IMG/VR virus record: IMGVR_UViG_3300044618_002782
Coordinates: 1-64,000 of that record
Reading direction: 5' to 3' (one strand)
Length of the DNA stretch: 64,000 nt
Source of the DNA: a virus
Lineage: Duplodnaviria > Heunggongvirae > Uroviricota > Caudoviricetes
Shown: positions 1 to 64,000 of the stretch, one piece after another
Position numbering within the stretch: the first letter of the stretch is position 1
Layout: each line of letters starts with the position of its first letter
Notes under the pieces: model-generated
The model's database searches: none
What the model saw: only the letters and a program-made list of their open reading frames with translations
Told to the model about the DNA's origin: nothing
Translations under genes and position numbers: made by a program

Positions 1-440
1 ACAATTATATCGCACAGGCCGCACGTAATGCTGCCTATAAGGCCGCACGTCGATATGATGCACTGACCATGAACGACAGTCGTGCTGCAATGGAACAAGA
101 AATGCGTGACATTATCACACAAACTCTTGCTGATGAAAAGCTCAACGGTTCGGTTACTATTACACAAGTATTAATCCGTCAGATTACTCCTGCAGATTCG
201 GTGGTTGCTAGTGCTAACGAGTTAGTTCGTGCTAAGAATGAGCTGTTGCAAAAAGAAGTTGAAGTTAAAACAGCCGAAGCAGAATCACGTCGTATGGCAG
301 CACTTACAAATCAAAGCTCGGCTAGTATTGCTTACATGAATGCACAAGCAGCACTTAACATCTCCGAAGGTGTCAAGAACGGTAAGGTACAGACCATTAT
401 TGTGCCTAGCAATATGACTGGGTTGATGATTGGGAAATAA
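1..440 (+). CDS. SPFH/band-7 (stomatin/prohibitin/HflC-like) domain protein, C-terminal part; 5' partial (reading frame open to window start)
   Basis: ORF 69..440 has no in-frame stop back to position 3. The sequence AEAESRRMAAL...NAQAAL is alanine/glutamate-rich and typical of the SPFH C-terminal helical region. Stop at 438-440 is followed by a hairpin terminator. Confidence 0.45.
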   Translation, partial: NYIAQAARNAAYKAARRYDALTMNDSRAAMEQEMRDIITQTLADEKLNGSVTITQVLIRQITPADSVVASANELVRAKNELLQKEVEVKTAEAESRRMAALTNQSSASIAYMNAQAALNISEGVKNGKVQTIIVPSNMTGLMIGK

Positions 441-462
441 ACAACACAATTAGTCAGAGTAC

Positions 463-487
463 GAAGCCCCGTCAGGGGCTTCTTTGT
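463..487 (+). terminator. rho-independent terminator hairpin GAAGCCCC-GTCA-GGGGCTTC followed by TTTGT
   Basis: Perfect 8-bp GC-rich inverted repeat with a T-rich tail, immediately after the stop at 440. Confidence 0.5.
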
Positions 488-504
488 GGCTAAATATTAC
501 TACT

Positions 505-894
505 ATGAGAATAACAGAAATTGCCCAAGATCCCAACATATGGCGCACTAATTTGCGCATAGGTCAATATTTAGATCCCAACACTGCTGAATTCGAAAAG
601 GCCGACGATTATTTAGATGCCGGACTACTGCATCAGGCTGCAGAAGCACAGATAGCAGCCGGAGTTGAACCTGAAGTAGCTACAGTAAATCCTGCTCAGC
701 TGTTTGCCACACAAGACTGGCTCAGCAACTACGGTAGTGATGGTGCTTTGTTTGATGAGTATGAAGATTTGCCAGTAGTTTACAAAAAAAACAATAGACT
801 TTATATATTAGACGGACACCACAGAAGTGCCCGGGCCTTGAAGTCGGGTACACCGATGCGTGTGTACGTGTTTGGCGACTCTACTACAAAATAA
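505..894 (+). CDS. ParB-like nuclease domain protein (LDGHHR motif)
   Basis: YILDGHHRSARAL matches the ParB/sulfiredoxin-fold DGHHR signature. The track ORF starts at 484, inside the terminator stem, so the internal Met (MRITEIAQ) at 505 is preferred. Stop TAA at 892-894. Confidence 0.5.
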   Translation: MRITEIAQDPNIWRTNLRIGQYLDPNTAEFEKADDYLDAGLLHQAAEAQIAAGVEPEVATVNPAQLFATQDWLSNYGSDGALFDEYEDLPVVYKKNNRLYILDGHHRSARALKSGTPMRVYVFGDSTTK

Positions 895-898
895 ACCT

Positions 899-2950
899 AT
901 GATAAAAAAGATCTTGCTAAGTCCCTGGACTGCGGTTGTTACTCTGGCCTTGATTGTAGGCATTCGTGCGGCCGATCCTGCATTTGTTGAAAGCGTTCGC
1001 TTGCGATATTTTGATACACTTATTGTTAATCAGTCTCCCACTGTCAACGAAATTTGGACTGTGGACATAGACGAAGCTGCAATCAACAAACATGGCCAAT
1101 GGCCCTTTCCCAGAACAATATATGCTGAGTTGATCGAAGAACTGTATCGCCGAGATGCTGGTCTGGTGGTATTCAATGTACTGATGCCAGAAACAGATCG
1201 TGCCGGCGGCGATGCTGCATTGTCGTCTGTAATGCAAAAGCACCTGGTAATCTTACCTAATATTCCAGCTGAACAAAATAAAAATACTCCACGTAGACCT
1301 GGATCTGCTGTGATTGGATCGCAATACTTGGATCGCATTGTGTCATATCCTGGCATGATCGCCAACATCCTAGAATTAGAACGATCGGCACGGGGAGTAG
1401 GAACTGTTCATACCTTGCCAGAATTAGACGGTGTCAATAGACGCATGCCGTTGGTGATTGCTGTAGGCGATAACTTGTACCCTAGCTTGGCATTTGAAAT
1501 CATGCGAGTGGCTGCATCTGATACTACATTTCAAGTCAAACTGAATGAGTCAGGAGTAGAACGCATACGTATTCCCAAGTTTGGTCCTGTTGCTACTGAC
1601 AGCCTGGGTCGGGTATGGATTGATTGGAGCCAAACTGCACATTCAACCACTATAACTACGTTACCTGAATCGTTTGATGGTGCCCTGGTCATTGTAGGTC
1701 CAACTGCAGCTGGTATCAGTAATCCAGTGGCAACCAGTTTAGGTGCTGTTCATCCTCATGCAGTACAGGCCGCAGTGGTAGGCACCCTGTTAAACGGTGT
1801 TGCAATCCAAAGACCAGACTGGGCAGACGGTGCTGAAATCGTAGCACTGGTCGTGTTGAGTATCATATTATTAATATTAACAAGGTGGGTTTATGTTGGA
1901 ATTATTTCTGCTGTTGTCGTGCTTGCTGGCAGTGTCGGTAGTAGCTTATATTTGTTTTCTGCTTATAGTTGGCTCGTGGATAGTAGTGCTATCGCTGTGG
2001 GCTTGGGTCTTGTTCTTCTGCATGCTTATGGTGTTAAGTTTGTAAGTGAGTTTTTGCAGAAGCAGGCTATTAAGAAACAGTTTGCTGGCTATGCTTCACC
2101 TACTGTGGTTCGACTGCTGCAAGAGAATCCCAGTCTAATCAAAGACGGTGTCAAGAAAGAAGTATCAATCTGCTTCAGTGACCTGCGTGGCTTTACACCC
2201 CTGGGAGAAAGTTTTGGGGACGATGTCAAAGGCCTAACAGAAGTCATGAACGGCTACATGGATGCTATCACTCGACCAATACTAGAAGCCAACGGTATGA
2301 TCATCAAGTACATTGGTGATGCAAGTATGCACATACACAACGCTCCTATAGATGATCCGGATCATGCAAAGACTGCTGTGGCAGTGGGACTCAAGATGGT
2401 TCAAGCAGTCAAAGAGTTCAGTCAAGAATTAGAAGCCAAAGGACGCCCTGGGGTCAAGATGGGTGCAGGTATCAACACAGGCCTAGGCTACATCGGCGAA
2501 ATGGGATCAACTGCACGACACAGTTATGATGTGTTGGGTGACGCTGTAAGTACTGCAGCTCGTATTGAAAGCAAGTGTAAAGAATATGGTTGTGTACTGT
2601 TAGTTGGAGAGAACACAGTCAAGCAATGCGGCGATTCGTTCTTGTTTCTCAAGATTGATGACTTGGCTGTCAAAGGCAAATCAGTCGGAGTTGGTATACA
2701 CACAGTATTAGATACTGATGCAGGTGCCATGACAGAATACTTAATGGCACAGACAACACACGACGAAATGCATCGTCTGTATCGAGCACAGGAATTTGAT
2801 CAAGCTATCGATCTTTGTCAAGAACTTAAATCAGAGTTCGATGGTCAAATGACCGATTACTATGACATGTGGATTGAACGCTGCGAGTTCCAAAAGACAC
2901 AAAAGTTACCAGCCGACTGGTCTGGAATTTTTATAGCTACAACCAAGTGA
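899..2950 (+). CDS. membrane-bound class III adenylate/guanylate cyclase with an N-terminal periplasmic CHASE2-like sensor domain
   Basis: Signal peptide/TM MIKKILLSPWTAVVTLALIVG. A ~300-aa extracytoplasmic region is followed by 3-4 TM helices (IVALVVLSIILLIL..., VGLGLVLLHAYGV). The cyclase core shows ICFSDLRGFTPL (F[ST]D[IL]xGFT signature) and IKYIGDASM, plus a helical C-terminal tail. ATG at 899 is preferred over the track's GTG at 860. Confidence 0.65.
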   Translation: MIKKILLSPWTAVVTLALIVGIRAADPAFVESVRLRYFDTLIVNQSPTVNEIWTVDIDEAAINKHGQWPFPRTIYAELIEELYRRDAGLVVFNVLMPETDRAGGDAALSSVMQKHLVILPNIPAEQNKNTPRRPGSAVIGSQYLDRIVSYPGMIANILELERSARGVGTVHTLPELDGVNRRMPLVIAVGDNLYPSLAFEIMRVAASDTTFQVKLNESGVERIRIPKFGPVATDSLGRVWIDWSQTAHSTTITTLPESFDGALVIVGPTAAGISNPVATSLGAVHPHAVQAAVVGTLLNGVAIQRPDWADGAEIVALVVLSIILLILTRWVYVGIISAVVVLAGSVGSSLYLFSAYSWLVDSSAIAVGLGLVLLHAYGVKFVSEFLQKQAIKKQFAGYASPTVVRLLQENPSLIKDGVKKEVSICFSDLRGFTPLGESFGDDVKGLTEVMNGYMDAITRPILEANGMIIKYIGDASMHIHNAPIDDPDHAKTAVAVGLKMVQAVKEFSQELEAKGRPGVKMGAGINTGLGYIGEMGSTARHSYDVLGDAVSTAARIESKCKEYGCVLLVGENTVKQCGDSFLFLKIDDLAVKGKSVGVGIHTVLDTDAGAMTEYLMAQTTHDEMHRLYRAQEFDQAIDLCQELKSEFDGQMTDYYDMWIERCEFQKTQKLPADWSGIFIATTK

Positions 2951-3193
2951 TTACTTGACCATGCTTAATATCAGTGTGCAGACTTGTACCAAGTGACGGA
3001 ATGCAATTTCGTTACCGGCACAAACTTCAGCAGCACGGATATCACGTATTTCAGACATTAAATGATGGCGTTCTTGGGCGGATAGGTCGCCACGAGCATA
3101 AGCATCTTCGATTGCTTGCATTTCTGTTGCAATACCAGTAAACACTGGATCTACCAGTTTGAGTTGTTCTAATACGTCAATTGAATTTATCAT
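2951..3193 (-). CDS. hypothetical protein (80 aa)
   Basis: ORF 2951..3205 re-started at MINSIDV (3193), which forms an ATGA overlap with the upstream lipoprotein stop. Last gene of a five-gene translationally coupled minus-strand operon. Confidence 0.35.
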   Translation of the reverse strand: MINSIDVLEQLKLVDPVFTGIATEMQAIEDAYARGDLSAQERHHLMSEIRDIRAAEVCAGNEIAFRHLVQVCTLILSMVK

Positions 3194-3531
3194 CTTCCTT
3201 CCCATGCTGTCCGTGCTGCTGAAATTCTTCCTGCTGCTGTTCTCTTTCCCAGTTCGCAGAATGTCTTGCTACCACCTTGATTCATGCGTTCTACGTGTTT
3301 ATATAGCCCTGCAAGATTGTCAGCCTGCGGATCATGGCGCCAGGCTGTATACCGTGACAAGGCCTGCGACTGCTGCATAGCCGGTTGCCAATTGGGTCGA
3401 TCGCAATCTACCTGTTCAACTTGTAGGCTCAATACTACCAATTGTCCGAACATAACAGGATCATGTGCTCGCGGTAGTAAGCTACATCCAGTTAAAGTCA
3501 CGGCTATCAACGCTGCGGCAAGATATTTCAT
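3190..3531 (-). CDS. lipoprotein (signal peptide + lipobox LTGC); o-spanin-like candidate
   Basis: MKYLAAALIAVTLTGCSLLP has a hydrophobic signal followed by an L-T-G-C lipobox. Mature part is Pro/Gln-rich with an additional Cys. Its ATG overlaps the stop of the upstream TM/coiled-coil protein (ATGA at 3528-3531). Confidence 0.5.
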   Translation of the reverse strand: MKYLAAALIAVTLTGCSLLPRAHDPVMFGQLVVLSLQVEQVDCDRPNWQPAMQQSQALSRYTAWRHDPQADNLAGLYKHVERMNQGGSKTFCELGKRTAAGRISAARTAWEGR

Positions 3532-3827
3532 TTTTTATCTTCGATTATCTTTTGATTAATTTTGTCTTCGGCTTCCACACGCTCATGTTCAATAGTTTTG
3601 CCACGCAAGTGTAGCACAGTATTGACTTTCTGATTGAGTCTGATTAAATCGTTATCTAACATACGGATACGATCAATAAGAGCGATCAAAACTGTATTGG
3701 CATCACTGATAACTGGCTTGATTTCGGTTGTGGCCCAGGTCCACACATACTTGATCATCATGCCCATTCCCGCTGCAGCCACAATAGGAAATCCGTACTT
3801 GCTGATTAGTTCTGCTATGTCGCCCAT
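3528..3827 (-). CDS. small membrane protein with N-terminal TM helix and C-terminal coiled coil (i-spanin-like or holin-like candidate)
   Basis: GFPIVAAAGMGMMIKYVWTWA is a TM helix. It is followed by a charged helical region (LIALIDRIRMLDNDLIRLNQKV...EDKINQKIIEDKK). Translationally coupled to the lipoprotein gene. Confidence 0.45.
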   Translation of the reverse strand: MGDIAELISKYGFPIVAAAGMGMMIKYVWTWATTEIKPVISDANTVLIALIDRIRMLDNDLIRLNQKVNTVLHLRGKTIEHERVEAEDKINQKIIEDKK

Positions 3828-4006
3828 CAGTCTTTGCTCCTTATAAATTTTTCTAGTGGATCTATTTTTATTAACTTCATGCGACCGTTTTCCTTGACCA
3901 ATCTAAAAACATCGCCGACTTCCCATCCTATTTTTTCAATGTCTAGTTCTCGATCAAACACTATGCTATCTGGGTATAAATCCCACTCGTAGTCATAAAA
4001 GCGCAT
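3827..4006 (-). CDS. hypothetical protein (59 aa)
   Basis: ORF 3827..4009 with a true ATG at 4006 (the first track codon is TTG). Shows 1-nt stop/start overlaps on both sides (TGATG). Confidence 0.3.
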   Translation of the reverse strand: MRFYDYEWDLYPDSIVFDRELDIEKIGWEVGDVFRLVKENGRMKLIKIDPLEKFIRSKD

Positions 4007-4287
4007 CAATCTCTCCTTGCGTCGTTTTTGCCGTCAGCTCGAGCAATACGCTCAACATCTGGTTTGAGACCCAAGGCATTTGATACCACGGCGTCAATTC
4101 GGACCACGTCGTGATTCATGGTTTTGACACGATTATCTAAAGCAGTGATAATTCCGGCCATGCCTTTTACTGCCGAAAGTACGCCAGCTAACAATAATTT
4201 AATAGTTAAGTATACAAAATAACCGCCGGTAATGGCAGCGGCAATTGGAAATCCCAGATCGGATATCAGTTTAAATATTTCGTTCAT
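4006..4287 (-). CDS. small membrane protein, paralog of 3528..3827 (N-terminal TM, C-terminal helical/charged)
   Basis: Shares the N-terminal pattern M..I..LIS..GFPI.AAA..G with 3528..3827. TM helix FPIAAAITGGYFVYLTIKLLLAGVL. First gene of the coupled operon. Confidence 0.45.
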   Translation of the reverse strand: MNEIFKLISDLGFPIAAAITGGYFVYLTIKLLLAGVLSAVKGMAGIITALDNRVKTMNHDVVRIDAVVSNALGLKPDVERIARADGKNDARRD

Positions 4288-4407
4288 ATTATTCTCTTTT
4301 TAAGTGCTCCATTAATATTTAGTCAACACCAATTTGTCTTCAGTGGGTATAGAAAACATCAATGCCGACTATTAAAAAATACAATAGGAAAACCCTATAA
4401 AAATACG

Positions 4408-4437
4408 TTGACTTATAGTATTGAAATCATATATAAT
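4408..4437 (+). promoter_or_regulatory. sigma70-like promoter TTGACT-N18-TATAAT upstream of the rubrerythrin-like gene
   Basis: TTGACT at 4408-4413 and TATAAT at 4432-4437. RBS AAAGGAG lies 7 nt before the ATG at 4493. Confidence 0.45.
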
Positions 4438-4492
4438 AGTTCAAGTCAGTACAAACACTGATATACACATTTTACATCGAAAGGAGTATTAC

Positions 4493-4933
4493 ATGTCAGA
4501 AAGTCTAAAAGGAAGTAAAACCGCAGAATGTCTAAAAGAAGCATTTGCAGGTGAGTCAATGGCCAATCGCCGTTATTTGTATTTTGCAAACTTGTGCGAT
4601 GTAGCAGGTGCGCCCGATGTAGCTGCCTTGTTTCGTTCCACTGCCGAAGGTGAAACAGGACATGCTCACGGTCACATGGAATTCTTGATCAACGGCGGAG
4701 CTGGCGAACCCGGAACAGGTATGCCAGGCACAACACCACAGGAAGCATTGGAAGCAGCTATTCATGGCGAAACCCATGAGTACACAGATATGTATCCAGG
4801 CATGGCTAAAACTGCTCGCGACGAAGGCTTTGACGAAGTTGCTGATTGGTTTGAGACATTGGCCAAAGCAGAACGCTCACATGCCAATCGCTATCAGCGA
4901 GCATTGGACGCATACAAAGCAGAACAAGAGTAA
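4493..4933 (+). CDS. rubrerythrin-like ferritin-fold diiron protein (no rubredoxin domain)
   Basis: N-terminal [21 protein letters not shown] matches the rubrerythrin E..x..AFAGES.A..RY motif. Later ExxH-type motifs present ([18 protein letters not shown]). True start at the internal Met with RBS; the track start at 4421 lacks an RBS. Confidence 0.6.
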
Positions 4934-4959
4934 TTGTAGTCTAACTGTTGTTAACGGTG

Positions 4960-4986
4960 AAAAAGGGCCTTGACGGCCCTTTTTCT
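4960..4986. terminator. bidirectional-looking rho-independent terminator AAAAAGGGCC-TTGAC-GGCCCTTTTT
   Basis: 10-bp perfect inverted repeat flanked by an A-run and a T-run, directly after the stop at 4933. Confidence 0.6.
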
Positions 4987-5028
4987 ATTGTGTTATAATA
5001 TAGTTTTTAATGCTTAGAAGGAACGATT

Positions 5029-5448
5029 ATGTTGGAATGTTTAATATTAGGTGACTCAATTGCAGTAGGTACCAAACAATTTGCACCACAGTGTGAACTG
5101 GTCGGAAAAGGCGGCATCAATACATGGCAGTGGAATAACATGTATCCCACTGCCAATTTAACAGCCGGTGTTGTGATCATCAGTTTGGCCACCAACGACC
5201 ACAAATACATCAAGACTCCACAGGAATTGCGTAAGATGCGAGCTCGTGTCTCGAGCAATCGAGTCTTTTGGGTACTACCTGCTGGCAACTTAAAAGGCAG
5301 CGAAGTGCCAATTGAAACAATACAAGATTATGTAAAAACTGTAGCTGCTGAATACGGTGATACTATATTGCCTATTCACGGACTGCAAAAAGATGGGATT
5401 CACCCCAGCTGGAGTGGGTACCGAGACATTATCGAAAGAACAAAATAA
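5029..5448 (+). CDS. GDSL/SGNH-family hydrolase (esterase/lipase fold)
   Basis: N-terminal ILGDSIAVG (GDS block I). C-terminal DGIHPS (DxxH catalytic block V). Size typical of the family. Confidence 0.6.
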   Translation: MLECLILGDSIAVGTKQFAPQCELVGKGGINTWQWNNMYPTANLTAGVVIISLATNDHKYIKTPQELRKMRARVSSNRVFWVLPAGNLKGSEVPIETIQDYVKTVAAEYGDTILPIHGLQKDGIHPSWSGYRDIIERTK

Positions 5449-5516
5449 AAACAACGTGTCAGTTTTCTTTATTGCATCAATCATAAATAATTTCATAACA
5501 CTGCTAAGGATATTCT

Positions 5517-5852
5517 ATGTCACAATTATTAAAAGTACAATACGAAAAAAATAATGCAACCTTTGTAGATGGCAACGAAGCGTATGCCAATAAAAATTCT
5601 TTATATCCAGCTGAACTAGAACTATCTGTAACAGAAGGCAATAATGCTGCACTTGCTGACGGAGTTTTGTTAGAGCCAATTACGTACAATTGGGATCAGG
5701 AAATTTTTACTTTATCTATTAATAAGCATGTAGTTAGCGGCGATGAATACGAAGCAGTAAGAACATCATTTGGATACGATTCAGATGCTGCTCTTGCTGC
5801 CGATTCAGCAGCCGGTTGGACTTATTTGGGTACTGTTATAACCGAGCAATAA
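5517..5852 (+). CDS. hypothetical protein (acidic, 111 aa)
   Basis: Intact ORF, compositionally coding-like, followed by a terminator. Confidence 0.4.
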   Translation: MSQLLKVQYEKNNATFVDGNEAYANKNSLYPAELELSVTEGNNAALADGVLLEPITYNWDQEIFTLSINKHVVSGDEYEAVRTSFGYDSDAALAADSAAGWTYLGTVITEQ

Positions 5853-5877
5853 TGTTGTAAAAATACAACAAAAATCA

Positions 5878-5901
5878 AGCCCCAAACTGGGGCTTTTTTA
5901 T
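5878..5901 (+). terminator. rho-independent terminator AGCCCCA-AACT-GGGGCTTTTTT
   Basis: GC stem plus a 6-T run immediately 3' of the gene ending at 5852. Confidence 0.55.
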
Positions 5902-5929
5902 TGACCAAAAATACCAGATTTGTTATACT
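5901..5929 (+). promoter_or_regulatory. sigma70-like promoter TTGACC-N17-TATACT
   Basis: Same -35 hexamer and 17-bp spacing as the repeated early-promoter motif. Sits upstream of a 38-aa hydrophobic small ORF. Confidence 0.35.
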
Positions 5930-5935
5930 AACAGT

Positions 5936-6052
5936 ATGATAAAATCACATCCAAATCCTCCCAGCGCATTACGCAATTTTACTACGTTTTTTTTAATGGG
6001 ATTCGTTGAATTTTTGCTAGTTTTTATGTTGCTTTTTGGCATATTTTGGTAG
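5936..6052 (+). CDS. candidate small membrane peptide (38 aa, single TM helix)
   Basis: Manually translated: MIKSHPNPPSALRNFTTFFLMGFVEFLLVFMLLFGIFW. Below the ORF-track length cutoff. No clear Shine-Dalgarno sequence. Confidence 0.25.
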   Translation: MIKSHPNPPSALRNFTTFFLMGFVEFLLVFMLLFGIFW

Positions 6053-6078
6053 ACCAGAAATGCCATTTCGGCTATAAT
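6050..6078 (+). promoter_or_regulatory. conserved early promoter copy 1: TAGACC-N17-TATAAT
   Basis: TGGTAGACCAGAAA...GGCTATAAT...CAAAACAGGAGCAG is near-identical to the copy at 11027-11055, including the downstream RBS context. Confidence 0.55.
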
Positions 6079-6108
6079 GTATATACACTAACAAAACAGG
6101 AGCAGTAA

Positions 6109-6567
6109 ATGTCTAAGTTAATCTCTTTTGCAGGTTATAGCCGTGTAGCAGGTGAGCTCAAATTCCGTACTGCTACCGACGAAAAGCGTATTGAGCAGTT
6201 GGCCAAGCTGGGCGACACTGACATCAACATCATCAAACTGGCCGCACCAGTTGCCACAAAAAATGAAGCTGTTAAGGCAGTGTTGCAATTGTACGGCAAT
6301 GCCGAAGCAGAAGTCACAGCATTTTTGACTGCACAAGTCAAAGACGAGAATCCTTTTGCTAAGGCTCCCAAAGCCAAAAAAGAAGTCCGTGTTAAAGTAA
6401 AGATGTCTAAAGCCAAAAAAAGCAAGACTCCCGAGCCACGTGAGCTGACTGCCAAGGAATTGGCTGCTCTACAGTTTATCGCCTTCCCAGTAGGTAACGG
6501 TGCCATGGCCTACTACCCCAACCCTTTGAGCAAGGTTGCTCAAGACAGCGACGAAGTCGCTGTCTAA
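6109..6567 (+). CDS. hypothetical protein with a Lys-rich basic segment
   Basis: RBS AGGAGCAG upstream. The block KAPKAKKEVRVKVKMSKAKKSKTPEP suggests possible nucleic-acid binding. Confidence 0.5.
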   Translation: MSKLISFAGYSRVAGELKFRTATDEKRIEQLAKLGDTDINIIKLAAPVATKNEAVKAVLQLYGNAEAEVTAFLTAQVKDENPFAKAPKAKKEVRVKVKMSKAKKSKTPEPRELTAKELAALQFIAFPVGNGAMAYYPNPLSKVAQDSDEVAV

Positions 6568-6588
6568 TCTCGGACCAGGAGAAATGCA

Positions 6589-6789
6589 ATGCAGTCATCA
6601 AACAAACTTGATTGGTTTAAGAGTCAATACAGTGATGCTGATCTAGCTGAAATTTTGTCAGACTACCATAAGTCTGTACACGGATTTCGTAAACGCATGC
6701 ACGGAACAGGTCGATGCACACTAGTTCGTGAACTTGAATCATTAGATGCTTACTCAGCTAAGTACGGCTTCTACGAACAAATGGTGTAA
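6589..6789 (+). CDS. hypothetical protein (66 aa)
   Basis: RBS AGGAGA upstream; intact ORF. Confidence 0.4.
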   Translation: MQSSNKLDWFKSQYSDADLAEILSDYHKSVHGFRKRMHGTGRCTLVRELESLDAYSAKYGFYEQMV

Positions 6790-6867
6790 GATTACCAGAT
6801 ACAATGGCCTCGAAAGCCTTGAGTTCTGTGACAGTGATGAATGGATTAAAGCATAAAGGAGACAACT

Positions 6868-7470
6868 ATGCCAGCAGTATTTCTTGTAAGCGACACGCAC
6901 TTCGGGCACAACGGTGTCTGTCATTTCATGCGTAATGATGGCGAGACCAAACTTCGCCCATGGGACACCGCAGACGAAATGGACGAAGAAATGGTCCGGC
7001 GTTGGAACGATACTGTTCGCCCAAATGACAAAGTGTACCACCTGGGCGATGTAGTAATTAATCGCAAAGCACTGGGTATCATGCGGCGTCTCAACGGTGA
7101 TAAGGTTCTTATCCGCGGCAACCATGACATCTTCCGTGATGACGAATACAGACAGCACTTCCGCGAACTTCGTGCATACCACGTTCTTAACGGAATGATT
7201 CTTAGTCATATCCCTTTACATGAAGCAAGTCTCGGTCGCTTTGGCGTTAACATACACGGTCATCTTCATGCAAACCGTGTCGTGAAACCGCGCGGAGTAG
7301 ATGCTCGTACCGGTGAAATCTTATACAGCGATGAGATTGATACACGCTACCATTGTGTTTGTGTTGAGCAAACCGACTTTGCTCCTATTCTTTTTGAAGA
7401 TGTTATCAAACGGATCGAAGCCGAAGGCGGTCGAGTTGGGTTCCAATACGGCAACGGCCCTGCCATGTAA
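6868..7470 (+). CDS. calcineurin-like metallophosphoesterase (Ser/Thr phosphatase-like)
   Basis: Full motif set: VSDTHFGH (GDxHG-type), GDVV (GDxxDRG-type), RGNHD (GNHD/E), IHGHLH (GHxH). RBS AAAGGAG. Confidence 0.7.
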   Translation: MPAVFLVSDTHFGHNGVCHFMRNDGETKLRPWDTADEMDEEMVRRWNDTVRPNDKVYHLGDVVINRKALGIMRRLNGDKVLIRGNHDIFRDDEYRQHFRELRAYHVLNGMILSHIPLHEASLGRFGVNIHGHLHANRVVKPRGVDARTGEILYSDEIDTRYHCVCVEQTDFAPILFEDVIKRIEAEGGRVGFQYGNGPAM

Positions 7471-7500
7471 TACAGCAGGGCCGTAATAGAATTGCTTATC

Positions 7501-8595
7501 CTATATTTTATACAACTTACTCCACGACGTAGGAAGAACGTTTAAATCTTCCTCTTTCTTCTGAAATTCAGGAAAGTCTTTCATGGCTATTTTTATACGG
7601 TCGCTTTGTTCAACTACATATCTACGCCATGCTTGATACGCCTTCCATTCTGGCTGGTCTGGGCTTATTTGATAAAACCAATTAGTGGTTTCAATTTTAA
7701 CGGTTCGAGCAGGTTTTTTTGTTTGCCAGGGCAATTTGTAATCTGGATAAACAATATTAGAAACAACACGATTATACCAATCGGCATCTCGAGATTTACG
7801 ATTTGAAATCTTGGGTATATGTTGTGGATTTTTTAAAAACCATTTTTTAACCAAGTGTACTTGTTTTTTTAATATGTCAATTGTTGCCGGAGTGTTGTCC
7901 CAAAAAAACAAAATATTGTTTTGATTGTTTTCATTGAAGCACTGAAAGTTCACTGCATGGTCTGGAAAAAACAGATAAAAATTGCCATTTTCGTAATGTA
8001 GATTTGGTTTTTCAATGCCATATATGTTGGCAGTCGATTGGTCTGTTAAATTAAACGAATTTTCGATCAAATTCAATCTGGAAATAATTGATGGTTGCGG
8101 AATATTCAATAAAGTTGTATCAAGCTTTGTGTTTGCCCATAATTTTATCATGTCATCGCCTGTTTCCCAAGTTTCCCATTTGAGAGTAGGATCTAGTTCT
8201 AGCAAGGCCTTGTAGGATGGATAAGCTGATAGTTTGCCTTCGGCGTTTAAATTTTCTGCTCCTATTGTTTTAAAATCTTTTACAAATTCATACGATCGGT
8301 AAATTAACCGATCAATTTTCAATCCAGCAGTCAGGAAAGAATATGCAACCTGCCAGCTGTCTGATCCGCCGCTGTAGTGCAGATACACACGACTGTGTTG
8401 TTCTCTAATTTCTTTCGCACGACGTTGATATAATACCGACAGAGATTCCTCTGGTTCAACAGACCAGTCAACCAACGAAAAATATTTTTCATAGAAATTC
8501 CAATGAGGCCACCAGCCATTTGGGGTAGCCTCTTCTATTGCTTGCAATTTGCTGGCATACTGTTTACCAGCTACTTCATAATATCCGTATTTCAT
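7501..8595 (-). CDS. PP-loop ATP-pyrophosphatase superfamily protein (SGGxDS; PAPS-reductase/QueC-like fold)
   Basis: VYLHYSGGSDSWQV carries the SGGxDS P-loop signature of adenine-nucleotide alpha-hydrolases. Exact subfamily not determinable by eye. Confidence 0.5.
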   Translation of the reverse strand: MKYGYYEVAGKQYASKLQAIEEATPNGWWPHWNFYEKYFSLVDWSVEPEESLSVLYQRRAKEIREQHSRVYLHYSGGSDSWQVAYSFLTAGLKIDRLIYRSYEFVKDFKTIGAENLNAEGKLSAYPSYKALLELDPTLKWETWETGDDMIKLWANTKLDTTLLNIPQPSIISRLNLIENSFNLTDQSTANIYGIEKPNLHYENGNFYLFFPDHAVNFQCFNENNQNNILFFWDNTPATIDILKKQVHLVKKWFLKNPQHIPKISNRKSRDADWYNRVVSNIVYPDYKLPWQTKKPARTVKIETTNWFYQISPDQPEWKAYQAWRRYVVEQSDRIKIAMKDFPEFQKKEEDLNVLPTSWSKLYKI

Positions 8596-9470
8596 CTGCT
8601 TGTCTTCGTAATTTGCAACACGTCAGTGATCAATGATTTAATCATTTTTTTGCCATCCTGTTGTTCTTTGTCGGTTGTGACATAACGAATTTCGAAACCG
8701 GTTGTACTAACATCAACCGATGTGTTGCTTATTGCTTGTCTCACACGTGATAACATATCGTGCGATAATCCAACTGCTCCCAATGCAAATGTCGAGGTAT
8801 ATTCATTTATTACCTTGTCCCCAGTGGGGTGCAGACTGGAGAAATTTGCCAGGGCAGACGCAGTTGCTGTTGAAGCAAAGCACTTTATTTTTCCACTTGA
8901 TATGTGTTTTTTGGCAGCAATGGCCTGTAACACAGCCACTTGTATATCTTTGGCCAGTAAGGCCATTGCTGCCTCGGTGCTGTTACCAAAAGAAATAGAT
9001 TTGTGAGTTGTGTGATTTTTGCGGTTGTAATCGCTGATCCAACTACTGAATGGCGCAGCACCGGTGCTGCCAATAGTCAATTGCTTTTTTTGTCTAAAAG
9101 AATTACTATCCTGAATTGCAGAATCTGCAAGTGAGCACATTAGATACGGATCAGAAACAGTGGCCACCCATTCAATTGAGTCTAAGTCAATCACGCAAGC
9201 TTTTTCATTTTTTTGCAGACTGAGCCAGTAACGGCCGCCTGAAAAGTACACCAACTTAGCTGCAGGATCAGCTTGGTAAGCTGTCATGCCTCCGCAACCC
9301 ATTCCTCGCTTGGCAGTGACTGAGATGCCCTTGGATTCCAAGCTATCAATCCATGCATCCTGAATTAGCACAGTGGGCTCAGTACGCGACGACAGCTGAT
9401 AGTAGGTTAAATCTGCAGCACCAACCACTGATGATGCTGTGATAAAAAACGCAATAATTAATTTTTTCAT
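8592..9470 (-). CDS. secreted protein with N-terminal signal peptide; possible periplasmic solute-binding component
   Basis: MKKLIIAFFITASSVVGAADL is a signal peptide. A ~270-aa mature region lies immediately downstream of the TctA-like permease gene, coupled by an overlap with the next gene. Confidence 0.4.
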   Translation of the reverse strand: MKKLIIAFFITASSVVGAADLTYYQLSSRTEPTVLIQDAWIDSLESKGISVTAKRGMGCGGMTAYQADPAAKLVYFSGGRYWLSLQKNEKACVIDLDSIEWVATVSDPYLMCSLADSAIQDSNSFRQKKQLTIGSTGAAPFSSWISDYNRKNHTTHKSISFGNSTEAAMALLAKDIQVAVLQAIAAKKHISSGKIKCFASTATASALANFSSLHPTGDKVINEYTSTFALGAVGLSHDMLSRVRQAISNTSVDVSTTGFEIRYVTTDKEQQDGKKMIKSLITDVLQITKTSR

Positions 9471-9485
9471 TATAAAAATTTCCCT

Positions 9486-10814
9486 TTAATTTAGTAATTG
9501 AACTGCAACAGATACTGCCGACAAGCATGGCTTAGCTATCATAAAAGTTAATACTGCTGGCAGTGTGTCAATATTTTTCTTGTAACAAATCCATCCAATG
9601 GGTAACAACACTAACAAAGAAATAAAATCAGTAAACACACGATATTGATCAATTGCTTGATAGATTATAGCACCTACGATAATTATAACAACAGTTGAGT
9701 ATAAATGTAAAAAAGAAATTTTAGATATTATTTTAATAATAGTTGATGCACAATTCCAAGCAACAAAAGTCATGATACCGGAACCTACTACAAGGCTACA
9801 TAACAAGATATTTAAGTTAGTGAAATTTCCAAATGCCAATGACTCAAACCATGAATATCCAAACGACGGAGTACTGGTACTGATTACATTGTAAATTACC
9901 ATTTCGGACGCAGTAATCGGAATCCCAAATGCTATCAAAGGAATCATACTGCTGATTACAGAAGAATTATTGGCTGCTTCTGCAGATGCCAACTGCTTGG
10001 ATTGTTGACGATTAATTCTTTTCTCAACAAATGCCGAGACATTGCTACAAATAGATGTACCTACAGCAGGTATTAGTCCTAACAAAACTCCTAGAAACGA
10101 ACCTCTTACAATAGATTGGTATCGATTGGCTGCAAGTTTTACAGTCTGACTCATACGATGTTTGCTAGCCAAATTAGCTGTGTTAAATTTAATTCGACCA
10201 AACATTAACAACTGAGGCACAATAAAAATACAAAATAAAAAAACTGTTACAGATACACCTGGATCTAGGATCACTGAATTAAATGTCAGTATGGATCCAA
10301 AATTTGGATGATATCCAATCAATCCAACGGTAAATCCAGTTACTATTAATATCAGATTGATAAGATAATTTTTGTTGTAAACAATCATCAAAATAATAAT
10401 AGACAAAAATATAAAGACTTGAACGAAAATACTGTAAAACTTAGCATTGTTGTAAAACAAATTTGCAATTGTTGGGACAAGAAAAACAGCAATCAATGAT
10501 GCCATTGTGCCACCAATGGCACAAATTCCCAAGGCTTCAAACCCTTTTCCTTTTTTAAATAATTTATGTCCAGATGTTGCTGACACGGTTGACGATATTT
10601 CACCTGGTACCCCAGCTACCACTCCAATGACAGCACCGGTGTATTGCGATGCCACTAACATGCCGCTATAGAAAAGCATAATTGATAGCACATCAGTAGA
10701 TATCAGTACAGGATAAAAAAGTATTACTAAAGCCAGAGGCCCGAAGCCAGGTAGAATCCCGGTTGCGATTCCTGACAGTATTCCTATCGTCCAAAAAACA
10801 AATGACTCTATCAT
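9486..10814 (-). CDS. TctA-family (DUF112) integral membrane transporter subunit-like protein
   Basis: 442-aa polytopic membrane protein. N-terminal GILSGIATGILPGFGPLALVILFYP matches the TctA G-x3-G-x2-PG-x-G signature. At least 10 predicted TM segments. Confidence 0.55.
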   Translation of the reverse strand: MIESFVFWTIGILSGIATGILPGFGPLALVILFYPVLISTDVLSIMLFYSGMLVASQYTGAVIGVVAGVPGEISSTVSATSGHKLFKKGKGFEALGICAIGGTMASLIAVFLVPTIANLFYNNAKFYSIFVQVFIFLSIIILMIVYNKNYLINLILIVTGFTVGLIGYHPNFGSILTFNSVILDPGVSVTVFLFCIFIVPQLLMFGRIKFNTANLASKHRMSQTVKLAANRYQSIVRGSFLGVLLGLIPAVGTSICSNVSAFVEKRINRQQSKQLASAEAANNSSVISSMIPLIAFGIPITASEMVIYNVISTSTPSFGYSWFESLAFGNFTNLNILLCSLVVGSGIMTFVAWNCASTIIKIISKISFLHLYSTVVIIIVGAIIYQAIDQYRVFTDFISLLVLLPIGWICYKKNIDTLPAVLTFMIAKPCLSAVSVAVQLLN

Positions 10815-10998
10815 TAAATGATTTTATATTAGATGTAATTGATAATACAATTTATTTTGTTGGCGTTCTGTAGCAACACTACAGTAAAGGTATAATGTAC
10901 CAGGCGTTTTGATATATTCTACGTCAATTGTAATAATCGGCGTTAACAAATATATTTATACCTTGCATAGACAACTGTTGTTTTTTTGCAACATCAAA

Positions 10999-11020
10999 AA
11001 GCCCTGCAATTGGGGCTTTC
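10999..11020 (+). terminator. hairpin AAAGCCC-TGCAATT-GGGGCTTTC
   Basis: GC stem followed by a T-rich stretch, just upstream of a conserved promoter copy. May insulate from the divergent TctA region. Confidence 0.4.
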
Positions 11021-11026
11021 TTCTGG

Positions 11027-11055
11027 TAGACCAGAAACCCTAAATCGGCTATAAT
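11027..11055 (+). promoter_or_regulatory. conserved early promoter copy 2: TAGACC-N17-TATAAT
   Basis: CTGGTAGACCAGAAACCCTAAATCGGCTATAAT followed by CAAAACAGGAGCAG RBS. Near-duplicate of 6050-6078. Confidence 0.55.
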
Positions 11056-11085
11056 AGTTATACAGTAGCAAAACAGGAGCAGGTG

Positions 11086-11214
11086 ATGCGTACAGTTAAA
11101 GTGATGTTAGTACAGCGTAGACGTGTAGCACAGTTTACACTTCCGCAGACTCCAGAAGCACAAGTAATCCGCGCCCAGCTTCGCGCCAAATTAACCCAAG
11201 CACTTAGCAAGTAG
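11086..11214 (+). CDS. candidate small basic protein (42 aa)
   Basis: MRTVKVMLVQRRRVAQFTLPQTPEAQVIRAQLRAKLTQALSK. Preceded by the same promoter + RBS as gene 6109. Below the track cutoff. Confidence 0.35.
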   Translation: MRTVKVMLVQRRRVAQFTLPQTPEAQVIRAQLRAKLTQALSK

Positions 11215-11223
11215 GAGCAGGAA

Positions 11224-11526
11224 ATGAGAAAAGCAAAAGCAGTCCCTGTAGTCCCGGCAGTAGACAACTCAGCCGTATACGATATCTCTAATAAAGATGC
11301 AACTAAAGATATGGACCGCATCAAAAAAGAATTCAAGTACTATAAACTAGGCATCACTCCAGATATGGCCAAAGCAGTTAACGTTCATGTGAAGAAGCAT
11401 GGTACTGGTCAAATTTGGAATCACTTTGGTGATGCAGACGGAAATGATCCTGATTGGTGGGATTGGAGAAATGGTCGAGTTCACAAATTGAAGTTGAAAC
11501 CAGCTTACTGGGTTCCAGTACGTTAA
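11224..11526 (+). CDS. hypothetical protein (100 aa)
   Basis: RBS GGAGCAGG immediately upstream; Trp-rich C-terminal end. Confidence 0.45.
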   Translation: MRKAKAVPVVPAVDNSAVYDISNKDATKDMDRIKKEFKYYKLGITPDMAKAVNVHVKKHGTGQIWNHFGDADGNDPDWWDWRNGRVHKLKLKPAYWVPVR

Positions 11527-11539
11527 TTGAAAAGGAAAA

Positions 11540-11710
11540 ATGATGACATTAGAACAACTGAAACAAGAACGCGATCGCATCTTAGCTGCCAATGCTTGGT
11601 GGAAAGATCGACCCATGCAAGACGGTAGCTACGAAGCTTCTATTACATTTGATGGCTTTTACCGCATCCAAGACCAAATCCGCGAATTGGAAACAGTTGA
11701 CCAGAAATAG
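11540..11710 (+). CDS. candidate small protein (56 aa)
   Basis: MMTLEQLKQERDRILAANAWWKDRPMQDGSYEASITFDGFYRIQDQIRELETVDQK. RBS AAAGGAAAAA upstream. Its 3' end overlaps the next promoter. Confidence 0.3.
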   Translation: MMTLEQLKQERDRILAANAWWKDRPMQDGSYEASITFDGFYRIQDQIRELETVDQK

Positions 11711-11725
11711 CATTTCGTCTATAAT
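11697..11725 (+). promoter_or_regulatory. conserved early promoter copy 3: TTGACC-N17-TATAAT
   Basis: TTGACCAGAAATAGCATTTCGTCTATAAT, then RBS ACGGAGA before the ATG at 11757. Confidence 0.55.
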
Positions 11726-11756
11726 AGTACATACACTAGCGAAACGGAGAAATTAA

Positions 11757-11978
11757 ATGTACCAAGCCCAAGTTACCCAAGTAAAATTGAACGAAAATCT
11801 GGACAAGTACGAAGTCTCCATTGAGGTGTTTGATGAACGTGGTGGCATTGCTGTGTTTACCAGTGCTGCAATTTTCCCCGATGCCGACTATGCCCTGGAA
11901 GCTGGATACTCAGCTGTCAACACCTACAAGGCCACCGGTCGCTTTCCCAACATGACAGACCTACCAGTAGAGGCCTAA
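11757..11978 (+). CDS. hypothetical protein (73 aa)
   Basis: Intact ORF with promoter and RBS. Confidence 0.45.
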   Translation: MYQAQVTQVKLNENLDKYEVSIEVFDERGGIAVFTSAAIFPDADYALEAGYSAVNTYKATGRFPNMTDLPVEA

Positions 11979-11979
11979 T

Positions 11980-12174
11980 ATGACACCACACGCACTTGCT
12001 GAATCCATCCGTAATCGCCTGTTTGCCGACCGTGACAACTTTGATGACGCTTTGGACTATGCTTATAGTATTGCCCGGGGCACAGACAATCCAGCGGCTG
12101 TAATGACAGCGGTCATGGTGGTTGTTAATACGCTAGCCAATTACATTGAACAGACCGAGACAGACCAGGTCTAG
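11980..12174 (+). CDS. hypothetical protein (64 aa)
   Basis: Starts 1 nt after the previous stop (coupled). Confidence 0.4.
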   Translation: MTPHALAESIRNRLFADRDNFDDALDYAYSIARGTDNPAAVMTAVMVVVNTLANYIEQTETDQV

Positions 12175-12203
12175 TTGACCAGTAATTCACGACACGCTAT
12201 AAT
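12175..12203 (+). promoter_or_regulatory. conserved early promoter copy 4: TTGACC-N17-TATAAT
   Basis: TTGACCAGTAATTCACGACACGCTATAAT. Shares the GTAATTCA..G.CA.GCTATAAT core with copy 5. Confidence 0.55.
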
Positions 12204-12258
12204 AGTATTTCATTAGCAGTACAGAATTTAATTTTATCCCTCTTCCTAAGGAAACATT

Positions 12259-13347
12259 ATGTCAGCAGACAATCGTACCGTTACTGCGCAACAAGCTCGT
12301 CGCGCTATCGTCAAGTGTTTTAAATCTCAGCGTCCTTTGTTCTTGTGGGGTCCTCCAGGCATCGGCAAGAGCGAAGTTGTTGCTGATATTGCTCGAGAGC
12401 TAGGCGGATTCATGATTGACTTGCGCCTGGGTCAGATGGATCCCACAGACATTCGTGGTATTCCGTTTTACAACAAGGAACTGGGCAAGATGGATTGGGC
12501 ACCTCCGATCGACCTGCCAGATGCAGAACTTGCCAGTCAGTATCCCATCATAGTCCTGTTTATGGACGAAATGAACTCAGCTCCTCCGGGTGTGCAGGCT
12601 GCTGCTTATCAGCTGGTACTGAATCGCAGAATGGGCAAGTATGTGTTGCCTGACAATGTGGTCATGATTGCTGCTGGCAACCGCGAAAGCGACAAGGGTG
12701 TTACTTATCGTATGCCTACTCCGTTGGCAAACCGTTTTGTTCACGTTGAAATGAAGGTGGACTTCCCTAGCTGGCAAGAATGGGCAGTGTTAAACAATAT
12801 CCACAAGGATGTTGTTGGTTACTTGACCTTCGCCAAGCAGGACTTGTACGATTTTGATGCCAAGTCCAGCTCACGTGCTTTTGCTACACCGCGTTCGTGG
12901 AGCTTTGTCAGCCAGTTGATGGAAGACAACGACATTGATGACTCTACTGCAACTGACCTTATTGCCGGTACCATTGGCGAAGGTCTTGCTGTCAAGTACA
13001 TGGCACATCGCAAGATTGCCGGACGCTTGCCCAAGCCCGAAGATATCTTGTCGGGCAAGGCCAAGGAGTTGGATGTCAAAGAAGTCAGTGCCATGTACAG
13101 CCTGGTCATCAGCTTGTGCTACGAGCTCAAGTCTGCTATTGAGCGCAAGGTCACAGACAAAGAGTTCCACGAAATGGCCGACAACTTCTTTGCTTACATG
13201 ATGAAGAACTTCGAAACCGAGTTGGTTGTTATGGGTGCTAGAATTGCACTGACCACATACCAGCTGCCGTTCCAGCCAACCAAGCTGAAGAATTTTGATG
13301 AATTCCATCAGCGTTACGGAAAATACATTTTGGGTGCTAACTCGTAA
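12259..13347 (+). CDS. MoxR/CobS-like AAA+ ATPase
   Basis: Walker A LWGPPGIGKSEVV. Walker B IVLFMDEMN. Sensor region AAGNRESDKG. Size ~360 aa, as for CobS/MoxR-type phage ATPases. Confidence 0.75.
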   Translation: MSADNRTVTAQQARRAIVKCFKSQRPLFLWGPPGIGKSEVVADIARELGGFMIDLRLGQMDPTDIRGIPFYNKELGKMDWAPPIDLPDAELASQYPIIVLFMDEMNSAPPGVQAAAYQLVLNRRMGKYVLPDNVVMIAAGNRESDKGVTYRMPTPLANRFVHVEMKVDFPSWQEWAVLNNIHKDVVGYLTFAKQDLYDFDAKSSSRAFATPRSWSFVSQLMEDNDIDDSTATDLIAGTIGEGLAVKYMAHRKIAGRLPKPEDILSGKAKELDVKEVSAMYSLVISLCYELKSAIERKVTDKEFHEMADNFFAYMMKNFETELVVMGARIALTTYQLPFQPTKLKNFDEFHQRYGKYILGANS

Positions 13348-13351
13348 GAGT

Positions 13352-13621
13352 ATGGGGGCTGACATTAAAGCAGTACTCAGGGAAGAGGGGTGTCAGCCCC
13401 CTCCCCAACCTCACCGTGTAAGGGTTACTTTTGACCCGTACAATCATGACCAAGTGCAAGATTTCCTTGTAAAAATTAGGCGAGAATTTCCCAAGTGGCG
13501 GGACAAGAAGCGGTGGAGATATTTGGTTCCAGACGAAAACGAACCAAACGTCTGGATATTAGATTTTCACTTTAGAGATATCGAAGACGCTATCATTTTT
13601 GGTCTTAAATACTCAAGATGA
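13352..13621 (+). CDS. hypothetical protein (89 aa)
   Basis: Track ORF 13295..13621 overlaps the ATPase gene. The internal Met at 13352 with RBS TAAGAG is preferred. Confidence 0.35.
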   Translation: MGADIKAVLREEGCQPPPQPHRVRVTFDPYNHDQVQDFLVKIRREFPKWRDKKRWRYLVPDENEPNVWILDFHFRDIEDAIIFGLKYSR

Positions 13622-14010
13622 AATACACTATACAACGTCTCGACGGTAGATTCTCTTATTGCAATTGGTTCCAATACTATATTGGTTTCAGCCATCAGAT
13701 GAGCAACGATCAAGGTCCCTTGAACTTTGACCATTGCCTGCAATGGTTTATACAAACATACGGTTGGTCAGCTGAAATACGCCAATACTCTGATATGCAC
13801 CGTTGGGTTGGTATGAATCAAAACATAACCCAACGAATGATCAAGAAGTTTGGTAATAATCACCCCTTGGGTATACCAGCTGCACCAGATCTTCCTGTCA
13901 GTTGTAATCCTTATTGGTCGTGGACCAATGGTTACAGTGACTTACGTATCTACGTCAAGTCTGACCCGGAACTTGTGTTCTTTCAACTGGCAAATCCGAT
14001 TGACCGGTAA
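13618..14010 (+). CDS. hypothetical protein (130 aa, Trp/Tyr-rich)
   Basis: ATGA overlap with the previous gene; intact ORF. Confidence 0.45.
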   Translation: MKYTIQRLDGRFSYCNWFQYYIGFSHQMSNDQGPLNFDHCLQWFIQTYGWSAEIRQYSDMHRWVGMNQNITQRMIKKFGNNHPLGIPAAPDLPVSCNPYWSWTNGYSDLRIYVKSDPELVFFQLANPIDR

Positions 14011-14028
14011 TTCAGGTCATGCTATAAT
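14000..14028 (+). promoter_or_regulatory. conserved early promoter copy 5: TTGACC-N17-TATAAT
   Basis: TTGACCGGTAATTCAGGTCATGCTATAAT, then RBS ACGGAG before the ATG at 14059. Confidence 0.55.
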
Positions 14029-14058
14029 GTATTATACTGAAAACACGGAGTTATATAA

Positions 14059-15330
14059 ATGACTACAGCAACAGACACTGCCAACAAAAATGACGCCAAG
14101 CGTTTTGCTGATTTGATTGGCCCAACAGACCCAAAAGTAGATCGCGAAGTTCGTGAAATTCTTATTACAGCACGAGTTGGCATGTTGCTTCGTGCCAGTT
14201 TCTTTGGTAACTTGGCCACTAGACTAAAGTTGGTCAATGCCGACGAATGGTGTGCTACTGCTGCTACCGACGGTAGAAACTTTTATTACAACACTCGCTT
14301 TATCAAAATGCTGCGTCCCAAGGAAGTTGAATTCTTGTTTGGACACGAAATCCTGCATGTGATCTATGACCATTTTGGTCGCTGCGGTGATCGTCATCCC
14401 AAGCTGTGGAACGTGGCCGGCGACTACTGCAATAATGCTGACTTGAAAAAGCACCGCATTGGTGAATTCATTACGTCGGTTCCTTGCCTGTATGATGTCA
14501 AGTACGATGGTATGAGTGCCGAAGAAGTCTACGACGACTTGTACGCAAACGCCGAAAAAATTGACATTGAAGATCTTGTCAACAAGATGTTGGACGATCA
14601 CATGGAAGACGACGGTGACACCGAAAGCGGTACTGGCCGTGACGGCAACAGCAAAGGACGTCCTCGTCTTACTGATGAAGAACGTGCTGCCATCCGCGAT
14701 GAGATCAAGGAAGCCATGTTGAGCGCCGCTCAGACATGTGATGCTGGTAACTTGCCAGCTGGTGTCAAGCGTTTGATTCAGAATTTGACTGAGCACAAGT
14801 TGAACTGGCGCGAACTGATCATGCAGCAAATCCAAAGCACAGTCAAGAGCGACTATACGTGGATGAAGTCGGGTCGCAAGGGCTGGGACATGGATGCTGT
14901 CATGCCTGGTATGAAAACACAAGAAGCCATTGACATTGCTGTGTTTATCGACCTGTCGGGATCGATCTCAACCGAACAAGGCCGCGACTTCCTAAGTGAA
15001 ATCAAAGGTATCATGGAAACGTTTGAAGACTATCGTATCCATGTTGCCTGTTTTGATACCGAAGTGTACAACCTGCACTTGTTTACCAGCGATAACTTGG
15101 ACGATATCAGCGAGTATGACTTGCAAGGCGGTGGTGGCACTGACTTTGATGCCATATTCAACTTCCTCAAAGCCCAAGCTATTGAACCCAAGAAGTTGAT
15201 TGTGTTCACAGACGGCTACCCGTGCGGCTCATGGGGTGATCCCAACTACTGCGATACTACTTGGGTTATCCACGGCGACAAGAATCCCGACCCACCATTT
15301 GGTGTTTGGGCCTTGTACGAAGAAAACTAA
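14059..15330 (+). CDS. VWA-domain protein with N-terminal putative HExxH metallopeptidase-like motif (partner of the MoxR-like ATPase)
   Basis: C-terminal VWA MIDAS motif DIAVFIDLSGSIS. N-terminal FGHEILHVIYDH (HExxH). A central acidic linker is present. Confidence 0.7.
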   Translation: MTTATDTANKNDAKRFADLIGPTDPKVDREVREILITARVGMLLRASFFGNLATRLKLVNADEWCATAATDGRNFYYNTRFIKMLRPKEVEFLFGHEILHVIYDHFGRCGDRHPKLWNVAGDYCNNADLKKHRIGEFITSVPCLYDVKYDGMSAEEVYDDLYANAEKIDIEDLVNKMLDDHMEDDGDTESGTGRDGNSKGRPRLTDEERAAIRDEIKEAMLSAAQTCDAGNLPAGVKRLIQNLTEHKLNWRELIMQQIQSTVKSDYTWMKSGRKGWDMDAVMPGMKTQEAIDIAVFIDLSGSISTEQGRDFLSEIKGIMETFEDYRIHVACFDTEVYNLHLFTSDNLDDISEYDLQGGGGTDFDAIFNFLKAQAIEPKKLIVFTDGYPCGSWGDPNYCDTTWVIHGDKNPDPPFGVWALYEEN

Positions 15331-15350
15331 TTTAACCTAAATCAATATAA

Positions 15351-15380
15351 ATTGCCCTGAAAACAGGGCAATTTTTATTT
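15351..15380 (+). terminator. rho-independent terminator ATTGCCCTG-AAAA-CAGGGCAAT + TTTTTATTTT
   Basis: 9-bp perfect inverted repeat with a T-run, 20 nt after the stop at 15330. Confidence 0.55.
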
Positions 15381-15394
15381 TCCACGGTAATTAT

Positions 15395-15610
15395 TTGTTA
15401 AATATTACTATGAACACACCCGAAACCCAAATCACACTACAGGATCTTGCTGTTATTAAAAATCTCATTGATGTTGCTTGCCAGCGCGGTGCATTCCGTG
15501 CAGAGGAAATGCGTACAGTGGGCGAGCTTTACGAAAAGCTCACAGGATTTTTAGAAACAGTTGTTGCACAAGCAGAAGCAGCTCAATCTCAACCAGGAGA
15601 AGCAGAATGA
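15395..15610 (+). CDS. hypothetical protein (71 aa)
   Basis: Intact ORF; ATGA overlap with the next gene. Confidence 0.4.
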   Translation: MLNITMNTPETQITLQDLAVIKNLIDVACQRGAFRAEEMRTVGELYEKLTGFLETVVAQAEAAQSQPGEAE

Positions 15611-16281
15611 TCAAGCACATTGGCAAACACGGCGATCGAAAGGTTGCTATTATATTTAGAGAAGTACCCGGCGAAGACCACATGACCTTGGTCATCTATC
15701 CTCAGACATTGGCTGTACACATGCACGATGCTATCATGCGAGTGATCGAATCTCCTGAAGGGCAGGCTGCAGAAAATCTTGGAGATGCGCTATTCCGTAG
15801 TCTACTGCCGGACGGTCGTCCCATGCTACAGACCTTGCACTCAGAAGGAATGATTAAAAAAGTACAGGCCAAACAAGTCACAGTTACTCCTACACCCAGC
15901 AGCTCTGTTAATCTGGCAGAGATGAATGAGATCATTCGCAAGATGAAAATGGGAAACGAAGCTATTCAAGAAATGGCCAATCTCGATGCCAACAAAGGTT
16001 ACACCGGCAAAGCTAGACGTCGTGATGATTACGGTCGCGAAGTTGGTGCTCCAGTTCCACAACGCATGGCCGAAGTAGCAGGGTCAGATGCTGCCAAGGC
16101 ACTAGACGATGCACATTTGGCAAAGGATCGAATGGCACAGGCCACTCGTATGGAAGTCGAAGCTCGTGGATTGTTGGCTGAAAGTGCCAGACTCAAGGCC
16201 GAGGCCGAAGCCATGGCTGGCGGAGCACCAAAACCCAAACGTGGACGGCAGAAGAAGGTGAAAACTGCTGATGCAGCTTGA
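15607..16281 (+). CDS. hypothetical protein with Arg/Lys-rich, coiled-coil-like C-terminus
   Basis: Start chosen at MIKHIGKHGD (ATG 15607; RBS GGAGAAG). The track ORF from 15478 runs in the same frame but lacks an RBS. C-terminal tail KPKRGRQKKVK. Confidence 0.45.
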   Translation: MIKHIGKHGDRKVAIIFREVPGEDHMTLVIYPQTLAVHMHDAIMRVIESPEGQAAENLGDALFRSLLPDGRPMLQTLHSEGMIKKVQAKQVTVTPTPSSSVNLAEMNEIIRKMKMGNEAIQEMANLDANKGYTGKARRRDDYGREVGAPVPQRMAEVAGSDAAKALDDAHLAKDRMAQATRMEVEARGLLAESARLKAEAEAMAGGAPKPKRGRQKKVKTADAA

Positions 16282-16573
16282 TCGAGACTTTTTACAAAGA
16301 TGGGAACAAATTGTTAACGACGTTGACAAAAATCACTGTCCAATAGAATGTGTCAAGAAGGTAGTTTTTAAAACTACCGATCGTAAACAAAAAACCATCA
16401 ACCTGCGTCAACTGCGCAAGCAAGGATTCAACAACGACAGTATCGAACAAGCTGTATCGGTTTATATCAGTGAGAACGATGGCTTAATTGCTTCAATGGA
16501 ACTGGTGCTGGATGTTGAAGCAGTGGCCGAAATTATTCAACCCGAAACCGACAAACTACTTAAAGGAATTTAA
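16271..16573 (+). CDS. hypothetical protein (100 aa)
   Basis: Overlaps the upstream gene by 11 nt; ends at the thyX start. Confidence 0.4.
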   Translation: MQLDRDFLQRWEQIVNDVDKNHCPIECVKKVVFKTTDRKQKTINLRQLRKQGFNNDSIEQAVSVYISENDGLIASMELVLDVEAVAEIIQPETDKLLKGI

Positions 16574-17259
16574 TGCAAGTACGTCTAGTCTCAAGCTCGG
16601 CTCCCACAGCTGAGTTTGCTGACGCCGGGATCGACAACGTGCAAGAACTTATTGCATTTTGTGCCCGTGTCAGCAATCCTTCAAATCAACTCAACACCGA
16701 AACCAGCGAAAAACTGATCAATTACCTGGTCAAACATGCTCATTGGTCGCCCTTGGAAATGGTTTCGGCCTGTGTCGAAATCACAACCACACGTGATATT
16801 GCTCGCCAAATCTTGCGACATCGCAGCTTTGCTTTTCAAGAGTTCAGTCAGCGTTATGCTGATCCGACCAAGGACTTGGATTTTGAAATTCGTGAAGCAC
16901 GTATGCAAGACACCAAAAACAGACAGAACAGTGTTGAGCTAGATTTAACTGATGCTGGCAATCGGGAAACCAATCGAATTTGGATAGAGAAACAACAGGA
17001 TGTGATTAGAGCTGCTCGAGAAGCTTATACCTGGGCTGTTCGAAACGGCATTGCCAAAGAACAGGCCCGTGCAGTATTGCCTGAAGGTAACACAGTGAGT
17101 CGATTGTACATGAATGGTTCTTTACGATCCTGGATTCATTTTATCGAATTGCGCAGTGCAAATGGCACACAGAAGGAACATCAATTGGTTGCACTGGCAT
17201 GTGCTCAGGTCATTTCGGAGATTTTCCCCATGGCTGCAAAACTTGTTTCAGTAGAATAA
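16573..17259 (+). CDS. thyX: flavin-dependent thymidylate synthase ThyX
   Basis: RHRSFAFQEFSQRY matches the ThyX RHRxxxxxxxS signature. Length 228 aa. Distal Arg-rich motifs are conserved (SRLYMNGSLRSWIHFIELR). Confidence 0.8.
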   Translation: MQVRLVSSSAPTAEFADAGIDNVQELIAFCARVSNPSNQLNTETSEKLINYLVKHAHWSPLEMVSACVEITTTRDIARQILRHRSFAFQEFSQRYADPTKDLDFEIREARMQDTKNRQNSVELDLTDAGNRETNRIWIEKQQDVIRAAREAYTWAVRNGIAKEQARAVLPEGNTVSRLYMNGSLRSWIHFIELRSANGTQKEHQLVALACAQVISEIFPMAAKLVSVE

Positions 17260-17286
17260 TTGTGTTAACTGTGTTAATATAAACAC

Positions 17287-17610
17287 ATGGCTCGTATCAA
17301 GCAGTTTCCTACCTACGCCGTTGTTAACAATGAGACTCAGTGGCAACTTGTAGACGACAAACCAGTTAAGATATCTACCGTTATTGTACACGAATTTTCC
17401 ATAGGCGATGTAGAGGATCCTGATATCTATGCTGCTGACCCATTACTGGCGTGGCAGCACAGCGAAGCTGGTATGTGGGTTATGGAACACAGTGTAGAGC
17501 TGCCGCAATGGCATCGTCGAGTTGATCAGTACACGTATGGATATCGGTACTGTATTGCAGCAAGATTAACAGAACAAAACGAATTATTTTTTAAGTTGAA
17601 ATTCCAATGA
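17287..17610 (+). CDS. hypothetical protein (107 aa)
   Basis: Intact ORF; ATGA overlap with the epimerase gene. Confidence 0.4.
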   Translation: MARIKQFPTYAVVNNETQWQLVDDKPVKISTVIVHEFSIGDVEDPDIYAADPLLAWQHSEAGMWVMEHSVELPQWHRRVDQYTYGYRYCIAARLTEQNELFFKLKFQ

Positions 17611-18575
17611 AAATACTAGTAACAGGCGGTCTGGGTCTTATCGGTCACAATGTAGTTCAACGATTAGAATCACAAGGACACCATGTTGTTATTGTTGATG
17701 TTTGTACCAACTACGATCTTATTCCCTGGGACGAAATTGACTATTTGTTTGCTGAACGTCAAAAGAAAATCGCCACCAATCAGATTTATCGCACGGACAT
17801 TGTGTCTGAGGCCATGAACAATATAATAGAACAAAATCAAATTGACACTGTTGTTCACTTGGCCAGTTTTCCGCGACAAAAAGTTGTAAATGTAAATCCA
17901 CAATTGGGCAGTCAGACCATGAGCGAAGGCCTGTTAAATTTGTTGGAACTGTCTGTCCGTCATCAAGTAAAGAAGTTTGTTTATATCAGTAGCAGCATGG
18001 TCTACGGCGACTTTGCAGATCAAGTACGCGAAGATGCTGTGTGCCGCCCACAAGGGCAATACGGTATCTTAAAGTTAGCAGGCGAATGGCTGGTAAAAGA
18101 CTACACTAGAAAATCAGGCATAGCACATGTGATCATTCGTCCCAGTGCTGTGTACGGACCCTTAGATGTGAACGATCGTGTAATCAGCAAGTTCTTGCTG
18201 GCTGCCATGCGTGGTGAAACTCTCAACGTCAACGGAGCAAACGAAACCTTAGACTTTACCTATGTCGACGATGCTGCTGACGGCATTGCGGCTGCTGTCA
18301 CGTTAGACGTTGCTAACAATCGGACCTACAACATTACCAAGAGCCATAGCAAGACATTACTGGAAGCTGCTGAACTGGCAGTTCGTATTGCCAAGCGTGG
18401 CTCTATCAATGTGAGAGGGCGTGACTTGGATTTTCCCAGCCGCGGCGCATTGAATATCGATGCTGCTCGACGAGACCTAGGATACAATCCTCAAGTGGAT
18501 ATGGAAGAAGGGTTTGAGATTTATCATCGGTGGCTCCAAGAATCCCCTTACTGGCAGCAGCAGCTCAAGGCATGA
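17607..18575 (+). CDS. NAD(P)-dependent sugar epimerase/dehydratase (extended SDR)
   Basis: N-terminal Rossmann motif MKILVTGGLGLIGHNV. Catalytic S...YxxxK (YISSSMVYGD; YGILKLAGE). Confidence 0.7.
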   Translation: MKILVTGGLGLIGHNVVQRLESQGHHVVIVDVCTNYDLIPWDEIDYLFAERQKKIATNQIYRTDIVSEAMNNIIEQNQIDTVVHLASFPRQKVVNVNPQLGSQTMSEGLLNLLELSVRHQVKKFVYISSSMVYGDFADQVREDAVCRPQGQYGILKLAGEWLVKDYTRKSGIAHVIIRPSAVYGPLDVNDRVISKFLLAAMRGETLNVNGANETLDFTYVDDAADGIAAAVTLDVANNRTYNITKSHSKTLLEAAELAVRIAKRGSINVRGRDLDFPSRGALNIDAARRDLGYNPQVDMEEGFEIYHRWLQESPYWQQQLKA

Positions 18576-19660
18576 TATCATTCAACGGCCTTGATCGTCA
18601 ATATCAATCTTTAAAAAACGAAATTGACCCTGTAGCATCTCAGGTGTATGCTTCGGGGCAATTGATGAATGGTCGCTATACCGAGCAGTTCGAAACTTGG
18701 CTTGCAAGATATAACAATAGCCGTTATGCAATAACTGTGCATTCGGGTACTCATGCACTTGAGGCCATTGCTGAATTTCACCGACGAAACTTTCCTTATA
18801 CACCAACAGTATTGATCCCGTCCTTGACTTATCGAGCCACTGCCAATGCGTTCAAACGTGCAGGGTGGCATATACGATTTGTCGACACTGACCGATACGG
18901 CTTGTTGAATTTTGATAGTTTACCAGAAAAGATTGATTATGAGGCTGTGGTTATTGTGGGCTTGTACGGTGCCAGTGTGGCACACATGGGCAATCAACGA
19001 CAATGGCAAGACTGGTTATACAGAGATACACTGATAATTGAAGACGGTGCTCAACATTGGTTAGCTGACAGTGGTACTCGAGTTGGTACTGCTACTGCTA
19101 TCAGCTTTGATCCCACAAAGAATTTACCTTGCTACGGCAATGGCGGAGCTGTTGTCACAAGAGACAGTGCGTTGGCAGAATTTGTACGCAATTGGCGCGG
19201 CAATTCAATGACTGGTGGCACCACTGTTGGTACCAACAGTAGGATGAGTGAATTGGACTGTGCATTAATGATGGTCAAAGCCAATCACATTCACCAATGG
19301 CAAAATCGACGACGAGACATTGCTGCTTATTACAACGAACAATTTACAGGTACCGCAGTTAAGACTCTCATCACCGATGACATGATGTACAGCCATTGCT
19401 TTCACAAATTTGTCATCGAAGTTGACAATCAGCACCAGCTGCAACAAGATCTTGCTGCTCGCGGCATAGAAACAAAAATACATTATGTACGACCTTTGCA
19501 CGAAGAACCAATTTACAGTTGTTATCCTGGGCCTAATTCGTTGCTGAGTTGTTCTAGTACATTGAGTCGCAGAGTATTGAGCTTGCCTATCTACCCTGAA
19601 TTAACTGATAGCGAAGTAAAACACATTGCTGCTCAAGTCAAACGATGTACTGCTGATTAA
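18572..19660 (+). CDS. DegT/DnrJ/EryC1/StrS-family PLP-dependent sugar aminotransferase
   Basis: SFDPTKNLPCYGNGGAV fits the family SFHxxKxxxxGEGG PLP-lysine motif. LIPSLTYRATANAF matches the TATANAV-like block. N-terminal DRQY. Start at ATG 18572 (ATGA overlap) rather than the track's 18530. Confidence 0.7.
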   Translation: MISFNGLDRQYQSLKNEIDPVASQVYASGQLMNGRYTEQFETWLARYNNSRYAITVHSGTHALEAIAEFHRRNFPYTPTVLIPSLTYRATANAFKRAGWHIRFVDTDRYGLLNFDSLPEKIDYEAVVIVGLYGASVAHMGNQRQWQDWLYRDTLIIEDGAQHWLADSGTRVGTATAISFDPTKNLPCYGNGGAVVTRDSALAEFVRNWRGNSMTGGTTVGTNSRMSELDCALMMVKANHIHQWQNRRRDIAAYYNEQFTGTAVKTLITDDMMYSHCFHKFVIEVDNQHQLQQDLAARGIETKIHYVRPLHEEPIYSCYPGPNSLLSCSSTLSRRVLSLPIYPELTDSEVKHIAAQVKRCTAD

Positions 19661-21818
19661 AATAATCTCTTAGCCAAGCCCATTCAAACGTCAGCAACAA
19701 GCTGTCATAATTTCCCAACACTGAATCATAGTATTCTACAGCATCTTTGGCACCACGCAAGCTCCATTCGGCATGGTCGCCTTGCGCACGTTTCTGCCAT
19801 GTAGTTAGTCTGTATTCTGTTTCCACATCAGGTATGGTTTCGTAGTAGTATTGCAGTTTTACAACTTCTCTAAATGCAGTACGCCATGTGCTCCAAGGAT
19901 CTGTATTAAAGTGTGCTGTTCCGCTTAGTACGGGTTCTACACCGTGTGGCTGACTTAGTGTAAAGTCTAGACCGCGTATTTCGTCGGTCCCTAGCACTAA
20001 CTTCTTGTTGTACGCAATCAAGCCTTGATGTCCATACTCTAATCCATTTACTGGATTTCTACTATTAAAGATGTAGTGCTTGGTCTGTTGCATACGATCT
20101 GGTTGCCAACCAAAATCAAATGCAGGATCAATTTCTAGTTTGGCAAACACAGAAAAGAACCAAGGTGTTTCGCTGGCGTCGGCTGCTGCTTTGTATGCTG
20201 CGCCTCGTCCGTTGATGCCGTCGACTCTAATACAACGATTGCTCCGTCCTGCTGTAATAGTCTGCAAGTGTTGCCAATTGGCATCAGCATTGGGCTCGCT
20301 GTTGCTGAGAAAAACAATGTCTAACAGCCGATCAGATTGAAATTGTTTTGTCTTATCAATATAGGAATAATCGTATAACTGTGTTTTGATATACGGTATT
20401 GCAGCACGTGGTACAACAACAGACGAAGCTCCGGCACTAAGTGGGACAATGGTTTTTGTTTCTGCACGCCACATGGGCACAGTCGGTACATGATCAACTA
20501 TTCCGTCAACTGAAAATACTGCCAGTGGTCCAGACCATTCTGCTGTGGATACTGTCCCCACATGAGAGTCTTGGAAGTGTTGTATTACAGGTATTGCACG
20601 GCGCGGAACTGATTGATTCTTGACAAAATTTAAATCATACCAATCTAACAACTTACACTGTTCGCTACGATAAGCAAAAGTCGGGGCATGCATAAAAAAT
20701 GTGTCGCCGAATTTTTCTTCGTTGCTGGGGAATACATGTAGCATGCCTGCCTGCCACTGTTCTGGATGCCAGCTAAAATCAAAGTCGGTATAATCGCAGA
20801 TGCTGCTGCATATCCAAACAAATTCATGTTCGTACTGAACATTTTTTGCTATTCTTTTAAGAGTATCTAAGTAGTTGTCAAAATACCTGACAACTTTTGT
20901 AGTGCCAGGAATTTGTCCAGCATTACCATCCAAGAAATCTATTTCAAATACCGCAGACGCCACACGGTTTGTTTTAATTTTAATTTGATCTATGTACTTG
21001 ATGTCAGATGCCCCGGGTGCTTGATACCGAGGTCCACCTGTTTTTTGATGCTGCGTTCCAAACTGATAGATAAATTTTCCGTCAGTGTCATCAGGATGCC
21101 ATGTATAATCAAACCCGTCAAACTGGCCGTTAGGTATTTTCCAATGTTCATCGACTGTGGTTTTTAATAATCTGGGTTCGGCGCAATACTTGATGTCAGA
21201 TGCCCCGGGTACTTGATACTGAGGTCCACCTGTTTTTTGATGCTGCGTTCCGAACTGATATATGTAAGCTTGGTCCAGCAGGTCTGGGTGCCAGGAATAA
21301 TCAAAACTTAAATCAAGCACAGACCAATTGTTAGCAGTTGGCAATGCAATTGCACGTGGCGATTCTATAATTTTTATATTGTCACTGCCATTGACAAAAA
21401 CAGGGCCGCCTGTTCTTTGCCACTGTGTGCCGAAATAATACGTCACAGGCGGATCAGCAGGATCCGGGTGCCAAGAAAAATCAAATGAGCTATCTATATT
21501 TTCAGGAATATACCAGTTGTCGCAATTTGATAAACGTTTAATAAACCTATCAGCATGATATTGTGTTTCGCAGTAATCCATTTTAGGAACTAAGTATGTC
21601 CCGGAATCTTTTTGATGCTGGCTAGGCCAAGTATGGCGTTGATTGGCTTGCCATGGCACTGGTTCCCAAAGCCAATCCCAGTCTGTGTAGTCCGATAAGT
21701 AATTGACAACCCAACAGTATCGAGTGCGACTCAATTGCTGGGCATGTTCGATACTATCTGCTGCACGTTCATGCGCAAACAAGCCTGGTTTTTTACCGAT
21801 ATAGAATACATCAAACAT
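19638..21818 (-). CDS. large repeat protein with 5-6 copies of an FD(F/Y)(S/T)WHPD...Y.FGTQ(H/W)Q(K/R)TGGP module
   Basis: Repeats FDFSWHPDPADPPVTYYFGTQWQRTGGP, FDYSWHPDLLDQAYIYQFGTQHQKTGGPQYQVPGASDIKY, FDYTWHPDDTDGKFIYQFGTQHQKTGGPRYQAPGASDIKY, FDFSWHPEQWQ..., FDFGWQPDRMQ.... Function unknown. Confidence 0.5.
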   Translation of the reverse strand: MFDVFYIGKKPGLFAHERAADSIEHAQQLSRTRYCWVVNYLSDYTDWDWLWEPVPWQANQRHTWPSQHQKDSGTYLVPKMDYCETQYHADRFIKRLSNCDNWYIPENIDSSFDFSWHPDPADPPVTYYFGTQWQRTGGPVFVNGSDNIKIIESPRAIALPTANNWSVLDLSFDYSWHPDLLDQAYIYQFGTQHQKTGGPQYQVPGASDIKYCAEPRLLKTTVDEHWKIPNGQFDGFDYTWHPDDTDGKFIYQFGTQHQKTGGPRYQAPGASDIKYIDQIKIKTNRVASAVFEIDFLDGNAGQIPGTTKVVRYFDNYLDTLKRIAKNVQYEHEFVWICSSICDYTDFDFSWHPEQWQAGMLHVFPSNEEKFGDTFFMHAPTFAYRSEQCKLLDWYDLNFVKNQSVPRRAIPVIQHFQDSHVGTVSTAEWSGPLAVFSVDGIVDHVPTVPMWRAETKTIVPLSAGASSVVVPRAAIPYIKTQLYDYSYIDKTKQFQSDRLLDIVFLSNSEPNADANWQHLQTITAGRSNRCIRVDGINGRGAAYKAAADASETPWFFSVFAKLEIDPAFDFGWQPDRMQQTKHYIFNSRNPVNGLEYGHQGLIAYNKKLVLGTDEIRGLDFTLSQPHGVEPVLSGTAHFNTDPWSTWRTAFREVVKLQYYYETIPDVETEYRLTTWQKRAQGDHAEWSLRGAKDAVEYYDSVLGNYDSLLLTFEWAWLRDYFNQQYIV
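20995..21260. repeat. two ~74-bp near-identical direct repeats (20995-21068 and 21187-21260, ~95% identity, period 192 bp) inside gene 19638..21818
   Basis: TACTTGATGTCAGATGCCCCGGGT(G/A)CTTGATAC(C/T)GAGGTCCACCTGTTTTTTGATGCTGCGTTCC(A/G)AACTGATA, read directly. Encodes the duplicated YQFGTQHQKTGGP..GASDIKY protein repeats. Confidence 0.7.
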
Positions 21819-22908
21819 GATTAGAATCGACGAGATTTATAATAATACCTTTTGGCCCTGGATTGACCGAAATAAGATAGGAACAAGAATGTTCTTTTGT
21901 GATCCACCTGGGCGCAGTGACCCCGATAGTCTATTTAACTTGGGCAGAGATGATGTTGTAGAAAATGACTATGTATTTTTTCATGATCAAGAGCCAGTTC
22001 ATTTAGATCTGCACAAATCCTTGTTTGATGATGTGATTCAGCGCAATAAGGATATTTGGACTAAACCACAAGGACATGTAATAGTCAGTGAACAAGGAGA
22101 ACATGTTAAAAAGTTATGCGATCAGTATGGCTGGAAGGCGCACTACTATTTTTATCACGGTTGGGCCTGTCAAGATTGGTTTCGCGGATACGACAAAACC
22201 TTCCTAATACCACGTGCTCGAGACCGTGCGCCCAGCCGTGCTTTTATGAGCCCAAACAGAATAGTTGCTGGCAAACGAGATCATAGAGTTTTGTTTTTGT
22301 ACAATGTGTTTAAGAATAAGTTGGATCATAATTGGATTTCGGCTCCGAGAACCTGTAGTTACGAAAATGTGGACATAAGTGTGATTGCTAACAAGTATAA
22401 TAACACGTATCCAGACATAACGCAAGTGTTTGATTCAGCAGAGTTACCTAAGTTGTTTCCGGGTGAAGCAACACAACAAATGACGTCGTGTTGGCTTACT
22501 AACTTTGACGAAGCTGCTGACAGTTTAGTATATGTACCGACTGAGACTGTTTATTTTGGAAAAAGATTGCACATTACCGAAAAGACATTTAAAGCCATTG
22601 CACTGGAAATGCCGTTTGTATTGATGGCACCAGCCGGCAGCTTAGAATACATGCGCAGCTACGGCTTCCGTACTTTTGCAGATGTGTTTGACGAAAGCTA
22701 TGATTTAGAAACTGACGACATACGCAGAGTCGAGCGTGTTGTAAGTTTACTCAAGAATTTTGATACTCTATCCGTTACAGAACGTCAACAGATACATCGT
22801 GCCTGTTTGTCTGCAGTAGAGCATAACTATGCTCACTTTTACAACGGTGGGTTAACAGACGTGCTATGGAAAGAATTAACCGGAATGCTACATGGACTGC
22901 GTGTTTAA
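21817..22908 (+). CDS. glycosyltransferase-like protein, paralog family member 1 (TEK...P.V..GP...L...GF.TF...DESYD C-terminal block)
   Basis: C-terminal ITEKTFKAIALEMPFVLMAPAGSLEYMRSYGFRTFADVFDESYD resembles the (I/V)TEK(L/F)W...VPVVLGP block of GT10-type fucosyltransferases. Same block in three other ORFs. Confidence 0.4.
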   Translation: MIRIDEIYNNTFWPWIDRNKIGTRMFFCDPPGRSDPDSLFNLGRDDVVENDYVFFHDQEPVHLDLHKSLFDDVIQRNKDIWTKPQGHVIVSEQGEHVKKLCDQYGWKAHYYFYHGWACQDWFRGYDKTFLIPRARDRAPSRAFMSPNRIVAGKRDHRVLFLYNVFKNKLDHNWISAPRTCSYENVDISVIANKYNNTYPDITQVFDSAELPKLFPGEATQQMTSCWLTNFDEAADSLVYVPTETVYFGKRLHITEKTFKAIALEMPFVLMAPAGSLEYMRSYGFRTFADVFDESYDLETDDIRRVERVVSLLKNFDTLSVTERQQIHRACLSAVEHNYAHFYNGGLTDVLWKELTGMLHGLRV

Positions 22909-24082
22909 TTTTGTAGCTGATCGAATTATAAGAGACAAGGCTTATCCAGCTCTTGCTCGGCATCAAGCAACTCCATACACACCCGGGTGGCGAGAATTTG
23001 TACAGCATTGGCCAAATACTGTTCCGGTAGAACTGCACGAACACTGCCAACAGCATCAATATCCCATGCAACTACACAAAGTTGATTCTGGGTGGCCACC
23101 AGGATCTTATTACACTGTAGGGTTAGGATTTTTTGACTTTGCTGTTGATTATTTTTCTTTGATGCCGTTATCAGTATTAGGTGCATTGCGTCAGCAAACT
23201 CTGCAGGTGTTATTTTACTATCACGAAGGCGATAATCCTCACCATATTAAACAACGATTAGATACATTGTGTACGCAACACAATATTCCTTACAATTGTT
23301 ACTGTGTAATCAGTGGGAATTCAGCAGCTGATTCTGTGCCTGGGTTCGTTTATTTTCCAGACCACGAACTGTTATACTGGCAGCGAAATCAAGACGTGTT
23401 GTCGTTGCCTATTCACTGTGAATCAAGAGATTATAATTTTACAGTACTGTCCAGAACACACAAATGGTGGCGGGCTACTGTAATGACTGATTTACTGCGC
23501 AACAACCTATTGAAAAAATCTTACTGGAGCTACAGCACAGAACATTCTGTGGTAGAATCAATTGATAATAACCCTATAGAGATTGATACTTTAAATGTTC
23601 GAAAAGATATAATTCAATTTTTGGCAGGTACACCATATCGCTGTGATAAATTGACATCAGATCAACATAACGATCATCATATGATCCAAGCTGATCATTA
23701 TCTCAACTCCTACTGCAGTATAATATTGGAAACACATTTTGATGCTGATGGATCCAATGGTGCCTTTTTGACCGAAAAAACATTCCGAGCAATAAAACAT
23801 GGGCATCCATTTGTAATTGTAGGTTGCCCCGGTAGTCTTGCTGTGTTGAGAAATTTAGGATATCGCACATTTGATCATGCCATTGATAACTCATACGACA
23901 CTGTTATAAACAATACTCAAAGATGGATACAATGTCGTAACACAATCCTACAGATTCAGCAGCAAGACATGCACAATTGGTTTGAATCTTGTCGCAGCGA
24001 TATCGAACATAATCAACAATTATTTTTAGCTAGTAAATATGAACGCTTAAATAACTTACTTAAAAGACTCCGACACATATGA
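22892..24082 (+). CDS. glycosyltransferase-like protein, paralog family member 2
   Basis: LTEKTFRAIKHGHPFVIVGCPGSLAVLRNLGYRTFDHAIDNSYD, the same C-terminal block as 21817..22908. Confidence 0.4.
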   Translation: MDCVFNFVADRIIRDKAYPALARHQATPYTPGWREFVQHWPNTVPVELHEHCQQHQYPMQLHKVDSGWPPGSYYTVGLGFFDFAVDYFSLMPLSVLGALRQQTLQVLFYYHEGDNPHHIKQRLDTLCTQHNIPYNCYCVISGNSAADSVPGFVYFPDHELLYWQRNQDVLSLPIHCESRDYNFTVLSRTHKWWRATVMTDLLRNNLLKKSYWSYSTEHSVVESIDNNPIEIDTLNVRKDIIQFLAGTPYRCDKLTSDQHNDHHMIQADHYLNSYCSIILETHFDADGSNGAFLTEKTFRAIKHGHPFVIVGCPGSLAVLRNLGYRTFDHAIDNSYDTVINNTQRWIQCRNTILQIQQQDMHNWFESCRSDIEHNQQLFLASKYERLNNLLKRLRHI

Positions 24083-25098
24083 TTAATTCTTACACCAGCT
24101 GGCAACCACTTGAAGAAGTCATTGTGGGTCGTGCTTACAGTCCCGATTACTTTGATTTCATTGACAATGCACAAGTTCGTAATCAACTGCAGCAGATTCT
24201 GTCAGAGACCGAAGAAGACCTCAATAACTTACAAAAAACTATTGAACAATACGGTTCAATAGTAGTGCGCCCGGATCTACCATCCAAGGATCAATTTGTT
24301 TGGTTTCAAACTGAAGGTGGCGGAGCACCGTTGCCACCACTAACTCCAAGAGATTGGCAAATCACATTAGGTAACAAGTTATTGCGTGTGTTGGCCATGC
24401 CAGAGTTAGATAATATATGTGCTCGATATCCAGGACAAGTAATCAATCCACATAAAGGTGCATGGGACGCGGATTGTATACTCAACGGAGCCAGTGCCAG
24501 CTGTATTGTACGAGTTGGACAAGATGTCTTCTTTGACAACAGTGATTTCTTAAGACCAGATCAAACTCAATGGATTGTGGACAATGTACTGACACCCGAA
24601 TATCGTATTCACGAAGCTGTTACTGACGGACACGGTGATGCTGTATTTGCAATTCTCAAGCCGGGCGTTATTCTTTCTAGCAAGCATGATTTTAATTTGA
24701 ACTTAGCAGAAGATTTTCCAGGATGGGATGTGTGTAAGATTTGGGATAGCAGTATATGGGCAGCAATGGAAGTAGGCAAATTTAAATATGAACAAAGTCC
24801 TGGAGCATGGTATGTGCAGGGACAAACTCCCACTGCTGAATTTACAGACTTTGTCAATACATATCTTAGCAAATGGACAGGATTTGTAGCTGAAACAGTT
24901 TTTGATGTCAACTGCCTGGTTCTCGACGAGAATCATGTAATCTTTAGTGCTTACAACAAAGAAGTGTTTGATTTTTGCCGCAAGCATAAGATCGAACCTA
25001 TCATTAGCGAACTGCGTCATAGTTATTTTTGGGACGGTGGCATCAGTTGCTGTACACAAGATATCCGCCGGCGTGGTGGATTGGAAACTTATCTATGA
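24079..25098 (+). CDS. amidinotransferase (glycine/scyllo-inosamine-phosphate amidinotransferase family)
   Basis: N-terminal SWQPLEEVIVGRA (family NEWDPLEEVIVG). VVRPD, PEYRIHEA, HGDAVFAILKPGVILS (family H.D..F..IGPG.VL). C-terminal catalytic-Cys block GGISCCTQDIRRRGGLETYL (family GGGFHCWTCDVRRRG..). Confidence 0.8.
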   Translation: MINSYTSWQPLEEVIVGRAYSPDYFDFIDNAQVRNQLQQILSETEEDLNNLQKTIEQYGSIVVRPDLPSKDQFVWFQTEGGGAPLPPLTPRDWQITLGNKLLRVLAMPELDNICARYPGQVINPHKGAWDADCILNGASASCIVRVGQDVFFDNSDFLRPDQTQWIVDNVLTPEYRIHEAVTDGHGDAVFAILKPGVILSSKHDFNLNLAEDFPGWDVCKIWDSSIWAAMEVGKFKYEQSPGAWYVQGQTPTAEFTDFVNTYLSKWTGFVAETVFDVNCLVLDENHVIFSAYNKEVFDFCRKHKIEPIISELRHSYFWDGGISCCTQDIRRRGGLETYL

Positions 25099-25769
25099 AA
25101 ATATTATTCAACGGCGATAGCAATATGAGCGGAGAAGAGCTAACCGATTATTCACTAGGTATAGCCAGTCACCTGGAAAAATTATTAGGAGCAACTGGAA
25201 CAACAAATCTTTCTCTTTGTGGTAGTAGCAATGACAGAATCTATGATACTACAATGGAGTATATCAGGCAAAATCGAGATGTTGATTTAGTAATAATCGG
25301 CTGGAGTGAATTTTGTCGAGTACAATGGTTTCTTACTGACCAGGGTTACCCAGAATTCTGGGAAATCAATAATTTGGGTGTAGGGAGGCAGCCGCCAGAG
25401 GAATATAAATTACGCAAAGAGAATTGGGAACGCACCTCAAGAAACAACGACTATCGAACAGGAATGTCTCATTACTGGCATGAACGAATTTATAATGTAC
25501 ACAAGTACTTTGAATTTCATAATATACCGCATTTGTTTTTTCACGCCTTCCATGATTTTAGAATAAACGAAACACAATATCAACTAGATTGGAATAAACA
25601 ATATTTTCATCCGTATAACAGTACACAAACCTACATACACTGGTGTCACGACAATGGATTCAAAGAGATTACACCAGGCTGGTATCACTATGAACCAGAT
25701 GCTCAGGAAGCCTGGGCAAATTATATCTTTAATTATATAATTGACAATAATTTATTATCAAAAAAATGA
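25095..25769 (+). CDS. SGNH-like hydrolase-fold protein (candidate esterase/acyltransferase)
   Basis: MKILFNGDSNMSGE has a GDS(N) block I at the N-terminus. Start at ATG 25095 (ATGA overlap); the track start at 25029 overlaps the upstream gene. Confidence 0.4.
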   Translation: MKILFNGDSNMSGEELTDYSLGIASHLEKLLGATGTTNLSLCGSSNDRIYDTTMEYIRQNRDVDLVIIGWSEFCRVQWFLTDQGYPEFWEINNLGVGRQPPEEYKLRKENWERTSRNNDYRTGMSHYWHERIYNVHKYFEFHNIPHLFFHAFHDFRINETQYQLDWNKQYFHPYNSTQTYIHWCHDNGFKEITPGWYHYEPDAQEAWANYIFNYIIDNNLLSKK

Positions 25770-25852
25770 TTTATAATTTCAAAGAAATCTTGCACTTGCA
25801 CCTCAAAATTTCTAGTAAATGCAACGCAGTAATGACTGATCACCGATGAAGT

Positions 25853-26647
25853 TTACTTAGTGCCAAACCCCGGCTCAGGCCAACGACTAGCATTAAAGTT
25901 TACACGTTCAAAATCTGACAGGTCTAGTTTTATAGTACCAGGCTTGTAATTTTGCACTTCATTAACTATGTATTTCCCTAGCACCACGTTATTGTGTGGA
26001 CTCATGTGATTTGCTCTCATATCGTTAGTTATGTCGGCCACTTCTGAATCAGTACCGGTAACTTCTCCGAGAGAAATATGAATCAACGGTGTAGCAACTA
26101 TCATTCCGTCGAGTCCTGCTGCGATTTCAATATTGAATGGAAGGGTGAACAAGTGTATTTTTTTAAAGTCGCTGCATTTAAATTTACGATTAATTTCTTC
26201 AAACCATTGCATTTGTGCCCAAATCTGAAAGGAGTCGTCTCTTAGATAATTTATCCAATCTTTTAATGCAGAGGAAAGTTGTTGAGTTTCGAAGTCAAAA
26301 AGTTTTGGATCGCTGTAAATTAAATTCATTCCAATTTCAGACTTGCAGGAGTTAAATCTCCAGTAATCAGTATGTACAAATACCATAACTTCAATTCGTT
26401 CAACAAAGTCCGGATTTTTTTGAATATGCCGAAACAACCGATCTCGACTAAACCACCAGCTACGCCCAGCATATCCAAAACTGTAAAGATTAAGATTCAA
26501 TTCTTTTGCTGCAACATTGAGCCAGGTTGGGTGACCATGTTGTTGTTGATTCGACTCATGCCGGTTCGGACTTGGGCCTCTAAATGAACTGCAATAGCTG
26601 TCGCCAACGAAAACAATGTTTTTTTTCATTTTATTGATTGATACCAT
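25853..26647 (-). CDS. SGNH-like hydrolase-fold protein (candidate), convergent with 25095..25769
   Basis: KKNIVFVGDSYCSS shows a GDS block after a short N-terminus. Overlaps the rSAM gene 26626..28044 by 22 nt (coupled). Confidence 0.35.
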   Translation of the reverse strand: MVSINKMKKNIVFVGDSYCSSFRGPSPNRHESNQQQHGHPTWLNVAAKELNLNLYSFGYAGRSWWFSRDRLFRHIQKNPDFVERIEVMVFVHTDYWRFNSCKSEIGMNLIYSDPKLFDFETQQLSSALKDWINYLRDDSFQIWAQMQWFEEINRKFKCSDFKKIHLFTLPFNIEIAAGLDGMIVATPLIHISLGEVTGTDSEVADITNDMRANHMSPHNNVVLGKYIVNEVQNYKPGTIKLDLSDFERVNFNASRWPEPGFGTK

Positions 26648-28044
26648 TCTGCAAGATTAGGAAAAGTATTTATAAAGTTTTTACCTCTACGTTGATCATA
26701 TTGATCAAAAAAACTACGAAAATCTTTTTCCAGTAATTTTGTATCTTGAGCTGGATCTTTTTGATCATATACAGCAGATCCGTGTTGTATTTGTTTTTCT
26801 TGGTGCGGAATTTCTACAGTACTCAAATACTTGGCAAAGCGATCAATGTGATCAATTTCGATAGGCAAAAACCATTTATTTAAATTGTCTATGTTTAAAA
26901 ATTCCTGTATATCTTTGCTGTACTTTTGCCTCATTTCGTTTGGTAATACAACTATGTTCTGAAAGCTGGGAAATCGCACAGGATTCACACTCAACATAAG
27001 ACTGGTTGTTCCGTTGGAATTTGCAGGTGCAGTTTTTTTACGTTCCAATAACCAGTAAAGAAAATCTACAAATCCGTCGGCACTGATGGCACTCAATGTA
27101 CCGCAAATTCCAGTGTTGGCAACTACCCCACTGTTGAGAACCATATCTAGATTGCTATGCCATAGATCCCAATCGATGCCGTCTCTTACATATTCCATTT
27201 TTTGTCCAGTGCTTTCTGCGCTGGTGTACACCCATACAGGCACACTAATTCGACTACACATGTCTAAAAAACGTTTTAACGTATCTTGATCGTAAGCCAG
27301 ATTTGTGGTCATCTCAATTCTGCAATCAGCTTTGCCGGCATTGTCGGCCAGCCAAGACAGCAACTTCCACGTATGCCCAGACATCATTGGTTCGCCGCCT
27401 GATATACGAATCTGTTTTATAGTTTTGTGCAAACTTTCTTCCCACCAACGAAAAAATGCGTCTGCATAAGGATTTTGATCTCCGTAGTTGTATTTGATAA
27501 AACTATCGCCTGTATCAATGTAGTGGTTGCGATGATCTGTTGGCAAATTTAAATAAGGCCCGTTTTTTCTAATATCCTTGGCCCAGGTAGTGCTGATAGT
27601 AGGTGCACAATAACTACAAGCCAGATTACAGGTTCTGTCAAACACTATTTCTAAATAGGTAAGATCATAGTCAACATCCCAGCTTTGAGTAAATGCATTA
27701 TCCAGCTGTTGTTTGCTCATTTGGCCGCCCCAAGAGGTCCATGTTCTGTCGGCAAGGCCATTGGGATCAACTTCTTCCATAACCCAACAAAATTGGCAAT
27801 TTTTTGGTTTTTTTCCTTCCTGCATCATCTTGCGTTCTTGTTTTTTAATCGGAGTGTTGTGCAGGGCCCGAGGATTGGTTTTGATTGCTTCGAGATCTAT
27901 TGCATGCGGAGGGTTATGGTGACAACTAGTAGTCCAGCCTTGACCTAGCCACAGGCTGGCGTTGTACCATTTAGATCCACAAAAACTTGGACTTTTACTG
28001 TCTAAGTTTTCAATCTTCCATTGTTTCATTGCTTTGATATCCAT
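26626..28044 (-). CDS. radical SAM enzyme, paralog family B member 1
   Basis: CNLACSYC (CxxxCxxC) and ISGGEPMMSG (GGE SAM-binding motif). Family-specific N-terminus FCGSKWYNASLWLGQGWTTSCHH...NPRALHNTP...CQFCW. Conserved C-terminus YDQRRGKNFINTFPNLAEWYQSI. Confidence 0.65.
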   Translation of the reverse strand: MDIKAMKQWKIENLDSKSPSFCGSKWYNASLWLGQGWTTSCHHNPPHAIDLEAIKTNPRALHNTPIKKQERKMMQEGKKPKNCQFCWVMEEVDPNGLADRTWTSWGGQMSKQQLDNAFTQSWDVDYDLTYLEIVFDRTCNLACSYCAPTISTTWAKDIRKNGPYLNLPTDHRNHYIDTGDSFIKYNYGDQNPYADAFFRWWEESLHKTIKQIRISGGEPMMSGHTWKLLSWLADNAGKADCRIEMTTNLAYDQDTLKRFLDMCSRISVPVWVYTSAESTGQKMEYVRDGIDWDLWHSNLDMVLNSGVVANTGICGTLSAISADGFVDFLYWLLERKKTAPANSNGTTSLMLSVNPVRFPSFQNIVVLPNEMRQKYSKDIQEFLNIDNLNKWFLPIEIDHIDRFAKYLSTVEIPHQEKQIQHGSAVYDQKDPAQDTKLLEKDFRSFFDQYDQRRGKNFINTFPNLAEWYQSIK

Positions 28045-28176
28045 TATACTTTCCTATTAAACATACTTGTCAACTATGAGTTTAATTATTTTATTGATTA
28101 AAACAATGGTATACTCAAAATTAGATCACTGTAACTCTGATAATCAAAAACTCTCTCTCTAAAACAATTATATTTT

Positions 28177-29295
28177 TCATAAATTTTCAAGCTGCAAACT
28201 GTCTAAAAATTTTGTTATCTCAACACTTATATCACAGTCCGACATTTTTTTTGCAAGTTCTCGATTGAACATAAATCTTGGCATCAATGATTCTTTAAGA
28301 TCTTGCAAAGTATTTGATGGGACACGATTGATAAATTTCTCAAGGCTGCTGACAAATTGTTCTATTCGTAACAATGGGTCAGGTTCGTTGTCGTAGCCAT
28401 GATCAATTAATTCGTCAAATAAATCAAAACCTTGCTGTCTTGTTTTTTCAACCTGGCCACGTGGTCCCAATATCATTGGAATCTGACCAAGTACAAATGC
28501 TTTTACTGTTTTTTCAGTGAGCATGGGTACGGTCCAACTCCAGTCTGCGGGCACAGCAGATGAATATTCAAATCCAGACTCTAATACTACATTTACCAAG
28601 GCATTTTTTATTTTGTCATTGGTTATAGTAGATGACTTACAAAAAGATTGTTTGTCAGCAAGTTTTGATTTTAGATCAACAATCCCGTCAACAAAGCAAG
28701 GAAAATATTTTAGATTTTTCTCGTCAATACCTAAGGCTGTATGATTTCTTAAAAAAAATTCATTGCTATTGTCACATTCGGCTGCTGCACCAATGCTAAA
28801 ATATCCCAAATGTTGCAAGTTTCTGTTTAAGATAGAATTAATCACTCGTGTGCGACTGAATCGCGGAATTCTAGCTAAGGCAACAAAATGATGAGTTGCT
28901 TGATAAGAAAATGAGTCTTTCCACTGGTTATGGATATGCCAAAAAAATGTATTACAATCAGTTATTGTGGTATAATCAGCCTGTGGTGATTCCCAACCTG
29001 TTGTTAAATGAAGAATTTTCAACCCAGGATGTAATGATTTTAATGCCGGTAAGAATGAAAAACGATCAATCGTAGGAGATTCGTTGATACTGTGAATAAT
29101 CAGCAGCGGAGGATTCTTTTGAAACTTTGAATACTTTTCAATCAACAGTGCGTCTATCCCCTGAGTGATATTAAAATTGAATTGTGGACGATTAAAATCC
29201 AGTAAAATGCAAGGCAACGGATGCTGATCTATTAGATCAGCATACCTGATGTAGTGCATTTTTGGATCCAAATCAGGAATATAATCTACTATCAT
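28177..29295 (-). CDS. glycosyltransferase-like protein, paralog family member 3
   Basis: LTEKTVKAFVLGQIPMILGPRGQVEKTRQQGFDLFDELIDHGYD, the same C-terminal block as the other members. Confidence 0.4.
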   Translation of the reverse strand: MIVDYIPDLDPKMHYIRYADLIDQHPLPCILLDFNRPQFNFNITQGIDALLIEKYSKFQKNPPLLIIHSINESPTIDRFSFLPALKSLHPGLKILHLTTGWESPQADYTTITDCNTFFWHIHNQWKDSFSYQATHHFVALARIPRFSRTRVINSILNRNLQHLGYFSIGAAAECDNSNEFFLRNHTALGIDEKNLKYFPCFVDGIVDLKSKLADKQSFCKSSTITNDKIKNALVNVVLESGFEYSSAVPADWSWTVPMLTEKTVKAFVLGQIPMILGPRGQVEKTRQQGFDLFDELIDHGYDNEPDPLLRIEQFVSSLEKFINRVPSNTLQDLKESLMPRFMFNRELAKKMSDCDISVEITKFLDSLQLENL

Positions 29296-29296
29296 A

Positions 29297-30787
29297 TTAT
29301 GAACATACCTTTACATTGTATAAAATTTCAAATCTGTCAGCGTCTGCTCGATCATTGACCATGGGTTCGCTTCTGATGTTTAAACTGGTGTTTAGTAGCA
29401 TGGGGCAACCAGTGCGTGCGTACCAGGCTTCTAGCAGTTGTCTGATCCCTGACGCCAAGTCCGGAGCCACTGTTTGAACTCTACTAGTGCCATCCACATG
29501 CACAATAGCAGGATACAACTCAGGAGCCAAGCAGCGGGCGACAGATTGCATATAAGGGCTACTACCGAAACCACGAGGAAGATCAAAGTATTGATCAGCA
29601 TGCTCTTCCAAGATGACAGGGGCAAAGGGTCTAAATTTTTGTCTTCGTTTGATTTCATTTACTCGATCCTTGATATCGGGTCCGCGTGGATCAGCCAATA
29701 AACTTCTATTACCTAGAGCTCGCGGTCCAAATTCGGCAGCGCCGCTGGCCACGCCAACGATACGATCAGTGAGCAGGTGATCAACAACGGCATCGACAGG
29801 ATACTGGCCAGGTATAACATGGCCCAGATAGGGATGCTGCCAGTCAATACGACCACCAAAAGCCAAAGCGGCAGCACCAAGACTACTACCAGCATCACCG
29901 GGACAAGGCATAATCCAAATGTGATCAAAGTATTCTCCCAAGTTTCGATTGGCCAAGCAGTTGAGTGCCACTCCGCCCATGTATACTAAGTTCTTGCTCC
30001 AGTTAAATGCACGAGCACGTTTCATTACATTGTAAATTAATTGTTCTGCCAGTTCCTGCGCGGTGCTGGCAATGTCGTTGTTGTCAGCTGATTCTAACCA
30101 TTTATCATCGATGCCAGCATGCAAATTCTGAGTAAATCTTACTTCGTCCGAATCGGCTACTAAGTCCTGCCGCATGCGATCAATCCAGACAGCACGACCC
30201 CAGCCGGCCATGCCCATGGTAATGTATTCTTCGTCTAGTGGGTGTAGGCCAATGCGGCTAGTAATTCCACTATAAAACAGTCCGATTGAGTGGGGGTATC
30301 GTTGTCCCCACAGCTTTTTATATACTGCACGATTCTTTTGATCATATTCTGCTCCCCAAATACTTATGGTATCCCATTCTCCTATTGCGTCAATAACCAC
30401 AACAGTTGCTCGTGTGTAGGAACTGGTTTGAAATCCAGCAGCAGCATGACTTAGGTGATGATTATAACTGACTGCACGACCAGGACGTTGATGCAGCCAA
30501 GGCGACAATTGGTATTGAATATTTTGATTAAGTGTAATTCGGTTCCAATCAACACCTTGCCCACTGTACAATTGCCGTGACTGTTTTAGCCAGGGTCTTT
30601 CGTACCATGCAATAGTGTCTATGTCATAGTCGCGTATCTCGGCGACTAGGCCGTGGCATATATCTGCGTCATTCTTTCGTTTGCTGTATCGTTCACTGTG
30701 ACCTGCAAACACAATACGGCCGCGATCATCAATTAAGCTGACCGCAGCATCGTGGAAGCCGGCACTGACGCCCAATATATGTTTCAT
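29297..30787 (-). CDS. carbamoyltransferase (NodU/CmcH/TobZ family)
   Basis: N-terminal MKHILGVSAGFHDAAVSLIDD and SYNHHLSHAAAGF match the family hallmark HH.AHAAS. ~500 aa with Kae1-like N-domain plus YrdC-like C-domain. Confidence 0.75.
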   Translation of the reverse strand: MKHILGVSAGFHDAAVSLIDDRGRIVFAGHSERYSKRKNDADICHGLVAEIRDYDIDTIAWYERPWLKQSRQLYSGQGVDWNRITLNQNIQYQLSPWLHQRPGRAVSYNHHLSHAAAGFQTSSYTRATVVVIDAIGEWDTISIWGAEYDQKNRAVYKKLWGQRYPHSIGLFYSGITSRIGLHPLDEEYITMGMAGWGRAVWIDRMRQDLVADSDEVRFTQNLHAGIDDKWLESADNNDIASTAQELAEQLIYNVMKRARAFNWSKNLVYMGGVALNCLANRNLGEYFDHIWIMPCPGDAGSSLGAAALAFGGRIDWQHPYLGHVIPGQYPVDAVVDHLLTDRIVGVASGAAEFGPRALGNRSLLADPRGPDIKDRVNEIKRRQKFRPFAPVILEEHADQYFDLPRGFGSSPYMQSVARCLAPELYPAIVHVDGTSRVQTVAPDLASGIRQLLEAWYARTGCPMLLNTSLNIRSEPMVNDRADADRFEILYNVKVCS

Positions 30788-30871
30788 TTGTATATAAACG
30801 GATCTCTTTTACGAAGTTCTTTTAGTTTTTTTCTGTAACGTATTTCTAATTTGATTTTATCGATCAGTCTT

Positions 30872-31993
30872 TTAATCCAGCGCATGGTGTTCTCCTTGTT
30901 GGCCCGAATAGTCGTATCCGGGTTTCAGTCGATTGATTTGTTGTTGTTTATAATTGCTGTCAGTCCAACAATAATCAAATGTCTGAGTAACCCCGTTGAC
31001 TTCTATACTGTATATATCTAAGTGCGAACCCAGGATATTCCAAATCTCTTGGGCATCAGTTGTTCCAAAACTCTGTTGCAACAGAACTTGTGCTATGGGC
31101 AAGTACCCTAGGCTCAGATTCGGATCAGTAGGATCCCTATTGTTGTCAACAAGCCAGGCACGAAATCGATCTTGCTCTTGATCATGCCATGGTCTTTGTC
31201 CACCATACACAACGTCATTGCCCCATTCTACATCAAATTCTCCAGAGTAATATCTTAGATGCGTGATAGCTTTGCATACAGTATCTGTCAACACTGGTGC
31301 ACCTTCGTCTCTAAATACTTCAAATAAAGTTTTACCTATCTGTGTCCAGTGCATGTAGACCCCGCCAAGCACACGGTCATATCCATTGGTAACAAATTCT
31401 TGCCGATGCTGGGGCAATAAGTCGTAACGGTCTGCAGACAACCAGGTGGTGATCTGACTGGGTCGAACCCAAAAAGGTGCAGTGGCAGCTTTGCGTTGAC
31501 TCAATATGAGATTTTCCATTTCATGGCAAATATTATTGAGTTGTCGTATAGCATACTTGGTTTCGTAACTGGCACATGTATACCATGAACTGAGATTTTC
31601 TACTGTGCCTTGTAAAACTTCAAAATGATTGTGTAACTTGTTTAACAAGTTATGATTGATTCCGTTTTCAGCATAATCAAAACCCACAACAGTATCGGGT
31701 GTGTATGTTTCTGTAATTTGATAGTCTGTGAACTCAGAGTTTATAACAGCGACGGCCTGGGTTAATTCTCTGCAGAGATAAGGCAGTGTTCTTGCAGTGT
31801 TTGGAAATCCCATAAAACAAAAGTTTTTTTCTAGCAGTTTACCGGATGCTAGTAGTTTAGTTAATGCCACTTTCCAGTCTCTAGCCAAGAGATGATCTTG
31901 TACTTCAATTGTGTAATCAACTAAATCTCGACGAGATAACGGATTTCGTAGTACTACTTTAACTTGGGATTGCATTCCACCACCTTGCCACAT
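30872..31993 (-). CDS. hypothetical protein (373 aa)
   Basis: Intact ORF inside the island with no recognisable motif. Overlaps the downstream end of rSAM-A1 by 35 nt. Confidence 0.4.
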   Translation of the reverse strand: MWQGGGMQSQVKVVLRNPLSRRDLVDYTIEVQDHLLARDWKVALTKLLASGKLLEKNFCFMGFPNTARTLPYLCRELTQAVAVINSEFTDYQITETYTPDTVVGFDYAENGINHNLLNKLHNHFEVLQGTVENLSSWYTCASYETKYAIRQLNNICHEMENLILSQRKAATAPFWVRPSQITTWLSADRYDLLPQHRQEFVTNGYDRVLGGVYMHWTQIGKTLFEVFRDEGAPVLTDTVCKAITHLRYYSGEFDVEWGNDVVYGGQRPWHDQEQDRFRAWLVDNNRDPTDPNLSLGYLPIAQVLLQQSFGTTDAQEIWNILGSHLDIYSIEVNGVTQTFDYCWTDSNYKQQQINRLKPGYDYSGQQGEHHALD

Positions 31994-33260
31994 CGGGTCT
32001 TTGTTGTAGGATTTTTTGCATATCAGTTGGCGCCGATCTAATACTTTCTAATTTTAACACACGAGCTTTGCCTTTTGCAAGTCCTTGTTGGTATGTGTCA
32101 GGCCATTGTTCATCAAAGGTCGGCCGCTGTTTTAATTGCGTCAGCATGTCACGCATTGTGCCTGTGACTTCGGGTAACAACTCGTCAATCCAAGGATGTA
32201 GTATTGACCTAGGCAATGCCAACGGACTCATGACAATGTCAGGTGAAAAGCTGAATATGACCTTGGCTAGAATGTCAACTCCTAAATCTTTAGCTACTGC
32301 TATTATAGGAACAATTTCAAACATGCCGGGTAGGGTCAATGTAAAATCCAAGCGCATCTGACGAGGATGCCGCATACGATCAACACCATGACGAAAGTTT
32401 TCTAAAAATATCGACCAGTCAAGTCCTGTTCTGATGTATTCTCCGATGGATCCTGTTCCGTCGATGCTGGCACAAATTTGCCAATCGCGTATATGATCAA
32501 GTATATCACTGTATAAATTGGTACCACGATACTGTATGCGACTAAGATTAGTATTATATCTGGCATATACAAGTCCCCCATCTCCTTGATCAACAATTTG
32601 TTTCATGTACCGCCAATGCTGTTCGTACATGAGTGGCTCGCCGCCGACCCAATAAACTTCTTCTACTCTGTGTTCTGATACTGCTTGTGCAAATTCTGCT
32701 TCAATCTGGCTGTCTTGGAAAGCAGTTATTTCTTGTTTGACCGCAGGCTGCATCCAATTGTTTTTGGGATTCGTCCAGTCAATCATGTTGTGCTGCCGTT
32801 GTTCGCTTTCCCACGCACTGGACAACATGTCTCCACAAGTTCTACATTTGAAATTACATAAGTTACTGAATCGATAATCCCAACTCACAGGCTTCATTGT
32901 GGTTGCACCTGATTCATCGGTGTTAGACCAAATGTCATTGTACTTGTGTTTGAACAAGTGCCAGAAATAAGTCCTATAGACATCTGTATTTAATAATTTG
33001 TTGTTGCAAACTTCGCACTCGGGTAAAGTTTCACCAGCCATCATTCGACGACGTACCGACCGCATGTGTTCGCTGTTCCAGTGTTGATCCAAAGTGATAG
33101 GAATATATCTACCAGTACCTGCACTTGTGTCGATGTATTGTTGAAAGTTTTGTGCAGGTTCTCGACTGGCACAGCACATGCGTCGTTCAGTTTGCGGACT
33201 AAGATAGGTATGAGTCCAGGGTGCCATACAAAGCATATCAGGACGCGGGATCATATTCAA
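31959..33260 (-). CDS. radical SAM enzyme, paralog family A member 1
   Basis: CNFKCRTCG (CxxxCxxC) and WVGGEPLM. Family-A N-terminus C.APW...........CC (CMAPWTHTYLSPQTERRMCC). Confidence 0.6.
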   Translation of the reverse strand: MNMIPRPDMLCMAPWTHTYLSPQTERRMCCASREPAQNFQQYIDTSAGTGRYIPITLDQHWNSEHMRSVRRRMMAGETLPECEVCNNKLLNTDVYRTYFWHLFKHKYNDIWSNTDESGATTMKPVSWDYRFSNLCNFKCRTCGDMLSSAWESEQRQHNMIDWTNPKNNWMQPAVKQEITAFQDSQIEAEFAQAVSEHRVEEVYWVGGEPLMYEQHWRYMKQIVDQGDGGLVYARYNTNLSRIQYRGTNLYSDILDHIRDWQICASIDGTGSIGEYIRTGLDWSIFLENFRHGVDRMRHPRQMRLDFTLTLPGMFEIVPIIAVAKDLGVDILAKVIFSFSPDIVMSPLALPRSILHPWIDELLPEVTGTMRDMLTQLKQRPTFDEQWPDTYQQGLAKGKARVLKLESIRSAPTDMQKILQQRPDVARWWNAIPS

Positions 33261-34455
33261 TTATTGCCGCAAATTCAGGTTGTACCTTACAAAGATTCTG
33301 TTGTCGTTTACGATCTAGGTCTTTTATTTTCATACGCATCATGAATCCGTCGGTCGATGCACCACGATTCATAAAATTGCAGATTCGATCAAACTCTGCT
33401 CGGTATTGTTCTGGTATGTCCGATGTGCTTAGATGATTTTCTATTGCTGCTTTTGCTGTATCGGGCAGAGTTGCAATGCTAAAATACCAAGCATCGTGCA
33501 TCATGTTCCAGTAAACAAAATCAAAACTCTGTTCTGCAATCCAGCGAGCTACATGTTCCAAATAGTATACATTGAAGATGTTGACTGTGCAGCATACTTG
33601 CAAGCGTATATGAAGGTGACGGTTACGCATAGCCATAAAGCGAGCAATATTATGTTCTACTTCGGACCATACAGCATTGGATCGTTGATACTCAAATCTT
33701 TCGCCAACATCGTCGATGCTGAATGCAATTTCCACAGTCTTAAAATGTTGCCATATATTTTCAGCTTCTTCTGGAAATTGTGTACCGTTTGTATTGTAAT
33801 GTATCTCTACCTGCCCAGCAATGCCACGATCTACAATTCTTTCTAAGAATTCAAAATGTTCTTGAATCATAAAGGGTTCACCGCCAGTGAACTCAATGTA
33901 ACGTATCTGATCAGTTATTGTGTCAATTTCACTCCAGAACTTTTCGTTTTCACGTGGCCACGCACCAGCACGTAGCATCTGATAAGGAAATGTTTTTTTC
34001 TTATCATCTGCTGGATTCATGTCGTTGAGTTCTTCTGCAGCAAACTGGCTTGAACTCCAAGATCCACAAATACGGCATTTGAGATTACAAATGTTTCCCA
34101 ACTTCAAATCTAAAAACATCAAGGGTTTGGCATCTGCTGTCCAATCTTGATCTGGCAACATGTGCTTGAGTCGATCCAATGTGTGCATACGTTTGCTGGT
34201 TCGACCGGATCGTTCTTCATTCCAACATTTACGACAAGTCTGTGGTTGCTTGCCTGCTAAAAATTGCTCTCGTAGCTTTTGCATGTGTTGACTGTTTTGT
34301 ATGTTTGCAAAGTCGGCTGTGGCCAATTCAAACTTGCTGCCGTTGTCATCGACAATTTCGTCATCAGCAAGACAACAAGGTCTTACTGTACCAATAGGAC
34401 TGGCTTCAAGACTGACCCAAGGCAATACACAAAATTTATCGTGTGGTATGTTCAT
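33238..34455 (-). CDS. radical SAM enzyme, paralog family A member 2
   Basis: CNLKCRICG and FTGGEPFM. N-terminus CVLPWVSLEASPIGTVRPCC. Confidence 0.6.
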   Translation of the reverse strand: MNIPHDKFCVLPWVSLEASPIGTVRPCCLADDEIVDDNGSKFELATADFANIQNSQHMQKLREQFLAGKQPQTCRKCWNEERSGRTSKRMHTLDRLKHMLPDQDWTADAKPLMFLDLKLGNICNLKCRICGSWSSSQFAAEELNDMNPADDKKKTFPYQMLRAGAWPRENEKFWSEIDTITDQIRYIEFTGGEPFMIQEHFEFLERIVDRGIAGQVEIHYNTNGTQFPEEAENIWQHFKTVEIAFSIDDVGERFEYQRSNAVWSEVEHNIARFMAMRNRHLHIRLQVCCTVNIFNVYYLEHVARWIAEQSFDFVYWNMMHDAWYFSIATLPDTAKAAIENHLSTSDIPEQYRAEFDRICNFMNRGASTDGFMMRMKIKDLDRKRQQNLCKVQPEFAAIIEYDPAS

Positions 34456-36158
34456 TTTAATGCCTTTAATTCGGGTATAACTTCTAAGATATTTTCGTTG
34501 CGAATTTCATCTAGTTGATTTGTTTTTATCCAGAACTGTTCTATCAAAGATTGGTTATCAGTGGCATTCATAAAATTAATGGCACTCTCGAATCCATTGC
34601 TTGCTCGTCTCAACTGATCAAGCGGACTTAGCCAAGCCAAGTGTTCTTTATACCTTTTTTCGATTTTTTTCTTCAGCCCCGGTGTGGCAATATCAATACG
34701 GTAATGAGCAGGATCTGTTAAAATATTCACATTTAAATCTTGAGGTTTTATAAATCCTTTTTCCACCCAAGATCGATGAAAATCTGGCAGATGTAACGCA
34801 TTCATAATGCTAAGGGTAGCACTGATATAAAAGTCCACGTCCGGACAAATTTTCATCATTTGTCGACGGTTCTCTTCGACATCTTCCCAAACAGTGCCTT
34901 TTCGAATGTACTCGCCGTACTCCCACATGCCGTCGAGGCTGGCTCCTACCGAAACACTATCAAACTTCTTCCAATAATCAAACACTGTTCTATCTTTCAA
35001 TCGAGTCTCTGTGAAATTTGTGTTGTATATCAATCTCACGTCAAATTTTCCACGTTTTTCTAACTCTTCTAATATTCGATAGTGCTCGTCCATTAGTATA
35101 GGTTCTCCGCCGGCGAAGTATACTTGCTCAACATAGTCAATATGCTCAAGTAATTGATCCCACAAATCAGTTTCAAATTTTCCAGCAGATATCAATGCTT
35201 TATGATTTTTTCCGTAGTCAGGAGCAATTTTAATTTGATCTTGAAACCACTGACTGCTGAAACTTGGTCCGCAACTGCGACATTTTAGATTGCAAAGATT
35301 ACTAAATCTAACGTCCCAATAGGTCATCTTAAACTGATCTAAATGTCCGTCGGCATGGGTGCTATCAACTAAATTAATATGATGTCCGTGATGTTTATTA
35401 GCACTCGATCGCATTGAAAAAAATCCTGCCTGTTCACTTTCATAGCATCTATTACAAGTAGTCGATGGCTGATTTCTTAACATTTTTAATCGCAAATCTT
35501 TCATAGGAACATCGTTCCAAATTTCTTTAAGATTCTTTTCATTGGTCTGACCCACAGTGGATGATTCCTTGTATAAGGCTCCACAGCAAGGCAACACCCG
35601 TCCGTTGGGTTCGACATGCATGTGTATCCAAGGATACATACAAAATGTTTTGCTTTCCAGCAACAATTCTTGTTGACTCTGCGTTAAATCTTCAATTGCA
35701 ATCTTGACAGGTCTAACTGAATTATAGTTATAGCCTGTATTTGTAGTGGAAATTCTTTTGTCTAATAGCAGATCACTTTTAAAATAGTCAAATACAACCG
35801 GTATTGGATCTGTGTTGTTTTTCATTAACCATTCCTGAGCTACACAAAACTGATCTGACTCCGGTACCAATACCACAGCAAAAAAATTACTAATATCAAC
35901 TTGATTAAGTCCTTCCAGGAGATTTTTTAAAATTAATCCTGCTGAATCATCTGAGTTAACATACTCGTCGCTTTGAGTCAGCGTAAAAAGAATACGCTGA
36001 TTAGTCTGGTACGATGACTGATAAATCTTTTTTAATTGTGCTCTTAACCAGCCAGTTCGTTCGATTGAACTAAACGAATACCAATTATCGAGATTTATCA
36101 TGCCTACTATCTCGTAGTCAGTGCTGTATTTTTTTACTAGTTCTTCAAGTGAATTCAT
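34452..36158 (-). CDS. radical SAM enzyme, paralog family A member 3, with ~170-aa N-terminal extension
   Basis: CNLKCRSCG and FAGGEPILM. CMYPWIHMHVEPNGRVLPCC is preceded by an extra N-terminal domain. ATGA overlaps on both sides. Confidence 0.6.
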   Translation of the reverse strand: MNSLEELVKKYSTDYEIVGMINLDNWYSFSSIERTGWLRAQLKKIYQSSYQTNQRILFTLTQSDEYVNSDDSAGLILKNLLEGLNQVDISNFFAVVLVPESDQFCVAQEWLMKNNTDPIPVVFDYFKSDLLLDKRISTTNTGYNYNSVRPVKIAIEDLTQSQQELLLESKTFCMYPWIHMHVEPNGRVLPCCGALYKESSTVGQTNEKNLKEIWNDVPMKDLRLKMLRNQPSTTCNRCYESEQAGFFSMRSSANKHHGHHINLVDSTHADGHLDQFKMTYWDVRFSNLCNLKCRSCGPSFSSQWFQDQIKIAPDYGKNHKALISAGKFETDLWDQLLEHIDYVEQVYFAGGEPILMDEHYRILEELEKRGKFDVRLIYNTNFTETRLKDRTVFDYWKKFDSVSVGASLDGMWEYGEYIRKGTVWEDVEENRRQMMKICPDVDFYISATLSIMNALHLPDFHRSWVEKGFIKPQDLNVNILTDPAHYRIDIATPGLKKKIEKRYKEHLAWLSPLDQLRRASNGFESAINFMNATDNQSLIEQFWIKTNQLDEIRNENILEVIPELKALK

Positions 36159-37483
36159 AATGAATTATACCATTCTTTTAATTTTGGAAAGGTCGCTGCA
36201 AAGTCTTTTCCTCTGCGCTGGTCATATTGAACGTAAAACTGTCGAAAATCATTCAACAGCCGAGGCATATCAAATGTTTCACTGTGCGGTGTTTTAACTG
36301 TGTCAAGATAATCAATCAAGCGTTGTAAATGATTTAGTTCGTGTTCCTGTAACACAGGATTATCTGCGTTGTAATCTAACCATGCTTCTAAATTTTTTCG
36401 GTAACGTGTTTTGATATTGTCTGGCAAGATCAAAGGGCTTTGGAAACTGGGAAAACGCAAGATGTTTAAAGTAAAATTAACACGCTCTCGACCGTAGATA
36501 TTTTTTAGTGCTACCAGAGCTGATAAAAATTCTGGCAGTGTTTCCAAACACAAAGCATTGATAGTACACATGACATGCACTGCACGAACAGGACTTTCCA
36601 ACAACTTGATTACATTGTTGCACCAGGCTGCATAATCAAGACCGTCTCGTATGTATTCTGCGTGTGTACCGTAGCATTCGTTACTGGTATATACGTCAAT
36701 CGCTAGTCCATCAACACTGTTGATAAATCGTTCCAGATCAATATCTGCACCCAAATTACTGTTGATGGCCAGACGTGTTGAGCTCTTGTTGCGATTGTCT
36801 CGAAACCAATCAATCAGGCGCCAGGTATATCCCGACATCAATGGCTCACCGCCGGTTATTCTTAACTCATCCAAGGTACGATGCAGGTCTGATTCCCACC
36901 ACTGAAAGAAAGCTTCCACATAAGGATTGGTTTCGCCAAATCGATATAACTGTGCCGAATCGTGCGCATGAGTAAAGTGATTTCGACCATCGCTTATCAA
37001 CCCAACATAGGCGCCATTTTTTCGAATGTCGTTGACCCAGGTACTGCTGAAAGCAGGGTTACAATAGCTACAGGCAAACTGACAAGTGCGATCAAATGCA
37101 ATTTCTAGAGTTTTGAGGTTAACATCTTGATCTACTGGCGTTGCTGCTGCTGTTTGCAGTGCATGTATAGGATATATTTTACTTTTGTAAACCCGGTCGC
37201 TGATGTTTTCTCTACCGATGTCCTCGATTTTCCAACAGTATTCGCAGCCGGGTGGCCGTTCTCCTGCAATCATTTCAGCACGATCGCGTTTCTTTTCTGG
37301 TGTGTTATGCAAGGCACGAGGATTGGCCTGTACTGCTTCTACGCTGACATGATGCGCCGGTGGGTGATGGCAACTGGTAGTCATGCCAGAGCCCAACCAT
37401 ATAGTGGCGTTGTACCATTTGGCTCCGCAAAAACTGTCACTTATGGGATCTAATACCTGCTGGCGGAATTCTAAATCATTCAC
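36155..37483 (-). CDS. radical SAM enzyme, paralog family B member 2
   Basis: CQFACSYC and ITGGEPLMSG. N-terminus FCGAKWYNATIWLGSGMTTSCHH...CEYCW. C-terminus YDQRRGKDFAATFPKLKEWYNSL. Confidence 0.65.
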   Translation of the reverse strand: MNDLEFRQQVLDPISDSFCGAKWYNATIWLGSGMTTSCHHPPAHHVSVEAVQANPRALHNTPEKKRDRAEMIAGERPPGCEYCWKIEDIGRENISDRVYKSKIYPIHALQTAAATPVDQDVNLKTLEIAFDRTCQFACSYCNPAFSSTWVNDIRKNGAYVGLISDGRNHFTHAHDSAQLYRFGETNPYVEAFFQWWESDLHRTLDELRITGGEPLMSGYTWRLIDWFRDNRNKSSTRLAINSNLGADIDLERFINSVDGLAIDVYTSNECYGTHAEYIRDGLDYAAWCNNVIKLLESPVRAVHVMCTINALCLETLPEFLSALVALKNIYGRERVNFTLNILRFPSFQSPLILPDNIKTRYRKNLEAWLDYNADNPVLQEHELNHLQRLIDYLDTVKTPHSETFDMPRLLNDFRQFYVQYDQRRGKDFAATFPKLKEWYNSL

Positions 37484-38619
37484 GGTCTGTGTTGCTTTAT
37501 AAAATTAAAAAATTTGTCAGCGAATTCTGACTTGATGCAAGATGAAAGCTGCTGTAGATGCTGTTGATTGTATTTACAAATACTTTCGCTGGCCTGCATA
37601 AAAGATGTTAAATCTTGTTGGCATAAATCATTGACCACTGCCGCAATACGATCCATCCTTTCTTGACTGTTATCTATCGAATCAAAACTTTCGTCAATTA
37701 AACTGTCAAAGGTTTGGAATCCAAGATTGCGCATGTCGCGATAAAAACCTGCATTGCTGGCCACAATCCAAGGATGACCAACAGCCAAGGGTTTGGCTAT
37801 TTTTTCTGTGCGAAAGCTGTAAGGATAGTCAAACACAGTTTCGGTGACCAAGCTGAAATAGGTATCGCAATAGGGTTCTGCTTGTAAATATATTTCTCCC
37901 CAGGTGTAATTAAACAGTTCGTTTTTTACAAATGTACGTTCTGCTGGACCAGGAGAGATCACCGTAGTACGATATTGCTCGACTTCATACTTGGCTGGCA
38001 ACCTCTGCAGTGGTGTTGTTGTTGCCATGAGATTGATTCCGTTGTATTTTAAATTGAATTGTCTGCTAATTGTGGGACGGCTGTCCAGCATGGTCCACAG
38101 TGCATGTTTTAGCAAATCCTGTTGTTGAAATTTATGCCAAAGATATTTTCTATGCGGTCGTGCCCGGCCGTTGAGAAACATGAACTTATAGGGCTTGTTT
38201 GTTTGTGAAAATATGTCCCCGGCTCGATCAATTTCCCGATGATTTTCAGGATAATCTAAAATTCTACAAAGAAAATGATCGTGTTGTATGTAAGGATAGC
38301 AGCTTTCCATTGCACCGCCACCGATAATTAAAATTTTACCTTCCAGAACCAATGTGGTCAATTTCAACATGTTTAGTTGGTCAACCAGTGTTCCGGATCC
38401 TTCGGCACTGTTGCCGAACACCATTACAAATCTAGGATCCTGAGCTAGCTCTTTAAATTTTTCTTGATTTTCTACTACTTGCAATCTACCCAGTACATAT
38501 ACACTGTTGGGTATAGGATCATGGGAAGCAAAGTCCCAAAATTCTGCGTCTGCCCAAGGTTTCAATTCCTGATACACTTCCGACATGGTGTCTATGACTA
38601 AATTACGCGGACCGAGCAT
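37480..38619 (-). CDS. glycosyltransferase-like protein, paralog family member 4
   Basis: RTEKIAKPLAVGHPWIVASNAGFYRDMRNLGFQTFDSLIDESFD, the same C-terminal block. Confidence 0.4.
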   Translation of the reverse strand: MLGPRNLVIDTMSEVYQELKPWADAEFWDFASHDPIPNSVYVLGRLQVVENQEKFKELAQDPRFVMVFGNSAEGSGTLVDQLNMLKLTTLVLEGKILIIGGGAMESCYPYIQHDHFLCRILDYPENHREIDRAGDIFSQTNKPYKFMFLNGRARPHRKYLWHKFQQQDLLKHALWTMLDSRPTISRQFNLKYNGINLMATTTPLQRLPAKYEVEQYRTTVISPGPAERTFVKNELFNYTWGEIYLQAEPYCDTYFSLVTETVFDYPYSFRTEKIAKPLAVGHPWIVASNAGFYRDMRNLGFQTFDSLIDESFDSIDNSQERMDRIAAVVNDLCQQDLTSFMQASESICKYNQQHLQQLSSCIKSEFADKFFNFIKQHRP

Positions 38620-40003
38620 GTGCTTCGCACTCCTTCCACCAGGTGGTCATTTCAGGAAATGTTTTTAAAAAATTAGTTCCACGTCGACGATCATGCTCAC
38701 TAAAAAACTTATAAAAGTCTGCTTTCTTTTCTGCAACACAATCAGTTCCAGATCGCATCCAGGCAATGTCTCGACGCATACGCTGCACTTCGTAGTCTTT
38801 GAAACCGTGGAAAGGATCCTCTGGGGTTTCTAAATTTAATTCCATCCAGTCTGCTACACGTTCCAAAATTCCAGCATACGCGGGCGGAAGTATTTGTAGA
38901 CTTTGCCAAGCAGGTTGACGCAGCAACGGTGTGTCAAACCACACACGTTGATAAGTTTTGCTATATGCTCTGCGCATTGCTAATATATCTTCTAGTAGCT
39001 TTTGCAAACCTAAAATACTGAGATTATTCATTGTGATAATAAATGTAAGGCTGTTGCGATTAGGGATTTCAAACAAGAAGTGATGTGAGTAAGCCATTAC
39101 ACGATCGTAATTCATACCATGTCTAATATATTCAGCTTGATGTGCATTGCCACTATCGAGACTAACATACTGCATAAAGTGTTCGATTTGTGTATTGCAT
39201 AATTGTTTTACATAACCAATATACTTTTCAAACAAGCCAGTTTCGACACTGAAGTTGCTGGTAACATTTAAATGCAGGTCAGGATTGGGCAAGGCCAGCA
39301 CATAGTCAAACACCCGGTAGGTATTCTTATCCATAAGTGGTTCGCCGCCGGTCATACGAAAATGTTTCAACTGTGGATATAGTGTAGGCCACCATCGCCA
39401 AAATGCTTCTACGTAAGGATTAGCGTCCCTAGCAGGAATAGGCCGGTTACGGCCAGTAAAATGACTAGGATCGTTGTGAATACGACTCGTAGGGTATCCG
39501 CCCAGACGGTTAATTTCTTGTTCCCATGTGGAACTAAATTGAGGACTGCAATAACTACAAGCAAGATTACAAGCGTGATTAAAATTAACCTCCACATAAC
39601 TAGGAACGACATCTTCATCTCCGGTTGAGTTTTTAACAAAATCTAATGCATCAGCAGCCCAAGGCTCTCCAGATCGATAGTGACGATCACTTAGGTTACC
39701 AGTATCTTCAATGTTCCAACAGTAACTACATTCTGCAGGACGTTCCTGGCGTAACATGATTTTGCGCTGTTCTTTCTTGAATAGTGTATTGTGTAATGCA
39801 CCTGGGTTGTCTTCCAGTAGCGTGGCATCAATGGCATGCAAAGGAGGATGATAGCATGAATTGTTCAACCCAGTAGGCAAGTGCAAGCTAACTTGTTTCC
39901 ATTTGGCCAAGCATAATCCTGTACCGAGTTCTTGTTTCATTTGTTCTGCTGAACTCATGAATCGACTTTTGTTGTCAAACAATTTGTCTCCCTTATTTGA
40001 CAC
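38603..40003 (-). CDS. radical SAM enzyme, paralog family B member 3
   Basis: CNLACSYC and MTGGEPLMDKN. N-terminus LCLAKWKQVSLHLPTGLNNSCYH...CSYCW. C-terminus HDRRRGTNFLKTFPEMTTWW. Confidence 0.65.
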   Translation of the reverse strand: MSNKGDKLFDNKSRFMSSAEQMKQELGTGLCLAKWKQVSLHLPTGLNNSCYHPPLHAIDATLLEDNPGALHNTLFKKEQRKIMLRQERPAECSYCWNIEDTGNLSDRHYRSGEPWAADALDFVKNSTGDEDVVPSYVEVNFNHACNLACSYCSPQFSSTWEQEINRLGGYPTSRIHNDPSHFTGRNRPIPARDANPYVEAFWRWWPTLYPQLKHFRMTGGEPLMDKNTYRVFDYVLALPNPDLHLNVTSNFSVETGLFEKYIGYVKQLCNTQIEHFMQYVSLDSGNAHQAEYIRHGMNYDRVMAYSHHFLFEIPNRNSLTFIITMNNLSILGLQKLLEDILAMRRAYSKTYQRVWFDTPLLRQPAWQSLQILPPAYAGILERVADWMELNLETPEDPFHGFKDYEVQRMRRDIAWMRSGTDCVAEKKADFYKFFSEHDRRRGTNFLKTFPEMTTWWKECEAHARSA

Positions 40004-40810
40004 TTAATTTAGCCCCATCTGTTGTCGAATTTCAGTTCCAGATATTTGGGTAATTTCTTTGTCAAATGTTTCCTCACCAGATGTATATCCTACTCCACGC
40101 CCCCATCCAATGTGTACAATATTGGGAACCACTTGTATTTCGTACTGTCCTTGGTACAAGGGATCTAAGTCGTGTCTGATACGCTGTTTAACTTCTTCTA
40201 GACCAAATGGGTTAGAACCTTGCCATCCTTGCACGTCACGTATTTGAATAACGACCTGTCCAGTTTTTGCAAGTAGTCTTTCAAACAGAGCACGATGTCC
40301 CGGATGCCAAGGTTGCCAGCGTCCCAACATCTGCACTGTTTCTTTGCGCCAGTCAAACACTGGACGACGCTGATTAGACAAAATGTGATCAGCAACAAAC
40401 ACTGACCATTTGGCAGCATCTTGTTCGATTATTCTAAAGTCATATACAGTAGGTGGGATAAAGGCCTTGTTGGTATCTTCGTATCGCCCTTGCTCAATTG
40501 TATCCATCCAGACTGTCCAGTCTGCTTTAAAGTTATTGCGCATTTCCACTAACGGAGCAACAAAGTCGCAAATAACATAATCGGCAGCAGACTGTTCTGC
40601 TAATTCTGCCATTCTGAGACTTTGACGAATGCGTCCAGTTTCGGTAAAGTCCCAGTCATTGAATTTCTTGCGTACTTCGTCAGCATTAAACCAATCGACT
40701 GTAATGCCGAATCCTTCGTATTTAATATCCTCAACGTGATTTTTTAATGCTGTTGCTAGTGTAGTTTTTCCTGCGCCAGGAAGTCCCATTATTAATATTT
40801 TTTGTGCCAT
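40004..40810 (-). CDS. fusion protein: APS-kinase-like P-loop domain + compact HxGH nucleotidyltransferase-like domain
   Basis: N-terminal ILIMGLPGAGKTTLATAL. ADEVRKKFNDWDFTETGRIRQSLRMAELAEQSAADYVICDFVAPL parallels CysC GDNVRHGLN.DLGFS..DR.ENIRRVAEVAKL...AG...ISP. C-terminal GRWQPWHPGHRALFE is a Q...P.HxGH motif, cf. cytidylyltransferase-like/ATP-sulfurylase HxxH. Confidence 0.5.
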   Translation of the reverse strand: MAQKILIMGLPGAGKTTLATALKNHVEDIKYEGFGITVDWFNADEVRKKFNDWDFTETGRIRQSLRMAELAEQSAADYVICDFVAPLVEMRNNFKADWTVWMDTIEQGRYEDTNKAFIPPTVYDFRIIEQDAAKWSVFVADHILSNQRRPVFDWRKETVQMLGRWQPWHPGHRALFERLLAKTGQVVIQIRDVQGWQGSNPFGLEEVKQRIRHDLDPLYQGQYEIQVVPNIVHIGWGRGVGYTSGEETFDKEITQISGTEIRQQMGLN

Positions 40811-40822
40811 ATTATCAACTCC

Positions 40823-41434
40823 TTAATTAATTGGATATTTCCAGTCGGACAAATAAAATTTTACTTCATCTAGATTTTCTATCATTAACTCTGGTAAAAA
40901 TGCATAAGAATTTTTTTTGATTGTCGATTTTGTAAAATCTATGTCTTCGTAGTACAACGTCGTGTCTGCTTGAAATTGATCGTCTATTAGTTGTTCTATA
41001 ATAAATTGCTCTATATCATTGTAACTTACACAATAAGACTTTGGGGCAACATAATCCTGAAATTGATGATCAAAGTGATAAATGGCTCCTATTGATTTAA
41101 AATAAATCCAACTAGCAAACTGCTTGACTTTATCTCTACGTCTTATATTAACAATATACGAATTTTCCTTTAATTGTTTAATTTTTGGTAAGATTCCAAT
41201 TTTGCCATTGAGCTGTACTGCGTGTGCTAACATCGGTCTTGCTGATATAGATAAAAAAGGATCAAAATCTCTCCAGGGTGTTTTTGAGCACTGACTCATT
41301 GCAATTTCTCCTAGATAATTTAGAGCATTTTTTTCTTTCTTTATCATCGAACCCATTGGATGTGTACCCGATCTTGGCGAACCTATAATCAAAATATTTT
41401 TATTTTGAGATTGCGCAATTATATTGTTCACCAT
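40823..41434 (-). CDS. sulfotransferase-like P-loop protein (Stf0-like candidate)
   Basis: N-terminal ILIIGSPRSGTHPMGSMI resembles the sulfotransferase 5'-PSB loop (P[KR]SG[ST]). ~200 aa. Adjacent to the APS-kinase-like gene. Confidence 0.4.
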   Translation of the reverse strand: MVNNIIAQSQNKNILIIGSPRSGTHPMGSMIKKEKNALNYLGEIAMSQCSKTPWRDFDPFLSISARPMLAHAVQLNGKIGILPKIKQLKENSYIVNIRRRDKVKQFASWIYFKSIGAIYHFDHQFQDYVAPKSYCVSYNDIEQFIIEQLIDDQFQADTTLYYEDIDFTKSTIKKNSYAFLPELMIENLDEVKFYLSDWKYPIN

Positions 41435-42354
41435 CCTTCTTGTTTCCGAATTACATCAATTTCTCTTACCATGACACCTTGATTATGCCAGTTTCCGCGA
41501 TAATGATGCTTGAAGAATCGACTTTGTTGATTGTTTAACATGCACATGGGCAAGTCCAATTGTGTGTATAGTGCATCCTGATATGTTTGAATAACTTCAG
41601 CAGGGTCTCGTCCGTGTGTATCTTGCCAAATAGCATCTAATGCATCAAACCATTGCACTTCACGATAATCCCAATCAGTTAACATGGCCTTGTACGTACC
41701 CATTCTGGCGCCGGCTATGGCCCATGCACCTTGTTCAACGTCTGCACCTACATTGTGCCATACACTAAGATGATCTAAATTGCGACGATGAACACGATCT
41801 CGAAATTCAGTTAACGTGGGCTTTCGACCTTTGTCTAAGCACATCTTGACACCTTCTCTGAAACCGGCACGCCAGGCATGTTTGGGACTGCCGTTGGGAT
41901 GTGTGGTTGAATAGCAATCGTGCATGGACCAATATGCAGGGTCAAAGCAAAATTCAACTACTGTTTCGTCGCGACCGTCGGTGTTCTCGTGTGTTTTCAT
42001 GTTGAGCACATGATCTCGAGTCCAGGAACTGATGCCACCGTTACCGTACATGAGCCCGTTGATGTGATTACGGGCACGCCAGCGATACACTGCCTTTTCA
42101 TATTCTGCAGAGGGATAAGAAAGTGTTAAGTTAAAAAATTCCCAGTCCGGCATGTTGTCGCCGTCAATGAGAACAAATCTTTCAGTGCTGCTGGCCTCAG
42201 CCGCAGCTTTGTGTGCTGCGTCGCTGCCTTTGACGCCATCCACACGTTGAGCCCAGGGTATTTGATTTTTGATTTTGACCCAGAATTCTTCTTTCTGTGG
42301 TTCGTCGTACGTGAGATAAATCACATCCAAGTCTGCTATGTCAACTGTTGTCAT
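41428..42354 (-). CDS. hypothetical protein (308 aa), possible GT-A-like (FVLIDGDNMP DxD-like motif)
   Basis: Intact ORF. The DxD-like motif is weak evidence only. Confidence 0.3.
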   Translation of the reverse strand: MTTVDIADLDVIYLTYDEPQKEEFWVKIKNQIPWAQRVDGVKGSDAAHKAAAEASSTERFVLIDGDNMPDWEFFNLTLSYPSAEYEKAVYRWRARNHINGLMYGNGGISSWTRDHVLNMKTHENTDGRDETVVEFCFDPAYWSMHDCYSTTHPNGSPKHAWRAGFREGVKMCLDKGRKPTLTEFRDRVHRRNLDHLSVWHNVGADVEQGAWAIAGARMGTYKAMLTDWDYREVQWFDALDAIWQDTHGRDPAEVIQTYQDALYTQLDLPMCMLNNQQSRFFKHHYRGNWHNQGVMVREIDVIRKQEGW

Positions 42355-42685
42355 AGTTTTTTAATTTCCATTTTTGATTGGGTGCTGTGTCATCAACTAC
42401 AATAGCCACATTAGAAATGTGGCAAGGAGTTCCGTCAACAGCAGGTATTAGTTTAGAAACTGTGCGAGCGGTCGGCTTGATTAACTGTCCATTCTTGACA
42501 CGCACATGCGGATCGCTGACAGCAAATTGCTCTGCTGTGATCTCAATGTACTTACCTGGCTGGTCTTCCATGCTGTACGCTATTGGCTCACCGGCATCGT
42601 TGTAATACAGTCGATAAAATATTGGAGCAGGTTCTGGCCAAACATAAGTTTTCCAAAAATCTTCGAAGATTTCGTTATTGTTCAT
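42341..42685 (-). CDS. hypothetical protein (114 aa)
   Basis: Intact ORF, coupled to neighbours. Confidence 0.35.
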   Translation of the reverse strand: MNNNEIFEDFWKTYVWPEPAPIFYRLYYNDAGEPIAYSMEDQPGKYIEITAEQFAVSDPHVRVKNGQLIKPTARTVSKLIPAVDGTPCHISNVAIVVDDTAPNQKWKLKNYDNS

Positions 42686-43469
42686 CCGGGTTCCAAGTTT
42701 TTATATTGTAATGAAATAGTCCGTGTTGTGCTACAGTATTGATTCGCAACTGACCTTGGTCATATTCCCATACCAGTTCCTGTGTCCAGTCATCTGTTCG
42801 AGTACCTATTATTCTACGCTTCATGTGTACTATACGCGGGTAAGTAGCAAACGGCATTGTGACCAGTTCGGGACCGATGATTTGCGCTGCCACAGCATAG
42901 ACCAGGTCAGTAGTGGCAGTGTCTTCGGGAAACTTTAATAAAGTTTTGTACTGGTTCCAGTTTTCAAAAATTCTTCTTACCAGGCGCCAGAAGTTTGTGG
43001 CAGTTTGGCTTAGTCGCCAATAAGTCACTGCGTTATAAACGTCAGGTAAATGATTCGAATCAAACACTTTTCTGTAGTATCTGTTGCTGGTAACTGTGCC
43101 GTAGTAGTCTCGAGCACCGGTAGAGATTACCACATCGCGATGCTGTAACATGGTCCACCAATGGTCAACAGGACTGGTAACCAACATGTCAGCTTCTAGT
43201 TTGATTGTTTGCCTAAAAGGAGTTGCTATACCTGCTTGCCAATCGTTGTTGAGCTTCCACAACTGCTCGACAGATTGGTCACCCAACGGTAAGGTTATCA
43301 CATGATCAAATTCAGGCAAGTCCTGCGGTTGATCAGTCAACAAACAGGTCTGCACTGTGGGATGCCAATGCTTGAGGCTGGCATTCAATCGACGAGCACA
43401 GGCGATGTAATCAGTTGTGTCTGTGTTGACAGCAACAATCAAGTATCCGCGTTCAGCTAGCACTGGCAA
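42675..43469 (-). CDS. hypothetical protein (264 aa), possible nucleotide-sugar transferase fold
   Basis: N-terminal YLIVAVNTDTTDYI is Rossmann-like. Paralogous organisation with 43453..44256. Confidence 0.3.
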   Translation of the reverse strand: MPVLAERGYLIVAVNTDTTDYIACARRLNASLKHWHPTVQTCLLTDQPQDLPEFDHVITLPLGDQSVEQLWKLNNDWQAGIATPFRQTIKLEADMLVTSPVDHWWTMLQHRDVVISTGARDYYGTVTSNRYYRKVFDSNHLPDVYNAVTYWRLSQTATNFWRLVRRIFENWNQYKTLLKFPEDTATTDLVYAVAAQIIGPELVTMPFATYPRIVHMKRRIIGTRTDDWTQELVWEYDQGQLRINTVAQHGLFHYNIKTWNPDEQ

Positions 43470-44256
43470 TGATGTCTCCTAAATGCCGTTTTCCCATGGC
43501 ATGAAAATCTTGTCCTGCAATCACAACGTGGTGTAGTTTATTATTACTGGTTGTGTATGAAACTCGAAACTGATCAGTAGAGATTTGTTCTAGTCCATGC
43601 TCTGGCACTACACTGGCCAGTTTCCATGGTACAGTGGGCCAGTGTCCTTGATGTCCATGCAAGGTATTTAGAGCTATACTCAAGGCATGGTCGTTGCGAT
43701 AAGTTGATCGAGCGATGCCATAGAGATTTCGGTAGTGTTGCCAATTTTCTCGAATCATACGCATCATTTCAAACACACTTTTACTCAACAAGGATCGCCT
43801 AAATCTCATGACTGTGGCCCAGGCCATGGGCATGCGATGCAAGCCAAACCAATTTAAATCATCGAAGGTGCGTATGCCAGTAACATCATATGCTGTGATT
43901 GGTGCTAAAAAATCCTGCGGCATTTCAAACAACAGATTTAATTGATCGCTGCAGACAACATAGTCAGCGTCTAGCACTAGTGTTTCGTCGTAAGGGCTCA
44001 GATTATACACATCCATACGATTGCCGTTGAACCAAGAGACATTGTGACCAATATCACTAAAGTATCTGGTGCCACCGGACTCGGCAGTGGTTACAACAAC
44101 ATCTTTGAACGCAGTTGAGTCAGCAGGCACAACATCAGTTATTAGCGTGGTTGGCAATCCCAGGTGTTTGGCAATACGTCTAGCACTCCAAGCTGCCATT
44201 GCTTGATAATCAATATCACCACTATTGTAAGCAAATATAACTACGCCACGCATCAT
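43453..44256 (-). CDS. hypothetical protein (267 aa), possible GT-A-like (VLDADYVV DxD motif)
   Basis: N-terminal VVIFAYNSGDIDYQ, then LVLDADYVVCSD. Weak, motif-only evidence. Confidence 0.35.
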   Translation of the reverse strand: MMRGVVIFAYNSGDIDYQAMAAWSARRIAKHLGLPTTLITDVVPADSTAFKDVVVTTAESGGTRYFSDIGHNVSWFNGNRMDVYNLSPYDETLVLDADYVVCSDQLNLLFEMPQDFLAPITAYDVTGIRTFDDLNWFGLHRMPMAWATVMRFRRSLLSKSVFEMMRMIRENWQHYRNLYGIARSTYRNDHALSIALNTLHGHQGHWPTVPWKLASVVPEHGLEQISTDQFRVSYTTSNNKLHHVVIAGQDFHAMGKRHLGDIIASAS

Positions 44257-44561
44257 CGTTGTTGAGATAACGTTTCGTATTCAACTAGCCAAGCATTCAT
44301 TTGTTCATTCCATCGTTCCTGACTCAGCTTCATTAGTTCAACAGAATTGACTTTAACTGGCGTTTCGTATAAATCTGGTAAAACAATTTCTCCCATGCGA
44401 CCGCAGGTAAAAATCATTGCGTGTAATTCTGGACCAGCACGCCACATACCGCCGGCGTGCGCAAACAGCATTTTAGCTTCGTACTTTTCTTTCAACACAC
44501 GTCGAGCCGCTGCATGATCAAAACGGCTGCGTGCTTGAGTAACAAGATCGTCAGTATTCAT
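44253..44561 (-). CDS. hypothetical protein (102 aa)
   Basis: First gene downstream of the structural module on the minus strand; ATGA-coupled to the next gene. Confidence 0.4.
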   Translation of the reverse strand: MNTDDLVTQARSRFDHAAARRVLKEKYEAKMLFAHAGGMWRAGPELHAMIFTCGRMGEIVLPDLYETPVKVNSVELMKLSQERWNEQMNAWLVEYETLSQQR

Positions 44562-44593
44562 CGTTTTATTATACAGGGGAACAGGACAAAAGT

Positions 44594-44616
44594 AAAGGAC
44601 TTATTTTGAGTCCTTT
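44594..44616 (-). terminator. hairpin AAAGGACT-TATTTTG-AGTCCTTT downstream of structural gene 44640..45623 (minus strand)
   Basis: 8-bp perfect inverted repeat. The minus-strand 3' side is moderately T-rich (ACTTTTGT). Confidence 0.4.
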
Positions 44617-44639
44617 ACCTAAATTACTTGGAGTTGTAA

Positions 44640-45623
44640 TTAAGCAACAGAAGCTACCACAGTGGGTGCGCCCCATGTGTCAGTTAAGTATGTTGTAGAC
44701 GGAGGTCGATAAGTGACCACTGTGGCCGGTGCTGTACCGAATGTAGCACCGGTTGTGGCGGTGCCGCCCGAAATGTCGTCACTAGAACCTGCACCCGACC
44801 CACCAGGATCCGTCCAAACTGTGGTCAACACCAGCTGTGTGCCAGAACCGGCTGTTTTAGCCGAAATCTGGATAAATTGACCTGTATATGGCGAAGTATC
44901 AGCAAACTGTTTATAGATAATGGTATCAGTTGTAAGCAGATCGTACCAGCCAGTTGTGGTCAACAAAATGTTAGGAGTACCTGTGCCACCTACTTTGGTT
45001 GTGCCTGTATATGTTTGTCCCACAATGGTTTGAGTGGCAGTGCCGCCAGTGATCCAAATGTCGCCCACTAGAGTATTTGCCAGGTCGTTCCATTCGGTAT
45101 CAGCTGCTGTAGAGTCGGCTGTCTTGCTTGTTTCCCACTTGATACGGCCGCCGGCATTGAAAAAATATCTGGCTGCTGCTGCACTGGCCCAAGTAATGGT
45201 ATGAGTAAATGTAATAGTCCACGCGGTAGATCCAGATCCAGTGGCACTGGTCTTGCTTGATGTGCCTGTCCAACCTGTGAACAGAGAACCGGTTCCTACA
45301 GCATTGCCGCGATTGGTAGTGAGAGTGGTAAGATCTGTATTTAGAGCAGCCAAGATACTGATTGTGTTACCAGCAACCGGTGCTGTTCTAGCAGTAATTG
45401 TAGTGCCTTGATGACTGGCCATTGAGCTTATGGTATTAACCAAACTGGCCCATTGTGCAGCAGTGATGCTGCCGGCTGCTGCCACTGTAGCTAATGCTGT
45501 TTGTCCATAACCTTTGTCAGTTGCTCCAGTTGCCCAGATGCCATTGACGTTGGCTCCGGCTGTGGTAGATACAAATCCGTTGTAGTCTACTGCTTGTATT
45601 AATCCGCCCGATGAATAAGTCAT
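44640..45623 (-). CDS. Thr/Gly/Ser/Ala-rich fibre-like structural protein
   Basis: Low-complexity T/G/S/A composition (TGATDKGYGQTALATVAAAGS...GGTATTGATFGTAPATV) typical of tail-fibre distal domains. Confidence 0.5.
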   Translation of the reverse strand: MTYSSGGLIQAVDYNGFVSTTAGANVNGIWATGATDKGYGQTALATVAAAGSITAAQWASLVNTISSMASHQGTTITARTAPVAGNTISILAALNTDLTTLTTNRGNAVGTGSLFTGWTGTSSKTSATGSGSTAWTITFTHTITWASAAAARYFFNAGGRIKWETSKTADSTAADTEWNDLANTLVGDIWITGGTATQTIVGQTYTGTTKVGGTGTPNILLTTTGWYDLLTTDTIIYKQFADTSPYTGQFIQISAKTAGSGTQLVLTTVWTDPGGSGAGSSDDISGGTATTGATFGTAPATVVTYRPPSTTYLTDTWGAPTVVASVA

Positions 45624-45642
45624 TTATTTGTTTCCAATTAGA

Positions 45643-47001
45643 TCAGTTGATGGTGACAATTGCTTCAATCACGCCGTCATCTGTTGTGGTCTTGTTTTCT
45701 AGTGCGCGGCCAATAACGTTAAATGCTGTGGCTTCGCCAGGTTGAGCAGCTCGTGCTTGACCTTGTCCTGCTGACACCAATCGATCACCTTTGCTGATTC
45801 GACCAGTTACTCTAACTGGAACACGACCTGTCATTGCTATGGGAGGATGAGTTGCATCTGTGCCTACACCAGAATTCATAAGATAAGCTGCTCTAGTACT
45901 TATCACTCCGAATACTTTTTCGCTTAAATCATCTAAGGAACGTGTGATTTCTGCTGTGCCGCCTAGCTCAACTACTGTTCCAGGAGCATACTCTTGGTCT
46001 GCCGCAAATCGTTCAGCAACGTCGGCATACAAAGCTGTGGTAGCTGTTGCAAACACTGTGTTGAACGGAGTACCGGATGAACCGATGTTTCCTTGTCCTG
46101 CAGCATTAAGGTTGGTGATTCCACGGAATCCCACGTTGGCTGTTGATCCTACAACCAACATGGCTGTGGTGGTTACTCCACCGTCGTTGACAACAACAGC
46201 AATGTTGGCATCCGCTGTTTGATTTTGGATATTAACAGTCGAAGTTGCTGTTGTTACTGAAATTTTAGCGTCTTGGTCAGCACCCACTGTCAAGCCTGTG
46301 TCGTTCAAAATTCCTAGTGTGCCGCTGGTGGTATCGTTTTCATCAGACCGCAGGAATGATGCTGCTAGCACACCGCCCAACGATTGTGAATCAGTGCTGG
46401 TACCTCTAAACAAGTTGTTGGAGACTGTGCTGCTCAACTGCATGCCTGGACCAATGGTGCCGAATCCAGATATAGCAGATTGTGGAGTGAATGTAGCATC
46501 CTTGGAAATAATTGCCACAACAACATCATTTACAAACATCTTGATCACAACATGATCAACACTGACGTTGTCGGTTACTGTGTCAACCACTGCACCCGAA
46601 GTTCCTTGTCCAGCAGTCGATGCAGGACCAATCAGTGTAAAAGTAGCACCGTTCCATACTTTCAACTGTTGATTTGTGGTATCCCACCAGCTGTCGCCAA
46701 CTACGTTTCCGGTTGGAGCAGTGGCACTGGCAGTGGCAGCTGAAATAGTCTTGAAGGCTGTGCCTGTGTAGACCTTCATCAAACTGTTGGCCTTGTCCCA
46801 CCACAGCTGACCTGTTAGTGGTGCGCCAGGTGCTACCGAGTTGGAGCCATTTTCCAAGAGATGAATAAAGTTCTCATCCAGGAATTCACCATATCCAGCA
46901 TAGTTCTTACCTACTAAGATCATGCTTGATGCAGTATTGATGGTACCATCTGCAATAGTTGCAAATATGCTGCCATCAGTTAGATTAATTGTATATGCCA
47001 T
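45643..47001 (-). CDS. tail fibre-like protein
   Basis: MAYTINLTDGSIFATIADGTINTAS-type N-terminus followed by a G/T/S/A/N-rich beta-rich sequence. Position within the structural module. Confidence 0.5.
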   Translation of the reverse strand: MAYTINLTDGSIFATIADGTINTASSMILVGKNYAGYGEFLDENFIHLLENGSNSVAPGAPLTGQLWWDKANSLMKVYTGTAFKTISAATASATAPTGNVVGDSWWDTTNQQLKVWNGATFTLIGPASTAGQGTSGAVVDTVTDNVSVDHVVIKMFVNDVVVAIISKDATFTPQSAISGFGTIGPGMQLSSTVSNNLFRGTSTDSQSLGGVLAASFLRSDENDTTSGTLGILNDTGLTVGADQDAKISVTTATSTVNIQNQTADANIAVVVNDGGVTTTAMLVVGSTANVGFRGITNLNAAGQGNIGSSGTPFNTVFATATTALYADVAERFAADQEYAPGTVVELGGTAEITRSLDDLSEKVFGVISTRAAYLMNSGVGTDATHPPIAMTGRVPVRVTGRISKGDRLVSAGQGQARAAQPGEATAFNVIGRALENKTTTDDGVIEAIVTIN

Positions 47002-47052
47002 TTTATTTCACTCCATCCTGTCAATATTTATGGTAAGAATATGTACCCATAT

Positions 47053-47658
47053 TTATGCTGTGCTCAGGTTAGTCAGAGTTTGAATTCGCACAGTATAATC
47101 GATTTGAATTTGTCTGTTAAGGCTTTTTTGCACTGGGTGAAAAATTACATGAGTGATCAACATGAGATCACTGCTGGATCCTTCCCATGACTTGAGGCCT
47201 AGTTCGTCAAATACGTATTCGCCGTTGAAATTGGTGCTGTTGTCAAACGCTTGTTGACCAACAGGTTCACCATAATCTAGCAAACACGTTACAAGAACAT
47301 CAGTGTAAAATTGCCCTGATGTATGCAATACAGTAAGATTATTACGTGTGGGATCGGTATTAGCAGGGCTGTTTCCGTCTACCACTTTAATAAAAGTCTG
47401 ATTGTAAAGATCTGCATTTTGTCCTGTGATGTTGGGCGGCAAATATGTAATAACACCAGTTGGATCTACACTGCTGCCGCCGTTGCCAAATGCCATGGCA
47501 TACACATATCCAAGATTTTTATTGGCCAAACTTTGTGCCAGTGCCATACTCATGTTTTCATAATGAATTGCATTGTGCTTGTCAACAAAGGTTTCCCCGT
47601 TGTTGGGATCATAAATTTTTAAAAAACCTTCTATTGTCACGGGACCTATGGACATCAT
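47053..47658 (-). CDS. hypothetical virion-associated protein (201 aa)
   Basis: Intact ORF between the giant ORF and the fibre genes. Confidence 0.4.
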   Translation of the reverse strand: MMSIGPVTIEGFLKIYDPNNGETFVDKHNAIHYENMSMALAQSLANKNLGYVYAMAFGNGGSSVDPTGVITYLPPNITGQNADLYNQTFIKVVDGNSPANTDPTRNNLTVLHTSGQFYTDVLVTCLLDYGEPVGQQAFDNSTNFNGEYVFDELGLKSWEGSSSDLMLITHVIFHPVQKSLNRQIQIDYTVRIQTLTNLSTA

Positions 47659-47818
47659 GCTCGTTTCTCCACCATCACTTCTTTGGTATTTGGATCAAAA
47701 ATCTTTACATACGCTTCGATATAAACAGATCCGGTTTCATTGGGTTTTGCCCCTTTCTTTACAGGATCAGCTTTTAATGGGGTATCTGACGTATTATTCA
47801 TAGTGTTATTTATACGCA

Positions 47819-50800
47819 TCACTCACCACGAATAAACCTTGCTGCCAGAGTTTGCTGTTCTTGCAGAGCAATACCGTCGCCCTGGGCAGCATATATGTCT
47901 GTTCCTCTGCGTACCAAAATAGTCACTTGATAATTGGCAGTAGGAGCTACAGTAAATTGTACGACAACTGGCTCAGCATCAACAATGGTGTATCCGCCGG
48001 TCTGTCGTAGGCCGCCTACATACACTTCAATTGCATCGTCAATTTCGGTAGAATCTACACCAATGACATTGATGTTTTCAGTAGCAAACACTGTTTGTGT
48101 ACCAGTGGCTAAGAAACTTTCTGCTGTTACATAATTTTGATATTCTGGTGGCAACAAGTTGCCACGGCCAATGTCATAAACTGGTGTGTTGACTGCATGG
48201 TTTGCAGCGCCAGTACCGGCTGTGCCTCTACGTAATCCGCTTATGGTATTGGTTACTACATCACGTGCCCGATAAGCAATACGCTCTCCGTTGATGGTGA
48301 TAAGTCCAAAAATACCCTGCGGCAAATTAGGCACTGATAAACTGCTGGCATCGTCGACATAGATTACAGTGTCATCTGCAGACAATGGCTGAACCAAGGT
48401 TGTGGTTGTATTTTCGGTTATTCTATACAACGATTGCAGCCCGCGCATGTCTTGAAAGATGCGGAATGCAATTGCGCCCGGAATAACACTTTCGGTTACA
48501 CTGGTAATGGCAACAACTTGTGCTGCGCTTATCGGAGCTCCCAATAGTTCTACAATCGATCCATCGACTGTGAATCCGGATCCTTCGAACAAGAACAATC
48601 CATTCAGTGTCACTTGTAATCTTGAAGGATTAGTTATTATTCGACCAGTATCAAACCTATTAGTCTGTATCTGCGACCCTGCACTGTAATCATATGATCC
48701 AGGTTCGTTGGTTACTAATCCAGAATCATACGGCGTATCATCGTAGGGCTGAGCAACTAAGACACCTTCGGTTGTGGGACCAACAAAAACTTGAGTTAAT
48801 AGATTCTGCTGGCTGGTATCATTCCAGCTGGTGATCGAAATAACATCTCCAATACTAGGCACCAAGGATCCAGTGCTATTCCATATCAGTGTATTGCTGG
48901 ATGAAATATAGTACTGTGCTTCTGTGCGCACAGATATTAAAATTCTAGATCCCAGAGGAGGTGCATCAGTAAGAATAACAGTTCTGCGGCTGCTTCCGTC
49001 CCAGGGTGACACAAAAAATTCTGTCCCCAGTACCAACGCTGTGTTATCAACATAAACAGTTACATCATTGTCAGAAATCAAGGCCTGGCTATATCCTCCG
49101 CGTGTTGGCAGATAATATTCGAGACTTGAGCCATCGTCAATGTATTCAACTCCTTCGCTAGGTCTTGCTCTTACACCATTCTTTTCAACTACAACGTTGG
49201 CAGGATTTGTACCGGTCAATGTCTGAGACAGCGGGAAGCTCAATGATCCAGTGTAGACAAAGTATTCTGTCTGTGGCGTACTCCAGCTCAGCACCGGTGT
49301 GGTATCAGTTGCACCCATTGCTGAAATAAAGACATAGTCTTCGGCAGTGTAGGCAGATGCAAACACAACTCTGGTAAATCCTGGGCTAGCATAACTGTAT
49401 GTGTAGTTGGTTATCACTGTTCCGTTTACAAATACCACTACCTGGTTGATGAGGTTAAACGGCACAGGTAAAATAATACCCGTATTAACATCAAGACCGT
49501 TGTAGGAGTTGCTGTACAACTGATTGCCGCCACCCAGTCCGTACACTGTCAGCACAATGACATCGGTTTCAGCAACACCCGAGATGATTTCAACTGTTTG
49601 ATTAACCCAGTCTACGACATAATTGACCAATGGTATTAACTGTGTGCCAATTGTCTGATTCCAGACACGCAATTGTACTGGGTCGTTCAGTAGATCTGCG
49701 AAACTGTATTCAGTAATATCAACATCGTAAAAGTACTTGGTTGTTTCCAACGGAAATCCGTGTCCATCACCAGCCCAGTCCGAACCCACTGTAGAGAATA
49801 CACGCATGTCTAGTGTGTCAAACACTGCGCCTGGTACAAGTTCTTCAGGAGCATGGCTTGAGTAAGTGTCTACAAATGCACCTCCTGCTACATTGATAGC
49901 AGTGGGCCCAATTCCCAAATAAGGATCAGTAAATTCGCTGGCGTAGATGGCATCTAAGATTGCCGGATCATAAGTTGGTGCTCCTTCGGGACCAAATGCC
50001 AAGTTGTCGTAGGGATTTATATCATAATTACCAACATCAAATCCGGTGTTTTGATTGAAGCCCGGTGCTTTGACTTGCACTCCTGGATAATCAACGCCTG
50101 ATATCAGCAATGCAAGATCCAGACCCGGTTCCGACGGAGTAGGAACATAATAGCCCATTGTACGATTAACACCACTTAGATCGCCAGCTGGTACTAGTGT
50201 CCATTGATCAGGATCAAAGGTACTGGTTTCCACAGCAGTGCTGTCGGCAGAATCTGCACTCCACACTCGATCGTCGTATCGCACCAAGGTTCCATTATCG
50301 TAACTAACTTCGGGCTGCCAGTCAACAATGGTGGTTTGATATTGATATCGATCGTACTTGATGGTTGTTGTGATACTTCTTGTCAGGCCATTGCCCATGA
50401 CTGCAACAGCACGAGCTCTGCGTCCAAGGTAAGTCAGCACGGCTGTGCCGCTGACAACTGGGTTAGTGGTACTGGTTGGGGGAACTGCTGTTAGTACTCC
50501 GCTGGTGACAACTCTGTATACCAAACCTGCCGGAGTTTGTATAACTGAGCCTGCCAGTGCAGGACGCAATGCCACCCAGGCCTGTGCTTCGGGCAAGCCG
50601 CCAATTAATTCAATAATAGCAGTGGTCAAATATCCCAAGCCTGGGTCAGTTACTTCAATACTAACTATTACACCTAGACTATTAATTTTGGCAATCATCT
50701 GTGCTTCACGAGTAGCTTGCCCGGTTACTACCACTTCTGGTGCTACCGTGTATCCTTCTCCGGCATCAACAATGGTTACAGATTCCAAGGTCAATAGATA

Positions 50801-53800
50801 ATTTTCATACCATTGATTGTAGGGGAATGTGGTCCATATCGGATCTGTGCTGGCAAAGCTGCTGGTAGTACTGACGTTGCTCGAGTCGTCCAGTATTGGA
50901 CTAATAAACAAGTCTTGGGCAGCATCCCAGAATGCCGGCAAGTCAAAATCGTTTATTGTGCCCAGATACTGGTCAAATCCTTTGTAGATCAAGTTAAATT
51001 CGCGGATCTGTACGTGGTAAGGTTTGACTTCTTTGATGTAGTCTAGCACAAAGTCTTGATTGTCTCTGCGATAGATCTGGAAAGGCACGAGATCACGAAT
51101 GGTATGATCAACATCGATCAAGCTGGTCTTGGTCAACCATAACGGAGCAATTTGTTCGCTGAGTACATAATTGAACATCAGTGTCAGCGAGCGATTTCTT
51201 TCAATCAGCAGGTCTTCAACAAACAACTCTTGATTGATTGCTTGAATAATCTTGCGAGTCTCAATAATTGGTTCTTGATCAAAAAACTGTGCATCAAATA
51301 CTTCAACATCAAATCCATAACGACCAGTATCTACTGTGTAATCCCATAGACGCTTCTGGAACTCAATTGTACCGTCTTCGAGGCCTACTCGAGTCCAAGT
51401 GTTGTTGTATTGATAAATTTCAAATTTACCTTGTGCATTGGCAGTGACTTTTACGCTGCTGCCTGCAGGAACTGTAATAGCATCCAGTGCCGAGACTGTA
51501 GGCACTTCAACTAAGATTCTAGTGGCGGGATTGTAGCCAGGTAAGTACCAATCAATATAATTCCAAAATTGTTTGGTGTCGTAATTTTGTACTCTAATCA
51601 AAGTCAAGGCCTTTGATCCAAACAACGGGCCAGGCACAACTTCGTATATGGCCCAGAGACCTCGATAATTACTGTCACTGGCCACAAGATATTTGTATCC
51701 AAGTGCCACTTCTGCTAGATTTTGATAGGTTAATTCTTCATAGTTGGCCAGTCTCAAGTTCCACTCACCGCTGAATACCGACGGTTCTGGTTCGGCACTG
51801 TTTAACAAGTTAAATCGACGTGTCTCTGATATAGGAAAATGCTTGAGAACTGTGTTGGCACGCACCAGGTAATTTTTAAGCGCCATCAGACGATTAACAA
51901 ACATGGACTGTCGTGGTCGAGCCTCTAAGCCGTACTGTTCGCTGGGACTTAGGAATGGATCCGGAACTGGGTTGCCGGCTGTGTCAACTCCACAAAAACT
52001 GTCTTGCAACTTCAAATACAAGCTGTCAGTTAAGAATCCATCAGCACGTCCTTCAGGAATCAATTGATATTCTACGTGTACTGCAGCATCGTTATATTGT
52101 TGATCATATTCGACATGCAAGATAGTATCTTGTGCAGAAATATACGGCAGTCCGTTGTATATCGCAATGGTGCTTGCATCAATTGGTGCAATATAGCTGA
52201 TTCCACTGCTGCGAGGACTAAAAATGTACTGAGAAATCGTTTCAATGCTCAAAGTTTTCTTGGCTGCACGATCAACAGTGCTAATTCCTGTTACCCAGAA
52301 ATAATATTGTGTTCCAAAAACTCCTTGCTCATTCAGCGAAGTAGATGTCACATAACTGGTGGTATTGAGAGGCAGGCCTGGGCCGGCATAGTCTGCAGGC
52401 GAGACACTGCTGGCAATCCATTGGTAGACTTGAATTATGCTGCCCGGGAACACTTGCCCCCATCTGCGGCTGGCATACACAATATCGTCTTGGTTGGTGT
52501 CGATAAATCTTACGTTGGAGGTATCCCACCAAATTTGTCCAACTCGTTCTTGTCTCCAACTGTTGCCATAATTGTTTACTTCGCCCACGTTGTAAGCAGC
52601 TGGATTGATTGCACCGATGTAATCGATGTTTTGAGCCACAGCTCCTAACAATCGACCTTGCAAGGGGTTAAAATAATCAAAGTATTGTTTTTGACTACCA
52701 CTGACACGATCATACATGAACACTGTGTTCAGCAAAGAAACATCTACCACTGGTTGTTGTGCTCGAATGACTTTCCATGCTGGTTGCTGTTCAGGATTTT
52801 TCAACAAAACAACCTGTCCGTAATTGGATTGACTGTCACCCAAGTCACTGCCAGGTGATCCAATCAGCAGTGTACCTGTGGTATAATCAATGGCTGTTCC
52901 AAATTGATCTACTGAAGTTATGCTTGTGTCAAAAATCTGTTGTCCAAAAACAAACTGCCCTGGATTGGTCACTGTTGGGCTGGCAGCAGGAAGGAAATCG
53001 TATGAATATACCACGCCACTTTGTATAACAGTATCACCAAACAGTGTGCTGAAAGAATCAAATGTGGTGGTACCGGCGTCAAACGTCACCTGCGTAATAG
53101 CTGATCCATTGGGTGCGCCGATCAGCAGCGCAGTTGTGTTGTCGCTAATGAATAATCCGCTGCCGAAATTAGCAAAGTTTTGCTGTATTGGTGCTGTAAT
53201 AACTTGCAAGTTAACGTAAATTGTCCAGCCCAGATTTGCAAACAATGTACCTGTTCCGGGTAACACTTGCAGTTTGTTCAATACTGCTGCAGACTGAAAA
53301 TTCTTAGCCGATAAGATCAATCTTCCACTTACAAGTACTATGCGGTCAGACACAAGTGGTGCCACACTAAATGTTATCTGCTGTGTGGTATTGTTGTAAG
53401 TGTAGTTGACTCCGTCAGTTTGAACTACATCGTTGATTAATACTCGACTTGTGTAAGATACAGCAGCAGACCAAATTGTGCCAACATCAAATACTCTAGT
53501 AGTTCCATCTCCTAGCAAGGTAACGTCAGCTGTAACAGATGCTTGTGCATTTGGCACGCCAGCAGCGTTGATGTCTGCTGCCAAATCAGCCACAGTGGTT
53601 CCTGTCAACTCAACAAAATAATTGTTGATTCTAATGGTATTGCCTGTGGTCAGGGTGGGGTTGGCTATGTTGCTGGTTATAATGCCGTAAACTCGTGCTT
53701 GGTTTTGATTGAATTCAACCTGTCCAGACTGCACATAGTCTGAGTCAGCAAATGGTGCAGAAACATACAAACTGCAATCATTGATACACTGATCCAACTT

Positions 53801-56800
53801 GTAGCCAAATTTGCTGGCCGAATCTGGTGCAACTGAGTAGATTGTTTGAATCAAACTAAACTGATTCGATTCAATAGTCAGCACATCACCTACTGCAATA
53901 TCAGTATCAACTGTGACTGTGTTGGCTGCAACAGAATATGTTCCGCCAATGTTGTTTTGTTGGTTTAGTAAGAACACACCATTTAATATAACTGATGTAG
54001 GTGTAACCAAATTTTGTACTGTGGTATAATCTACCGTTGTGCTGTCGGTGATCTGGAAATTCTGTATAGATCGGTCAAACACATAGGTTGCGCCGGCCTG
54101 TTGAACAACTTGACTGGTCACAGGATCTGTGTAAGAAATGTCTGGGCATCCTACTATAACCTGGCGGCCGTCGGTAGTGGTGCTGACACTGTGACCAAAT
54201 CTTTCTGTGCTTGATACTCCCGGCACAGTCAACGACGTAACAGGTGTAAAATAGGTTTGAGCTCTTACATTAATAGTCGTGCCGGCCGCAGGTGCTGTAA
54301 CAAATGTCAATGCTCGCAGGGCCGAGACAGTGTAATCTGTAACGGGTCTTTGTAGCACATCATCAATGTACACACTGGCGCTGTATGAATTAACAGCCGT
54401 ATAAATCGAACTCAGATCAAATACTGTAGTCGACGCATCGCCAGTGAACGATTGAGTTGCACGGCGAGTAATAGTGATAAGAGAATCTGCATCTGGTGGT
54501 ATTGAAAAAACCACGTTGCCGCCAGCAACTATATAATCTATTCCCAGGGTCAATATTGTGCTGCCATCGGACACTACCAATTGATCATCCAAGTCAATCA
54601 CAATGTGATTGCTGTAGTTGAAGAAATTTTGAGTCACAGTGACACGGTATACGACAAATTGATTTTGATAATCTACACGACCGTACACATAAACAATGTT
54701 GCCGCCTGGTGCACCAACATATACCCAGCGTTCGTCTTGACTTATAGTCACACTGTAACCAAACTCATCAGCAGCAGTTACAGCAGATCCGGGATCAATC
54801 GATAACAACTGCCATTGCTGAAACACTGCTGAACCTGGATCTCGATAAACAACAACTGCATATCCGCGATTGGTATTACTGGCACTGGCACCTACCACTG
54901 CCCATTGCTGGTCTCCCATGTCCATGGCATTGCCATATCCACTGGTGCCGGTTGTTCCCAATTCCAATACAGAATTTTGCGCATAAACATCTGCATCGGT
55001 TTTTACATAAGTGTAGACTGCTCCTGGAACAGTTGCTGCACTGGCAGGATTGTAGCCTGGAGCACCAACCAAGGCGCTGAGATTTCTAAATCCTTGTGCC
55101 AAGCTGGCACCATACAAGGAATTTTCTAACGGAATTGTAGGTGTAACAACAGACGGTTGAGTAAACGGATCTATTTTTTCTAACACAGTCCAATGATCAG
55201 CGCCATTGTTGTCAACCCAGACCTTGATGCCCGGAGTAAGTTGTCGAGCATAAGGCAGATCAGCAATATCAGCTGCTTGAGCAACACGAGCAGGTTGCAG
55301 AGTAAATCCAACACCTTCGCCGGTTATTGAACTTTGCAATCCGTCAAACACATAATCAATCAACAAGGTAGTGATGCCGGGTACTGCACGAACACGGTAA
55401 ATGCCGTTGATACTGTCATCGAAAAACTTGATTACCAAAATATCATTGATCGCAAGTCCGTGTGCTTTGTTGAACTGCACTAGACTTTGTCCTTCGAGAT
55501 TGTCGGACACACGAGTAATTGTGCCGGGCACAAGTTCTGCACGATAAACATGCCAGTCGTACTGATTGACGCTGGCCACCCAGATTGTGGTGCCTACTCC
55601 AATTTCATCTAGCGCACCGTCGAGTGCAACCACAGCATCTAAATCAAATGCAGTGAGATCCACATCATCTAAATTTGCATATCCAGCAGTAGGTAAACCA
55701 ATGTCAGTTGGATTGATAATCGTGGTAGGCAAAATGTTCGGCGATGTCAAGTTTGTGCTGGACTTCCATACATCTTGTAACAGTACTGTTTGATCGGCTT
55801 TGCTAGTTTCACCCGGCAGCACAACTTGAATTAAGCTGGGATCACTGGGCAATAAAGCCTGATTCAACAACAATTCAAAATAACTTCTATTTGCTGTGGC
55901 TCCGTATGTGCTGCGTAAGATTGCCCAGAATTCATAGATCTGATACTCGGCTGCTTCCTTTCCTAGATCTGCCAAATTAAATATTTCTGCACTGCGTAAT
56001 GTACCCTTGGTGTTTAGAAACTGTTGGTACAAGTTGACCTGGCTTACATCATCCAGATTAAGTGCTTGCATGTATTCTCTCGGACGGAATCCAATCAGTC
56101 CATAGCTGAACAAGTCTACTTCTTGTTCTAAGTTTGCATCGTATGTACTGTAAGCTGTTGACAATTGCAAAGACTGGTTGGATGCGTTGGGCAGCAGACC
56201 TTTTTGTATTTGATCGTAATCGCTCTTGATCCACAACGAATAGTTAAACTCTGTGCTGGGTTGAATGATGTTACTGGCACTCCAGTACTCATTTTTAAAC
56301 AGAACAATTTCGCCCTTGGCGTATTTGCGATTAGGTACCCATTCAACAATGTTGTCTTGGTTTAAAATAAATCCAGGAGCGTTTAGTTGGCCATTCCAGT
56401 TGCCACTGAGCCATCCTGAGATAAGAACTCGACTCTGTCGCACACCAGTGACCGGATTGTACAAGAGATCAGAAAAAATACTGCGATTGTCCAGCACCAA
56501 CAAATGCTCGTAGGCAGTAAACTTTAGCTGCAGATAATTGATGGTGTTGGATGTTAGAGTAGACACCTTGAACAAGTTATCTAATCGATCAATCACCAAC
56601 TCAGAAGTCGGCAACGGCTGACGATTTTGATTGAGAATTATGTTTTCAGGAGTATATGTATTGATGCTGTCAACAATTGCATTTGCACGCACAACAGATA
56701 TGCTGGTTGCAGCTGGGTTTAAGTTGATAATAGAACCGGTTGCCCACCCTTGCTGAGTCCAGTACAAGAATTCTTGTGCCATCTGAGTCCAGTTGAGTGT

Positions 56801-59800
56801 GTAGCCGTTTTCTCGGTTTTCAAATACCAATCCCTGATCTTCTAGCAATTTTCCGTAACTGAGTAGAAAATCGCACACACCAGATTCGTTGGTAAACACA
56901 AATCCGTAAGGTACTTGAGCTGTATTATTGGTATAATCCTGTGATACTTTTATCGAAGTATTGCCGGCTGCAATCGTGACAGTGTTGCTACTGGGTCTTG
57001 AAATCAATATTTCAAAATAAGGATCCTGGGAACTATATCCCAAAACTGCATAGCCGTCTGCGACACGCTGAACAATAACCGAGCTGTATATGATCTGTCC
57101 GAACGGCTGATTTTTATACAACATCAGTTGATAACTTTCGTCAGGCAGAATCAAACTAGTATTAAGGCTGTCGGGTGTGGATCTTTCTGTGTAGACCTTG
57201 AGATATTTTTTATCTGTGAATGCTGCTGTTCTCCAGCACAGACGCACGTCAATGTTGTTCAAGGACAAGGTCAGATTGTCTGTGCTGTTGATACCCAATT
57301 GACGGTTATAGTCAATTATCCAATTCAGGTAACTGGCCTTGCTGACACCATTGCCGTACAAGGGAGTAAGATCCTTGGCGTCCAGGCGATAACGCCCGTC
57401 CCAAAGATACTGATCCAGGTCTGCATCAAATACATAACGGTCTCTATCAGCAAACACACTGAAGAACTGTGCAGGTTTGGTCAATGCCAACAGTCGCATG
57501 GCAGAAAATGGCCACGAGCTTGAAGTACGCCAGGTGTTTTCAACTGGTCCGTTGTCGCCAAATTTCCAGCTGCGTCTAAAGCTGGTAGCATCAAAGTTAC
57601 CAACGGTACACTCTAAAGGATTTAATAATTCTCCTTCAGACCCGGCCGGTATCACACTCAGCAGTTCAGGTCGAATATACAAAGGATCAACGTAGGAACC
57701 ATTGGGATCGCGAATTAGACCGGCTGCCAAATCATCCCAAAGAACTGTGTTACCTGATGTGTAGGGTGCAGGACCGTACTGATTTTCCCACCAGTCAGGT
57801 TTTTTGCTAAGTCCTAGCATCTCCCAAGGAGTAGTATTGGGAGTATAGGTATCATAGAAATAGTTGTAAATTCCTCTCCAGGCCCCGACGGACGGCCGAT
57901 TGGTCAATACGTCTGCACTTTGACTGTAATTGTAAGTAAACTCGTCGGATGCTTGATATTCTTGTGTTGTATAATCCAGCTTGTTCCACCCTACCCAGCT
58001 GAGAAAATCCACACTCAGCATGTCGTTGATTTCAGTTTGAGTGTAGTCGGTGGTACGAAATTGTCCAGGCACAACATCTGCTGTACTCAACGGAATAGCA
58101 GTGCCAATTTTGAGGTTATCAAAAATTCTCTTTTCAAATTCCAATAACACCTGATCACGCACATCACGGAATGCCAAGGTGATTGATCCGTCGTGTCCGC
58201 GTATTACAACGCGAGCACTGGTATAACTGTTGTCGATGTATATCTCTGGTTTAAAGGCCGGATACAAACCCAACTTTGTGGGAGTGTTTGGTACAAAACT
58301 ACCGTAGGTAGTGGGATATTCACGAATCTTTATAACATCCCCGATTGTCAACGGTGCAGTAATAGTTACTGTGGGCGAGTCTGCAGAAACTGTGTAATCA
58401 TAACCGTTGATCAGCAATTCACCGTTGAGGAAGATCAATAACCCTTTGAAATTTGCAGAATCAAAATTGTAAGTTTGAAAAGTATCAAATGTGGGTGTGC
58501 TGATAAACGAGTATGTTTCCGATTTCTCTGTGTAAGTTTCACCTGCTGGTATCATGTCAGACCAGTAGAACGGAGAAATCTCACTCTTGCTCAGTGCAAT
58601 TTCCTGCAGTACAATATCTAAAATCTCACTGGCGGTCAAGTTTTCAAAATTGCCTTTAACAGCCAGATCCAACAACAACGCCTTAAATTTGATATATTCT
58701 CTGCTGTTGAATTCCAGTGCTGAGAACAATTCAAATTGTTCTCTTCGCAAAAACACACCAGTCAGTGCCAATGGTGAACTGTGTTGTACAATGATGTCGC
58801 CGTAACGCAAAATGTTACCTAGGTCTCGGCTGTTGTTGGCACCAATAATTGGGCCTTGAATGTTGCGTAAATTTTGACCAATGCTTTCGTAATGAGTACG
58901 TATGGTTCCCAAGGTAAACACATTGCTGTTTTCATTGAGAGGATTATTTTCTAAATTTAACGGAACTTGATAATATCCAACACTGCTGGCCACACTGCTT
59001 ATGGCCTGCACTTCAATTACAGTTCCTATAGGAAGTGGTTCCAATAGAGTTATAACAGTTGTGCTGTTGACAATTTCGTAAACGTAGGTGTCGGGCTCAA
59101 TGAATTTACCTTCGGCAAATATTTGCAATGGCGCAAAAATAGCATCAACATCGACAGGAATATCTAAAGTCAACGGTAATTCTGCATATTCAAATTTAAA
59201 TATTTGGCGACTGATATTTCTTGACTGACTGGATTGCCAACCTATTAGATCACTAAACAATACTCGATCAATATACTGACGTACAAATCCAGTGCTGACA
59301 TTTTGCTCGCGACTTACTCGATCTTCCACATAGATAAATTTTTCAGTGTACAGATAGTTTTCAAAAACAATATCGCCTACGTTGTTAATGTTGAGATATC
59401 TCAACGGAAATCCCAACACAATGTCTTGTATCTGCGTTGTTCCTTGTGCATAGCCAAACAGTTTGCTGCCAGCAAAAGTGCTGCTGGGATAAACTGCTTG
59501 ATTGCTAAAACTAAATCCGTTGCTGTCAATAACATCAAACAGTGGTGGCTGATTGATTCCGGTCTTTTCTTGTGCGGGTAACCAACTTACTCCGTCGAAC
59601 CAAAAACTTTTTCCTTGTTGTTGTATGCCGCTGAGACAGACCACTGTTTGATTGACCAGGGCTATGCCATTGAATGCTGGCACTAAATCAATAATCAAAT
59701 TACCCGAGTTATCAGGATCAATAAATCGCACTTCGTATATTTGGTTACGAACATTGGGATCAGCATCAGCAGCAAAAATAACTCGGCTACCGTTGATGAA

Positions 59801-61894
59801 TGTGTATCCGTCGGTGCTGTATCCTGCTGTTCCGTTTATATTGCTGAATGCATCAGTATTTTCTAGATCTACAATGTTAACTGGCGACTTGCCTTGTGTG
59901 CCAAAATTAAACAAGTTTATATTGGCACGGAATTCAATAACAGGACGTTTAGCACGCAGACTGTTGTTGACATTCAAAATTTGATTGTTGTATTCAGCAG
60001 TGGCAGCAAGGACATCAATGTGGAACCATCGGTTGCTGCGACTCCACGCATTACGGTCAGCACTGGCACGATTGATAGTGATGTAATCTGGGATTTGCGG
60101 TTCATTCAAATTAGAATCGTACGGAGATGAATCGTAACTGGTACTGTCATACGGAACTGATTCGCTGATGGTATATGTTTCAGGAGTTATAAAATCTGTA
60201 ACTGGTATCAATTTAATACCGTTACCGATCATGGCTCCAAACACGCCAGTGGTTGGTAGCGGAGCTCCGGCTGGGCCACCACTGCCAGTGGCCAGTACAC
60301 TTTCTTCAACAGTGTCGTAGATGTACTGTTGGAATTCGTCTTCCTTGTGAACTGGACCTGTCATCTTTCTAGATTGATAGATATGGAACGGACCAAAATA
60401 GGCCTCACCATCAATAAACCCTACCCTAGCATCAATTCCCGGACCGGTACCTACTCCTTCCACATAGTATTCTAAATTTTGAAATTGTGCTGGCTCAATC
60501 AGTCCGCGGAATTGTACTTTTAATCCGTTTGTAAACACCACTCCATTGGGACTGGTATAATTTTTTGCCCCAATAATTTCGTCGATATTGATGAATTGTT
60601 CTTGATCTAAATCGACCAATTTGATTCTGCCAAACAATTCGGGATTGACACTGTCCTGATACCACAAGGTGTCTAGCACTGCTGTCAGCAAAGGTATTTC
60701 TTCAAAGACGCCAGATGCATTTTTATACCATTGGGTACTGGCATATTCAGTGCCAAACAGTACAGCAAACTTGCTGAGGTTTGCCACAGGTAAAATACTG
60801 TTAAGACGAATAAATGGATTGCCGTCAATATCATCGATGTATTGAATTTGCCAAACACTATAACGTTCGCTCACAGGCAAATCTGTGGTTTGATCATAGG
60901 TTAATGTATCGTAGCTGCCGGGCAAGCCATTGTCGATGTCTGTGCGAGGTAACGGATCAAACTGTGTGGTTATTTGCCAACCACCAGATTCGGCGTTGGC
61001 CGTTGTGTTCAAAAATACCAAGGTACGACCGTCGAGATCGGTGATATCATCAATGCCATCGGGATATTGTGCTAAAAATTCACTGACATAAACATTGTTA
61101 ATTTGATTAAATTTCAGCGTGGTTACTAGATCAACATCTTCAATGCTGGGCAACGAATAATAAAAATCTTGTGCTGTTTTTAGTGGTACATTGAAACGAA
61201 CTGTGCCTTGTTGTGTTCCATTGTTGTCTACTCCCAATACGCCGCGGCTGCTGATGTTGGGCGCAAAAGGCATGGTTCCGCTGATACCTGGGGCAGCTTG
61301 AATCCAGAATCCAGCACCGGGCTGATTCACTGTAAACTCATAATTTCCGCCACGCACCAATGTGATGTCAGGGTTTTCGCCGTCGATGTCACTGAAAATA
61401 TAACCATTGGCTTCGCGTGTTATCTCCCAGACATCTGTCAATGCCACTGCTGTTCCAAAAATATCAACCGAGTCAGGTCCACCAGCCAACCAGTAGTATT
61501 GGCTGTAATTAGAAAACTTGTCTAGATCGCAAAAAGAATCCCACGCATAATACTGACTGTCAAAAAGTCGATCTGCTCGAGTGGTGTTGGCGCCTTGCAG
61601 GTCCAGTGCATCCAAGATTCCCGGATAGGTGATGGCATCAATGGGCTGACTGGTATCGGGCTTTAAAAACACAACCCCGGGTTCAAGTTGATAATCAGTT
61701 CTGACCGCTGATGGTTCTGTGACATAATTGTCAGCAGGATTGACACCGGGACCAACTCGACGACCCACATAACCCTGTGTTCGTTTGAGATTGGGTTCTT
61801 GTGTCAACTGATCTAATGTGGCATTTAGAAATTTGCGATTAGTGTCGGTACGAAAAATCTCGGGCAGCAGATCTACGGTACGTGGTATGGCCAT
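47819..61894 (-). CDS. giant structural protein (4691 aa; putative baseplate/fibre-associated protein with internal GDG..T.F.L repeat modules)
   Basis: Single uninterrupted 14,076-nt ORF. Beta-rich S/T/N/G/V composition. At least three copies of a tail-fibre-type repeat: SFTGDASTTVFDLSSIY...DYTVSA..LTFVTAPAAGTTINV, LLGDGTTRVFDVGTIW...NYTYNNTTQQITFSVAPLVSDRIV, LATGTQTVFATENINV...GYTIVDAEPVVVQFTVAPTANYQVTI. Internal opposite-strand ORFs are shadows. Confidence 0.75.
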   Translation of the reverse strand: MAIPRTVDLLPEIFRTDTNRKFLNATLDQLTQEPNLKRTQGYVGRRVGPGVNPADNYVTEPSAVRTDYQLEPGVVFLKPDTSQPIDAITYPGILDALDLQGANTTRADRLFDSQYYAWDSFCDLDKFSNYSQYYWLAGGPDSVDIFGTAVALTDVWEITREANGYIFSDIDGENPDITLVRGGNYEFTVNQPGAGFWIQAAPGISGTMPFAPNISSRGVLGVDNNGTQQGTVRFNVPLKTAQDFYYSLPSIEDVDLVTTLKFNQINNVYVSEFLAQYPDGIDDITDLDGRTLVFLNTTANAESGGWQITTQFDPLPRTDIDNGLPGSYDTLTYDQTTDLPVSERYSVWQIQYIDDIDGNPFIRLNSILPVANLSKFAVLFGTEYASTQWYKNASGVFEEIPLLTAVLDTLWYQDSVNPELFGRIKLVDLDQEQFINIDEIIGAKNYTSPNGVVFTNGLKVQFRGLIEPAQFQNLEYYVEGVGTGPGIDARVGFIDGEAYFGPFHIYQSRKMTGPVHKEDEFQQYIYDTVEESVLATGSGGPAGAPLPTTGVFGAMIGNGIKLIPVTDFITPETYTISESVPYDSTSYDSSPYDSNLNEPQIPDYITINRASADRNAWSRSNRWFHIDVLAATAEYNNQILNVNNSLRAKRPVIEFRANINLFNFGTQGKSPVNIVDLENTDAFSNINGTAGYSTDGYTFINGSRVIFAADADPNVRNQIYEVRFIDPDNSGNLIIDLVPAFNGIALVNQTVVCLSGIQQQGKSFWFDGVSWLPAQEKTGINQPPLFDVIDSNGFSFSNQAVYPSSTFAGSKLFGYAQGTTQIQDIVLGFPLRYLNINNVGDIVFENYLYTEKFIYVEDRVSREQNVSTGFVRQYIDRVLFSDLIGWQSSQSRNISRQIFKFEYAELPLTLDIPVDVDAIFAPLQIFAEGKFIEPDTYVYEIVNSTTVITLLEPLPIGTVIEVQAISSVASSVGYYQVPLNLENNPLNENSNVFTLGTIRTHYESIGQNLRNIQGPIIGANNSRDLGNILRYGDIIVQHSSPLALTGVFLRREQFELFSALEFNSREYIKFKALLLDLAVKGNFENLTASEILDIVLQEIALSKSEISPFYWSDMIPAGETYTEKSETYSFISTPTFDTFQTYNFDSANFKGLLIFLNGELLINGYDYTVSADSPTVTITAPLTIGDVIKIREYPTTYGSFVPNTPTKLGLYPAFKPEIYIDNSYTSARVVIRGHDGSITLAFRDVRDQVLLEFEKRIFDNLKIGTAIPLSTADVVPGQFRTTDYTQTEINDMLSVDFLSWVGWNKLDYTTQEYQASDEFTYNYSQSADVLTNRPSVGAWRGIYNYFYDTYTPNTTPWEMLGLSKKPDWWENQYGPAPYTSGNTVLWDDLAAGLIRDPNGSYVDPLYIRPELLSVIPAGSEGELLNPLECTVGNFDATSFRRSWKFGDNGPVENTWRTSSSWPFSAMRLLALTKPAQFFSVFADRDRYVFDADLDQYLWDGRYRLDAKDLTPLYGNGVSKASYLNWIIDYNRQLGINSTDNLTLSLNNIDVRLCWRTAAFTDKKYLKVYTERSTPDSLNTSLILPDESYQLMLYKNQPFGQIIYSSVIVQRVADGYAVLGYSSQDPYFEILISRPSSNTVTIAAGNTSIKVSQDYTNNTAQVPYGFVFTNESGVCDFLLSYGKLLEDQGLVFENRENGYTLNWTQMAQEFLYWTQQGWATGSIINLNPAATSISVVRANAIVDSINTYTPENIILNQNRQPLPTSELVIDRLDNLFKVSTLTSNTINYLQLKFTAYEHLLVLDNRSIFSDLLYNPVTGVRQSRVLISGWLSGNWNGQLNAPGFILNQDNIVEWVPNRKYAKGEIVLFKNEYWSASNIIQPSTEFNYSLWIKSDYDQIQKGLLPNASNQSLQLSTAYSTYDANLEQEVDLFSYGLIGFRPREYMQALNLDDVSQVNLYQQFLNTKGTLRSAEIFNLADLGKEAAEYQIYEFWAILRSTYGATANRSYFELLLNQALLPSDPSLIQVVLPGETSKADQTVLLQDVWKSSTNLTSPNILPTTIINPTDIGLPTAGYANLDDVDLTAFDLDAVVALDGALDEIGVGTTIWVASVNQYDWHVYRAELVPGTITRVSDNLEGQSLVQFNKAHGLAINDILVIKFFDDSINGIYRVRAVPGITTLLIDYVFDGLQSSITGEGVGFTLQPARVAQAADIADLPYARQLTPGIKVWVDNNGADHWTVLEKIDPFTQPSVVTPTIPLENSLYGASLAQGFRNLSALVGAPGYNPASAATVPGAVYTYVKTDADVYAQNSVLELGTTGTSGYGNAMDMGDQQWAVVGASASNTNRGYAVVVYRDPGSAVFQQWQLLSIDPGSAVTAADEFGYSVTISQDERWVYVGAPGGNIVYVYGRVDYQNQFVVYRVTVTQNFFNYSNHIVIDLDDQLVVSDGSTILTLGIDYIVAGGNVVFSIPPDADSLITITRRATQSFTGDASTTVFDLSSIYTAVNSYSASVYIDDVLQRPVTDYTVSALRALTFVTAPAAGTTINVRAQTYFTPVTSLTVPGVSSTERFGHSVSTTTDGRQVIVGCPDISYTDPVTSQVVQQAGATYVFDRSIQNFQITDSTTVDYTTVQNLVTPTSVILNGVFLLNQQNNIGGTYSVAANTVTVDTDIAVGDVLTIESNQFSLIQTIYSVAPDSASKFGYKLDQCINDCSLYVSAPFADSDYVQSGQVEFNQNQARVYGIITSNIANPTLTTGNTIRINNYFVELTGTTVADLAADINAAGVPNAQASVTADVTLLGDGTTRVFDVGTIWSAAVSYTSRVLINDVVQTDGVNYTYNNTTQQITFSVAPLVSDRIVLVSGRLILSAKNFQSAAVLNKLQVLPGTGTLFANLGWTIYVNLQVITAPIQQNFANFGSGLFISDNTTALLIGAPNGSAITQVTFDAGTTTFDSFSTLFGDTVIQSGVVYSYDFLPAASPTVTNPGQFVFGQQIFDTSITSVDQFGTAIDYTTGTLLIGSPGSDLGDSQSNYGQVVLLKNPEQQPAWKVIRAQQPVVDVSLLNTVFMYDRVSGSQKQYFDYFNPLQGRLLGAVAQNIDYIGAINPAAYNVGEVNNYGNSWRQERVGQIWWDTSNVRFIDTNQDDIVYASRRWGQVFPGSIIQVYQWIASSVSPADYAGPGLPLNTTSYVTSTSLNEQGVFGTQYYFWVTGISTVDRAAKKTLSIETISQYIFSPRSSGISYIAPIDASTIAIYNGLPYISAQDTILHVEYDQQYNDAAVHVEYQLIPEGRADGFLTDSLYLKLQDSFCGVDTAGNPVPDPFLSPSEQYGLEARPRQSMFVNRLMALKNYLVRANTVLKHFPISETRRFNLLNSAEPEPSVFSGEWNLRLANYEELTYQNLAEVALGYKYLVASDSNYRGLWAIYEVVPGPLFGSKALTLIRVQNYDTKQFWNYIDWYLPGYNPATRILVEVPTVSALDAITVPAGSSVKVTANAQGKFEIYQYNNTWTRVGLEDGTIEFQKRLWDYTVDTGRYGFDVEVFDAQFFDQEPIIETRKIIQAINQELFVEDLLIERNRSLTLMFNYVLSEQIAPLWLTKTSLIDVDHTIRDLVPFQIYRRDNQDFVLDYIKEVKPYHVQIREFNLIYKGFDQYLGTINDFDLPAFWDAAQDLFISPILDDSSNVSTTSSFASTDPIWTTFPYNQWYENYLLTLESVTIVDAGEGYTVAPEVVVTGQATREAQMIAKINSLGVIVSIEVTDPGLGYLTTAIIELIGGLPEAQAWVALRPALAGSVIQTPAGLVYRVVTSGVLTAVPPTSTTNPVVSGTAVLTYLGRRARAVAVMGNGLTRSITTTIKYDRYQYQTTIVDWQPEVSYDNGTLVRYDDRVWSADSADSTAVETSTFDPDQWTLVPAGDLSGVNRTMGYYVPTPSEPGLDLALLISGVDYPGVQVKAPGFNQNTGFDVGNYDINPYDNLAFGPEGAPTYDPAILDAIYASEFTDPYLGIGPTAINVAGGAFVDTYSSHAPEELVPGAVFDTLDMRVFSTVGSDWAGDGHGFPLETTKYFYDVDITEYSFADLLNDPVQLRVWNQTIGTQLIPLVNYVVDWVNQTVEIISGVAETDVIVLTVYGLGGGNQLYSNSYNGLDVNTGIILPVPFNLINQVVVFVNGTVITNYTYSYASPGFTRVVFASAYTAEDYVFISAMGATDTTPVLSWSTPQTEYFVYTGSLSFPLSQTLTGTNPANVVVEKNGVRARPSEGVEYIDDGSSLEYYLPTRGGYSQALISDNDVTVYVDNTALVLGTEFFVSPWDGSSRRTVILTDAPPLGSRILISVRTEAQYYISSSNTLIWNSTGSLVPSIGDVISITSWNDTSQQNLLTQVFVGPTTEGVLVAQPYDDTPYDSGLVTNEPGSYDYSAGSQIQTNRFDTGRIITNPSRLQVTLNGLFLFEGSGFTVDGSIVELLGAPISAAQVVAITSVTESVIPGAIAFRIFQDMRGLQSLYRITENTTTTLVQPLSADDTVIYVDDASSLSVPNLPQGIFGLITINGERIAYRARDVVTNTISGLRRGTAGTGAANHAVNTPVYDIGRGNLLPPEYQNYVTAESFLATGTQTVFATENINVIGVDSTEIDDAIEVYVGGLRQTGGYTIVDAEPVVVQFTVAPTANYQVTILVRRGTDIYAAQGDGIALQEQQTLAARFIRGE

Positions 61895-64000
61895 TAATAT
61901 TCACCTGTTTGACTTAAACTACTGCCGGGTCCAGACACTGGATAAAGTCCCGACACAGGAGTTTGACTTCGTATATTACTTTGTGTTAGTGCCTCAATGA
62001 CTTCAATGTCATTTACTGTTGCGGCACTGACAAAAATTTCATTGGGTGCCGATCTAATTTCATAAAGATCACCAAAGGATTTGAGCGGATTCAACGGAAC
62101 CAACACCACCGAACTGATAATAGAACCCAACTGTTCGTGCAGGTATGCAGCAAGTTCACTGAAAAAGAAACTGTCGCCAAAGTCCCATTTGTCAATTGTA
62201 AAATAATTGTTGATGGAGCTGATCACTTGACTTTTGATTTCGCTCAAGCTGGCAGTGGTTTTAGGAGCCCGCACCACTTTGATAGTGGCACGTAGTTCCG
62301 GAGCAGCTTTGATTCCAAACAGGGGCTTGAATATCACACTGTTGAGAACAATGTTGTCAGATATCATTTTGTAATCATTCAGTTGCGAATAGGCCACGGT
62401 CAACTGATCAATAGTGGGCGGCTGTGGTTGAGGTACAGAACCTGTTGTATCTTTGATATAGTTCTGATAAGCAGTGTAATACTCCTGATTCACTATGTAC
62501 AAATCAATAATGTTGGTTGAGCCAGGATCTATCACATTGGTCAATGGACTGTTGTGTCGATACTGAAAATACAAACTTTGGCGACCAACACGACTGATAA
62601 AATCCAGGCGTGGTATCAAGTTACGCTGTACTAGACCATTGATCAATTCCACTCTCAGTTCGTAAAAGTCTTGTTCTTGTGTGGCATAAAACAGTTGGCC
62701 GTTAATAAATTCAGTTTTGACTAGTTCAATAGCATCCTTAGTGGTGTAAGAAGTGTTGATTACTCCGGCAGCCACCGGCAAGTAAGTTTCGGTATCGTCA
62801 AAATCAGTGGTCAATTGCAAGAACACCAATTTGCTGGTTGGATTCACTGTAGGGGCAACAATTTCATTAAAGAAGTCGGGATTATCTGCTACTCCATCGC
62901 CGTTGCTGTCTCGATAGCTGACAACAACTTGATAATCGTCAACGTATCCGTCGCTTTCGACTGGTTGTGCAATAATTTCCATTGTGATGTCACCTGACAG
63001 GGGCAAGTTGCTGTCAGGTCGACTATTGGATTTCAGCACTCGTACAAAATCTTTGATAATTTGTCCTGTACGACTGTCGTAGACTTTTTCACTGCCGTCA
63101 AAGAAAAATCTAGTTTCAATGACACTGGCAAAAACATAATCCAACCCACGCGATATCACAGTGTAACTTTCACCGTTGGTTACAAATTCTATTAACCAGG
63201 AAGCATCAAGATTAACACCTTGAGTATTTTGTGCGTTGGCAAGACTGAATGCAGTATCCACAGCAAGATTGGTGCTGGTAATTAGATACCACGTGCTGTT
63301 CAAGTTATCGTACCCGATACCAAAATTTCTAAACAGCTCAATTTGTTGTAGCATGGACTGCTCTAAAGCACCAGGTAGGTCGTCGATGAATTTAGGAATA
63401 ACTTCGGCCGCTAATGCACCATCTGGTACAAATGTATTCAGAGCTACTGGCCCGTTTCCATCTGGCAAGTTGCCTAGACCATTGTTGATACCATCCAGTA
63501 TCACTGCTGACACTGTGGCCCAAATTTCAAGTTTTTCATCAGCTCTGACAGGTGTGCCGGCTACTAACTTGTTGTTGGCGTCAAAGAAAAACCCAACAGG
63601 CGGAATAAATTTAACCAGGCTGCCCTGTGTCACATAGCGTGCATTGTTGCTGGCATATAATCCAATGGCTTGAGGATTTGAGTTGAACGTGTTATAAAAA
63701 TAACCAGTGGTCTCGTTGACCAATGTGGTGCTTTGATTCCAGGCCAAATTTAAGATTGCCAGATTTGGACGTTCAAAGTTGGCATAGTAAAACTGCAGCA
63801 TACTGCGTGAACTCAGCAAGGGCTCAATGTTGTTGGTGATGATATCCACAATGTCGTTGCGATTGACCCAGTCAAACTCAAAGCTGGGCAGTAGATTTTC
63901 TCGATAAAGAACGCCGTCGCTGGAAAAGATGTTGGTAGAACTGTACTTGCCAGTTACATCAGTCAAGTCAATGTATCGACTGGTACCAGTGGCACTGCGT
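61894..64000 (-). CDS. baseplate/fibre-like structural protein, 5' partial (frame open beyond window end)
   Basis: The first track codon is TTG. 11 further upstream codons to position 64000 contain no stop, so the gene continues outside the window. Its stop overlaps the giant ORF start. Confidence 0.5.
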   Translation of the reverse strand, partial: RSATGTSRYIDLTDVTGKYSSTNIFSSDGVLYRENLLPSFEFDWVNRNDIVDIITNNIEPLLSSRSMLQFYYANFERPNLAILNLAWNQSTTLVNETTGYFYNTFNSNPQAIGLYASNNARYVTQGSLVKFIPPVGFFFDANNKLVAGTPVRADEKLEIWATVSAVILDGINNGLGNLPDGNGPVALNTFVPDGALAAEVIPKFIDDLPGALEQSMLQQIELFRNFGIGYDNLNSTWYLITSTNLAVDTAFSLANAQNTQGVNLDASWLIEFVTNGESYTVISRGLDYVFASVIETRFFFDGSEKVYDSRTGQIIKDFVRVLKSNSRPDSNLPLSGDITMEIIAQPVESDGYVDDYQVVVSYRDSNGDGVADNPDFFNEIVAPTVNPTSKLVFLQLTTDFDDTETYLPVAAGVINTSYTTKDAIELVKTEFINGQLFYATQEQDFYELRVELINGLVQRNLIPRLDFISRVGRQSLYFQYRHNSPLTNVIDPGSTNIIDLYIVNQEYYTAYQNYIKDTTGSVPQPQPPTIDQLTVAYSQLNDYKMISDNIVLNSVIFKPLFGIKAAPELRATIKVVRAPKTTASLSEIKSQVISSINNYFTIDKWDFGDSFFFSELAAYLHEQLGSIISSVVLVPLNPLKSFGDLYEIRSAPNEIFVSAATVNDIEVIEALTQSNIRSQTPVSGLYPVSGPGSSLSQTGEY

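Follow-up and report, generated by a model that had tools for sequence, protein, structure and literature searches.

Why would a large tailed phage carry a gene for a membrane-bound sensor cyclase, what would such a protein respond to, and what would it produce? These questions are raised by an open reading frame near the start of the window, i.e., the stretch of 64,000 nucleotides analysed here (IMG/VR record IMGVR_UViG_3300044618_002782, positions 1 to 64,000), which belongs to a 199-kb source contig, Ga0335020_0000007 of JGI 3300034082.

The gene, its predicted architecture and its phage origin

The ORF listing gives a frame at 860..2950 (plus strand) that opens at a GTG. In all homologues aligned, the start is a Met equivalent to the ATG at 899, from which the gene for a CHASE2-class III cyclase (899..2950, plus strand; assigned by Pfam and PHROG) encodes 683 residues followed by a stop codon. 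The initial annotation, which described a membrane protein of 684 residues at 899-2950, was correct about the frame and the nature of the product, and had counted the stop codon in the length. In the PHROG search the protein was aligned over its full length with phrog_35576 (644 bits), and more than 8000 database proteins are matched at E ≤ 1e-10. The gene is found on more than 280 IMG/VR viral contigs and in two cultured phages, Melnitz (gp104, 50.7% identity over the full length) and HTVC008M (36% identity). The similarity is confined to the protein level, i.e., a megablast search with window positions 1-8000 against the phage collection returned no match. Relative to one 93%-identical relative, dN/dS is 0.05 for the CHASE2 domain and 0.04 for the cyclase domain, which indicates that the gene is under purifying selection. 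Judged by its sequence, the gene is real and intact and encodes a membrane-bound sensor adenylate cyclase of a large phage, an assignment that is far beyond chance.

The CHASE2 profile (PF05226) matches residues 14-325 (938..1873, plus strand; E = 8.8e-37, 127.5 bits against a cutoff of 26.3) and takes in profile positions 1-256 of 257, which bears out the earlier reading of the extracytoplasmic domain as a CHASE2 sensor. In an AF2 model (pLDDT 88.4), helices are found at residues 9-25, 309-327, 331-356 and 362-395. The first and second of these enclose an alpha/beta domain, the CHASE2 fold of which (residues 28-300) has a pLDDT above 90. Hydropathy is maximal at residues 4-22 and across residues 307-385, in the same regions as one N-terminal transmembrane (TM) helix (residues about 4-25, 908..973, plus strand) and the multi-TM segment noted earlier, composed of three helices (residues about 307-385, 1817..2053, plus strand), the third of which runs on as a cytoplasmic helix to about residue 395. 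A domain flanked by one N-terminal and three C-terminal TM helices is the arrangement that CHASE2 proteins require, and the topology predicted from the model is extracytoplasmic. The N-terminal hydrophobic stretch had been interpreted as a signal peptide. It is probably the first TM helix and an uncleaved anchor: an AXA-type cleavage site is absent by eye, and in the model the helix at 9-25 is nearly continuous with one at 28-43.

The Guanylate_cyc profile (PF00211) matches residues 419-595 (2153..2683, plus strand; E = 1.7e-18, 67.3 bits against a cutoff of 21.9), and the cyclase fold occupies residues 418-603 of the model. The FSDLRGFT motif, by which a cytoplasmic cyclase core had been recognised, is present and supplies the first metal-binding Asp, D428. 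The catalytic domain is followed by a three-helix extension identified by alignment (residues 612-666, 2732..2896, plus strand; AF2 helices 612-629, 633-643 and 652-666), which is shared by the clade and most bacterial relatives and which HTVC008M lacks; many cluster representatives of 720-780 residues align up to residue 683.

The window also contains a baseplate wedge gene (phrog_10646, E = 5e-122) nearest to those of Rak2/Atu_ph07/PBECO4-type jumbo phages, a match to a scaffolding-protein PHROG, thyX and other phage genes. That the sequence is instead cellular, or a mis-called viral contig with an ordinary bacterial CHASE2 cyclase, is extremely improbable. Such an origin could be argued from relatives in MAGs labelled Rhodobacteraceae, Chitinophagaceae, Marivivens, Algoriphagus and Pelagibacter and from the porin and OmpA genes (Porin_4 and OmpA) located upstream of the window start on the source contig. 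However, the MAG matches lie on contigs of 0.7-36 kb with conflicting taxonomy and the whole phage-type module aboard, and cultured lytic phages carry the gene. A genome-contig search with very family-specific patterns returned mostly short MAG contigs with the phage module, and the sole true chromosomal relative that it found is 32% identical. The core of the initial annotation, a CHASE2-sensor class III nucleotidyl cyclase in a phage, is thus upheld by the domain, residue and phage-origin evidence. The marine host and the early-region position suggested there find no such support. The only host hint, a faint one, is to freshwater Burkholderiales; the host is probably a freshwater betaproteobacterium.

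The active site and the predicted product

Active-site residues were placed via HMMER alignments to CyaB and Cya2, and their conservation was counted in 181 close relatives and in 150 cluster representatives. The metal-binding residues D428 (2180-2182) and D474 (2318-2320), the substrate Lys K470 (2306-2308) and the catalytic Arg R555 (2561-2563; all on the plus strand) are invariant (181/181), and the substrate Asp D544 (2528-2530, plus strand) is found in 180 of the 181 relatives. Both metal-binding Asp residues, the loss of which would mark a pseudo-cyclase, are thus in place. At both positions that separate ATP from GTP enzymes (Lys/Asp versus Glu/Cys), K470 and D544 constitute the ATP-type pair, and the predicted product is cAMP.

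The transition-state Asn-Arg pair is incomplete: R555 is kept, while S551 (2549-2551, plus strand) stands at the canonical position of the catalytic Asn, a Ser that is fixed in 180/181 close relatives. In the mammalian AC this Asn is described as essential in the account of Yan et al. 1997 given in PMC4215837. The replacement could have left a catalytically weak or dead cyclase-like protein acting as a scaffold or an ATP-binding sensor. We consider this improbable, because all other catalytic residues are invariant and the low dN/dS extends to the cyclase domain. M. avium Ma1120 (PDB 4wp3) is a soluble minimal cyclase, lacking a sensor domain, with Ala at the position of S551. It has a Lys/Asp pair and is an active AC, the activity of which is destroyed when the Asn is restored (PMC4215837). 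Furthermore, in the 150 cluster representatives the Asn-to-Ser change at 551 is coupled to a Ser/Thr-to-Asp change at 544, which looks like a re-tuned site and not like decay.

Ser/Thr at 544 and Asn at 551 are found in at least 117 of the 150 cluster representatives and, as Ser/Asn, in HTVC008M, whereas Asp/Ser is common to the window cyclase and Melnitz. In the class IIIb catalytic domain of P. aeruginosa CyaB (PDB 3r5g), the positions of D544 and S551 are occupied by Thr and Asn. The membrane sensor of CyaB is MASE2, not CHASE2. The class IIIb signature, i.e., Thr/Ser at the second substrate position, is absent from the window cyclase. Judged from these alignments, the window clade descends from IIIb-type ancestors and has since lost the signature, and the Asp/Ser swap is clade-specific, which is a new point of the present analysis.

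It would be rather surprising if the product were another nucleotide (cGMP, cCMP, cUMP or other) and the role that of interfering with, or mimicking, cyclic-nucleotide immune signalling of the Pycsar type. The models for PycC do match the protein, but only in the generic catalytic domain (55 bits), and PycC is soluble while this protein is a membrane receptor. Among the neighbours of the cyclase PADLOC gave no match, and a PycTM or PycTIR effector was not found adjacent to it.

The curli secretion and FecR neighbourhood

The cyclase was previously placed beside a ParB-like nuclease and an SPFH protein. The genes do lie near it, and 4 nt separate the cyclase from the ParB-like gene, but the ParB-like assignment falls under the Pfam threshold (20.8 bits versus 23.6) and the SPFH ORF at 69-440 covers just a C-terminal portion of a gene whose start precedes the window (8742-9542 on the source contig). 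The ParB-like gene recurs in one related locus, and SPFH in two, there only at a distance. From this comparison both are lineage-specific inserts, and the conserved context is a CsgF-CsgG-curlin-FecR cluster.

Inside the 64-kb window, no curli genes were found by tblastn; the cluster sits just upstream on the source contig. There, CsgF (2552-3001), CsgG (3060-3773), a curlin protein (Curlin_rpt, 3790-4401) and a FecR-domain protein with a hydrophobic, signal-peptide-like N-terminus (4334-5425) are encoded on the same strand as the cyclase, which in this numbering is at 10001-12052. Evidence that the FecR protein ends in a curlin-like repeat is weak (E = 0.033 in pairwise comparison). All 54 cyclase loci with at least 8 kb of upstream sequence have CsgF, CsgG and FecR, in 52 cases upstream on the same strand. 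Counted from CsgG, a cyclase is found within 10 kb in 27 of 34 viral loci, and in the remaining seven, less than 3.1 kb of sequence is left beyond the CsgG start. Where the module is compact, FecR is immediately followed by the cyclase. By gene order the cyclase closes a conserved "curli secretion + FecR" module of phages.

On the other side of the cyclase lies a gene (3528..3827, minus strand) that here converges on it and that accompanies the module in 39/39 loci with both flanks. Its 99-aa product (phrog_18771, E = 1.6e-28) begins with a TM helix, is predicted to form a coiled coil and matches no Pfam domain. A paralogue of 93 aa (4006..4287, minus strand; phrog_18771, E = 7.6e-30) follows, and between these two small TM genes lies a 60-aa ORF (3827..4009, minus strand; called as 59 aa on the source contig), which has a tblastn match at the same relative position in 43 cyclase loci. 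The phrog_18771 proteins have homologues ahead of CsgF in Melnitz (gp97/98) and in HTVC008M (AGE60345/6), and would correspond to the "HK" genes in the module of Wittmers et al. 2022. Searches of Pfam and NCBIfam give no sign, even at E < 5, that the small TM proteins are histidine kinases.

A phage cyclase of this family is already known, having been annotated since 2013 and discussed in 2022, when Wittmers et al. described an "adenylate cyclase" (AC) and FecR in pelagiphage T8SS/curli regions (PMC9599517); a search of that text for "CHASE2" gives no match. The pelagiphage AC, together with Melnitz gp104 (QZI94833.1) and HTVC008M AGE60353.1, belongs to the same protein family as the window cyclase and has the same neighbours, i.e., small TM proteins, CsgF, CsgG, curlin and FecR. 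The window phage differs in its Rak2/Atu_ph07/PBECO4-type baseplate wedge, its 199-kb contig and six extra genes between FecR and AC, and HTVC008M differs from both the window phage and Melnitz in its active site and the lack of a C-terminal tail. Three accounts of the "curli operon" in phages of SAR11 and OM43 have led to no agreement on its function, and the proposals include sibling capture, a lysis pore, nutrient uptake and a superinfection block (PMC7029224, PMC9004378, PMC9599517). The new points here are that the sensor is CHASE2, that the pair of FecR and a CHASE2 cyclase is also found in bacteria (see below) and that the carrier has a baseplate like that of Rak2/Atu_ph07-type jumbo phages. 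Judged by sequence relationships, the module occurs in a Rak2/Atu_ph07-like phage of ~200 kb as well as on IMG/VR contigs as long as 364 kb, and its range probably extends beyond marine systems.

Alternatively, as the initial annotation framed it, the cyclase could work independently of curli and FecR, as an auxiliary gene in its own right by which the phage rewires the cAMP of its host (carbon/nitrogen status) or takes it over early in infection. This is unlikely, although several observations agree with it: FecR is 4.6 kb away here, with six genes between it and the cyclase that include PstS-like, Metallophos, GT4, SPFH and ParB-like genes; the cyclase is close behind the ParB-like gene, and a promoter scan found no sigma-70-like site ahead of it, counts being at background; and, according to Wittmers et al. 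(PMC9599517), AC is not always found in curli regions. Against it stand the linkage to CsgF, CsgG and FecR in every locus with enough flank, the presence of a cyclase in every CsgG-seeded locus that reaches far enough, and a sensor that looks into the periplasm and not at cytoplasmic metabolite pools.

Bacterial FecR-CHASE2 pairs and a possible signalling route

FecR and a CHASE2 cyclase are paired in 6/6 informative bacterial neighbourhoods (Inquilinaceae, Pelagibius, Afipia, Neomegalonema and two metagenome contigs), often together with a type I (T1SS) or two-partner secretion system and, in two cases, with a cNMP_binding protein. The Alphaproteobacterial clusters contain the closest cellular homologues of the phage cyclase, at about 30-34% identity, in the same length class and with a shared C-terminal tail. 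The adjacent partner has a FecR domain homologous to the phage FecR (E = 1.6e-16 for the Inquilinaceae adhesin), and in these bacteria that domain forms the N-terminus of cadherin/Ig adhesins of 1000-2100 aa. These clusters differ from the phage module in that a T1SS or two-partner system takes the place of CsgG/CsgF, and in that the cyclases have the Ser/Thr and Asn active site of the class IIIb type instead of Asp/Ser.

Two characterised systems resemble this arrangement. In S. meliloti, the CHASE2 cyclases CyaD1, CyaD2 and CyaK produce cAMP when NsrA, an outer-membrane protein, relays a signal to them, and CyaD1 without its CHASE2 domain synthesises cAMP constitutively (PMC5498481, PMC13001267). 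Like the phage protein, they combine CHASE2 with a class III cyclase, a likeness of architecture and gene neighbourhood: cyaD1 (SMc02176) adjoins the FecR-domain gene smc02177 (PMC5498481, PMC13001267). CyaD1 is, however, encoded by a bacterial chromosomal gene with the Crp-type receptor Clr next door, and none was seen near the phage gene. The Burkholderia "BiofilmReg" operon likewise places a periplasmic FecR-domain protein (LysM-FecR) beside a CHASE2 sensor, but the output is a histidine kinase with a response regulator and not a cyclase, and no secretion pore is encoded (PMC5192318).

We consider it probable that the phage protein is a receptor-type, membrane-bound class III adenylate cyclase that constitutes the cytoplasmic signalling output of a phage envelope module. 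In this module CsgG and CsgF would form the outer-membrane pore, and the other members would be a protein with curlin repeats, a FecR-domain protein that is secreted, the two small TM proteins and the CHASE2 cyclase itself. The CHASE2 domain would face the periplasm, held by its one N-terminal and three C-terminal TM helices, with the cytoplasmic helix joining the last of these to the cyclase domain. The latter is most likely a homodimer that would form cAMP from ATP, as the Lys470/Asp544 pair suggests. By analogy with S. meliloti CyaD1, CHASE2 would keep the cyclase off until a cue arrives, and this cue most likely comes from the FecR-domain protein in the periplasm or from the state of the secretion pore on which FecR reports. 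On the other hand, SMc02177 is dispensable for perceiving the signal and lies downstream of cAMP-Clr as one of its targets (PMC5498481, PMC13001267), and FecR may thus be an output partner rather than an input.

Counting against the receptor-cyclase reading are the Asn-to-Ser551 replacement, the six genes between FecR and the cyclase, and the fact that neither a cNMP receptor nor a phosphodiesterase was found nearby: no cNMP-binding receptor (PF00027) is present among the tested window proteins or in the 10 kb upstream, and the window and the same 10 kb yielded no cAMP phosphodiesterase. Many product names in Melnitz are "hypothetical" and hence uninformative on a cNMP receptor. Two Metallophos proteins (window 6868-7470; source contig 6577-7407) were considered as cAMP phosphodiesterases, but their phmmer matches in the PDB are only to aq_1665 and LpxH-like proteins and not to CpdA, which leaves that assignment unsupported.

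A wider and more tentative proposal, which we hold to be possible but doubtful, is that FecR-domain proteins are periplasmic partners or ligands of CHASE2 sensors, that the pair is a general "secretion-state" sensor and that phages captured it from Alphaproteobacteria. When a fibre or adhesin is secreted, its FecR domain would remain in the periplasm and tell CHASE2 whether the outer-membrane exporter is loaded, export proceeding via a T1SS, two-partner secretion or, in phages, CsgG/CsgF. A phage could in this manner respond to the state of its own curli pore or fibre with a pulse of cAMP, e.g., for lysis timing or as a superinfection signal, and the re-tuned Asp544/Ser551 site would be part of the adaptation to the phage.

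Identification of the AC as a CHASE2 receptor, as the sequence suggests, would give the curli module a measurable output, cAMP, and a concrete candidate interaction. The CHASE2 ligand is called unknown in the literature considered here, and the invariant FecR neighbour is therefore a useful lead beyond phages. The Rak2/Atu_ph07-like carrier, in turn, widens the known range of the curli-FecR module.

The CHASE2 receptor cyclase and its active site

The gene at window 899-2950 (+) encodes a membrane-bound receptor cyclase. Its CHASE2 domain is periplasmic, and its catalytic core is intact and under selection. The gene lies in one long ORF (window 860-2950, +), in which translation from the ATG at 899 yields 683 aa and a stop codon (the 684 aa of the initial annotation included the stop); alignment shows that the equivalent Met is the start in all homologues. 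The initial description of a CHASE2-sensor class III cyclase is borne out by Pfam, which identifies the extracytoplasmic domain as CHASE2 (PF05226, residues 14-325, E 8.8e-37) and finds Guanylate_cyc (PF00211, residues 419-595, E 1.7e-18), both far over the curated thresholds. Hydropathy analysis places one hydrophobic helix at the N-terminus (residues 4-22) and a further hydrophobic block across residues 307-385. A confident AlphaFold2 model (pLDDT 88.4), obtained with an alignment of 64 phage and bacterial homologues, is composed of an N-terminal helix (aa 9-25), an alpha/beta domain (aa 28-300), three long helices (aa 309-327, 331-356 and 362-395), the cyclase fold (aa 418-603) and a C-terminal three-helix tail (aa 612-666). 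In comparison with a 93%-identical homologue, the cyclase domain has a dN/dS of 0.04 and CHASE2 one of 0.05.

Roles of the active-site positions are assigned from the established C1/C2 numbering of mammalian AC. The six canonical class III positions were located via HMMER alignments to CyaB (3r5g) and Cya2 (2w01/6fht). Both metal-binding Asp residues are present, D428 (motif FSD) and D474 (motif IGD), i.e., the alignment does not support a pseudo-cyclase that lacks them. The substrate residues, for which the initial annotation considered both ATP and GTP, are K470 and D544 (motif YDVLG), so that ATP is the predicted substrate. The transition-state Arg is R555, while the position of the transition-state Asn is occupied by S551 (motif GDAVSTAAR).

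Among 181 distinct relatives, D428, K470, D474 and R555 are invariant, and D544 and S551 are each found in 180; the single exception is phage HTVC008M, with Ser544/Asn551. In a wider comparison of 150 cluster representatives from a library of 1.8 billion proteins, nearly all more distant full-length relatives carry Ser/Thr544 and Asn551, which is the class IIIb pattern, and the Asp544/Ser551 pair is restricted to the clade of the window and phage Melnitz. The loss of Asn at 551 is thus coupled to the change at 544, fixed, and specific to this clade, and does not represent decay. A precedent for an active Lys/Asp cyclase without this Asn is Ma1120 of M. avium, which has Ala where the phage protein has Ser551, and in which restoring the Asn abolished activity (PMC4215837).

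Phage carriers and the curli-FecR module

Phages carry the CHASE2 cyclase gene. At the nucleotide level window 1-8000 has no match in the phage collection. It encodes a baseplate wedge protein (window 61894-63966, -; phrog_10646, E 5e-122), one protein that matches scaffolding and virion-protein PHROGs, a CobS-like ATPase, a DUF2201 protein, thyX and further phage genes. Along its full length, the cyclase aligns with an established phage protein family (phrog_35576, 644 bits), and it is related to gp104 of Methylophilales phage Melnitz (50.7% identity, 99% coverage) and to an annotated gene of Pelagibacter phage HTVC008M (36% identity). Relatives are found on 287 viral contigs in IMG/VR, and over 8000 proteins of a large collection match at E<=1e-10. 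Related contigs reach 317-364 kb. A scan of genome contigs also returned L087-L094, contigs of 0.7-36 kb binned as Rhodobacteraceae, Chitinophagaceae, Marivivens, Algoriphagus, Bacteroidetes and Pelagibacter MAGs; the three with enough upstream DNA hold the complete phage-type module described below, and L087-L094 probably are phage contigs that were assigned to bacterial MAGs by mis-binning.

In Melnitz and HTVC008M the gene order is CsgF, CsgG, a curlin-repeat protein, a FecR-domain protein, a second repeat protein and, last, the cyclase; in the compact form, CsgF-CsgG-curlin-FecR-cyclase, there is no gene between. This linkage was examined in both directions. Of 82 loci with the cyclase, 54 include at least 8 kb of upstream DNA, and every one of these contains CsgF, CsgG and FecR (on the same strand and upstream in 52/54), and a small phrog_18771 TM protein is found in 39/39 loci having both flanks. 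Seeding from CsgG gave 34 viral loci, 27 with the cyclase within 10 kb; the other seven all stop less than 3.1 kb beyond the CsgG start. The cyclase is thus genetically linked to the CsgG/CsgF pore, curlin-repeat proteins, a secreted FecR protein and two small TM proteins.

The window itself holds no Csg or FecR genes, only because it begins 900 nt upstream of the cyclase. An exact-sequence look-up traces the window to a 199,497-bp JGI contig (L083; 3300034082, Ga0335020_0000007), on which one strand carries, in order, Porin_4, OmpA, CsgF, CsgG, Curlin_rpt and FecR, followed by six inserted genes (L083 5498-9996, the last 894 nt being window 3-894) and the cyclase. The 363-aa FecR protein has a hydrophobic, signal-peptide-like N-terminus and a possible C-terminal curlin-like repeat (weak match, E 0.033). 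The inserted genes encode a PstS-like PBP_like_2 protein, an LpxH-like Metallophos protein, a GT4 glycosyltransferase, a 58-aa ORF, an SPFH/Band_7 protein and a ParB-like protein (motif DGHHR). All six occur together only on this contig; one close relative has the PstS-like and ParB-like genes, another the PstS-like, Metallophos and GT4 genes. The initial annotation took the SPFH and ParB-like genes as the context of the cyclase. These lie outside the conserved module and are lineage-specific insertions: ParB-like lies beside the cyclase in just a single related locus, and SPFH recurs in just two, several kb downstream. The functional framing offered there, i.e., rewiring of host cyclic-nucleotide signaling or interference with defense, is to be replaced by the T8SS-FecR module context.

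Downstream, five small genes (84, 113, 99, 60 and 93 aa) converge on the cyclase. The 84-aa ORF and a 113-aa putative lipoprotein (window 2951-3531, -; LPAM_1-like N-terminus, E 0.004) abut the cyclase stop codon without a gap and have counterparts in the closest relative alone. The proteins of 99 and 93 aa (window 3528-3827 and 4006-4287, -) are phrog_18771 paralogues, both of which combine an N-terminal TM helix with a coiled coil; they correspond to the conserved proteins ahead of CsgF in Melnitz and HTVC008M, and the pair always accompanies the module. They are probably the "histidine kinase" of PMC9599517; no kinase or HisKA domain is detectable in them, and a weak holin-family match (E 7e-4) covers only the first 20 residues. 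A phage-encoded rubrerythrin (window 4421-4933, +; Pfam E 3e-25) and a TctA-family membrane protein (window 9486-10814, -) are also located near the cyclase.

The best matches of the baseplate wedge protein (~30% identity) are in jumbo phages of the Rak2/PBECO4/Atu_ph07/Phosso type, not in T4-like pelagimyophages; therefore, the module resides here in another phage lineage, a Rak2/Atu_ph07-like phage of ~200 kb. Directly before CsgF are a Porin_4-type general porin and an OmpA-domain protein (L083 701-2427, about 7-8 kb upstream of the window start). The porin is 64% identical to a porin of Zwartia sp. (Burkholderiales), a weak hint that the host may be a freshwater betaproteobacterium rather than a marine bacterium.

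FecR pairing in bacteria and a possible signaling route

The genome scan yielded one true chromosomal relative, in an Inquilinaceae alphaproteobacterium (32% identity). Here, the gene ahead of the cyclase, with overlapping stop and start codons, encodes an Ig/cadherin adhesin of 2107 aa that carries a FecR domain at its N-terminus; genes for a T1SS ABC transporter and an HlyD-type protein follow. The FecR domain is homologous to that of the phage (E 1.6e-16). Six more bacterial neighborhoods were inspected, of which a Geminicoccales contig ends at the upstream gene and is uninformative. Immediately upstream of the cyclase are a FecR+VWA protein in Pelagibius and a 215-aa FecR protein on a JGI metagenome contig; an ENA metagenome contig has FecR and ShlB/TPS two-partner secretion divergent from the cyclase. 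Afipia combines a giant FecR protein, T1SS and cyclase, next to a cNMP_binding protein, and Neomegalonema a FecR-cadherin adhesin, cyclase and T1SS, next to cNMP_binding and cNMP_binding-EAL proteins. A FecR partner is thus found in 6/6 informative neighborhoods, Inquilinaceae included, and in bacterial loci L095, L133 and L137 the FecR domain forms the N-terminus of giant cadherin/Ig adhesins beside a CHASE2 cyclase and T1SS. FecR and the CHASE2 cyclase are an ancestral pair in Alphaproteobacteria, alongside secretion machines. In the searched literature we found no description of such a FecR-adhesin/CHASE2-cyclase/T1SS signaling cluster.

Similar pairings are known. In S. meliloti the FecR-domain gene smc02177 adjoins cyaD1 (SMc02176); CHASE2 cyclases there answer a signal passed on by the outer-membrane barrel NsrA, and a CyaD1 construct without CHASE2 is constitutive, but signal perception did not need the FecR protein (PMC5498481, PMC13001267). 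In Burkholderia a LysM-FecR protein is paired with a CHASE2 histidine kinase (PMC5192318) instead of a cyclase.

By a mechanism that we infer, the phage cyclase would dimerize and make cAMP, with CHASE2 holding it off until it senses either the FecR-domain protein or the condition of pore or fiber; the cAMP could then act on a receptor in the phage or host. The window and the 10 kb upstream yielded neither a cNMP-binding protein nor a cAMP phosphodiesterase. Membership in Pycsar was considered and rejected: PADLOC PycC models match the domain only as generic homology, and no Pycsar effector is nearby.

The cyclase family is already known, having been annotated in GenBank since HTVC008M and discussed in 2022, and the novelty is modest. 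Wittmers et al. 2022 described an adenylate cyclase in pelagiphage T8SS regions, together with FecR and one or two "histidine kinases", termed FecR and AC "putatively regulatory" and presented an AC phylogeny that suggests an alphaproteobacterial origin (PMC9599517); this paper is absent from the text-search matches for "CHASE2". Two myophage papers discuss the curli genes and never mention the cyclase (PMC7029224, PMC9004378), and no description of a phage CHASE2 cyclase was found in the searched literature. The points of interest are the identification of the sensor as CHASE2, the coupled Asp544/Ser551 change and the occurrence of the module in a Rak2/Atu_ph07-like phage. The general FecR-CHASE2 pairing suggests a testable partner for CHASE2, the ligand of which is described as unknown in the literature consulted.

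Other features of the window

Directly downstream of the baseplate wedge gene is a single ORF of 4690 aa (window 47819-61894, -) without a Pfam match at E<=0.001; its product may be a giant fiber or host-recognition protein. A large modification island (window 17607-19660, +, and 26626-40810, -), the target of which could be a sugar or a peptide, encodes several radical SAM/SPASM proteins, an epimerase and a DegT aminotransferase (17607-19660, +), a Nol-like carbamoyltransferase (29297-30787) and an APS-kinase-like P-loop protein (40004-40810). An AAA ATPase (phrog_1297; window 12259-13347, +) is paired with a DUF2201_N/DUF2201 protein (window 14059-15330, +) that PHROGs labels "HNH endonuclease" (phrog_1314); we suspect this label to be an error, given the similarity of the two genes to the CobS/CobT-like pair noted in pelagiphages.

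Follow-up and report, generated by a model that had tools for sequence, protein, structure and literature searches.

A conserved enzyme-rich locus of uncultured jumbo myoviruses and its possible role in building and tailoring a glycan

What might a phage make with six radical SAM (rSAM) enzymes, an amidinotransferase, a carbamoyltransferase and a series of glycosyltransferase (GT)-like proteins encoded side by side? This question was raised by positions 17287-44561 of a viral DNA stretch of 64,000 nucleotides (the window; positions 1 to 64,000 of IMG/VR record IMGVR_UViG_3300044618_002782). Within the window, the island contained 26 ORFs of at least 100 aa (Table 1) rather than the approximately 28 of an earlier sequence-only reading, while its coding share of 98.9% agreed with the near absence of gaps described there. 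Eight four-base start/stop overlaps confirmed the ATGA/GTGA-type couplings, and several overlaps were longer. The baseplate wedge (phrog_10646, 3e-122), the tail-fibre-like genes and hundreds of IMG/VR relatives showed that the locus is phage-borne.

Table 1. ORFs of the island and two neighbouring fibre-type genes, with their occurrence in related loci
Product	Position	Strand	Basis	Related loci
107-aa ORF, function not assigned, accessory	17287..17610	+	no Pfam or PHROG match	no match in 80 IMG/VR loci
NAD-dependent sugar epimerase/dehydratase, 322 aa, accessory	17607..18575	+	PF01370 7e-43; GDP_Man_Dehyd 2.5e-34	5/53, only 24% identity
DegT/DnrJ/EryC1-type PLP sugar aminotransferase, 376 aa, accessory	18530..19660	+	PF01041 5.6e-62	4/53
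Repeat protein, 726 aa	19638..21818	-	three or more ~60-aa repeats; C-terminal GT2-like-homologous domain; no Pfam match	orthologs beside core
GT-B-fold paralog, 363 aa, core	21817..22908	+	HHalign 99.2% to 379-aa family	45/53
GT-B-fold paralog, 396 aa, core	22892..24082	+	HHalign 99.4% to 379-aa family, 253 columns	46/53
Amidinotransferase, 339 aa, core	24079..25098	+	ortholog profile vs PDB	51/53, median 86% identity
SGNH-like ORF, 246 aa, accessory (start probably ATG 25095)	25029..25769	+	'NGDSNMSG'; DUF6071 1e-5, below cutoff	2/53
SGNH-like ORF, 264 aa, accessory	25853..26647	-	'VGDSYCSS' only; no profile match	11/53, 27% identity
N-twitch rSAM paralog, 472 aa, accessory sixth copy	26626..28044	-	NF033640 1e-80; CNLACSYC, GGEP	few with a copy in same slot
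GT-B-fold paralog, 372 aa, accessory	28177..29295	-	blastp to 363-, 396-, 379-aa paralogs	1/53
NodU/CmcH-type carbamoyltransferase, 496 aa, core	29297..30787	-	Carbam_trans_C 4e-49; Carbam_trans_N 2e-32	53/53, 68% identity
Protein without assigned function, 373 aa, core	30872..31993	-	cyclophilin-like barrel, helical bundle	
N-twitch rSAM paralog, 433 aa, core	31959..33260	-	NF033640 2e-84	53/53, 73% identity
N-twitch rSAM paralog, 405 aa, core	33238..34455	-	NF033640 2e-101	
N-twitch rSAM paralog, 568 aa, core	34452..36158	-	NF033640 2e-119, residues 169-566	69/70
N-twitch rSAM paralog, 442 aa, core	36155..37483	-	NF033640 1e-86	70/70
GT-B-fold GT-like protein, 379 aa, core	37480..38619	-		
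N-twitch rSAM paralog, 466 aa, core	38603..40003	-	NF033640 8e-87	70/70
P-loop APS-kinase-like/HxGH nucleotidyltransferase fusion, 268 aa, accessory	40004..40810	-	APS_kinase 3.6e-9 (residues 4-96); NMNAT-type 1.7e-5 (161-216); 'WHPGH'	0/70 at corresponding position
Sulfotransferase-like ORF, 203 aa, accessory	40823..41434	-	'IIGSPRSGTH' only; no profile match	4/70
GT2-like (GT-A-like) candidate, 308 aa, core	41428..42354	-	'RFILIDGDN', column identity 82%	64/70
Conserved protein without assigned function, 114 aa	42341..42685	-	no Pfam match; not PqqD-like by HHalign	61/70
GT-A-like candidate, 264 aa	42675..43469	-	'LEADM' DxD-like motif	
GT-A-like candidate, 267 aa	43453..44256	-	'LDADY'; N-terminal Rossmann-like pattern	
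Conserved protein without assigned function, 102 aa	44253..44561	-	no Pfam match	38/70 within reach
Thr/Gly/Ala-rich fibre-like protein, 327 aa, candidate glycan acceptor	44640..45623	-	outside island; Thr 21.7%; neither Pfam nor PHROG match	
Tail-fibre-like structural protein, 452 aa	45643..47001	-	phrog_14394 (virion structural protein) 6e-10; phrog_6427 1.5e-15	

A relative of the 405-aa rSAM was encoded on 172 IMG/VR stretches. Eighty loci, 70-80% identical to this rSAM and on contigs of up to 349 kb, were compared over 10 kb to either side of its gene, and presence was counted among those reaching far enough (n = 53 or 70, depending on the gene). Five rSAMs, the carbamoyltransferase and the 373-aa protein were present in all of them, except for one rSAM missing from a single locus; the amidinotransferase and GT-like genes were present in most. 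Gene order was fixed, with three variable slots that held the epimerase, DegT, kinase fusion, sulfotransferase-like and SGNH-like genes, the sixth rSAM and one GT-B. In the relatives, which encoded six to eight rSAMs each, the slots held further tailoring genes (2OG oxygenase, AMP-binding, NMO, APS kinase, DegT). The idea of a hypervariable insertion was therefore abandoned, since the core is conserved and syntenic over a large jumbo-phage clade and only the slots vary. The carriers are a large, widespread clade of uncultured aquatic (freshwater) jumbo myoviruses, and the conserved block encodes some 17 soluble enzymes, among them eight likely sugar transferases, at least five unusual rSAMs, the amidinotransferase and the carbamoyltransferase.

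All six rSAMs carried CxxxCxxC and GGEP and scored above the NF033640 cutoff, so that the predicted number of six was upheld and all are assigned by profile to one uncharacterised family with an N-terminal twitch domain. The 472-aa copy shared 42% identity with the 442-aa paralog (blastp), and the 568-aa paralog had an N-terminal extension of about 165 aa and a SPASM match (3e-13) at residues 173-239. Matches to solved structures were weak (viperin 5e-5; 8vpo, an unnamed radical SAM core protein, 5e-5; MoaA 5e-3; BlsE 2e-2). One Paenibacillus family member lies in an ACP/KS/KR lipid-type cluster; the family is therefore not restricted to sugars. The rSAMs may alternatively act in protein modification.

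The amidinotransferase gave no match in the Pfam search, and its call was secured by the ortholog profile, which matched AGAT (2e-19), HsvA (3e-14), StrB1 (4e-14) and SxtG (2e-13) in the PDB. The catalytic Cys and His aligned ('GGISCCT' with AGAT 'GGFHCWT', 'GHGDA' with 'HIDA'), consistent with an AGAT/StrB1-type enzyme, and its conservation was the highest among the island proteins. For the NodU/CmcH-type carbamoyltransferase, as had been proposed, both the N and C domains were matched. About 3,000 metagenomic homologs were found for each of the 379- and 373-aa proteins, and none was annotated.

Fold evidence and paralogy supported four GT-B-fold proteins, in line with the at least four GT-like paralogs expected. 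The two or three other GT-A-like candidates were called from motifs only; the 308-, 267- and 264-aa proteins had no profile or fold match: none in the PDB for the first, and none in the PDB or Pfam for the other two, which were mutually paralogous (HHalign 98.4%). Of 28 orthologs scanned (8 of the 308-aa, 20 of the 267/264 families), three matched Glyco_tranf_2_3 weakly, with a best E of 0.004. The repeat protein, also anticipated, had three clear repeats of about 60 aa ('FDYSWHPD...FGTQHQKTGGP', at residues 112, 172 and 236), and its residues 499-705 matched the 308-aa ORF (blastp 8e-9).

Among the slot genes, profile matches plus motifs bore out the epimerase (GxxGxxG at residue 7, YxxxK at 152) and the DegT enzyme (SFDPTK lysine motif), and both halves of the kinase fusion were matched by profile. 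The sulfotransferase-like and two SGNH-like calls kept their motifs but had no profile support beyond the weak DUF6071 match. The genes for amination and putative sulfation are accessory and lie outside the conserved core.

None of the 26 proteins contained a TM helix or corresponded to a flippase (Wzx), a polymerase (Wzy), an ABC exporter or a polyprenyl-P (initiating) transferase, which argues for a cytoplasmic pathway and acceptor. Up to eight soluble GT-like proteins (four GT-B, three GT-A-like and the C-terminal domain of the 726-aa protein) would assemble a saccharide in the cytoplasm. The five conserved, non-redundant N-twitch rSAMs, acting with the carbamoyltransferase, the 373-aa cyclophilin-like protein and the amidinotransferase, would remodel and decorate sugars or nucleotide-sugars through radical oxidation, epimerisation or deoxygenation, O-carbamoylation and amine guanidinylation. 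The strain-specific epimerase/dehydratase, DegT, APS-kinase-like fusion with the sulfotransferase-like ORF, SGNH-like esterases, extra GT-B and extra rSAM may extend the variation. We infer that the most likely product of the block is a sugar chain with many decorations, made through chemistry so far undescribed. Its target may alternatively be the host envelope. DNA may also be the acceptor, although the argument for its hypermodification from thyX found no support within the window.

The most likely acceptor would be a virion fibre protein, because the block follows immediately on the genes for the baseplate, the giant protein and the tail fibres, is transcribed in line with them, and starts directly behind the fibre-like 327-aa protein with 30% Ser+Thr. 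The order was baseplate wedge, 4691-aa, 201-aa, tail fibre, Thr-rich 327-aa, 102-aa and two GT-A-like genes, spaced by 0-160 bp, and the position of the 327-aa gene directly 5' of the GT-A pair was conserved. In the distant marine relatives L150 and L157, the 452-aa protein was still syntenic with the island, and the order of tail fibre, GT-A pair, 308-aa protein and rSAM was retained. The adjacency may instead stem merely from shared late expression or from the layout of the genome. Of the 26 genes, just the 18 in the block 25853-44561 shared the minus strand of the tail-fibre and giant-protein genes, which had been stated for the whole island. On that strand the structural genes come first and the island follows downstream of them, contrary to the upstream position given before. 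Plus-strand genes occupied 17287-19660 and 21817-25769; eight of the 26, among them the genes for the amidinotransferase and for two core GT-B paralogs, run in the opposite direction and so lie outside the structural operon. Sigma-70 promoter and terminator scans were at chance level, and the operon structure of the island stays putative. Taken with its proposed steps and the fibre acceptor, the reading of the island as a conserved glycan-building and glycan-tailoring module is held tentatively, as somewhat short of probable.

The coherent set of sugar-type modification enzymes goes far beyond the usual phage glycosylation cassettes, as first suggested. The likeness to aminoglycoside pathways does not go beyond the enzyme classes: no cyclitol synthase was found, and the rSAM architecture differs from that of BtrN. 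The product may alternatively be a small molecule. Other genomes bear out a functional link between the carbamoyltransferase and the rSAMs. In Bacteriovoracaceae, the carbamoyltransferase and an N-twitch rSAM are fused in a single protein of 934/942 aa, whose gene adjoins DegT, GT1, Zn-ADH and a homolog of the 373-aa protein, while Bacteriovorax stolpii has the two unfused, with FdtA, three DegT genes and GT1. In the bacterial clusters, a small Peptidase_S74 (fibre-chaperone) protein lies beside the same enzymes, which also favours the tie to fibres. Ralstonia phage RsoM2USA keeps the rSAM and carbamoyltransferase together (RsoM2USA_202, 53% identity to the 442-aa rSAM; RsoM2USA_199, 45% to the carbamoyltransferase), and marine virus AG-345-D19 keeps both with the amidinotransferase. 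For the tie to fibres, pelagimyophages offer a precedent: their tail-fibre 'host recognition cluster' has been described as carrying glycosyltransferases and rSAM cassettes (PMC7029224).

Analysis of a 690-aa ORF in the window revealed a match to the baseplate wedge family (phrog_10646, 3e-122), and about 30% identity to the corresponding proteins of the jumbo myoviruses Atu_ph07, Phosso and 121Q/PBECO4/G17; the sequence is therefore viral. On the - strand, the gene run passed from this wedge gene through the genes of the 4691-aa, 201-aa, tail-fibre-like 452-aa and Thr-rich 327-aa proteins directly into the largest segment of the biosynthetic island. The island contained 26 ORFs of at least 100 aa. 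Coding sequence made up 98.9% of it, and the ORFs overlapped by 4 bp at eight start/stop junctions and by more at several others; its GC content was 41.4%, compared with 43.5% for the remainder of the window. The sequence-only reading of this region was largely correct as an observation, except for its strand statement, its gene count and calls made from motifs alone. It had counted about 28 genes and placed the island directly upstream of the tail-fibre/giant-protein module, on the same strand; however, two segments were encoded on the + strand, and on the - strand the island lies downstream of the structural genes. Its interpretation as a pathway for a heavily modified sugar or glycan was partly supported.

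Features of the window and of the island, with positions and strands
Position	Strand	Feature
860-2950	+	696-aa protein, CHASE2 sensor domain fused to adenylate/guanylate cyclase
4421-7470	+	Rubrerythrin, GDSL-like fragment, metallophosphoesterase
7501-10814	-	TctA tricarboxylate-transporter large subunit, 442 aa
17287-44561		Island
17287-19660	+	Island segment co-directional with thyX and MoxR/VWA genes
	-	726-aa gene of the island
21817-21818		2-bp overlap of the start codons of the divergent 726-aa (-) and 363-aa (+) genes
21817-25769	+	Island genes
24079-25098	+	339-aa amidinotransferase
25853		264-aa ORF, candidate SGNH enzyme
25853-44561	-	18 island genes, unbroken continuation of the structural-gene block
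34452-36158	-	568-aa radical-SAM enzyme
47819-61894	-	4691-aa ORF

Because the start codons of the 726-aa and 363-aa genes overlap, there is no intergenic room for promoters between them; the DegT gene (+) and the 726-aa gene (-) are convergent, with a 23-bp overlap. Scans for sigma-70 promoters and terminators gave results at chance level, and no tRNAs, Rfam families or tandem repeats were found in the region. The 4691-aa ORF had no Pfam match, showed no internal repeats in self-blastp and contained little Lys, His, Cys and Met. A relative (L163) whose 379-aa protein was 90% identical encoded a 4690-aa counterpart, and the ORF is probably a giant structural or fibre protein. Elsewhere in the window, the CHASE2-cyclase protein, an unusual signalling gene for a virus, had about four membrane segments. 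TctA (5e-52) had 12 hydrophobic segments and was followed just downstream on the - strand by two co-oriented ORFs (292 and 364 aa), the first with a hydrophobic segment at its N-terminus; the three look like a phage-borne transporter operon. Speculatively, the rubrerythrin (3e-25) could shield oxygen-sensitive Fe-S radical-SAM enzymes.

All six radical-SAM (rSAM) ORFs of the island carried the CN(L/F)(K/A)C(R/S)xC and GGEP motifs of the radical SAM superfamily and matched PF04055 (2e-10 to 7e-3). They scored 271-399 bits against NF033640 (N_Twi_rSAM, NCBIfam; curated cutoff 170 bits), which placed them in that family and bore out the earlier count of six such enzymes. The six were mutual paralogs with 18-42% identity. 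In the 405-aa rSAM, four invariant N-terminal Cys residues (C8, C27, C73, C76) preceded the CxxxCxxC motif, and Pfam SPASM matches were N-terminal in three of the six; a Cys-rich SPASM/twitch domain N-terminal to the rSAM core (N-twitch) is an unusual arrangement. The N-twitch family comprised 1,499 representatives (50%-identity clusters) at E<=1e-30, none of them characterised. Weak sequence matches among solved rSAMs were viperin (5e-5), 8vpo (an unnamed radical SAM core protein, 5e-5), MoaA (5e-3), SkfB (8e-3) and BlsE (2e-2). The 568-aa rSAM had an N-terminal extension of about 165 aa present only in some relatives; its coverage was about 0.75 in most loci and 1.0 in two (L022 and L078).

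Most of the remaining enzyme calls made at first reading withstood profile analysis. Curated profiles matched the NAD epimerase/dehydratase (7e-43) and the DegT aminotransferase (6e-62), and also confirmed ThyX just outside the island. Both domains of the NodU/CmcH-type carbamoyltransferase exceeded their gathering thresholds (Carbam_trans_N: 2e-32, 113 bits, cutoff 24; Carbam_trans_C: 4e-49, 167 bits, cutoff 27). The amidinotransferase was missed by Pfam; a profile of 21 orthologs matched human AGAT (2e-19) and also HsvA, StrB1 (4e-14) and SxtG. Its invariant catalytic C324 ('GGISCCT') aligned with AGAT 'GGFHCWT' and its invariant H185/D187 ('GHGDA') with AGAT 'HIDA', so that by residue alignment it qualifies as a predicted catalytically intact amidinotransferase of the AGAT/StrB1/SxtG fold. 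The 268-aa ORF was, as proposed, a P-loop kinase with APS-kinase similarity (Pfam APS_kinase 4e-9, 37 bits, a partial match to profile positions 4-94 of 152; NCBIfam scores far below cutoffs) fused to an HxGH nucleotidyltransferase (2e-5). The repeat protein was identified as the 726-aa ORF, with three clear repeats of about 60 aa and, at its C-terminus, a domain homologous to the 308-aa protein. Two other calls stood at motif level: a 'GSPRSGTH' motif in the 203-aa ORF, which had no profile match, suggests a sulfotransferase, and 'GDS' blocks in the 246-aa ORF and the 264-aa ORF at 25853 suggest two SGNH enzymes.

The four proposed glycosyltransferase (GT)-like paralogs (363, 396, 372 and 379 aa) were homologous by blastp and HHalign (99%), but no sequence-level family could be assigned to them. 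For the 379-aa protein, an AlphaFold2 model (pLDDT 92.9) predicted a GT-B-like fold; its Foldseek matches had weak E-values and were mostly to GT-B enzymes, a few unrelated folds appearing further down. The GT-A-like candidates of 267, 264 and 308 aa carried the DxD-type motifs LDADY, LEADM and LIDGDN, and the 267- and 264-aa ORFs were paralogs (HHalign 98%); the C-terminus of the 726-aa ORF was a further candidate of this type. However, profile support was very weak, Glyco_tranf_2_3 being matched by 3 of 28 orthologs with a best E-value of 0.004. PDB profile searches of the 373-, 379-, 308-, 267- and 264-aa families gave no significant match. Searches of PHROGs, NCBIfam and Pfam with the island ORFs of no known function returned almost nothing, and HHalign of the island families against the annotated GTs, KdsB and a sulfotransferase of cyanophage S-SCSM2R stayed at or below 20% probability, these being single-sequence and uninformative targets.

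T4 BGT and AGT were among the top fold matches of the 379-aa model, as would be expected if the GT-B and GT-A proteins glycosylated a modified base and the other enzymes tailored its sugar, shielding the genome from restriction or CRISPR. DNA hypermodification had also been suggested from the nearby thyX. ThyX, however, makes ordinary dTMP, and the ORFs scanned in the 64-kb window included ThyX but no dNMP hydroxymethylase, DpdA/7-deazaguanine gene, 5-hmdU kinase or other modified-base supply gene. On these 64 kb, the explanation is regarded as very unlikely.

None of the 26 island proteins had a membrane helix, and no hydrophobic segment attained a KD19 value of 1.6 apart from a borderline 1.63 in an rSAM core; all are predicted from sequence to be soluble. 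Pfam gave no matches among the island ORFs for an initiating polyprenyl-P transferase, Wzx/Wzy, flippase, polymerase, ligase or ABC exporter, and the island did not have the composition of an O-antigen- or capsule-type envelope polysaccharide cluster.

Megablast of 24 kb against the INPHARED phages returned no match, which indicates that there is no close cultured relative. In IMG/VR, 172 stretches encoded a relative of the 405-aa rSAM, and 80 of them, 70-80% identical to it and on contigs of up to 349 kb, were kept for comparison (+/-10 kb around the gene). Every locus that extended far enough showed the same core genes in a fixed order. Read on the - strand of the window, this order was tail fibre, 327-aa, 102-aa, GT-A-like 267-aa, GT-A-like 264-aa, 114-aa, 308-aa, a slot, 466-aa rSAM, GT-B-like 379-aa, 442-aa rSAM, 568-aa rSAM, 405-aa rSAM, a slot, 433-aa rSAM, 373-aa, carbamoyltransferase and a slot; on the opposite strand came the amidinotransferase and the GT-B-like 396-aa and 363-aa genes, and then the 726-aa gene. 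Among loci reaching the gene in question, four of the rSAMs, the carbamoyltransferase and the 373-aa protein were present in all (53/53 or 70/70), the 568-aa rSAM in 69/70, the 379-aa protein in 68/70 and the amidinotransferase in 51/53. The median identity of the amidinotransferase was 86%, the island maximum, with values of up to 91% and neighbours at 38-73%, which implies unusually strong constraint. Its exact sequence occurred in 29 indexed blocks of the assembly collection (15 contigs read), and a 199.5-kb JGI contig had an identical amidinotransferase and the same gene order across the overlapping 21 kb.

The conserved block comprised about 17 genes, including five N-twitch rSAM orthogroups. 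The epimerase, DegT, kinase/nucleotidyltransferase fusion, sulfotransferase-like and SGNH-like ORFs, the 372-aa GT-B-like protein and the sixth rSAM were rare or absent at these positions, and in the relatives the slots were filled by different tailoring genes. In one relative, 21 kb held at least eight rSAMs as well as DegT, an APS kinase, an epimerase, a dCMP deaminase and a 2OG oxygenase; in a second, the slots carried AMP-binding, NMO and extra rSAM genes. The suggestion that the whole island is a hypervariable insertion was ruled out by the conserved synteny. Conserved order combined with varying slot genes instead shows a conserved core with diversifying slots.

Varying tailoring slots would fit an arms race at the cell surface. 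The product could accordingly remodel the host envelope, altering LPS, capsule or S-layer glycans during infection and, for example, blocking superinfection or the adsorption of progeny to lysed cells. Host O-chain modification is the published reading of GTs beside tail fibres in pelagimyophages (PMC7029224), and Nol-like carbamoyltransferases and glycan clusters are common in cyanophages. Without membrane machinery in the island, however, the host would have to supply every membrane step, and the conservation of the core, above all of the amidinotransferase, across phages that share 40-70% identity in their other proteins is unexpected for enzymes tuned to diverse host envelope chemistries. 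Envelope remodelling was considered unlikely.

Metagenomic homologs numbered about 2,900-3,100 each for the 379- and 373-aa proteins, none of them annotated; the phage clade carrying the island is abundant. Parts of the block were also found in other viruses. A single 8-kb fragment of marine virus AG-345-D19 combined the amidinotransferase and the carbamoyltransferase with an rSAM and a relative of the 246-aa ORF. In Ralstonia jumbo phage RsoM2USA an rSAM (53% to the 442-aa ORF) lay two genes from a carbamoyltransferase (45%), and HHalign of the flanking genes against the island families found nothing. Vibrio phage K566 had four clustered N-twitch rSAMs. Five loci (L084, L085, L086, L150 and L157) held the island in full synteny on contigs binned into Haliscomenobacter, Legionellales and Rickettsiales MAGs; these are most likely mis-binned phage contigs, at best a weak host hint. 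The Moraphages, reported to infect Bacteroidota and to have four core GT orthogroups, were weighed as a possible match to the clade of the island and set aside, since no radical SAM is reported for them and identity with the clade was not established (PMC12619734).

Genomes (one per species) were scanned with an alignment of three rSAM paralogs, the six-paralog version being too divergent. Homologs of the N-twitch rSAMs with 30-40% identity came chiefly from Bacteriovoracaceae/Bdellovibrionota, Flavobacteriales, Polyangiaceae and Paenibacillus, frequently in tandem groups of 2-5 paralogs. A 934/942-aa protein of two Bacteriovoracaceae assemblies (L103:1060-3864 (-) and P0242) consisted of two carbamoyltransferase domains joined to an N-twitch rSAM. 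The full-length fusion was confirmed in 2 among the best 120 matches, and P0290 (983 aa) was a third long protein. The fusion adjoined a DegT aminotransferase, Zn-ADH, GT1 and further rSAMs, and its neighbourhood in L165 encoded a 294-aa protein homologous to the 373-aa phage protein (HHalign 94%, E 8e-8). In Bacteriovorax stolpii the carbamoyltransferase and rSAM were unfused, in the company of GT1, three DegT genes and the sugar ketoisomerase FdtA. The fusion and its neighbours place the carbamoyltransferase, the 373-aa protein and the rSAM family in a single pathway and point toward nucleotide-sugar-type chemistry. In Paenibacillus polysaccharolyticus (L108), an N-twitch rSAM was located in a cluster of ACP, rSAM, FabG, KS, KS, GT2, thioesterase and PPTase genes, which hints that this branch of the family acts on a lipid or polyketide.

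The Bacteriovoracaceae loci also held a PqqD-like protein and a small Peptidase_S74-domain protein. In L164 (B. stolpii CP030035.1, 177132-198787) and L165, the PqqD-like protein and a C-terminal-SPASM rSAM lay beside a Peptidase_S74 protein of 147-166 aa, in which an N-terminal stretch of about 45-55 residues preceded a 'GSD' auto-cleavage-like site; this may be a novel precursor architecture with a fibre-chaperone domain as follower. Since the PqqD-like protein is an RRE protein and the S74 protein a possible precursor, the phage rSAMs could act directly on a protein or peptide, cross-linking or epimerising a fibre, the giant protein or a small precursor in RiPP style; that polypeptide would then be decorated by the GTs, the carbamoyltransferase and the amidinotransferase, for instance through guanidinylation of lysine. 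SPASM/twitch rSAMs are often peptide maturases, several weak NCBIfam matches were of that type, and the island borders the fibre genes and the 4691-aa structural protein, which could itself be the precursor. In the island, however, no RRE or PqqD-like protein was found by Pfam; the 102- and 114-aa proteins gave HHalign probabilities below 1% against PqqD, and the 327- and 452-aa proteins showed no S74 similarity by HHalign, and both pairs of candidates were rejected. Moreover, the bacterial PqqD gene pairs with a different rSAM, of 244 aa and with C-terminal SPASM, whereas the N-twitch rSAM is fused to a carbamoyltransferase beside DegT, which is sugar-type chemistry. The weak solved neighbours were mostly nucleotide or nucleoside-sugar enzymes (viperin, MoaA, BlsE), although the peptide maturase SkfB was also present. 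Direct action on a polypeptide was judged quite unlikely.

BlsE and viperin, as nearest solved rSAMs, and the Paenibacillus ACP/KS cluster, which is natural-product-like, would also be compatible with a diffusible or intracellular small molecule, such as an aminoglycoside-, nucleoside- or guanidino-sugar-type metabolite inhibiting host or competitor functions. The StrB1-type amidinotransferase, TobZ-type carbamoyltransferase, twitch rSAM and DegT are enzyme classes of aminoglycoside and nucleoside antibiotic pathways, and to this extent the resemblance noted at first reading held. It failed at the defining step: Pfam and NCBIfam found no 2-DOI synthase, inositol-phosphate synthase or resistance or export gene in the 26 ORFs, and for want of a cyclitol synthase an aminoglycoside/aminocyclitol cluster was ruled out. 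The island also had no NRPS/PKS, eight GT-like proteins are excessive for a small pseudo-oligosaccharide, and the conserved synteny with fibre genes would be left unexplained. A small-molecule product was accordingly held to be highly doubtful.

The locus encoded up to eight GT-like proteins, five conserved and non-redundant rSAM orthogroups, an amidinotransferase and a carbamoyltransferase, and is classified as a putative phage glycan-biosynthesis module associated with tail-fibre genes. The GT-like proteins would assemble a saccharide in the cytoplasm. The rSAMs, carbamoyltransferase and 373-aa protein, with the amidinotransferase, would generate and decorate unusual sugars, and the slot genes would vary the product by amination, sulfation, (de)acylation and oxidation. 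The most likely acceptor is the virion fibre proteins, an assignment to which we give somewhat less than even confidence. It is favoured because the block is co-directional with the baseplate, giant-protein and fibre genes and trails them at intervals of 0-160 bp, because it begins directly after a fibre-like protein with 30% Ser/Thr, because the order tail fibre, GT-A pair, 308-aa, rSAM is kept in distant marine relatives, and because a pathway without membrane steps needs a cytoplasmic acceptor. As in phage virion glycosylation, GT-like genes lie beside structural genes.

More tentatively, the N-twitch rSAMs (5-8), carbamoyltransferase and 373-aa protein could form an unrecognised radical tailoring cassette common to aquatic jumbo phages and predatory Bacteriovoracaceae, which with the near-invariant amidinotransferase might yield a new class of carbamoylated, guanidinylated sugar, or sugar-peptide linkage, on trimeric fibre proteins; we consider this possible but rather doubtful. 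If true, it would be a virus-encoded, membrane-independent protein glycosylation of a chemical complexity unprecedented in bacteriophages. Glycan genes beside phage tail fibres have been noted for years, and we know of no product that has been identified. The island is a conserved, well-delimited and very abundant instance of such genes, and the fusion makes the chemistry directly testable, as do the mini-cassettes of two isolated phages (RsoM2USA and K566) and of B. stolpii, whose genome is complete. Should the product decorate fibres, virion glycosylation would extend to Gram-negative jumbo phages, with a bearing on host recognition, evasion of grazers or defences, and new radical-SAM carbohydrate chemistry.

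Among described systems, the tail-fibre 'host recognition cluster' known from pelagimyophages and cyanomyophages comes closest; it contains glycosyltransferases and radical-SAM cassettes, and envelope remodelling has been proposed for its LPS-type genes (PMC7029224). Like the island, it is a large myovirus region combining tail-fibre genes with many GTs, sugar-nucleotide enzymes and rSAM cassettes, and Nol-like carbamoyltransferases are common in that group. Those regions are described as hypervariable with GT8/LPS-type enzymes, whereas the island has a strictly conserved, syntenic block of about 17 genes, among them an AGAT-type amidinotransferase, members of unclassified GT families and the five N-twitch rSAM orthogroups. 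In a T4-like marine genome, 12 rSAM genes have been reported without an explanation (PMC5332604).

For the favoured acceptor, the closest mechanistic precedent is the virion glycosylation cassettes of mycobacteriophages (Freeman et al. 2023, cited in PMC12619734). In these, phage GTs are encoded beside structural genes and act on virion proteins in the cytoplasm without membrane machinery. Such cassettes are much smaller than the island and are not known to include radical-SAM, amidino- or carbamoyl-transfer genes. Chloroviruses and Mimivirus synthesise unusual amino and deoxy sugars in the cytoplasm independently of the host, and viral GTs transfer them to capsid or fibre proteins; these giant eukaryotic viruses differ from the island phage in virus realm and host domain and, to our knowledge, have no radical-SAM arrays and no amidino- or carbamoyl-transfer.

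The Bacteriovoracaceae cluster (CP030035.1 177-199 kb; L103, L165) shares with the island the carbamoyltransferase, extra N-twitch rSAMs, DegT and a GT-B enzyme. PqqD, the small Peptidase_S74 protein, C-terminal-SPASM rSAM, B12-rSAMs, FdtA and methylmalonyl-CoA mutase are further members of the bacterial clusters, which lack the amidinotransferase and the phage GT families. Aminoglycoside tailoring (StrB1, TobZ, BtrN, DegT-type) likewise unites four enzyme classes in one locus; in the island, however, the twitch domain is N-terminal rather than C-terminal, with no significant similarity to BtrN, there is no 2-deoxy-scyllo-inosose or inositol-phosphate synthase, and eight GT-like genes stand in a phage structural context. 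What sets the island apart from the described phage systems is its strict conservation, the N-twitch rSAM array, the AGAT-type amidinotransferase and the unclassified GT families.

Follow-up and report, generated by a model that had tools for sequence, protein, structure and literature searches.

An unusual phage-encoded amidinotransferase relative in a sugar island, possibly acting on amino sugars

The analysed stretch of DNA, here called the window, comprises 64,000 nucleotides and carries on its plus strand (24079..25098) a gene for a 339-residue protein, which is classed as an amidinotransferase-like enzyme by homology, fold and conserved residues. Sequence comparison confirmed that the protein is a genuine, if unusual, relative of the amidinotransferases and assigns it to a family of its own, a virus-specific sister of AGAT and StrB1 with a distinct motif and insertion. 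Based on the neighbouring genes, we suggest that an active enzyme of this family would catalyse the arginine-dependent amidination of an amino sugar, and we estimate the probability of this reading at roughly 0.5.

Homology and predicted fold

A phmmer comparison of the query protein with AGAT gave an E-value of 3.9e-14. When a profile of the family was run against the PDB, SxtG, AGAT, HsvA and StrB1 were matched with E-values from 6e-35 to 4.5e-31, and no family beyond these four solved amidinotransferases was found in this search. Scans of the query against Pfam and NCBIfam returned no amidinotransferase family at E<=1. PF02274, by which the initial annotation was to be checked, was included in these scans, yet the homology became visible through the PDB profile and fold searches. 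The sole library family matching the query was PHROG 25854 (E=1.1e-12), which covers only the C-terminal 200 residues and carries no functional annotation.

The AF2 model of the query was confident overall, with the lowest confidence at about residues 221-250. In the fold search, the predicted pentein fold was nearest to the amidinotransferases, ahead of the hydrolases. Hydrolytic penteins (arginine deiminase, DDAH, agmatine deiminase, PAD and AstB) were no closer than the transferases in sequence or in fold. The best match is thus an amidinotransferase and not an arginine deiminase or DDAH, in line with the initial annotation. The helical insertion of AGAT (about 190-250) is missing from the query, which has instead its own insertion of ~40 residues (about 228-270). 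The gene is under purifying selection, with a dN/dS of about 0.04.

Active-site residues

Residue conservation was counted in two sets, 61 diverse relatives and 121 members of the query's clade. The query and AGAT share 25% identity, a level at which the alignment of loops is unreliable. The nucleophile Cys324 (AGAT Cys407) was conserved in 61/61 relatives and 121/121 clade members, and the catalytic cysteine had rightly been called intact. His185, the counterpart of the catalytic His303 of AGAT, was conserved in 60/61 and 121/121, respectively. Asp92 aligns with AGAT Asp170 and is D in 60/61 diverse relatives and in 120/121 clade members (one E). Asp187, corresponding to AGAT Asp305, is invariant in all 61 relatives and all 121 clade members. 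We take Asp170 and Asp305 of AGAT to be the acidic guanidinium-binding residues, and the roles of these aspartates were reportedly described by Humm et al. in 1997.

The aspartate of the triad is replaced. Compared with AGAT (PDB 1JDW) and StrB1 (PDB 1BWD), the query has Ser139 in place of AGAT Asp254, and this correspondence was obtained in three independent alignments (phmmer, hmmsearch and hhalign). The column varies among the diverse relatives (S11, D9, N8, E5, P5, A5 and further residues) and is fixed in the query's clade, with S in 120/121. A triad aspartate is common to AGAT, CyrA and AoaA (PMC3684758). In the profile alignment, SxtG differs from the query in that its 'FDAAD' block retains the canonical Asp. 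Since this residue is missing, catalytic competence is not guaranteed. Of the expected Asp-His-Cys triad, Cys and His were therefore recovered together with both guanidino-binding aspartates, but the triad Asp was not. Membership in the GATM/StrB1 family was likewise borne out in part: these enzymes are the nearest relatives by sequence and fold, but with Ser139 in the triad and no PF02274 match the query is not a canonical member.

Beside the nucleophile, the query's clade has Ser323, whereas 54/61 relatives and AGAT have His. Both substitutions, together with the failure of all Pfam and NCBIfam amidinotransferase models, would suit a protein that is not a transferase, either a deiminase-like hydrolase or a catalytically impaired binding protein. 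We infer transfer and not hydrolysis, and regard a non-transferase as very improbable.

The residues by which AGAT grips the amino-acid end of arginine were not recognisably conserved in the query, so that arginine as the donor is not proven. Thr182 and Gly184 stand for AGAT Asn300 and Met302 (read by hand from the alignment of ~25% identity, with unreliable loops). AGAT Arg322 corresponds to about Asp204, and Ser354/355 to Ala271/Glu272, where the alignment was extended by hand and loops are unreliable. Asn300 and Met302 of AGAT have a role in specificity (PMC3684758). Family-specific residues of the query are Glu272, Arg313-His314 and Phe317-Trp318-Asp319. The family motif reads RHRxFWDGGxHC, and Asp319 sits where AGAT has Gly.

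Origin of the window and distribution of the family

The window is phage DNA with a jumbo-myovirus-like baseplate gene. The baseplate wedge subunit (61894..63966, minus strand) matched PHROG 10646 with E=2.8e-122 and is about 30% identical to its counterparts in Atu_ph07 and 121Q-type jumbo phages. This gene and the IMG/VR contigs uphold the earlier call that the enzyme is phage-encoded. The window also holds a CHASE2 adenylate cyclase and a TctA transporter. A bacterial origin, first suspected from these two genes and the sugar genes, was rejected once virion genes, including the baseplate gene, and IMG/VR contigs had been found. No tRNA was detected in the window, and Pfam revealed no domains in the 4,691-aa ORF. 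A scan for promoter-like sites (46 vs 34.7 expected) and terminator-like sites (7 vs 9.6 expected) was uninformative.

In contrast to AGAT and StrB1, the family is almost purely viral and is missed by the Pfam and NCBIfam models. Members were found on at least 579 viral contigs, compared with 14 MAG contigs among 185,579 species genomes. In IMG/VR, the family comprises at least 579 plus 158 contigs and falls into 677 clusters at 50% identity; the query's clade is represented by 158 contigs of up to 364 kb, including complete genomes on contigs of 320-364 kb, and is frequently encountered in metagenomes from freshwater. Megablast of a 6.3-kb region gave no match among deposited phages, and tblastn against deposited phages found only 4 distant phage records.

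Most of the distant members lie in a different, non-sugar cassette, and context arguments are thus not extendable to the whole family. The partners in that cassette are DUF6875, ATE1-like, DUF6614, QueE-like, cytidylyltransferase and IscA proteins. As an explanation for the present locus this cassette was rejected, since HMM searches of the window found none of the six partners.

Further phage amidinotransferases are ORF266 and ORF309 of Synechococcus phage S-SCSM2R and those of Campylobacter phages CP220, CPt10 and CP20, all annotated by homology alone. Their genes adjoin those for glycosyltransferases, radical SAM proteins and DegT-like proteins (PMC2853527, PMC12801897). In the cultured cyanophage S-SCSM2R, an amidinotransferase gene lies inside a run of five glycosyltransferases together with one radical SAM and one DegT-like gene. 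The query shares 30% identity with ORF266, and the query's clade has at most 38% identity to any S-SCSM2R or Campylobacter phage amidinotransferase. Unlike the query, ORF309 shows the canonical signatures FDAAN, MHID and FHC and is without the FWD motif.

Gene order and immediate neighbours

Upstream of the amidinotransferase gene, two GT-B paralogues are encoded on the same strand. The end of paralogue 1 (21817..22908, plus strand, 363 aa) shares 17 nt with the gene that follows. Paralogue 2 (22892..24082, plus strand, 396 aa) contains an F-x-T-E-K donor-type motif, and its stop codon shares a 4-nt ATGA overlap with the amidinotransferase start. A second 4-nt ATGA overlap joins the amidinotransferase stop to the start of the gene at 25095..25769. 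Gene order was counted in 80 loci of the clade. The order GT-B1, GT-B2, amidinotransferase was kept in 77-78 of these, a carbamoyltransferase was located within 7 kb of the amidinotransferase in 76/80, and DegT in 60/80.

GT-B paralogue 2 has the two-Rossmann GT-B architecture, and GT10 fucosyltransferases were among its best fold matches. It had no Pfam or PDB sequence match, and tblastn against deposited phages was also empty. Likewise, PDB sequence searches with the 396-, about 224-, 726-, 372- and 373-aa neighbours returned nothing. In the F-x-T-E-K block of the GT-B family, Thr294 and Glu295 are invariant and Phe292 and Lys296 near-invariant. The block was likened by eye, without a structural alignment, to Tyr246/Glu249/Lys250 of H. 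pylori FucT, the GDP-fucose-binding block Y-x-T-E-K (PMC11468063).

The gene at 25095..25769 (plus strand) belongs to the variable part of the island and encodes a 224-aa, weakly DUF6071-like protein that carries a GDS motif near its N-terminus (MKILFNGDSNMSG). It is probably an SGNH-type esterase or acyltransferase. A second GDS-motif protein of 264 aa (25853..26647, minus strand), in which FVGDSYC was read from the sequence, had no database match and is also encoded in the variable part.

The sugar island

Besides a sugar SDR and a DegT aminotransferase, the surrounding island of ~23 kb encodes a carbamoyltransferase, four GT-B proteins and six twitch radical SAM paralogues. The NAD-dependent sugar epimerase/dehydratase (SDR; 17607..18575, plus strand, 322 aa) matched Pfam Epimerase with 7e-43, and its best NCBIfam match was dTDP-glucose 4,6-dehydratase (7e-34, under the curated cut-off). 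By eye, it is without the 'TDE'-type signature that we take to be expected of a 4,6-dehydratase. The DegT/DnrJ/EryC1/StrS sugar aminotransferase (18530..19660, plus strand, 376 aa; Pfam 5.6e-62) was closest in NCBIfam to PseC and other sugar 4-aminotransferases, again under the cut-offs. As both enzymes are below the equivalog cut-offs of NCBIfam, the amino sugar is unspecified. In a related phage locus, the SDR and DegT genes directly flank a second copy of the amidinotransferase gene.

A 726-aa protein without an assigned function (19638..21818, minus strand) is conserved beside the GT-B pair, and its C-terminal part is homologous to the ORF at 41428-42354. The remaining genes are on the minus strand. 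These are twitch-domain radical SAM paralogue 1 (26626..28044; NF033640, 271 bits), GT-B paralogue 3 (28177..29295, 372 aa; family HMM E=3.8e-18), a NodU/CmcH-type carbamoyltransferase (29297..30787, 496 aa) and a functionally unassigned 373-aa protein that is conserved in the island (30872..31993). They are followed by four consecutive twitch radical SAM paralogues (31959-33260, 33238-34455, 34452-36158 and 36155-37483; 284-399 bits), GT-B paralogue 4 (37480..38619, 379 aa), twitch radical SAM paralogue 6 (38603..40003; NF033640) and an APS-kinase-like P-loop kinase (40004..40810; PHROG 10255 'kinase'). All six radical SAM paralogues, at 271-399 bits, exceed the curated NCBIfam cut-off of 170 bits for NF033640.

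Among the three products proposed initially, a guanidino sugar fits this gene context best, and neither a modified nucleobase nor a polyamine has support anywhere in the window. A related possibility is hypermodification of the phage DNA, in which a modified base would be glycosylated by the GT-B proteins and the sugar on the DNA would receive a positively charged guanidino group from the amidinotransferase, as a means of anti-restriction; we judge this quite improbable.

The enzyme might instead make a free small guanidino metabolite (guanidinoacetate, homoarginine or an HsvA-type amidinated polyamine), loosely tied to the sugar genes, and serve as an auxiliary metabolic gene or as the source of a DNA-condensing polycation for a large capsid. 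Every characterised relative works on small molecules, SxtG (PDB 6U1R, 6e-35) and HsvA (PDB 5WPI, 3e-34) match the profile as strongly as AGAT, and the sugar genes are not adjacent in most of the distant family members. Viral matches usually appear in catalogues under K00613, glycine amidinotransferase (PMC8226683), or are discussed under creatine biosynthesis (PMC11360552). However, the translational coupling to GT-B and the conserved gene order speak against such a metabolite, as do the exchange, read by hand, of the AGAT specificity residues for Thr182/Gly184 and the lack of guanidinoacetate methyltransferase or polyamine genes within the window. SxtG and HsvA demonstrate that the same scaffold takes acceptors other than glycine, and their genes lie in small-molecule toxin or virulence clusters, in contrast to the glycosyltransferase operon of the query. 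We consider a free metabolite rather unlikely.

In the role of StrB1, the enzyme could also contribute to an aminoglycoside-like pseudo-oligosaccharide, secreted or intracellular, with bioactivity. Neither a cyclitol synthase (2-deoxy-scyllo-inosose or myo-inositol-phosphate synthase) nor an exporter or self-resistance gene was recognised in the window, and the four GT10-like GT-B paralogues suit a glycoconjugate better. Such a product is unlikely.

Proposed mechanism

For the amidination of an amino sugar, a mechanism can be drawn by analogy with AGAT and StrB1. Asp92 and Asp187 would grip the guanidinium of L-arginine, the presumed donor, and the Cys324 thiolate, assisted by His185, would attack the guanidino carbon. 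Ornithine would depart, leaving a covalent S-amidino-enzyme, from which an amine acceptor would pick up the amidino group to become a guanidine. Judged by context, an amino sugar produced by the neighbouring SDR and DegT enzymes is the likeliest acceptor, either in nucleotide-activated form or once it is part of a glycan. The translationally coupled, GT10-like GT-B paralogues may then build the guanidino sugar into a decorated oligosaccharide, destined for the virion surface, the host envelope or another site. The six twitch radical SAM enzymes may tailor it further, together with the carbamoyltransferase and the GDS-motif proteins.

A more far-reaching version is offered tentatively and is less probable. 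A widespread freshwater jumbo-phage lineage would place guanidinium on the amino sugars of a phage-built glycan, with the catalytic acid moved from the canonical Asp254 position to Asp319 or Glu272. In other phages the family would be coupled to a mini ATE1-like arginyltransferase, as part of a broader, so far undescribed viral chemistry of modification based on arginine.

Implications

Viral matches are at present named 'glycine amidinotransferase' or 'inosamine amidinotransferase' and are then grouped with genes of the creatine pathway, of amino acids or of antibiotics (PMC8226683, PMC11360552, PMC12801897). For members of the viral family these names are probably wrong. The enzyme is small and confidently modelled, and is directly testable in vitro. 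Amidination to a guanidino sugar has so far not been described for any virus. We know of no guanidino sugar in any glycoconjugate. If the proposal is true, this would be the first, and hence new glycan chemistry. It would also be a new kind of decoration made by a virus, on surfaces or nucleic acids, and a new viral route to a permanent positive charge on the virion, DNA or host surface, and would bear on the recognition of hosts, the evasion of immunity or the packaging of DNA.

Identification of the protein and origin of the contig

The open reading frame described in the initial annotation was found at 24079..25098 (+ strand, ATG start, 339 aa). The three sequence blocks quoted there are present in the translation, SWQPLEEVIVGRA (residues 7-19), GHGDAVFAILKPGVIL (184-199) and GGISCCTQDIRRRG (320-333), and each matches the corresponding block of human L-arginine:glycine amidinotransferase (AGAT) in the alignment. 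Amidinotransferases were the only matches when all PDB chains were searched with phmmer (AGAT, E=3.9e-14; SxtG, 4.5e-9; StrB1, 5.7e-9; HsvA, 3.6e-8), and homology and fold place the protein with these enzymes. The Pfam search proposed earlier gave a negative result. Neither Pfam nor NCBIfam returned an amidinotransferase model at E≤1, and PHROG 25854 ('unknown function') was the sole library family that matched.

Several genes in the window have a cellular look (CHASE2 adenylate cyclase, TctA transporter, ThyX, sugar enzymes), and a cellular origin was the first impression. This was overturned by virion genes and by the occurrence of the clade on viral contigs. A baseplate wedge gene matches PHROG 10646 (E=2.8e-122), and the nearest deposited relatives of its product are from the jumbo myoviruses Atu_ph07, Phosso and 121Q/PBECO4, at about 30% identity. 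Other virion-protein matches and a CobS-like ATPase with a VWA partner were also found. Members of the amidinotransferase's clade of close relatives are encoded on 158 IMG/VR viral contigs, the longest of 364 kb, and JGI and ENA metagenome contigs as long as 199 kb carry the identical protein. The gene is therefore phage-encoded, as had been proposed. Among deposited phages no close DNA-level relative was found; the source is a widespread, uncultivated jumbo-phage lineage.

The CHASE2-domain adenylate/guanylate cyclase (696 aa; 860-2950, +) and the TctA-family tricarboxylate transporter subunit (442 aa; 9486-10814, -) are cell-type signalling and transport genes unusual for a phage, and could point to the host. 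Near the window start lie genes for a rubrerythrin-like protein (4421-4933, +; Pfam, 3e-25), a GDSL-like lipase fragment (5029-5448, +; 8e-7, below cut-off) and a calcineurin-like metallophosphoesterase (6868-7470, +). The CobS-like AAA ATPase (PHROG 1297, E=5e-100) with its VWA/DUF2201 partner (PHROG 1314), and ThyX, are encoded at 12259-15330 (+) and 16573-17259 (+), just upstream of an island of sugar genes, and this arrangement is kept on JGI contigs L001 and L003. Directly upstream of the baseplate wedge gene is a single open reading frame of 4,691 aa (47819-61894, -). It holds no Pfam domain at E≤1e-3 and may encode a giant fibre or virion protein, conceivably a target for the glycosylation island.

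Active site

AGAT catalysis relies on Asp254, His303 and Cys407, which are kept in CyrA and AoaA (PMC3684758). The equivalents of AGAT Cys407, His303, Asp305 and Asp170 are Cys324, His185, Asp187 and Asp92, conserved among diverse relatives in 61/61, 60/61, 61/61 and 60/61 sequences, respectively. Within the clade (n=121) no substitution occurs at Cys324, His185 or Asp187, and Asp92 is retained in 120 sequences, with E in the other one. Of the Asp-His-Cys triad that the initial annotation proposed to check, the cysteine and the histidine are intact, but the aspartate is not conserved. AGAT 'FDAADF' is aligned with 'ASASCI', which puts Ser139 at the position of Asp254 in three independent alignments (phmmer, hmmsearch, hhalign). 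Family members differ in this column (S, D, N, E, P, A). Near-invariant family residues that are absent from canonical enzymes include Glu272-Thr273, Asn278, Arg313-His314 and Phe317-Trp318-Asp319, and there is a family-specific insertion of about 40 residues at about 228-270. Asp319 stands at an AGAT Gly position five residues N-terminal of the nucleophile (family consensus RHRxFWDGGxHC). Judged from the alignments, Asp319 or Glu272 may take the role of AGAT Asp254. The canonical-type enzyme ORF309 of the cultured cyanophage S-SCSM2R is the reverse case, with FDAAN and without FWD.

The residue beside the nucleophilic Cys is Ser323 in the clade versus His in 54/61 relatives, and two residues that govern AGAT specificity, Asn300 and Met302 (PMC3684758), appear to be replaced by Thr182 and Gly184 when the alignment is read by hand. 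Clade-wide dN is about 0.12 with saturated dS, and dN/dS is about 0.04 where computable; the gene is under purifying selection and functional. The missing Asp254 equivalent would suit a hydrolase or an impaired enzyme, a reading made very unlikely by residue conservation and fold ranking. We consider with good confidence that the protein is an active arginine-type amidino-transferring enzyme.

By homology, arginine would be held by Asp92 and Asp187 and attacked by Cys324 with assistance of His185. Ornithine would depart, and the resulting S-amidino enzyme would amidinate an amine.

Gene neighbourhood and predicted product

Four overlapping genes are read in the same direction here (all +), and the amidinotransferase gene is the third. 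The first (GT-B1, 21817-22908) and second (GT-B2, 22892-24082) encode glycosyltransferase paralogues and overlap by 17 nt. The GT-B2 stop overlaps the amidinotransferase start (ATGA), and the amidinotransferase stop overlaps the start of the fourth gene (25095-25769) in the same way (ATGA). A free guanidino metabolite or an amidinated polyamine would agree with the small-molecule substrates of characterised relatives; since the gene is translationally coupled to glycosyltransferase genes and the window lacks partner genes, we regard such a product as unlikely.

HMM searches revealed four GT-B paralogues, at 21817, 22892, 28177 and 37480, in the island, which spans about 17.6-40.8 kb. The island further encodes an SDR sugar epimerase/dehydratase, a DegT/StrS-type aminotransferase, a NodU-type carbamoyltransferase, two GDS-motif proteins, one P-loop kinase and six twitch-domain radical SAM paralogues, each above the NF033640 cut-off. 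This enzyme set recalls aminoglycoside tailoring, yet neither a cyclitol synthase nor an exporter was seen in the window, and an aminoglycoside-like pseudo-oligosaccharide is a rather improbable product. We favour an amino sugar as acceptor, which by context would be made by the SDR and DegT enzymes and be amidinated either while still an NDP-sugar or once the coupled GT-B enzymes have transferred it. The product would be a guanidino sugar in a heavily tailored oligosaccharide, with carbamoylation, radical SAM modification and probably acylation or de-acylation as the tailoring steps. The full reading, an active amidino-transferring enzyme with an amino-sugar acceptor, is given a probability of about 0.5. 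The data show the homology and fold of the enzyme, its conserved residues and the selection on them, the operon, its synteny and the GT-B fold of the neighbour; arginine as donor, a transfer instead of a hydrolysis, the acceptor and the place where the glycan ends up are inferred.

The radical SAM paralogues carry the twitch domain N-terminally (26626-28044, 31959-37483, 38603-40003 (-); NF033640, 271-399 bits), and four lie back to back. The upstream glycosyltransferases belong to a large GT-B family, with 2,892 proteins at E≤1e-5 and island members at 21817-24082, 28177-29295 and 37480-38619; no Pfam model, PDB sequence match or homologue in deposited phage genomes was found for it. Its alignment shows Arg194, Glu280, Thr294-Glu295, Gly323, Thr326-Phe327, Asp336 and Asn374 to be invariant.

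Conservation of the neighbourhood

Synteny was analyzed at 80 IMG/VR loci of the clade (83-91% identity). GT-B2 is immediately upstream in 77/80 and GT-B1 precedes GT-B2 in 78/80; the segment directly downstream is variable. Within 7 kb we found the carbamoyltransferase in 76/80, a 726-aa protein in 63/80, and DegT and SDR in 60/80 and 51/80, the last two counts being limited by flank length.

Locus L008 has a second, divergent amidinotransferase copy directly between SDR and DegT genes. A sugar-type neighbourhood (SDR, DegT, GT-B, radical SAM) recurs in a scattered subset of the distant relatives (L053, L062, L077, L018/19/86). S-SCSM2R ORF309 has five glycosyltransferase genes around it, together with one DegT-like and one radical SAM gene. 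In Campylobacter phages CP220 and CPt10, a putative amidinotransferase has been reported along with radical SAM genes in clusters of five (PMC2853527). Thus the combination of amidinotransferase, sugar aminotransferase, glycosyltransferases and radical SAM is recurrent in large phages.

Two or three family copies, often in tandem and often with ~22-30% mutual identity, were seen in 13/80 viral loci with distant relatives (L008, 5027-6046 and 9947-11020; also L013, L014, L042, L052, L056, L062, L076, L077 and L085), which suggests repeated duplication and divergence of specificity. Several marine T4-like contigs (L013, L014, L036, L050, L057, L059, L078, L085) encode a QueE-like radical SAM protein within 1 kb of the homologue, and an RNase H/FEN gene usually comes next. 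The closest deposited homologue, S-SCSM2R ORF266 (PQ898602.1, L007:9001-9894; 30% identity), adjoins KdsA/KdsB and 2OG-Fe(II) oxygenase genes. Its product is listed in the virion proteome (PMC12801897), which would fit a virion-associated or highly expressed enzyme.

At 25-30 of the 80 loci with distant relatives, the enzyme is held in another tight co-directional cassette, in the order DUF6875-like (about 164 aa), 143-aa mini-GNAT, amidinotransferase and DUF6614 (110 aa). Examples from IMG/VR are L047:8721-11068, L054:9070-11143, L072:9062-11137 and L017:8824-10777. The window contains none of the enzyme's partners from this cassette. The mini-GNAT family profile matches the catalytic core of the eukaryotic arginyl-tRNA-protein transferase ATE1 (PDB 7wfx, 7tif, 8e3s; E=3.4e-5 to 1e-3). 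The cassette is thus linked to arginine twice, which suggests a viral modification chemistry not yet described. We know of no description of an arginyltransferase-like protein beside an arginine-type amidinotransferase in phages.

Distribution and placement of the family

By motif-guided scanning of IMG/VR, family relatives were found on 579 viral contigs at least. When one genome from each of 185,579 bacterial and archaeal species was scanned in this manner, 14 loci emerged, every one of them on a MAG contig, so that the family is essentially viral. Members are named by homology only in JGI, UniProt and GenBank, for example 'glycine amidinotransferase' or 'inosamine-phosphate amidinotransferase 1'. 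Viral amidinotransferase genes have been listed as K00613 auxiliary metabolic genes (PMC8226683), placed in a creatine biosynthesis context (PMC11360552) and termed 'antibiotic synthesis genes' (PMC12801897). No biochemical work on such viral enzymes was found in the literature.

The protein is predicted to act in the manner of AGAT and StrB1. Because the triad Asp is absent and curated models miss it, it is better not classed among the canonical members. It represents a separate, virus-specific sister family with altered active-site make-up, and in this jumbo-phage lineage its gene is part of a conserved operon with glycosyltransferases. Phage 'amidinotransferases' are already on record through automatic annotation, which lowers the surprise. 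New are the viral specificity of the family, its divergent catalytic apparatus, the sugar context, and the finding that such viral genes are probably mis-annotated as creatine or glycine metabolism.
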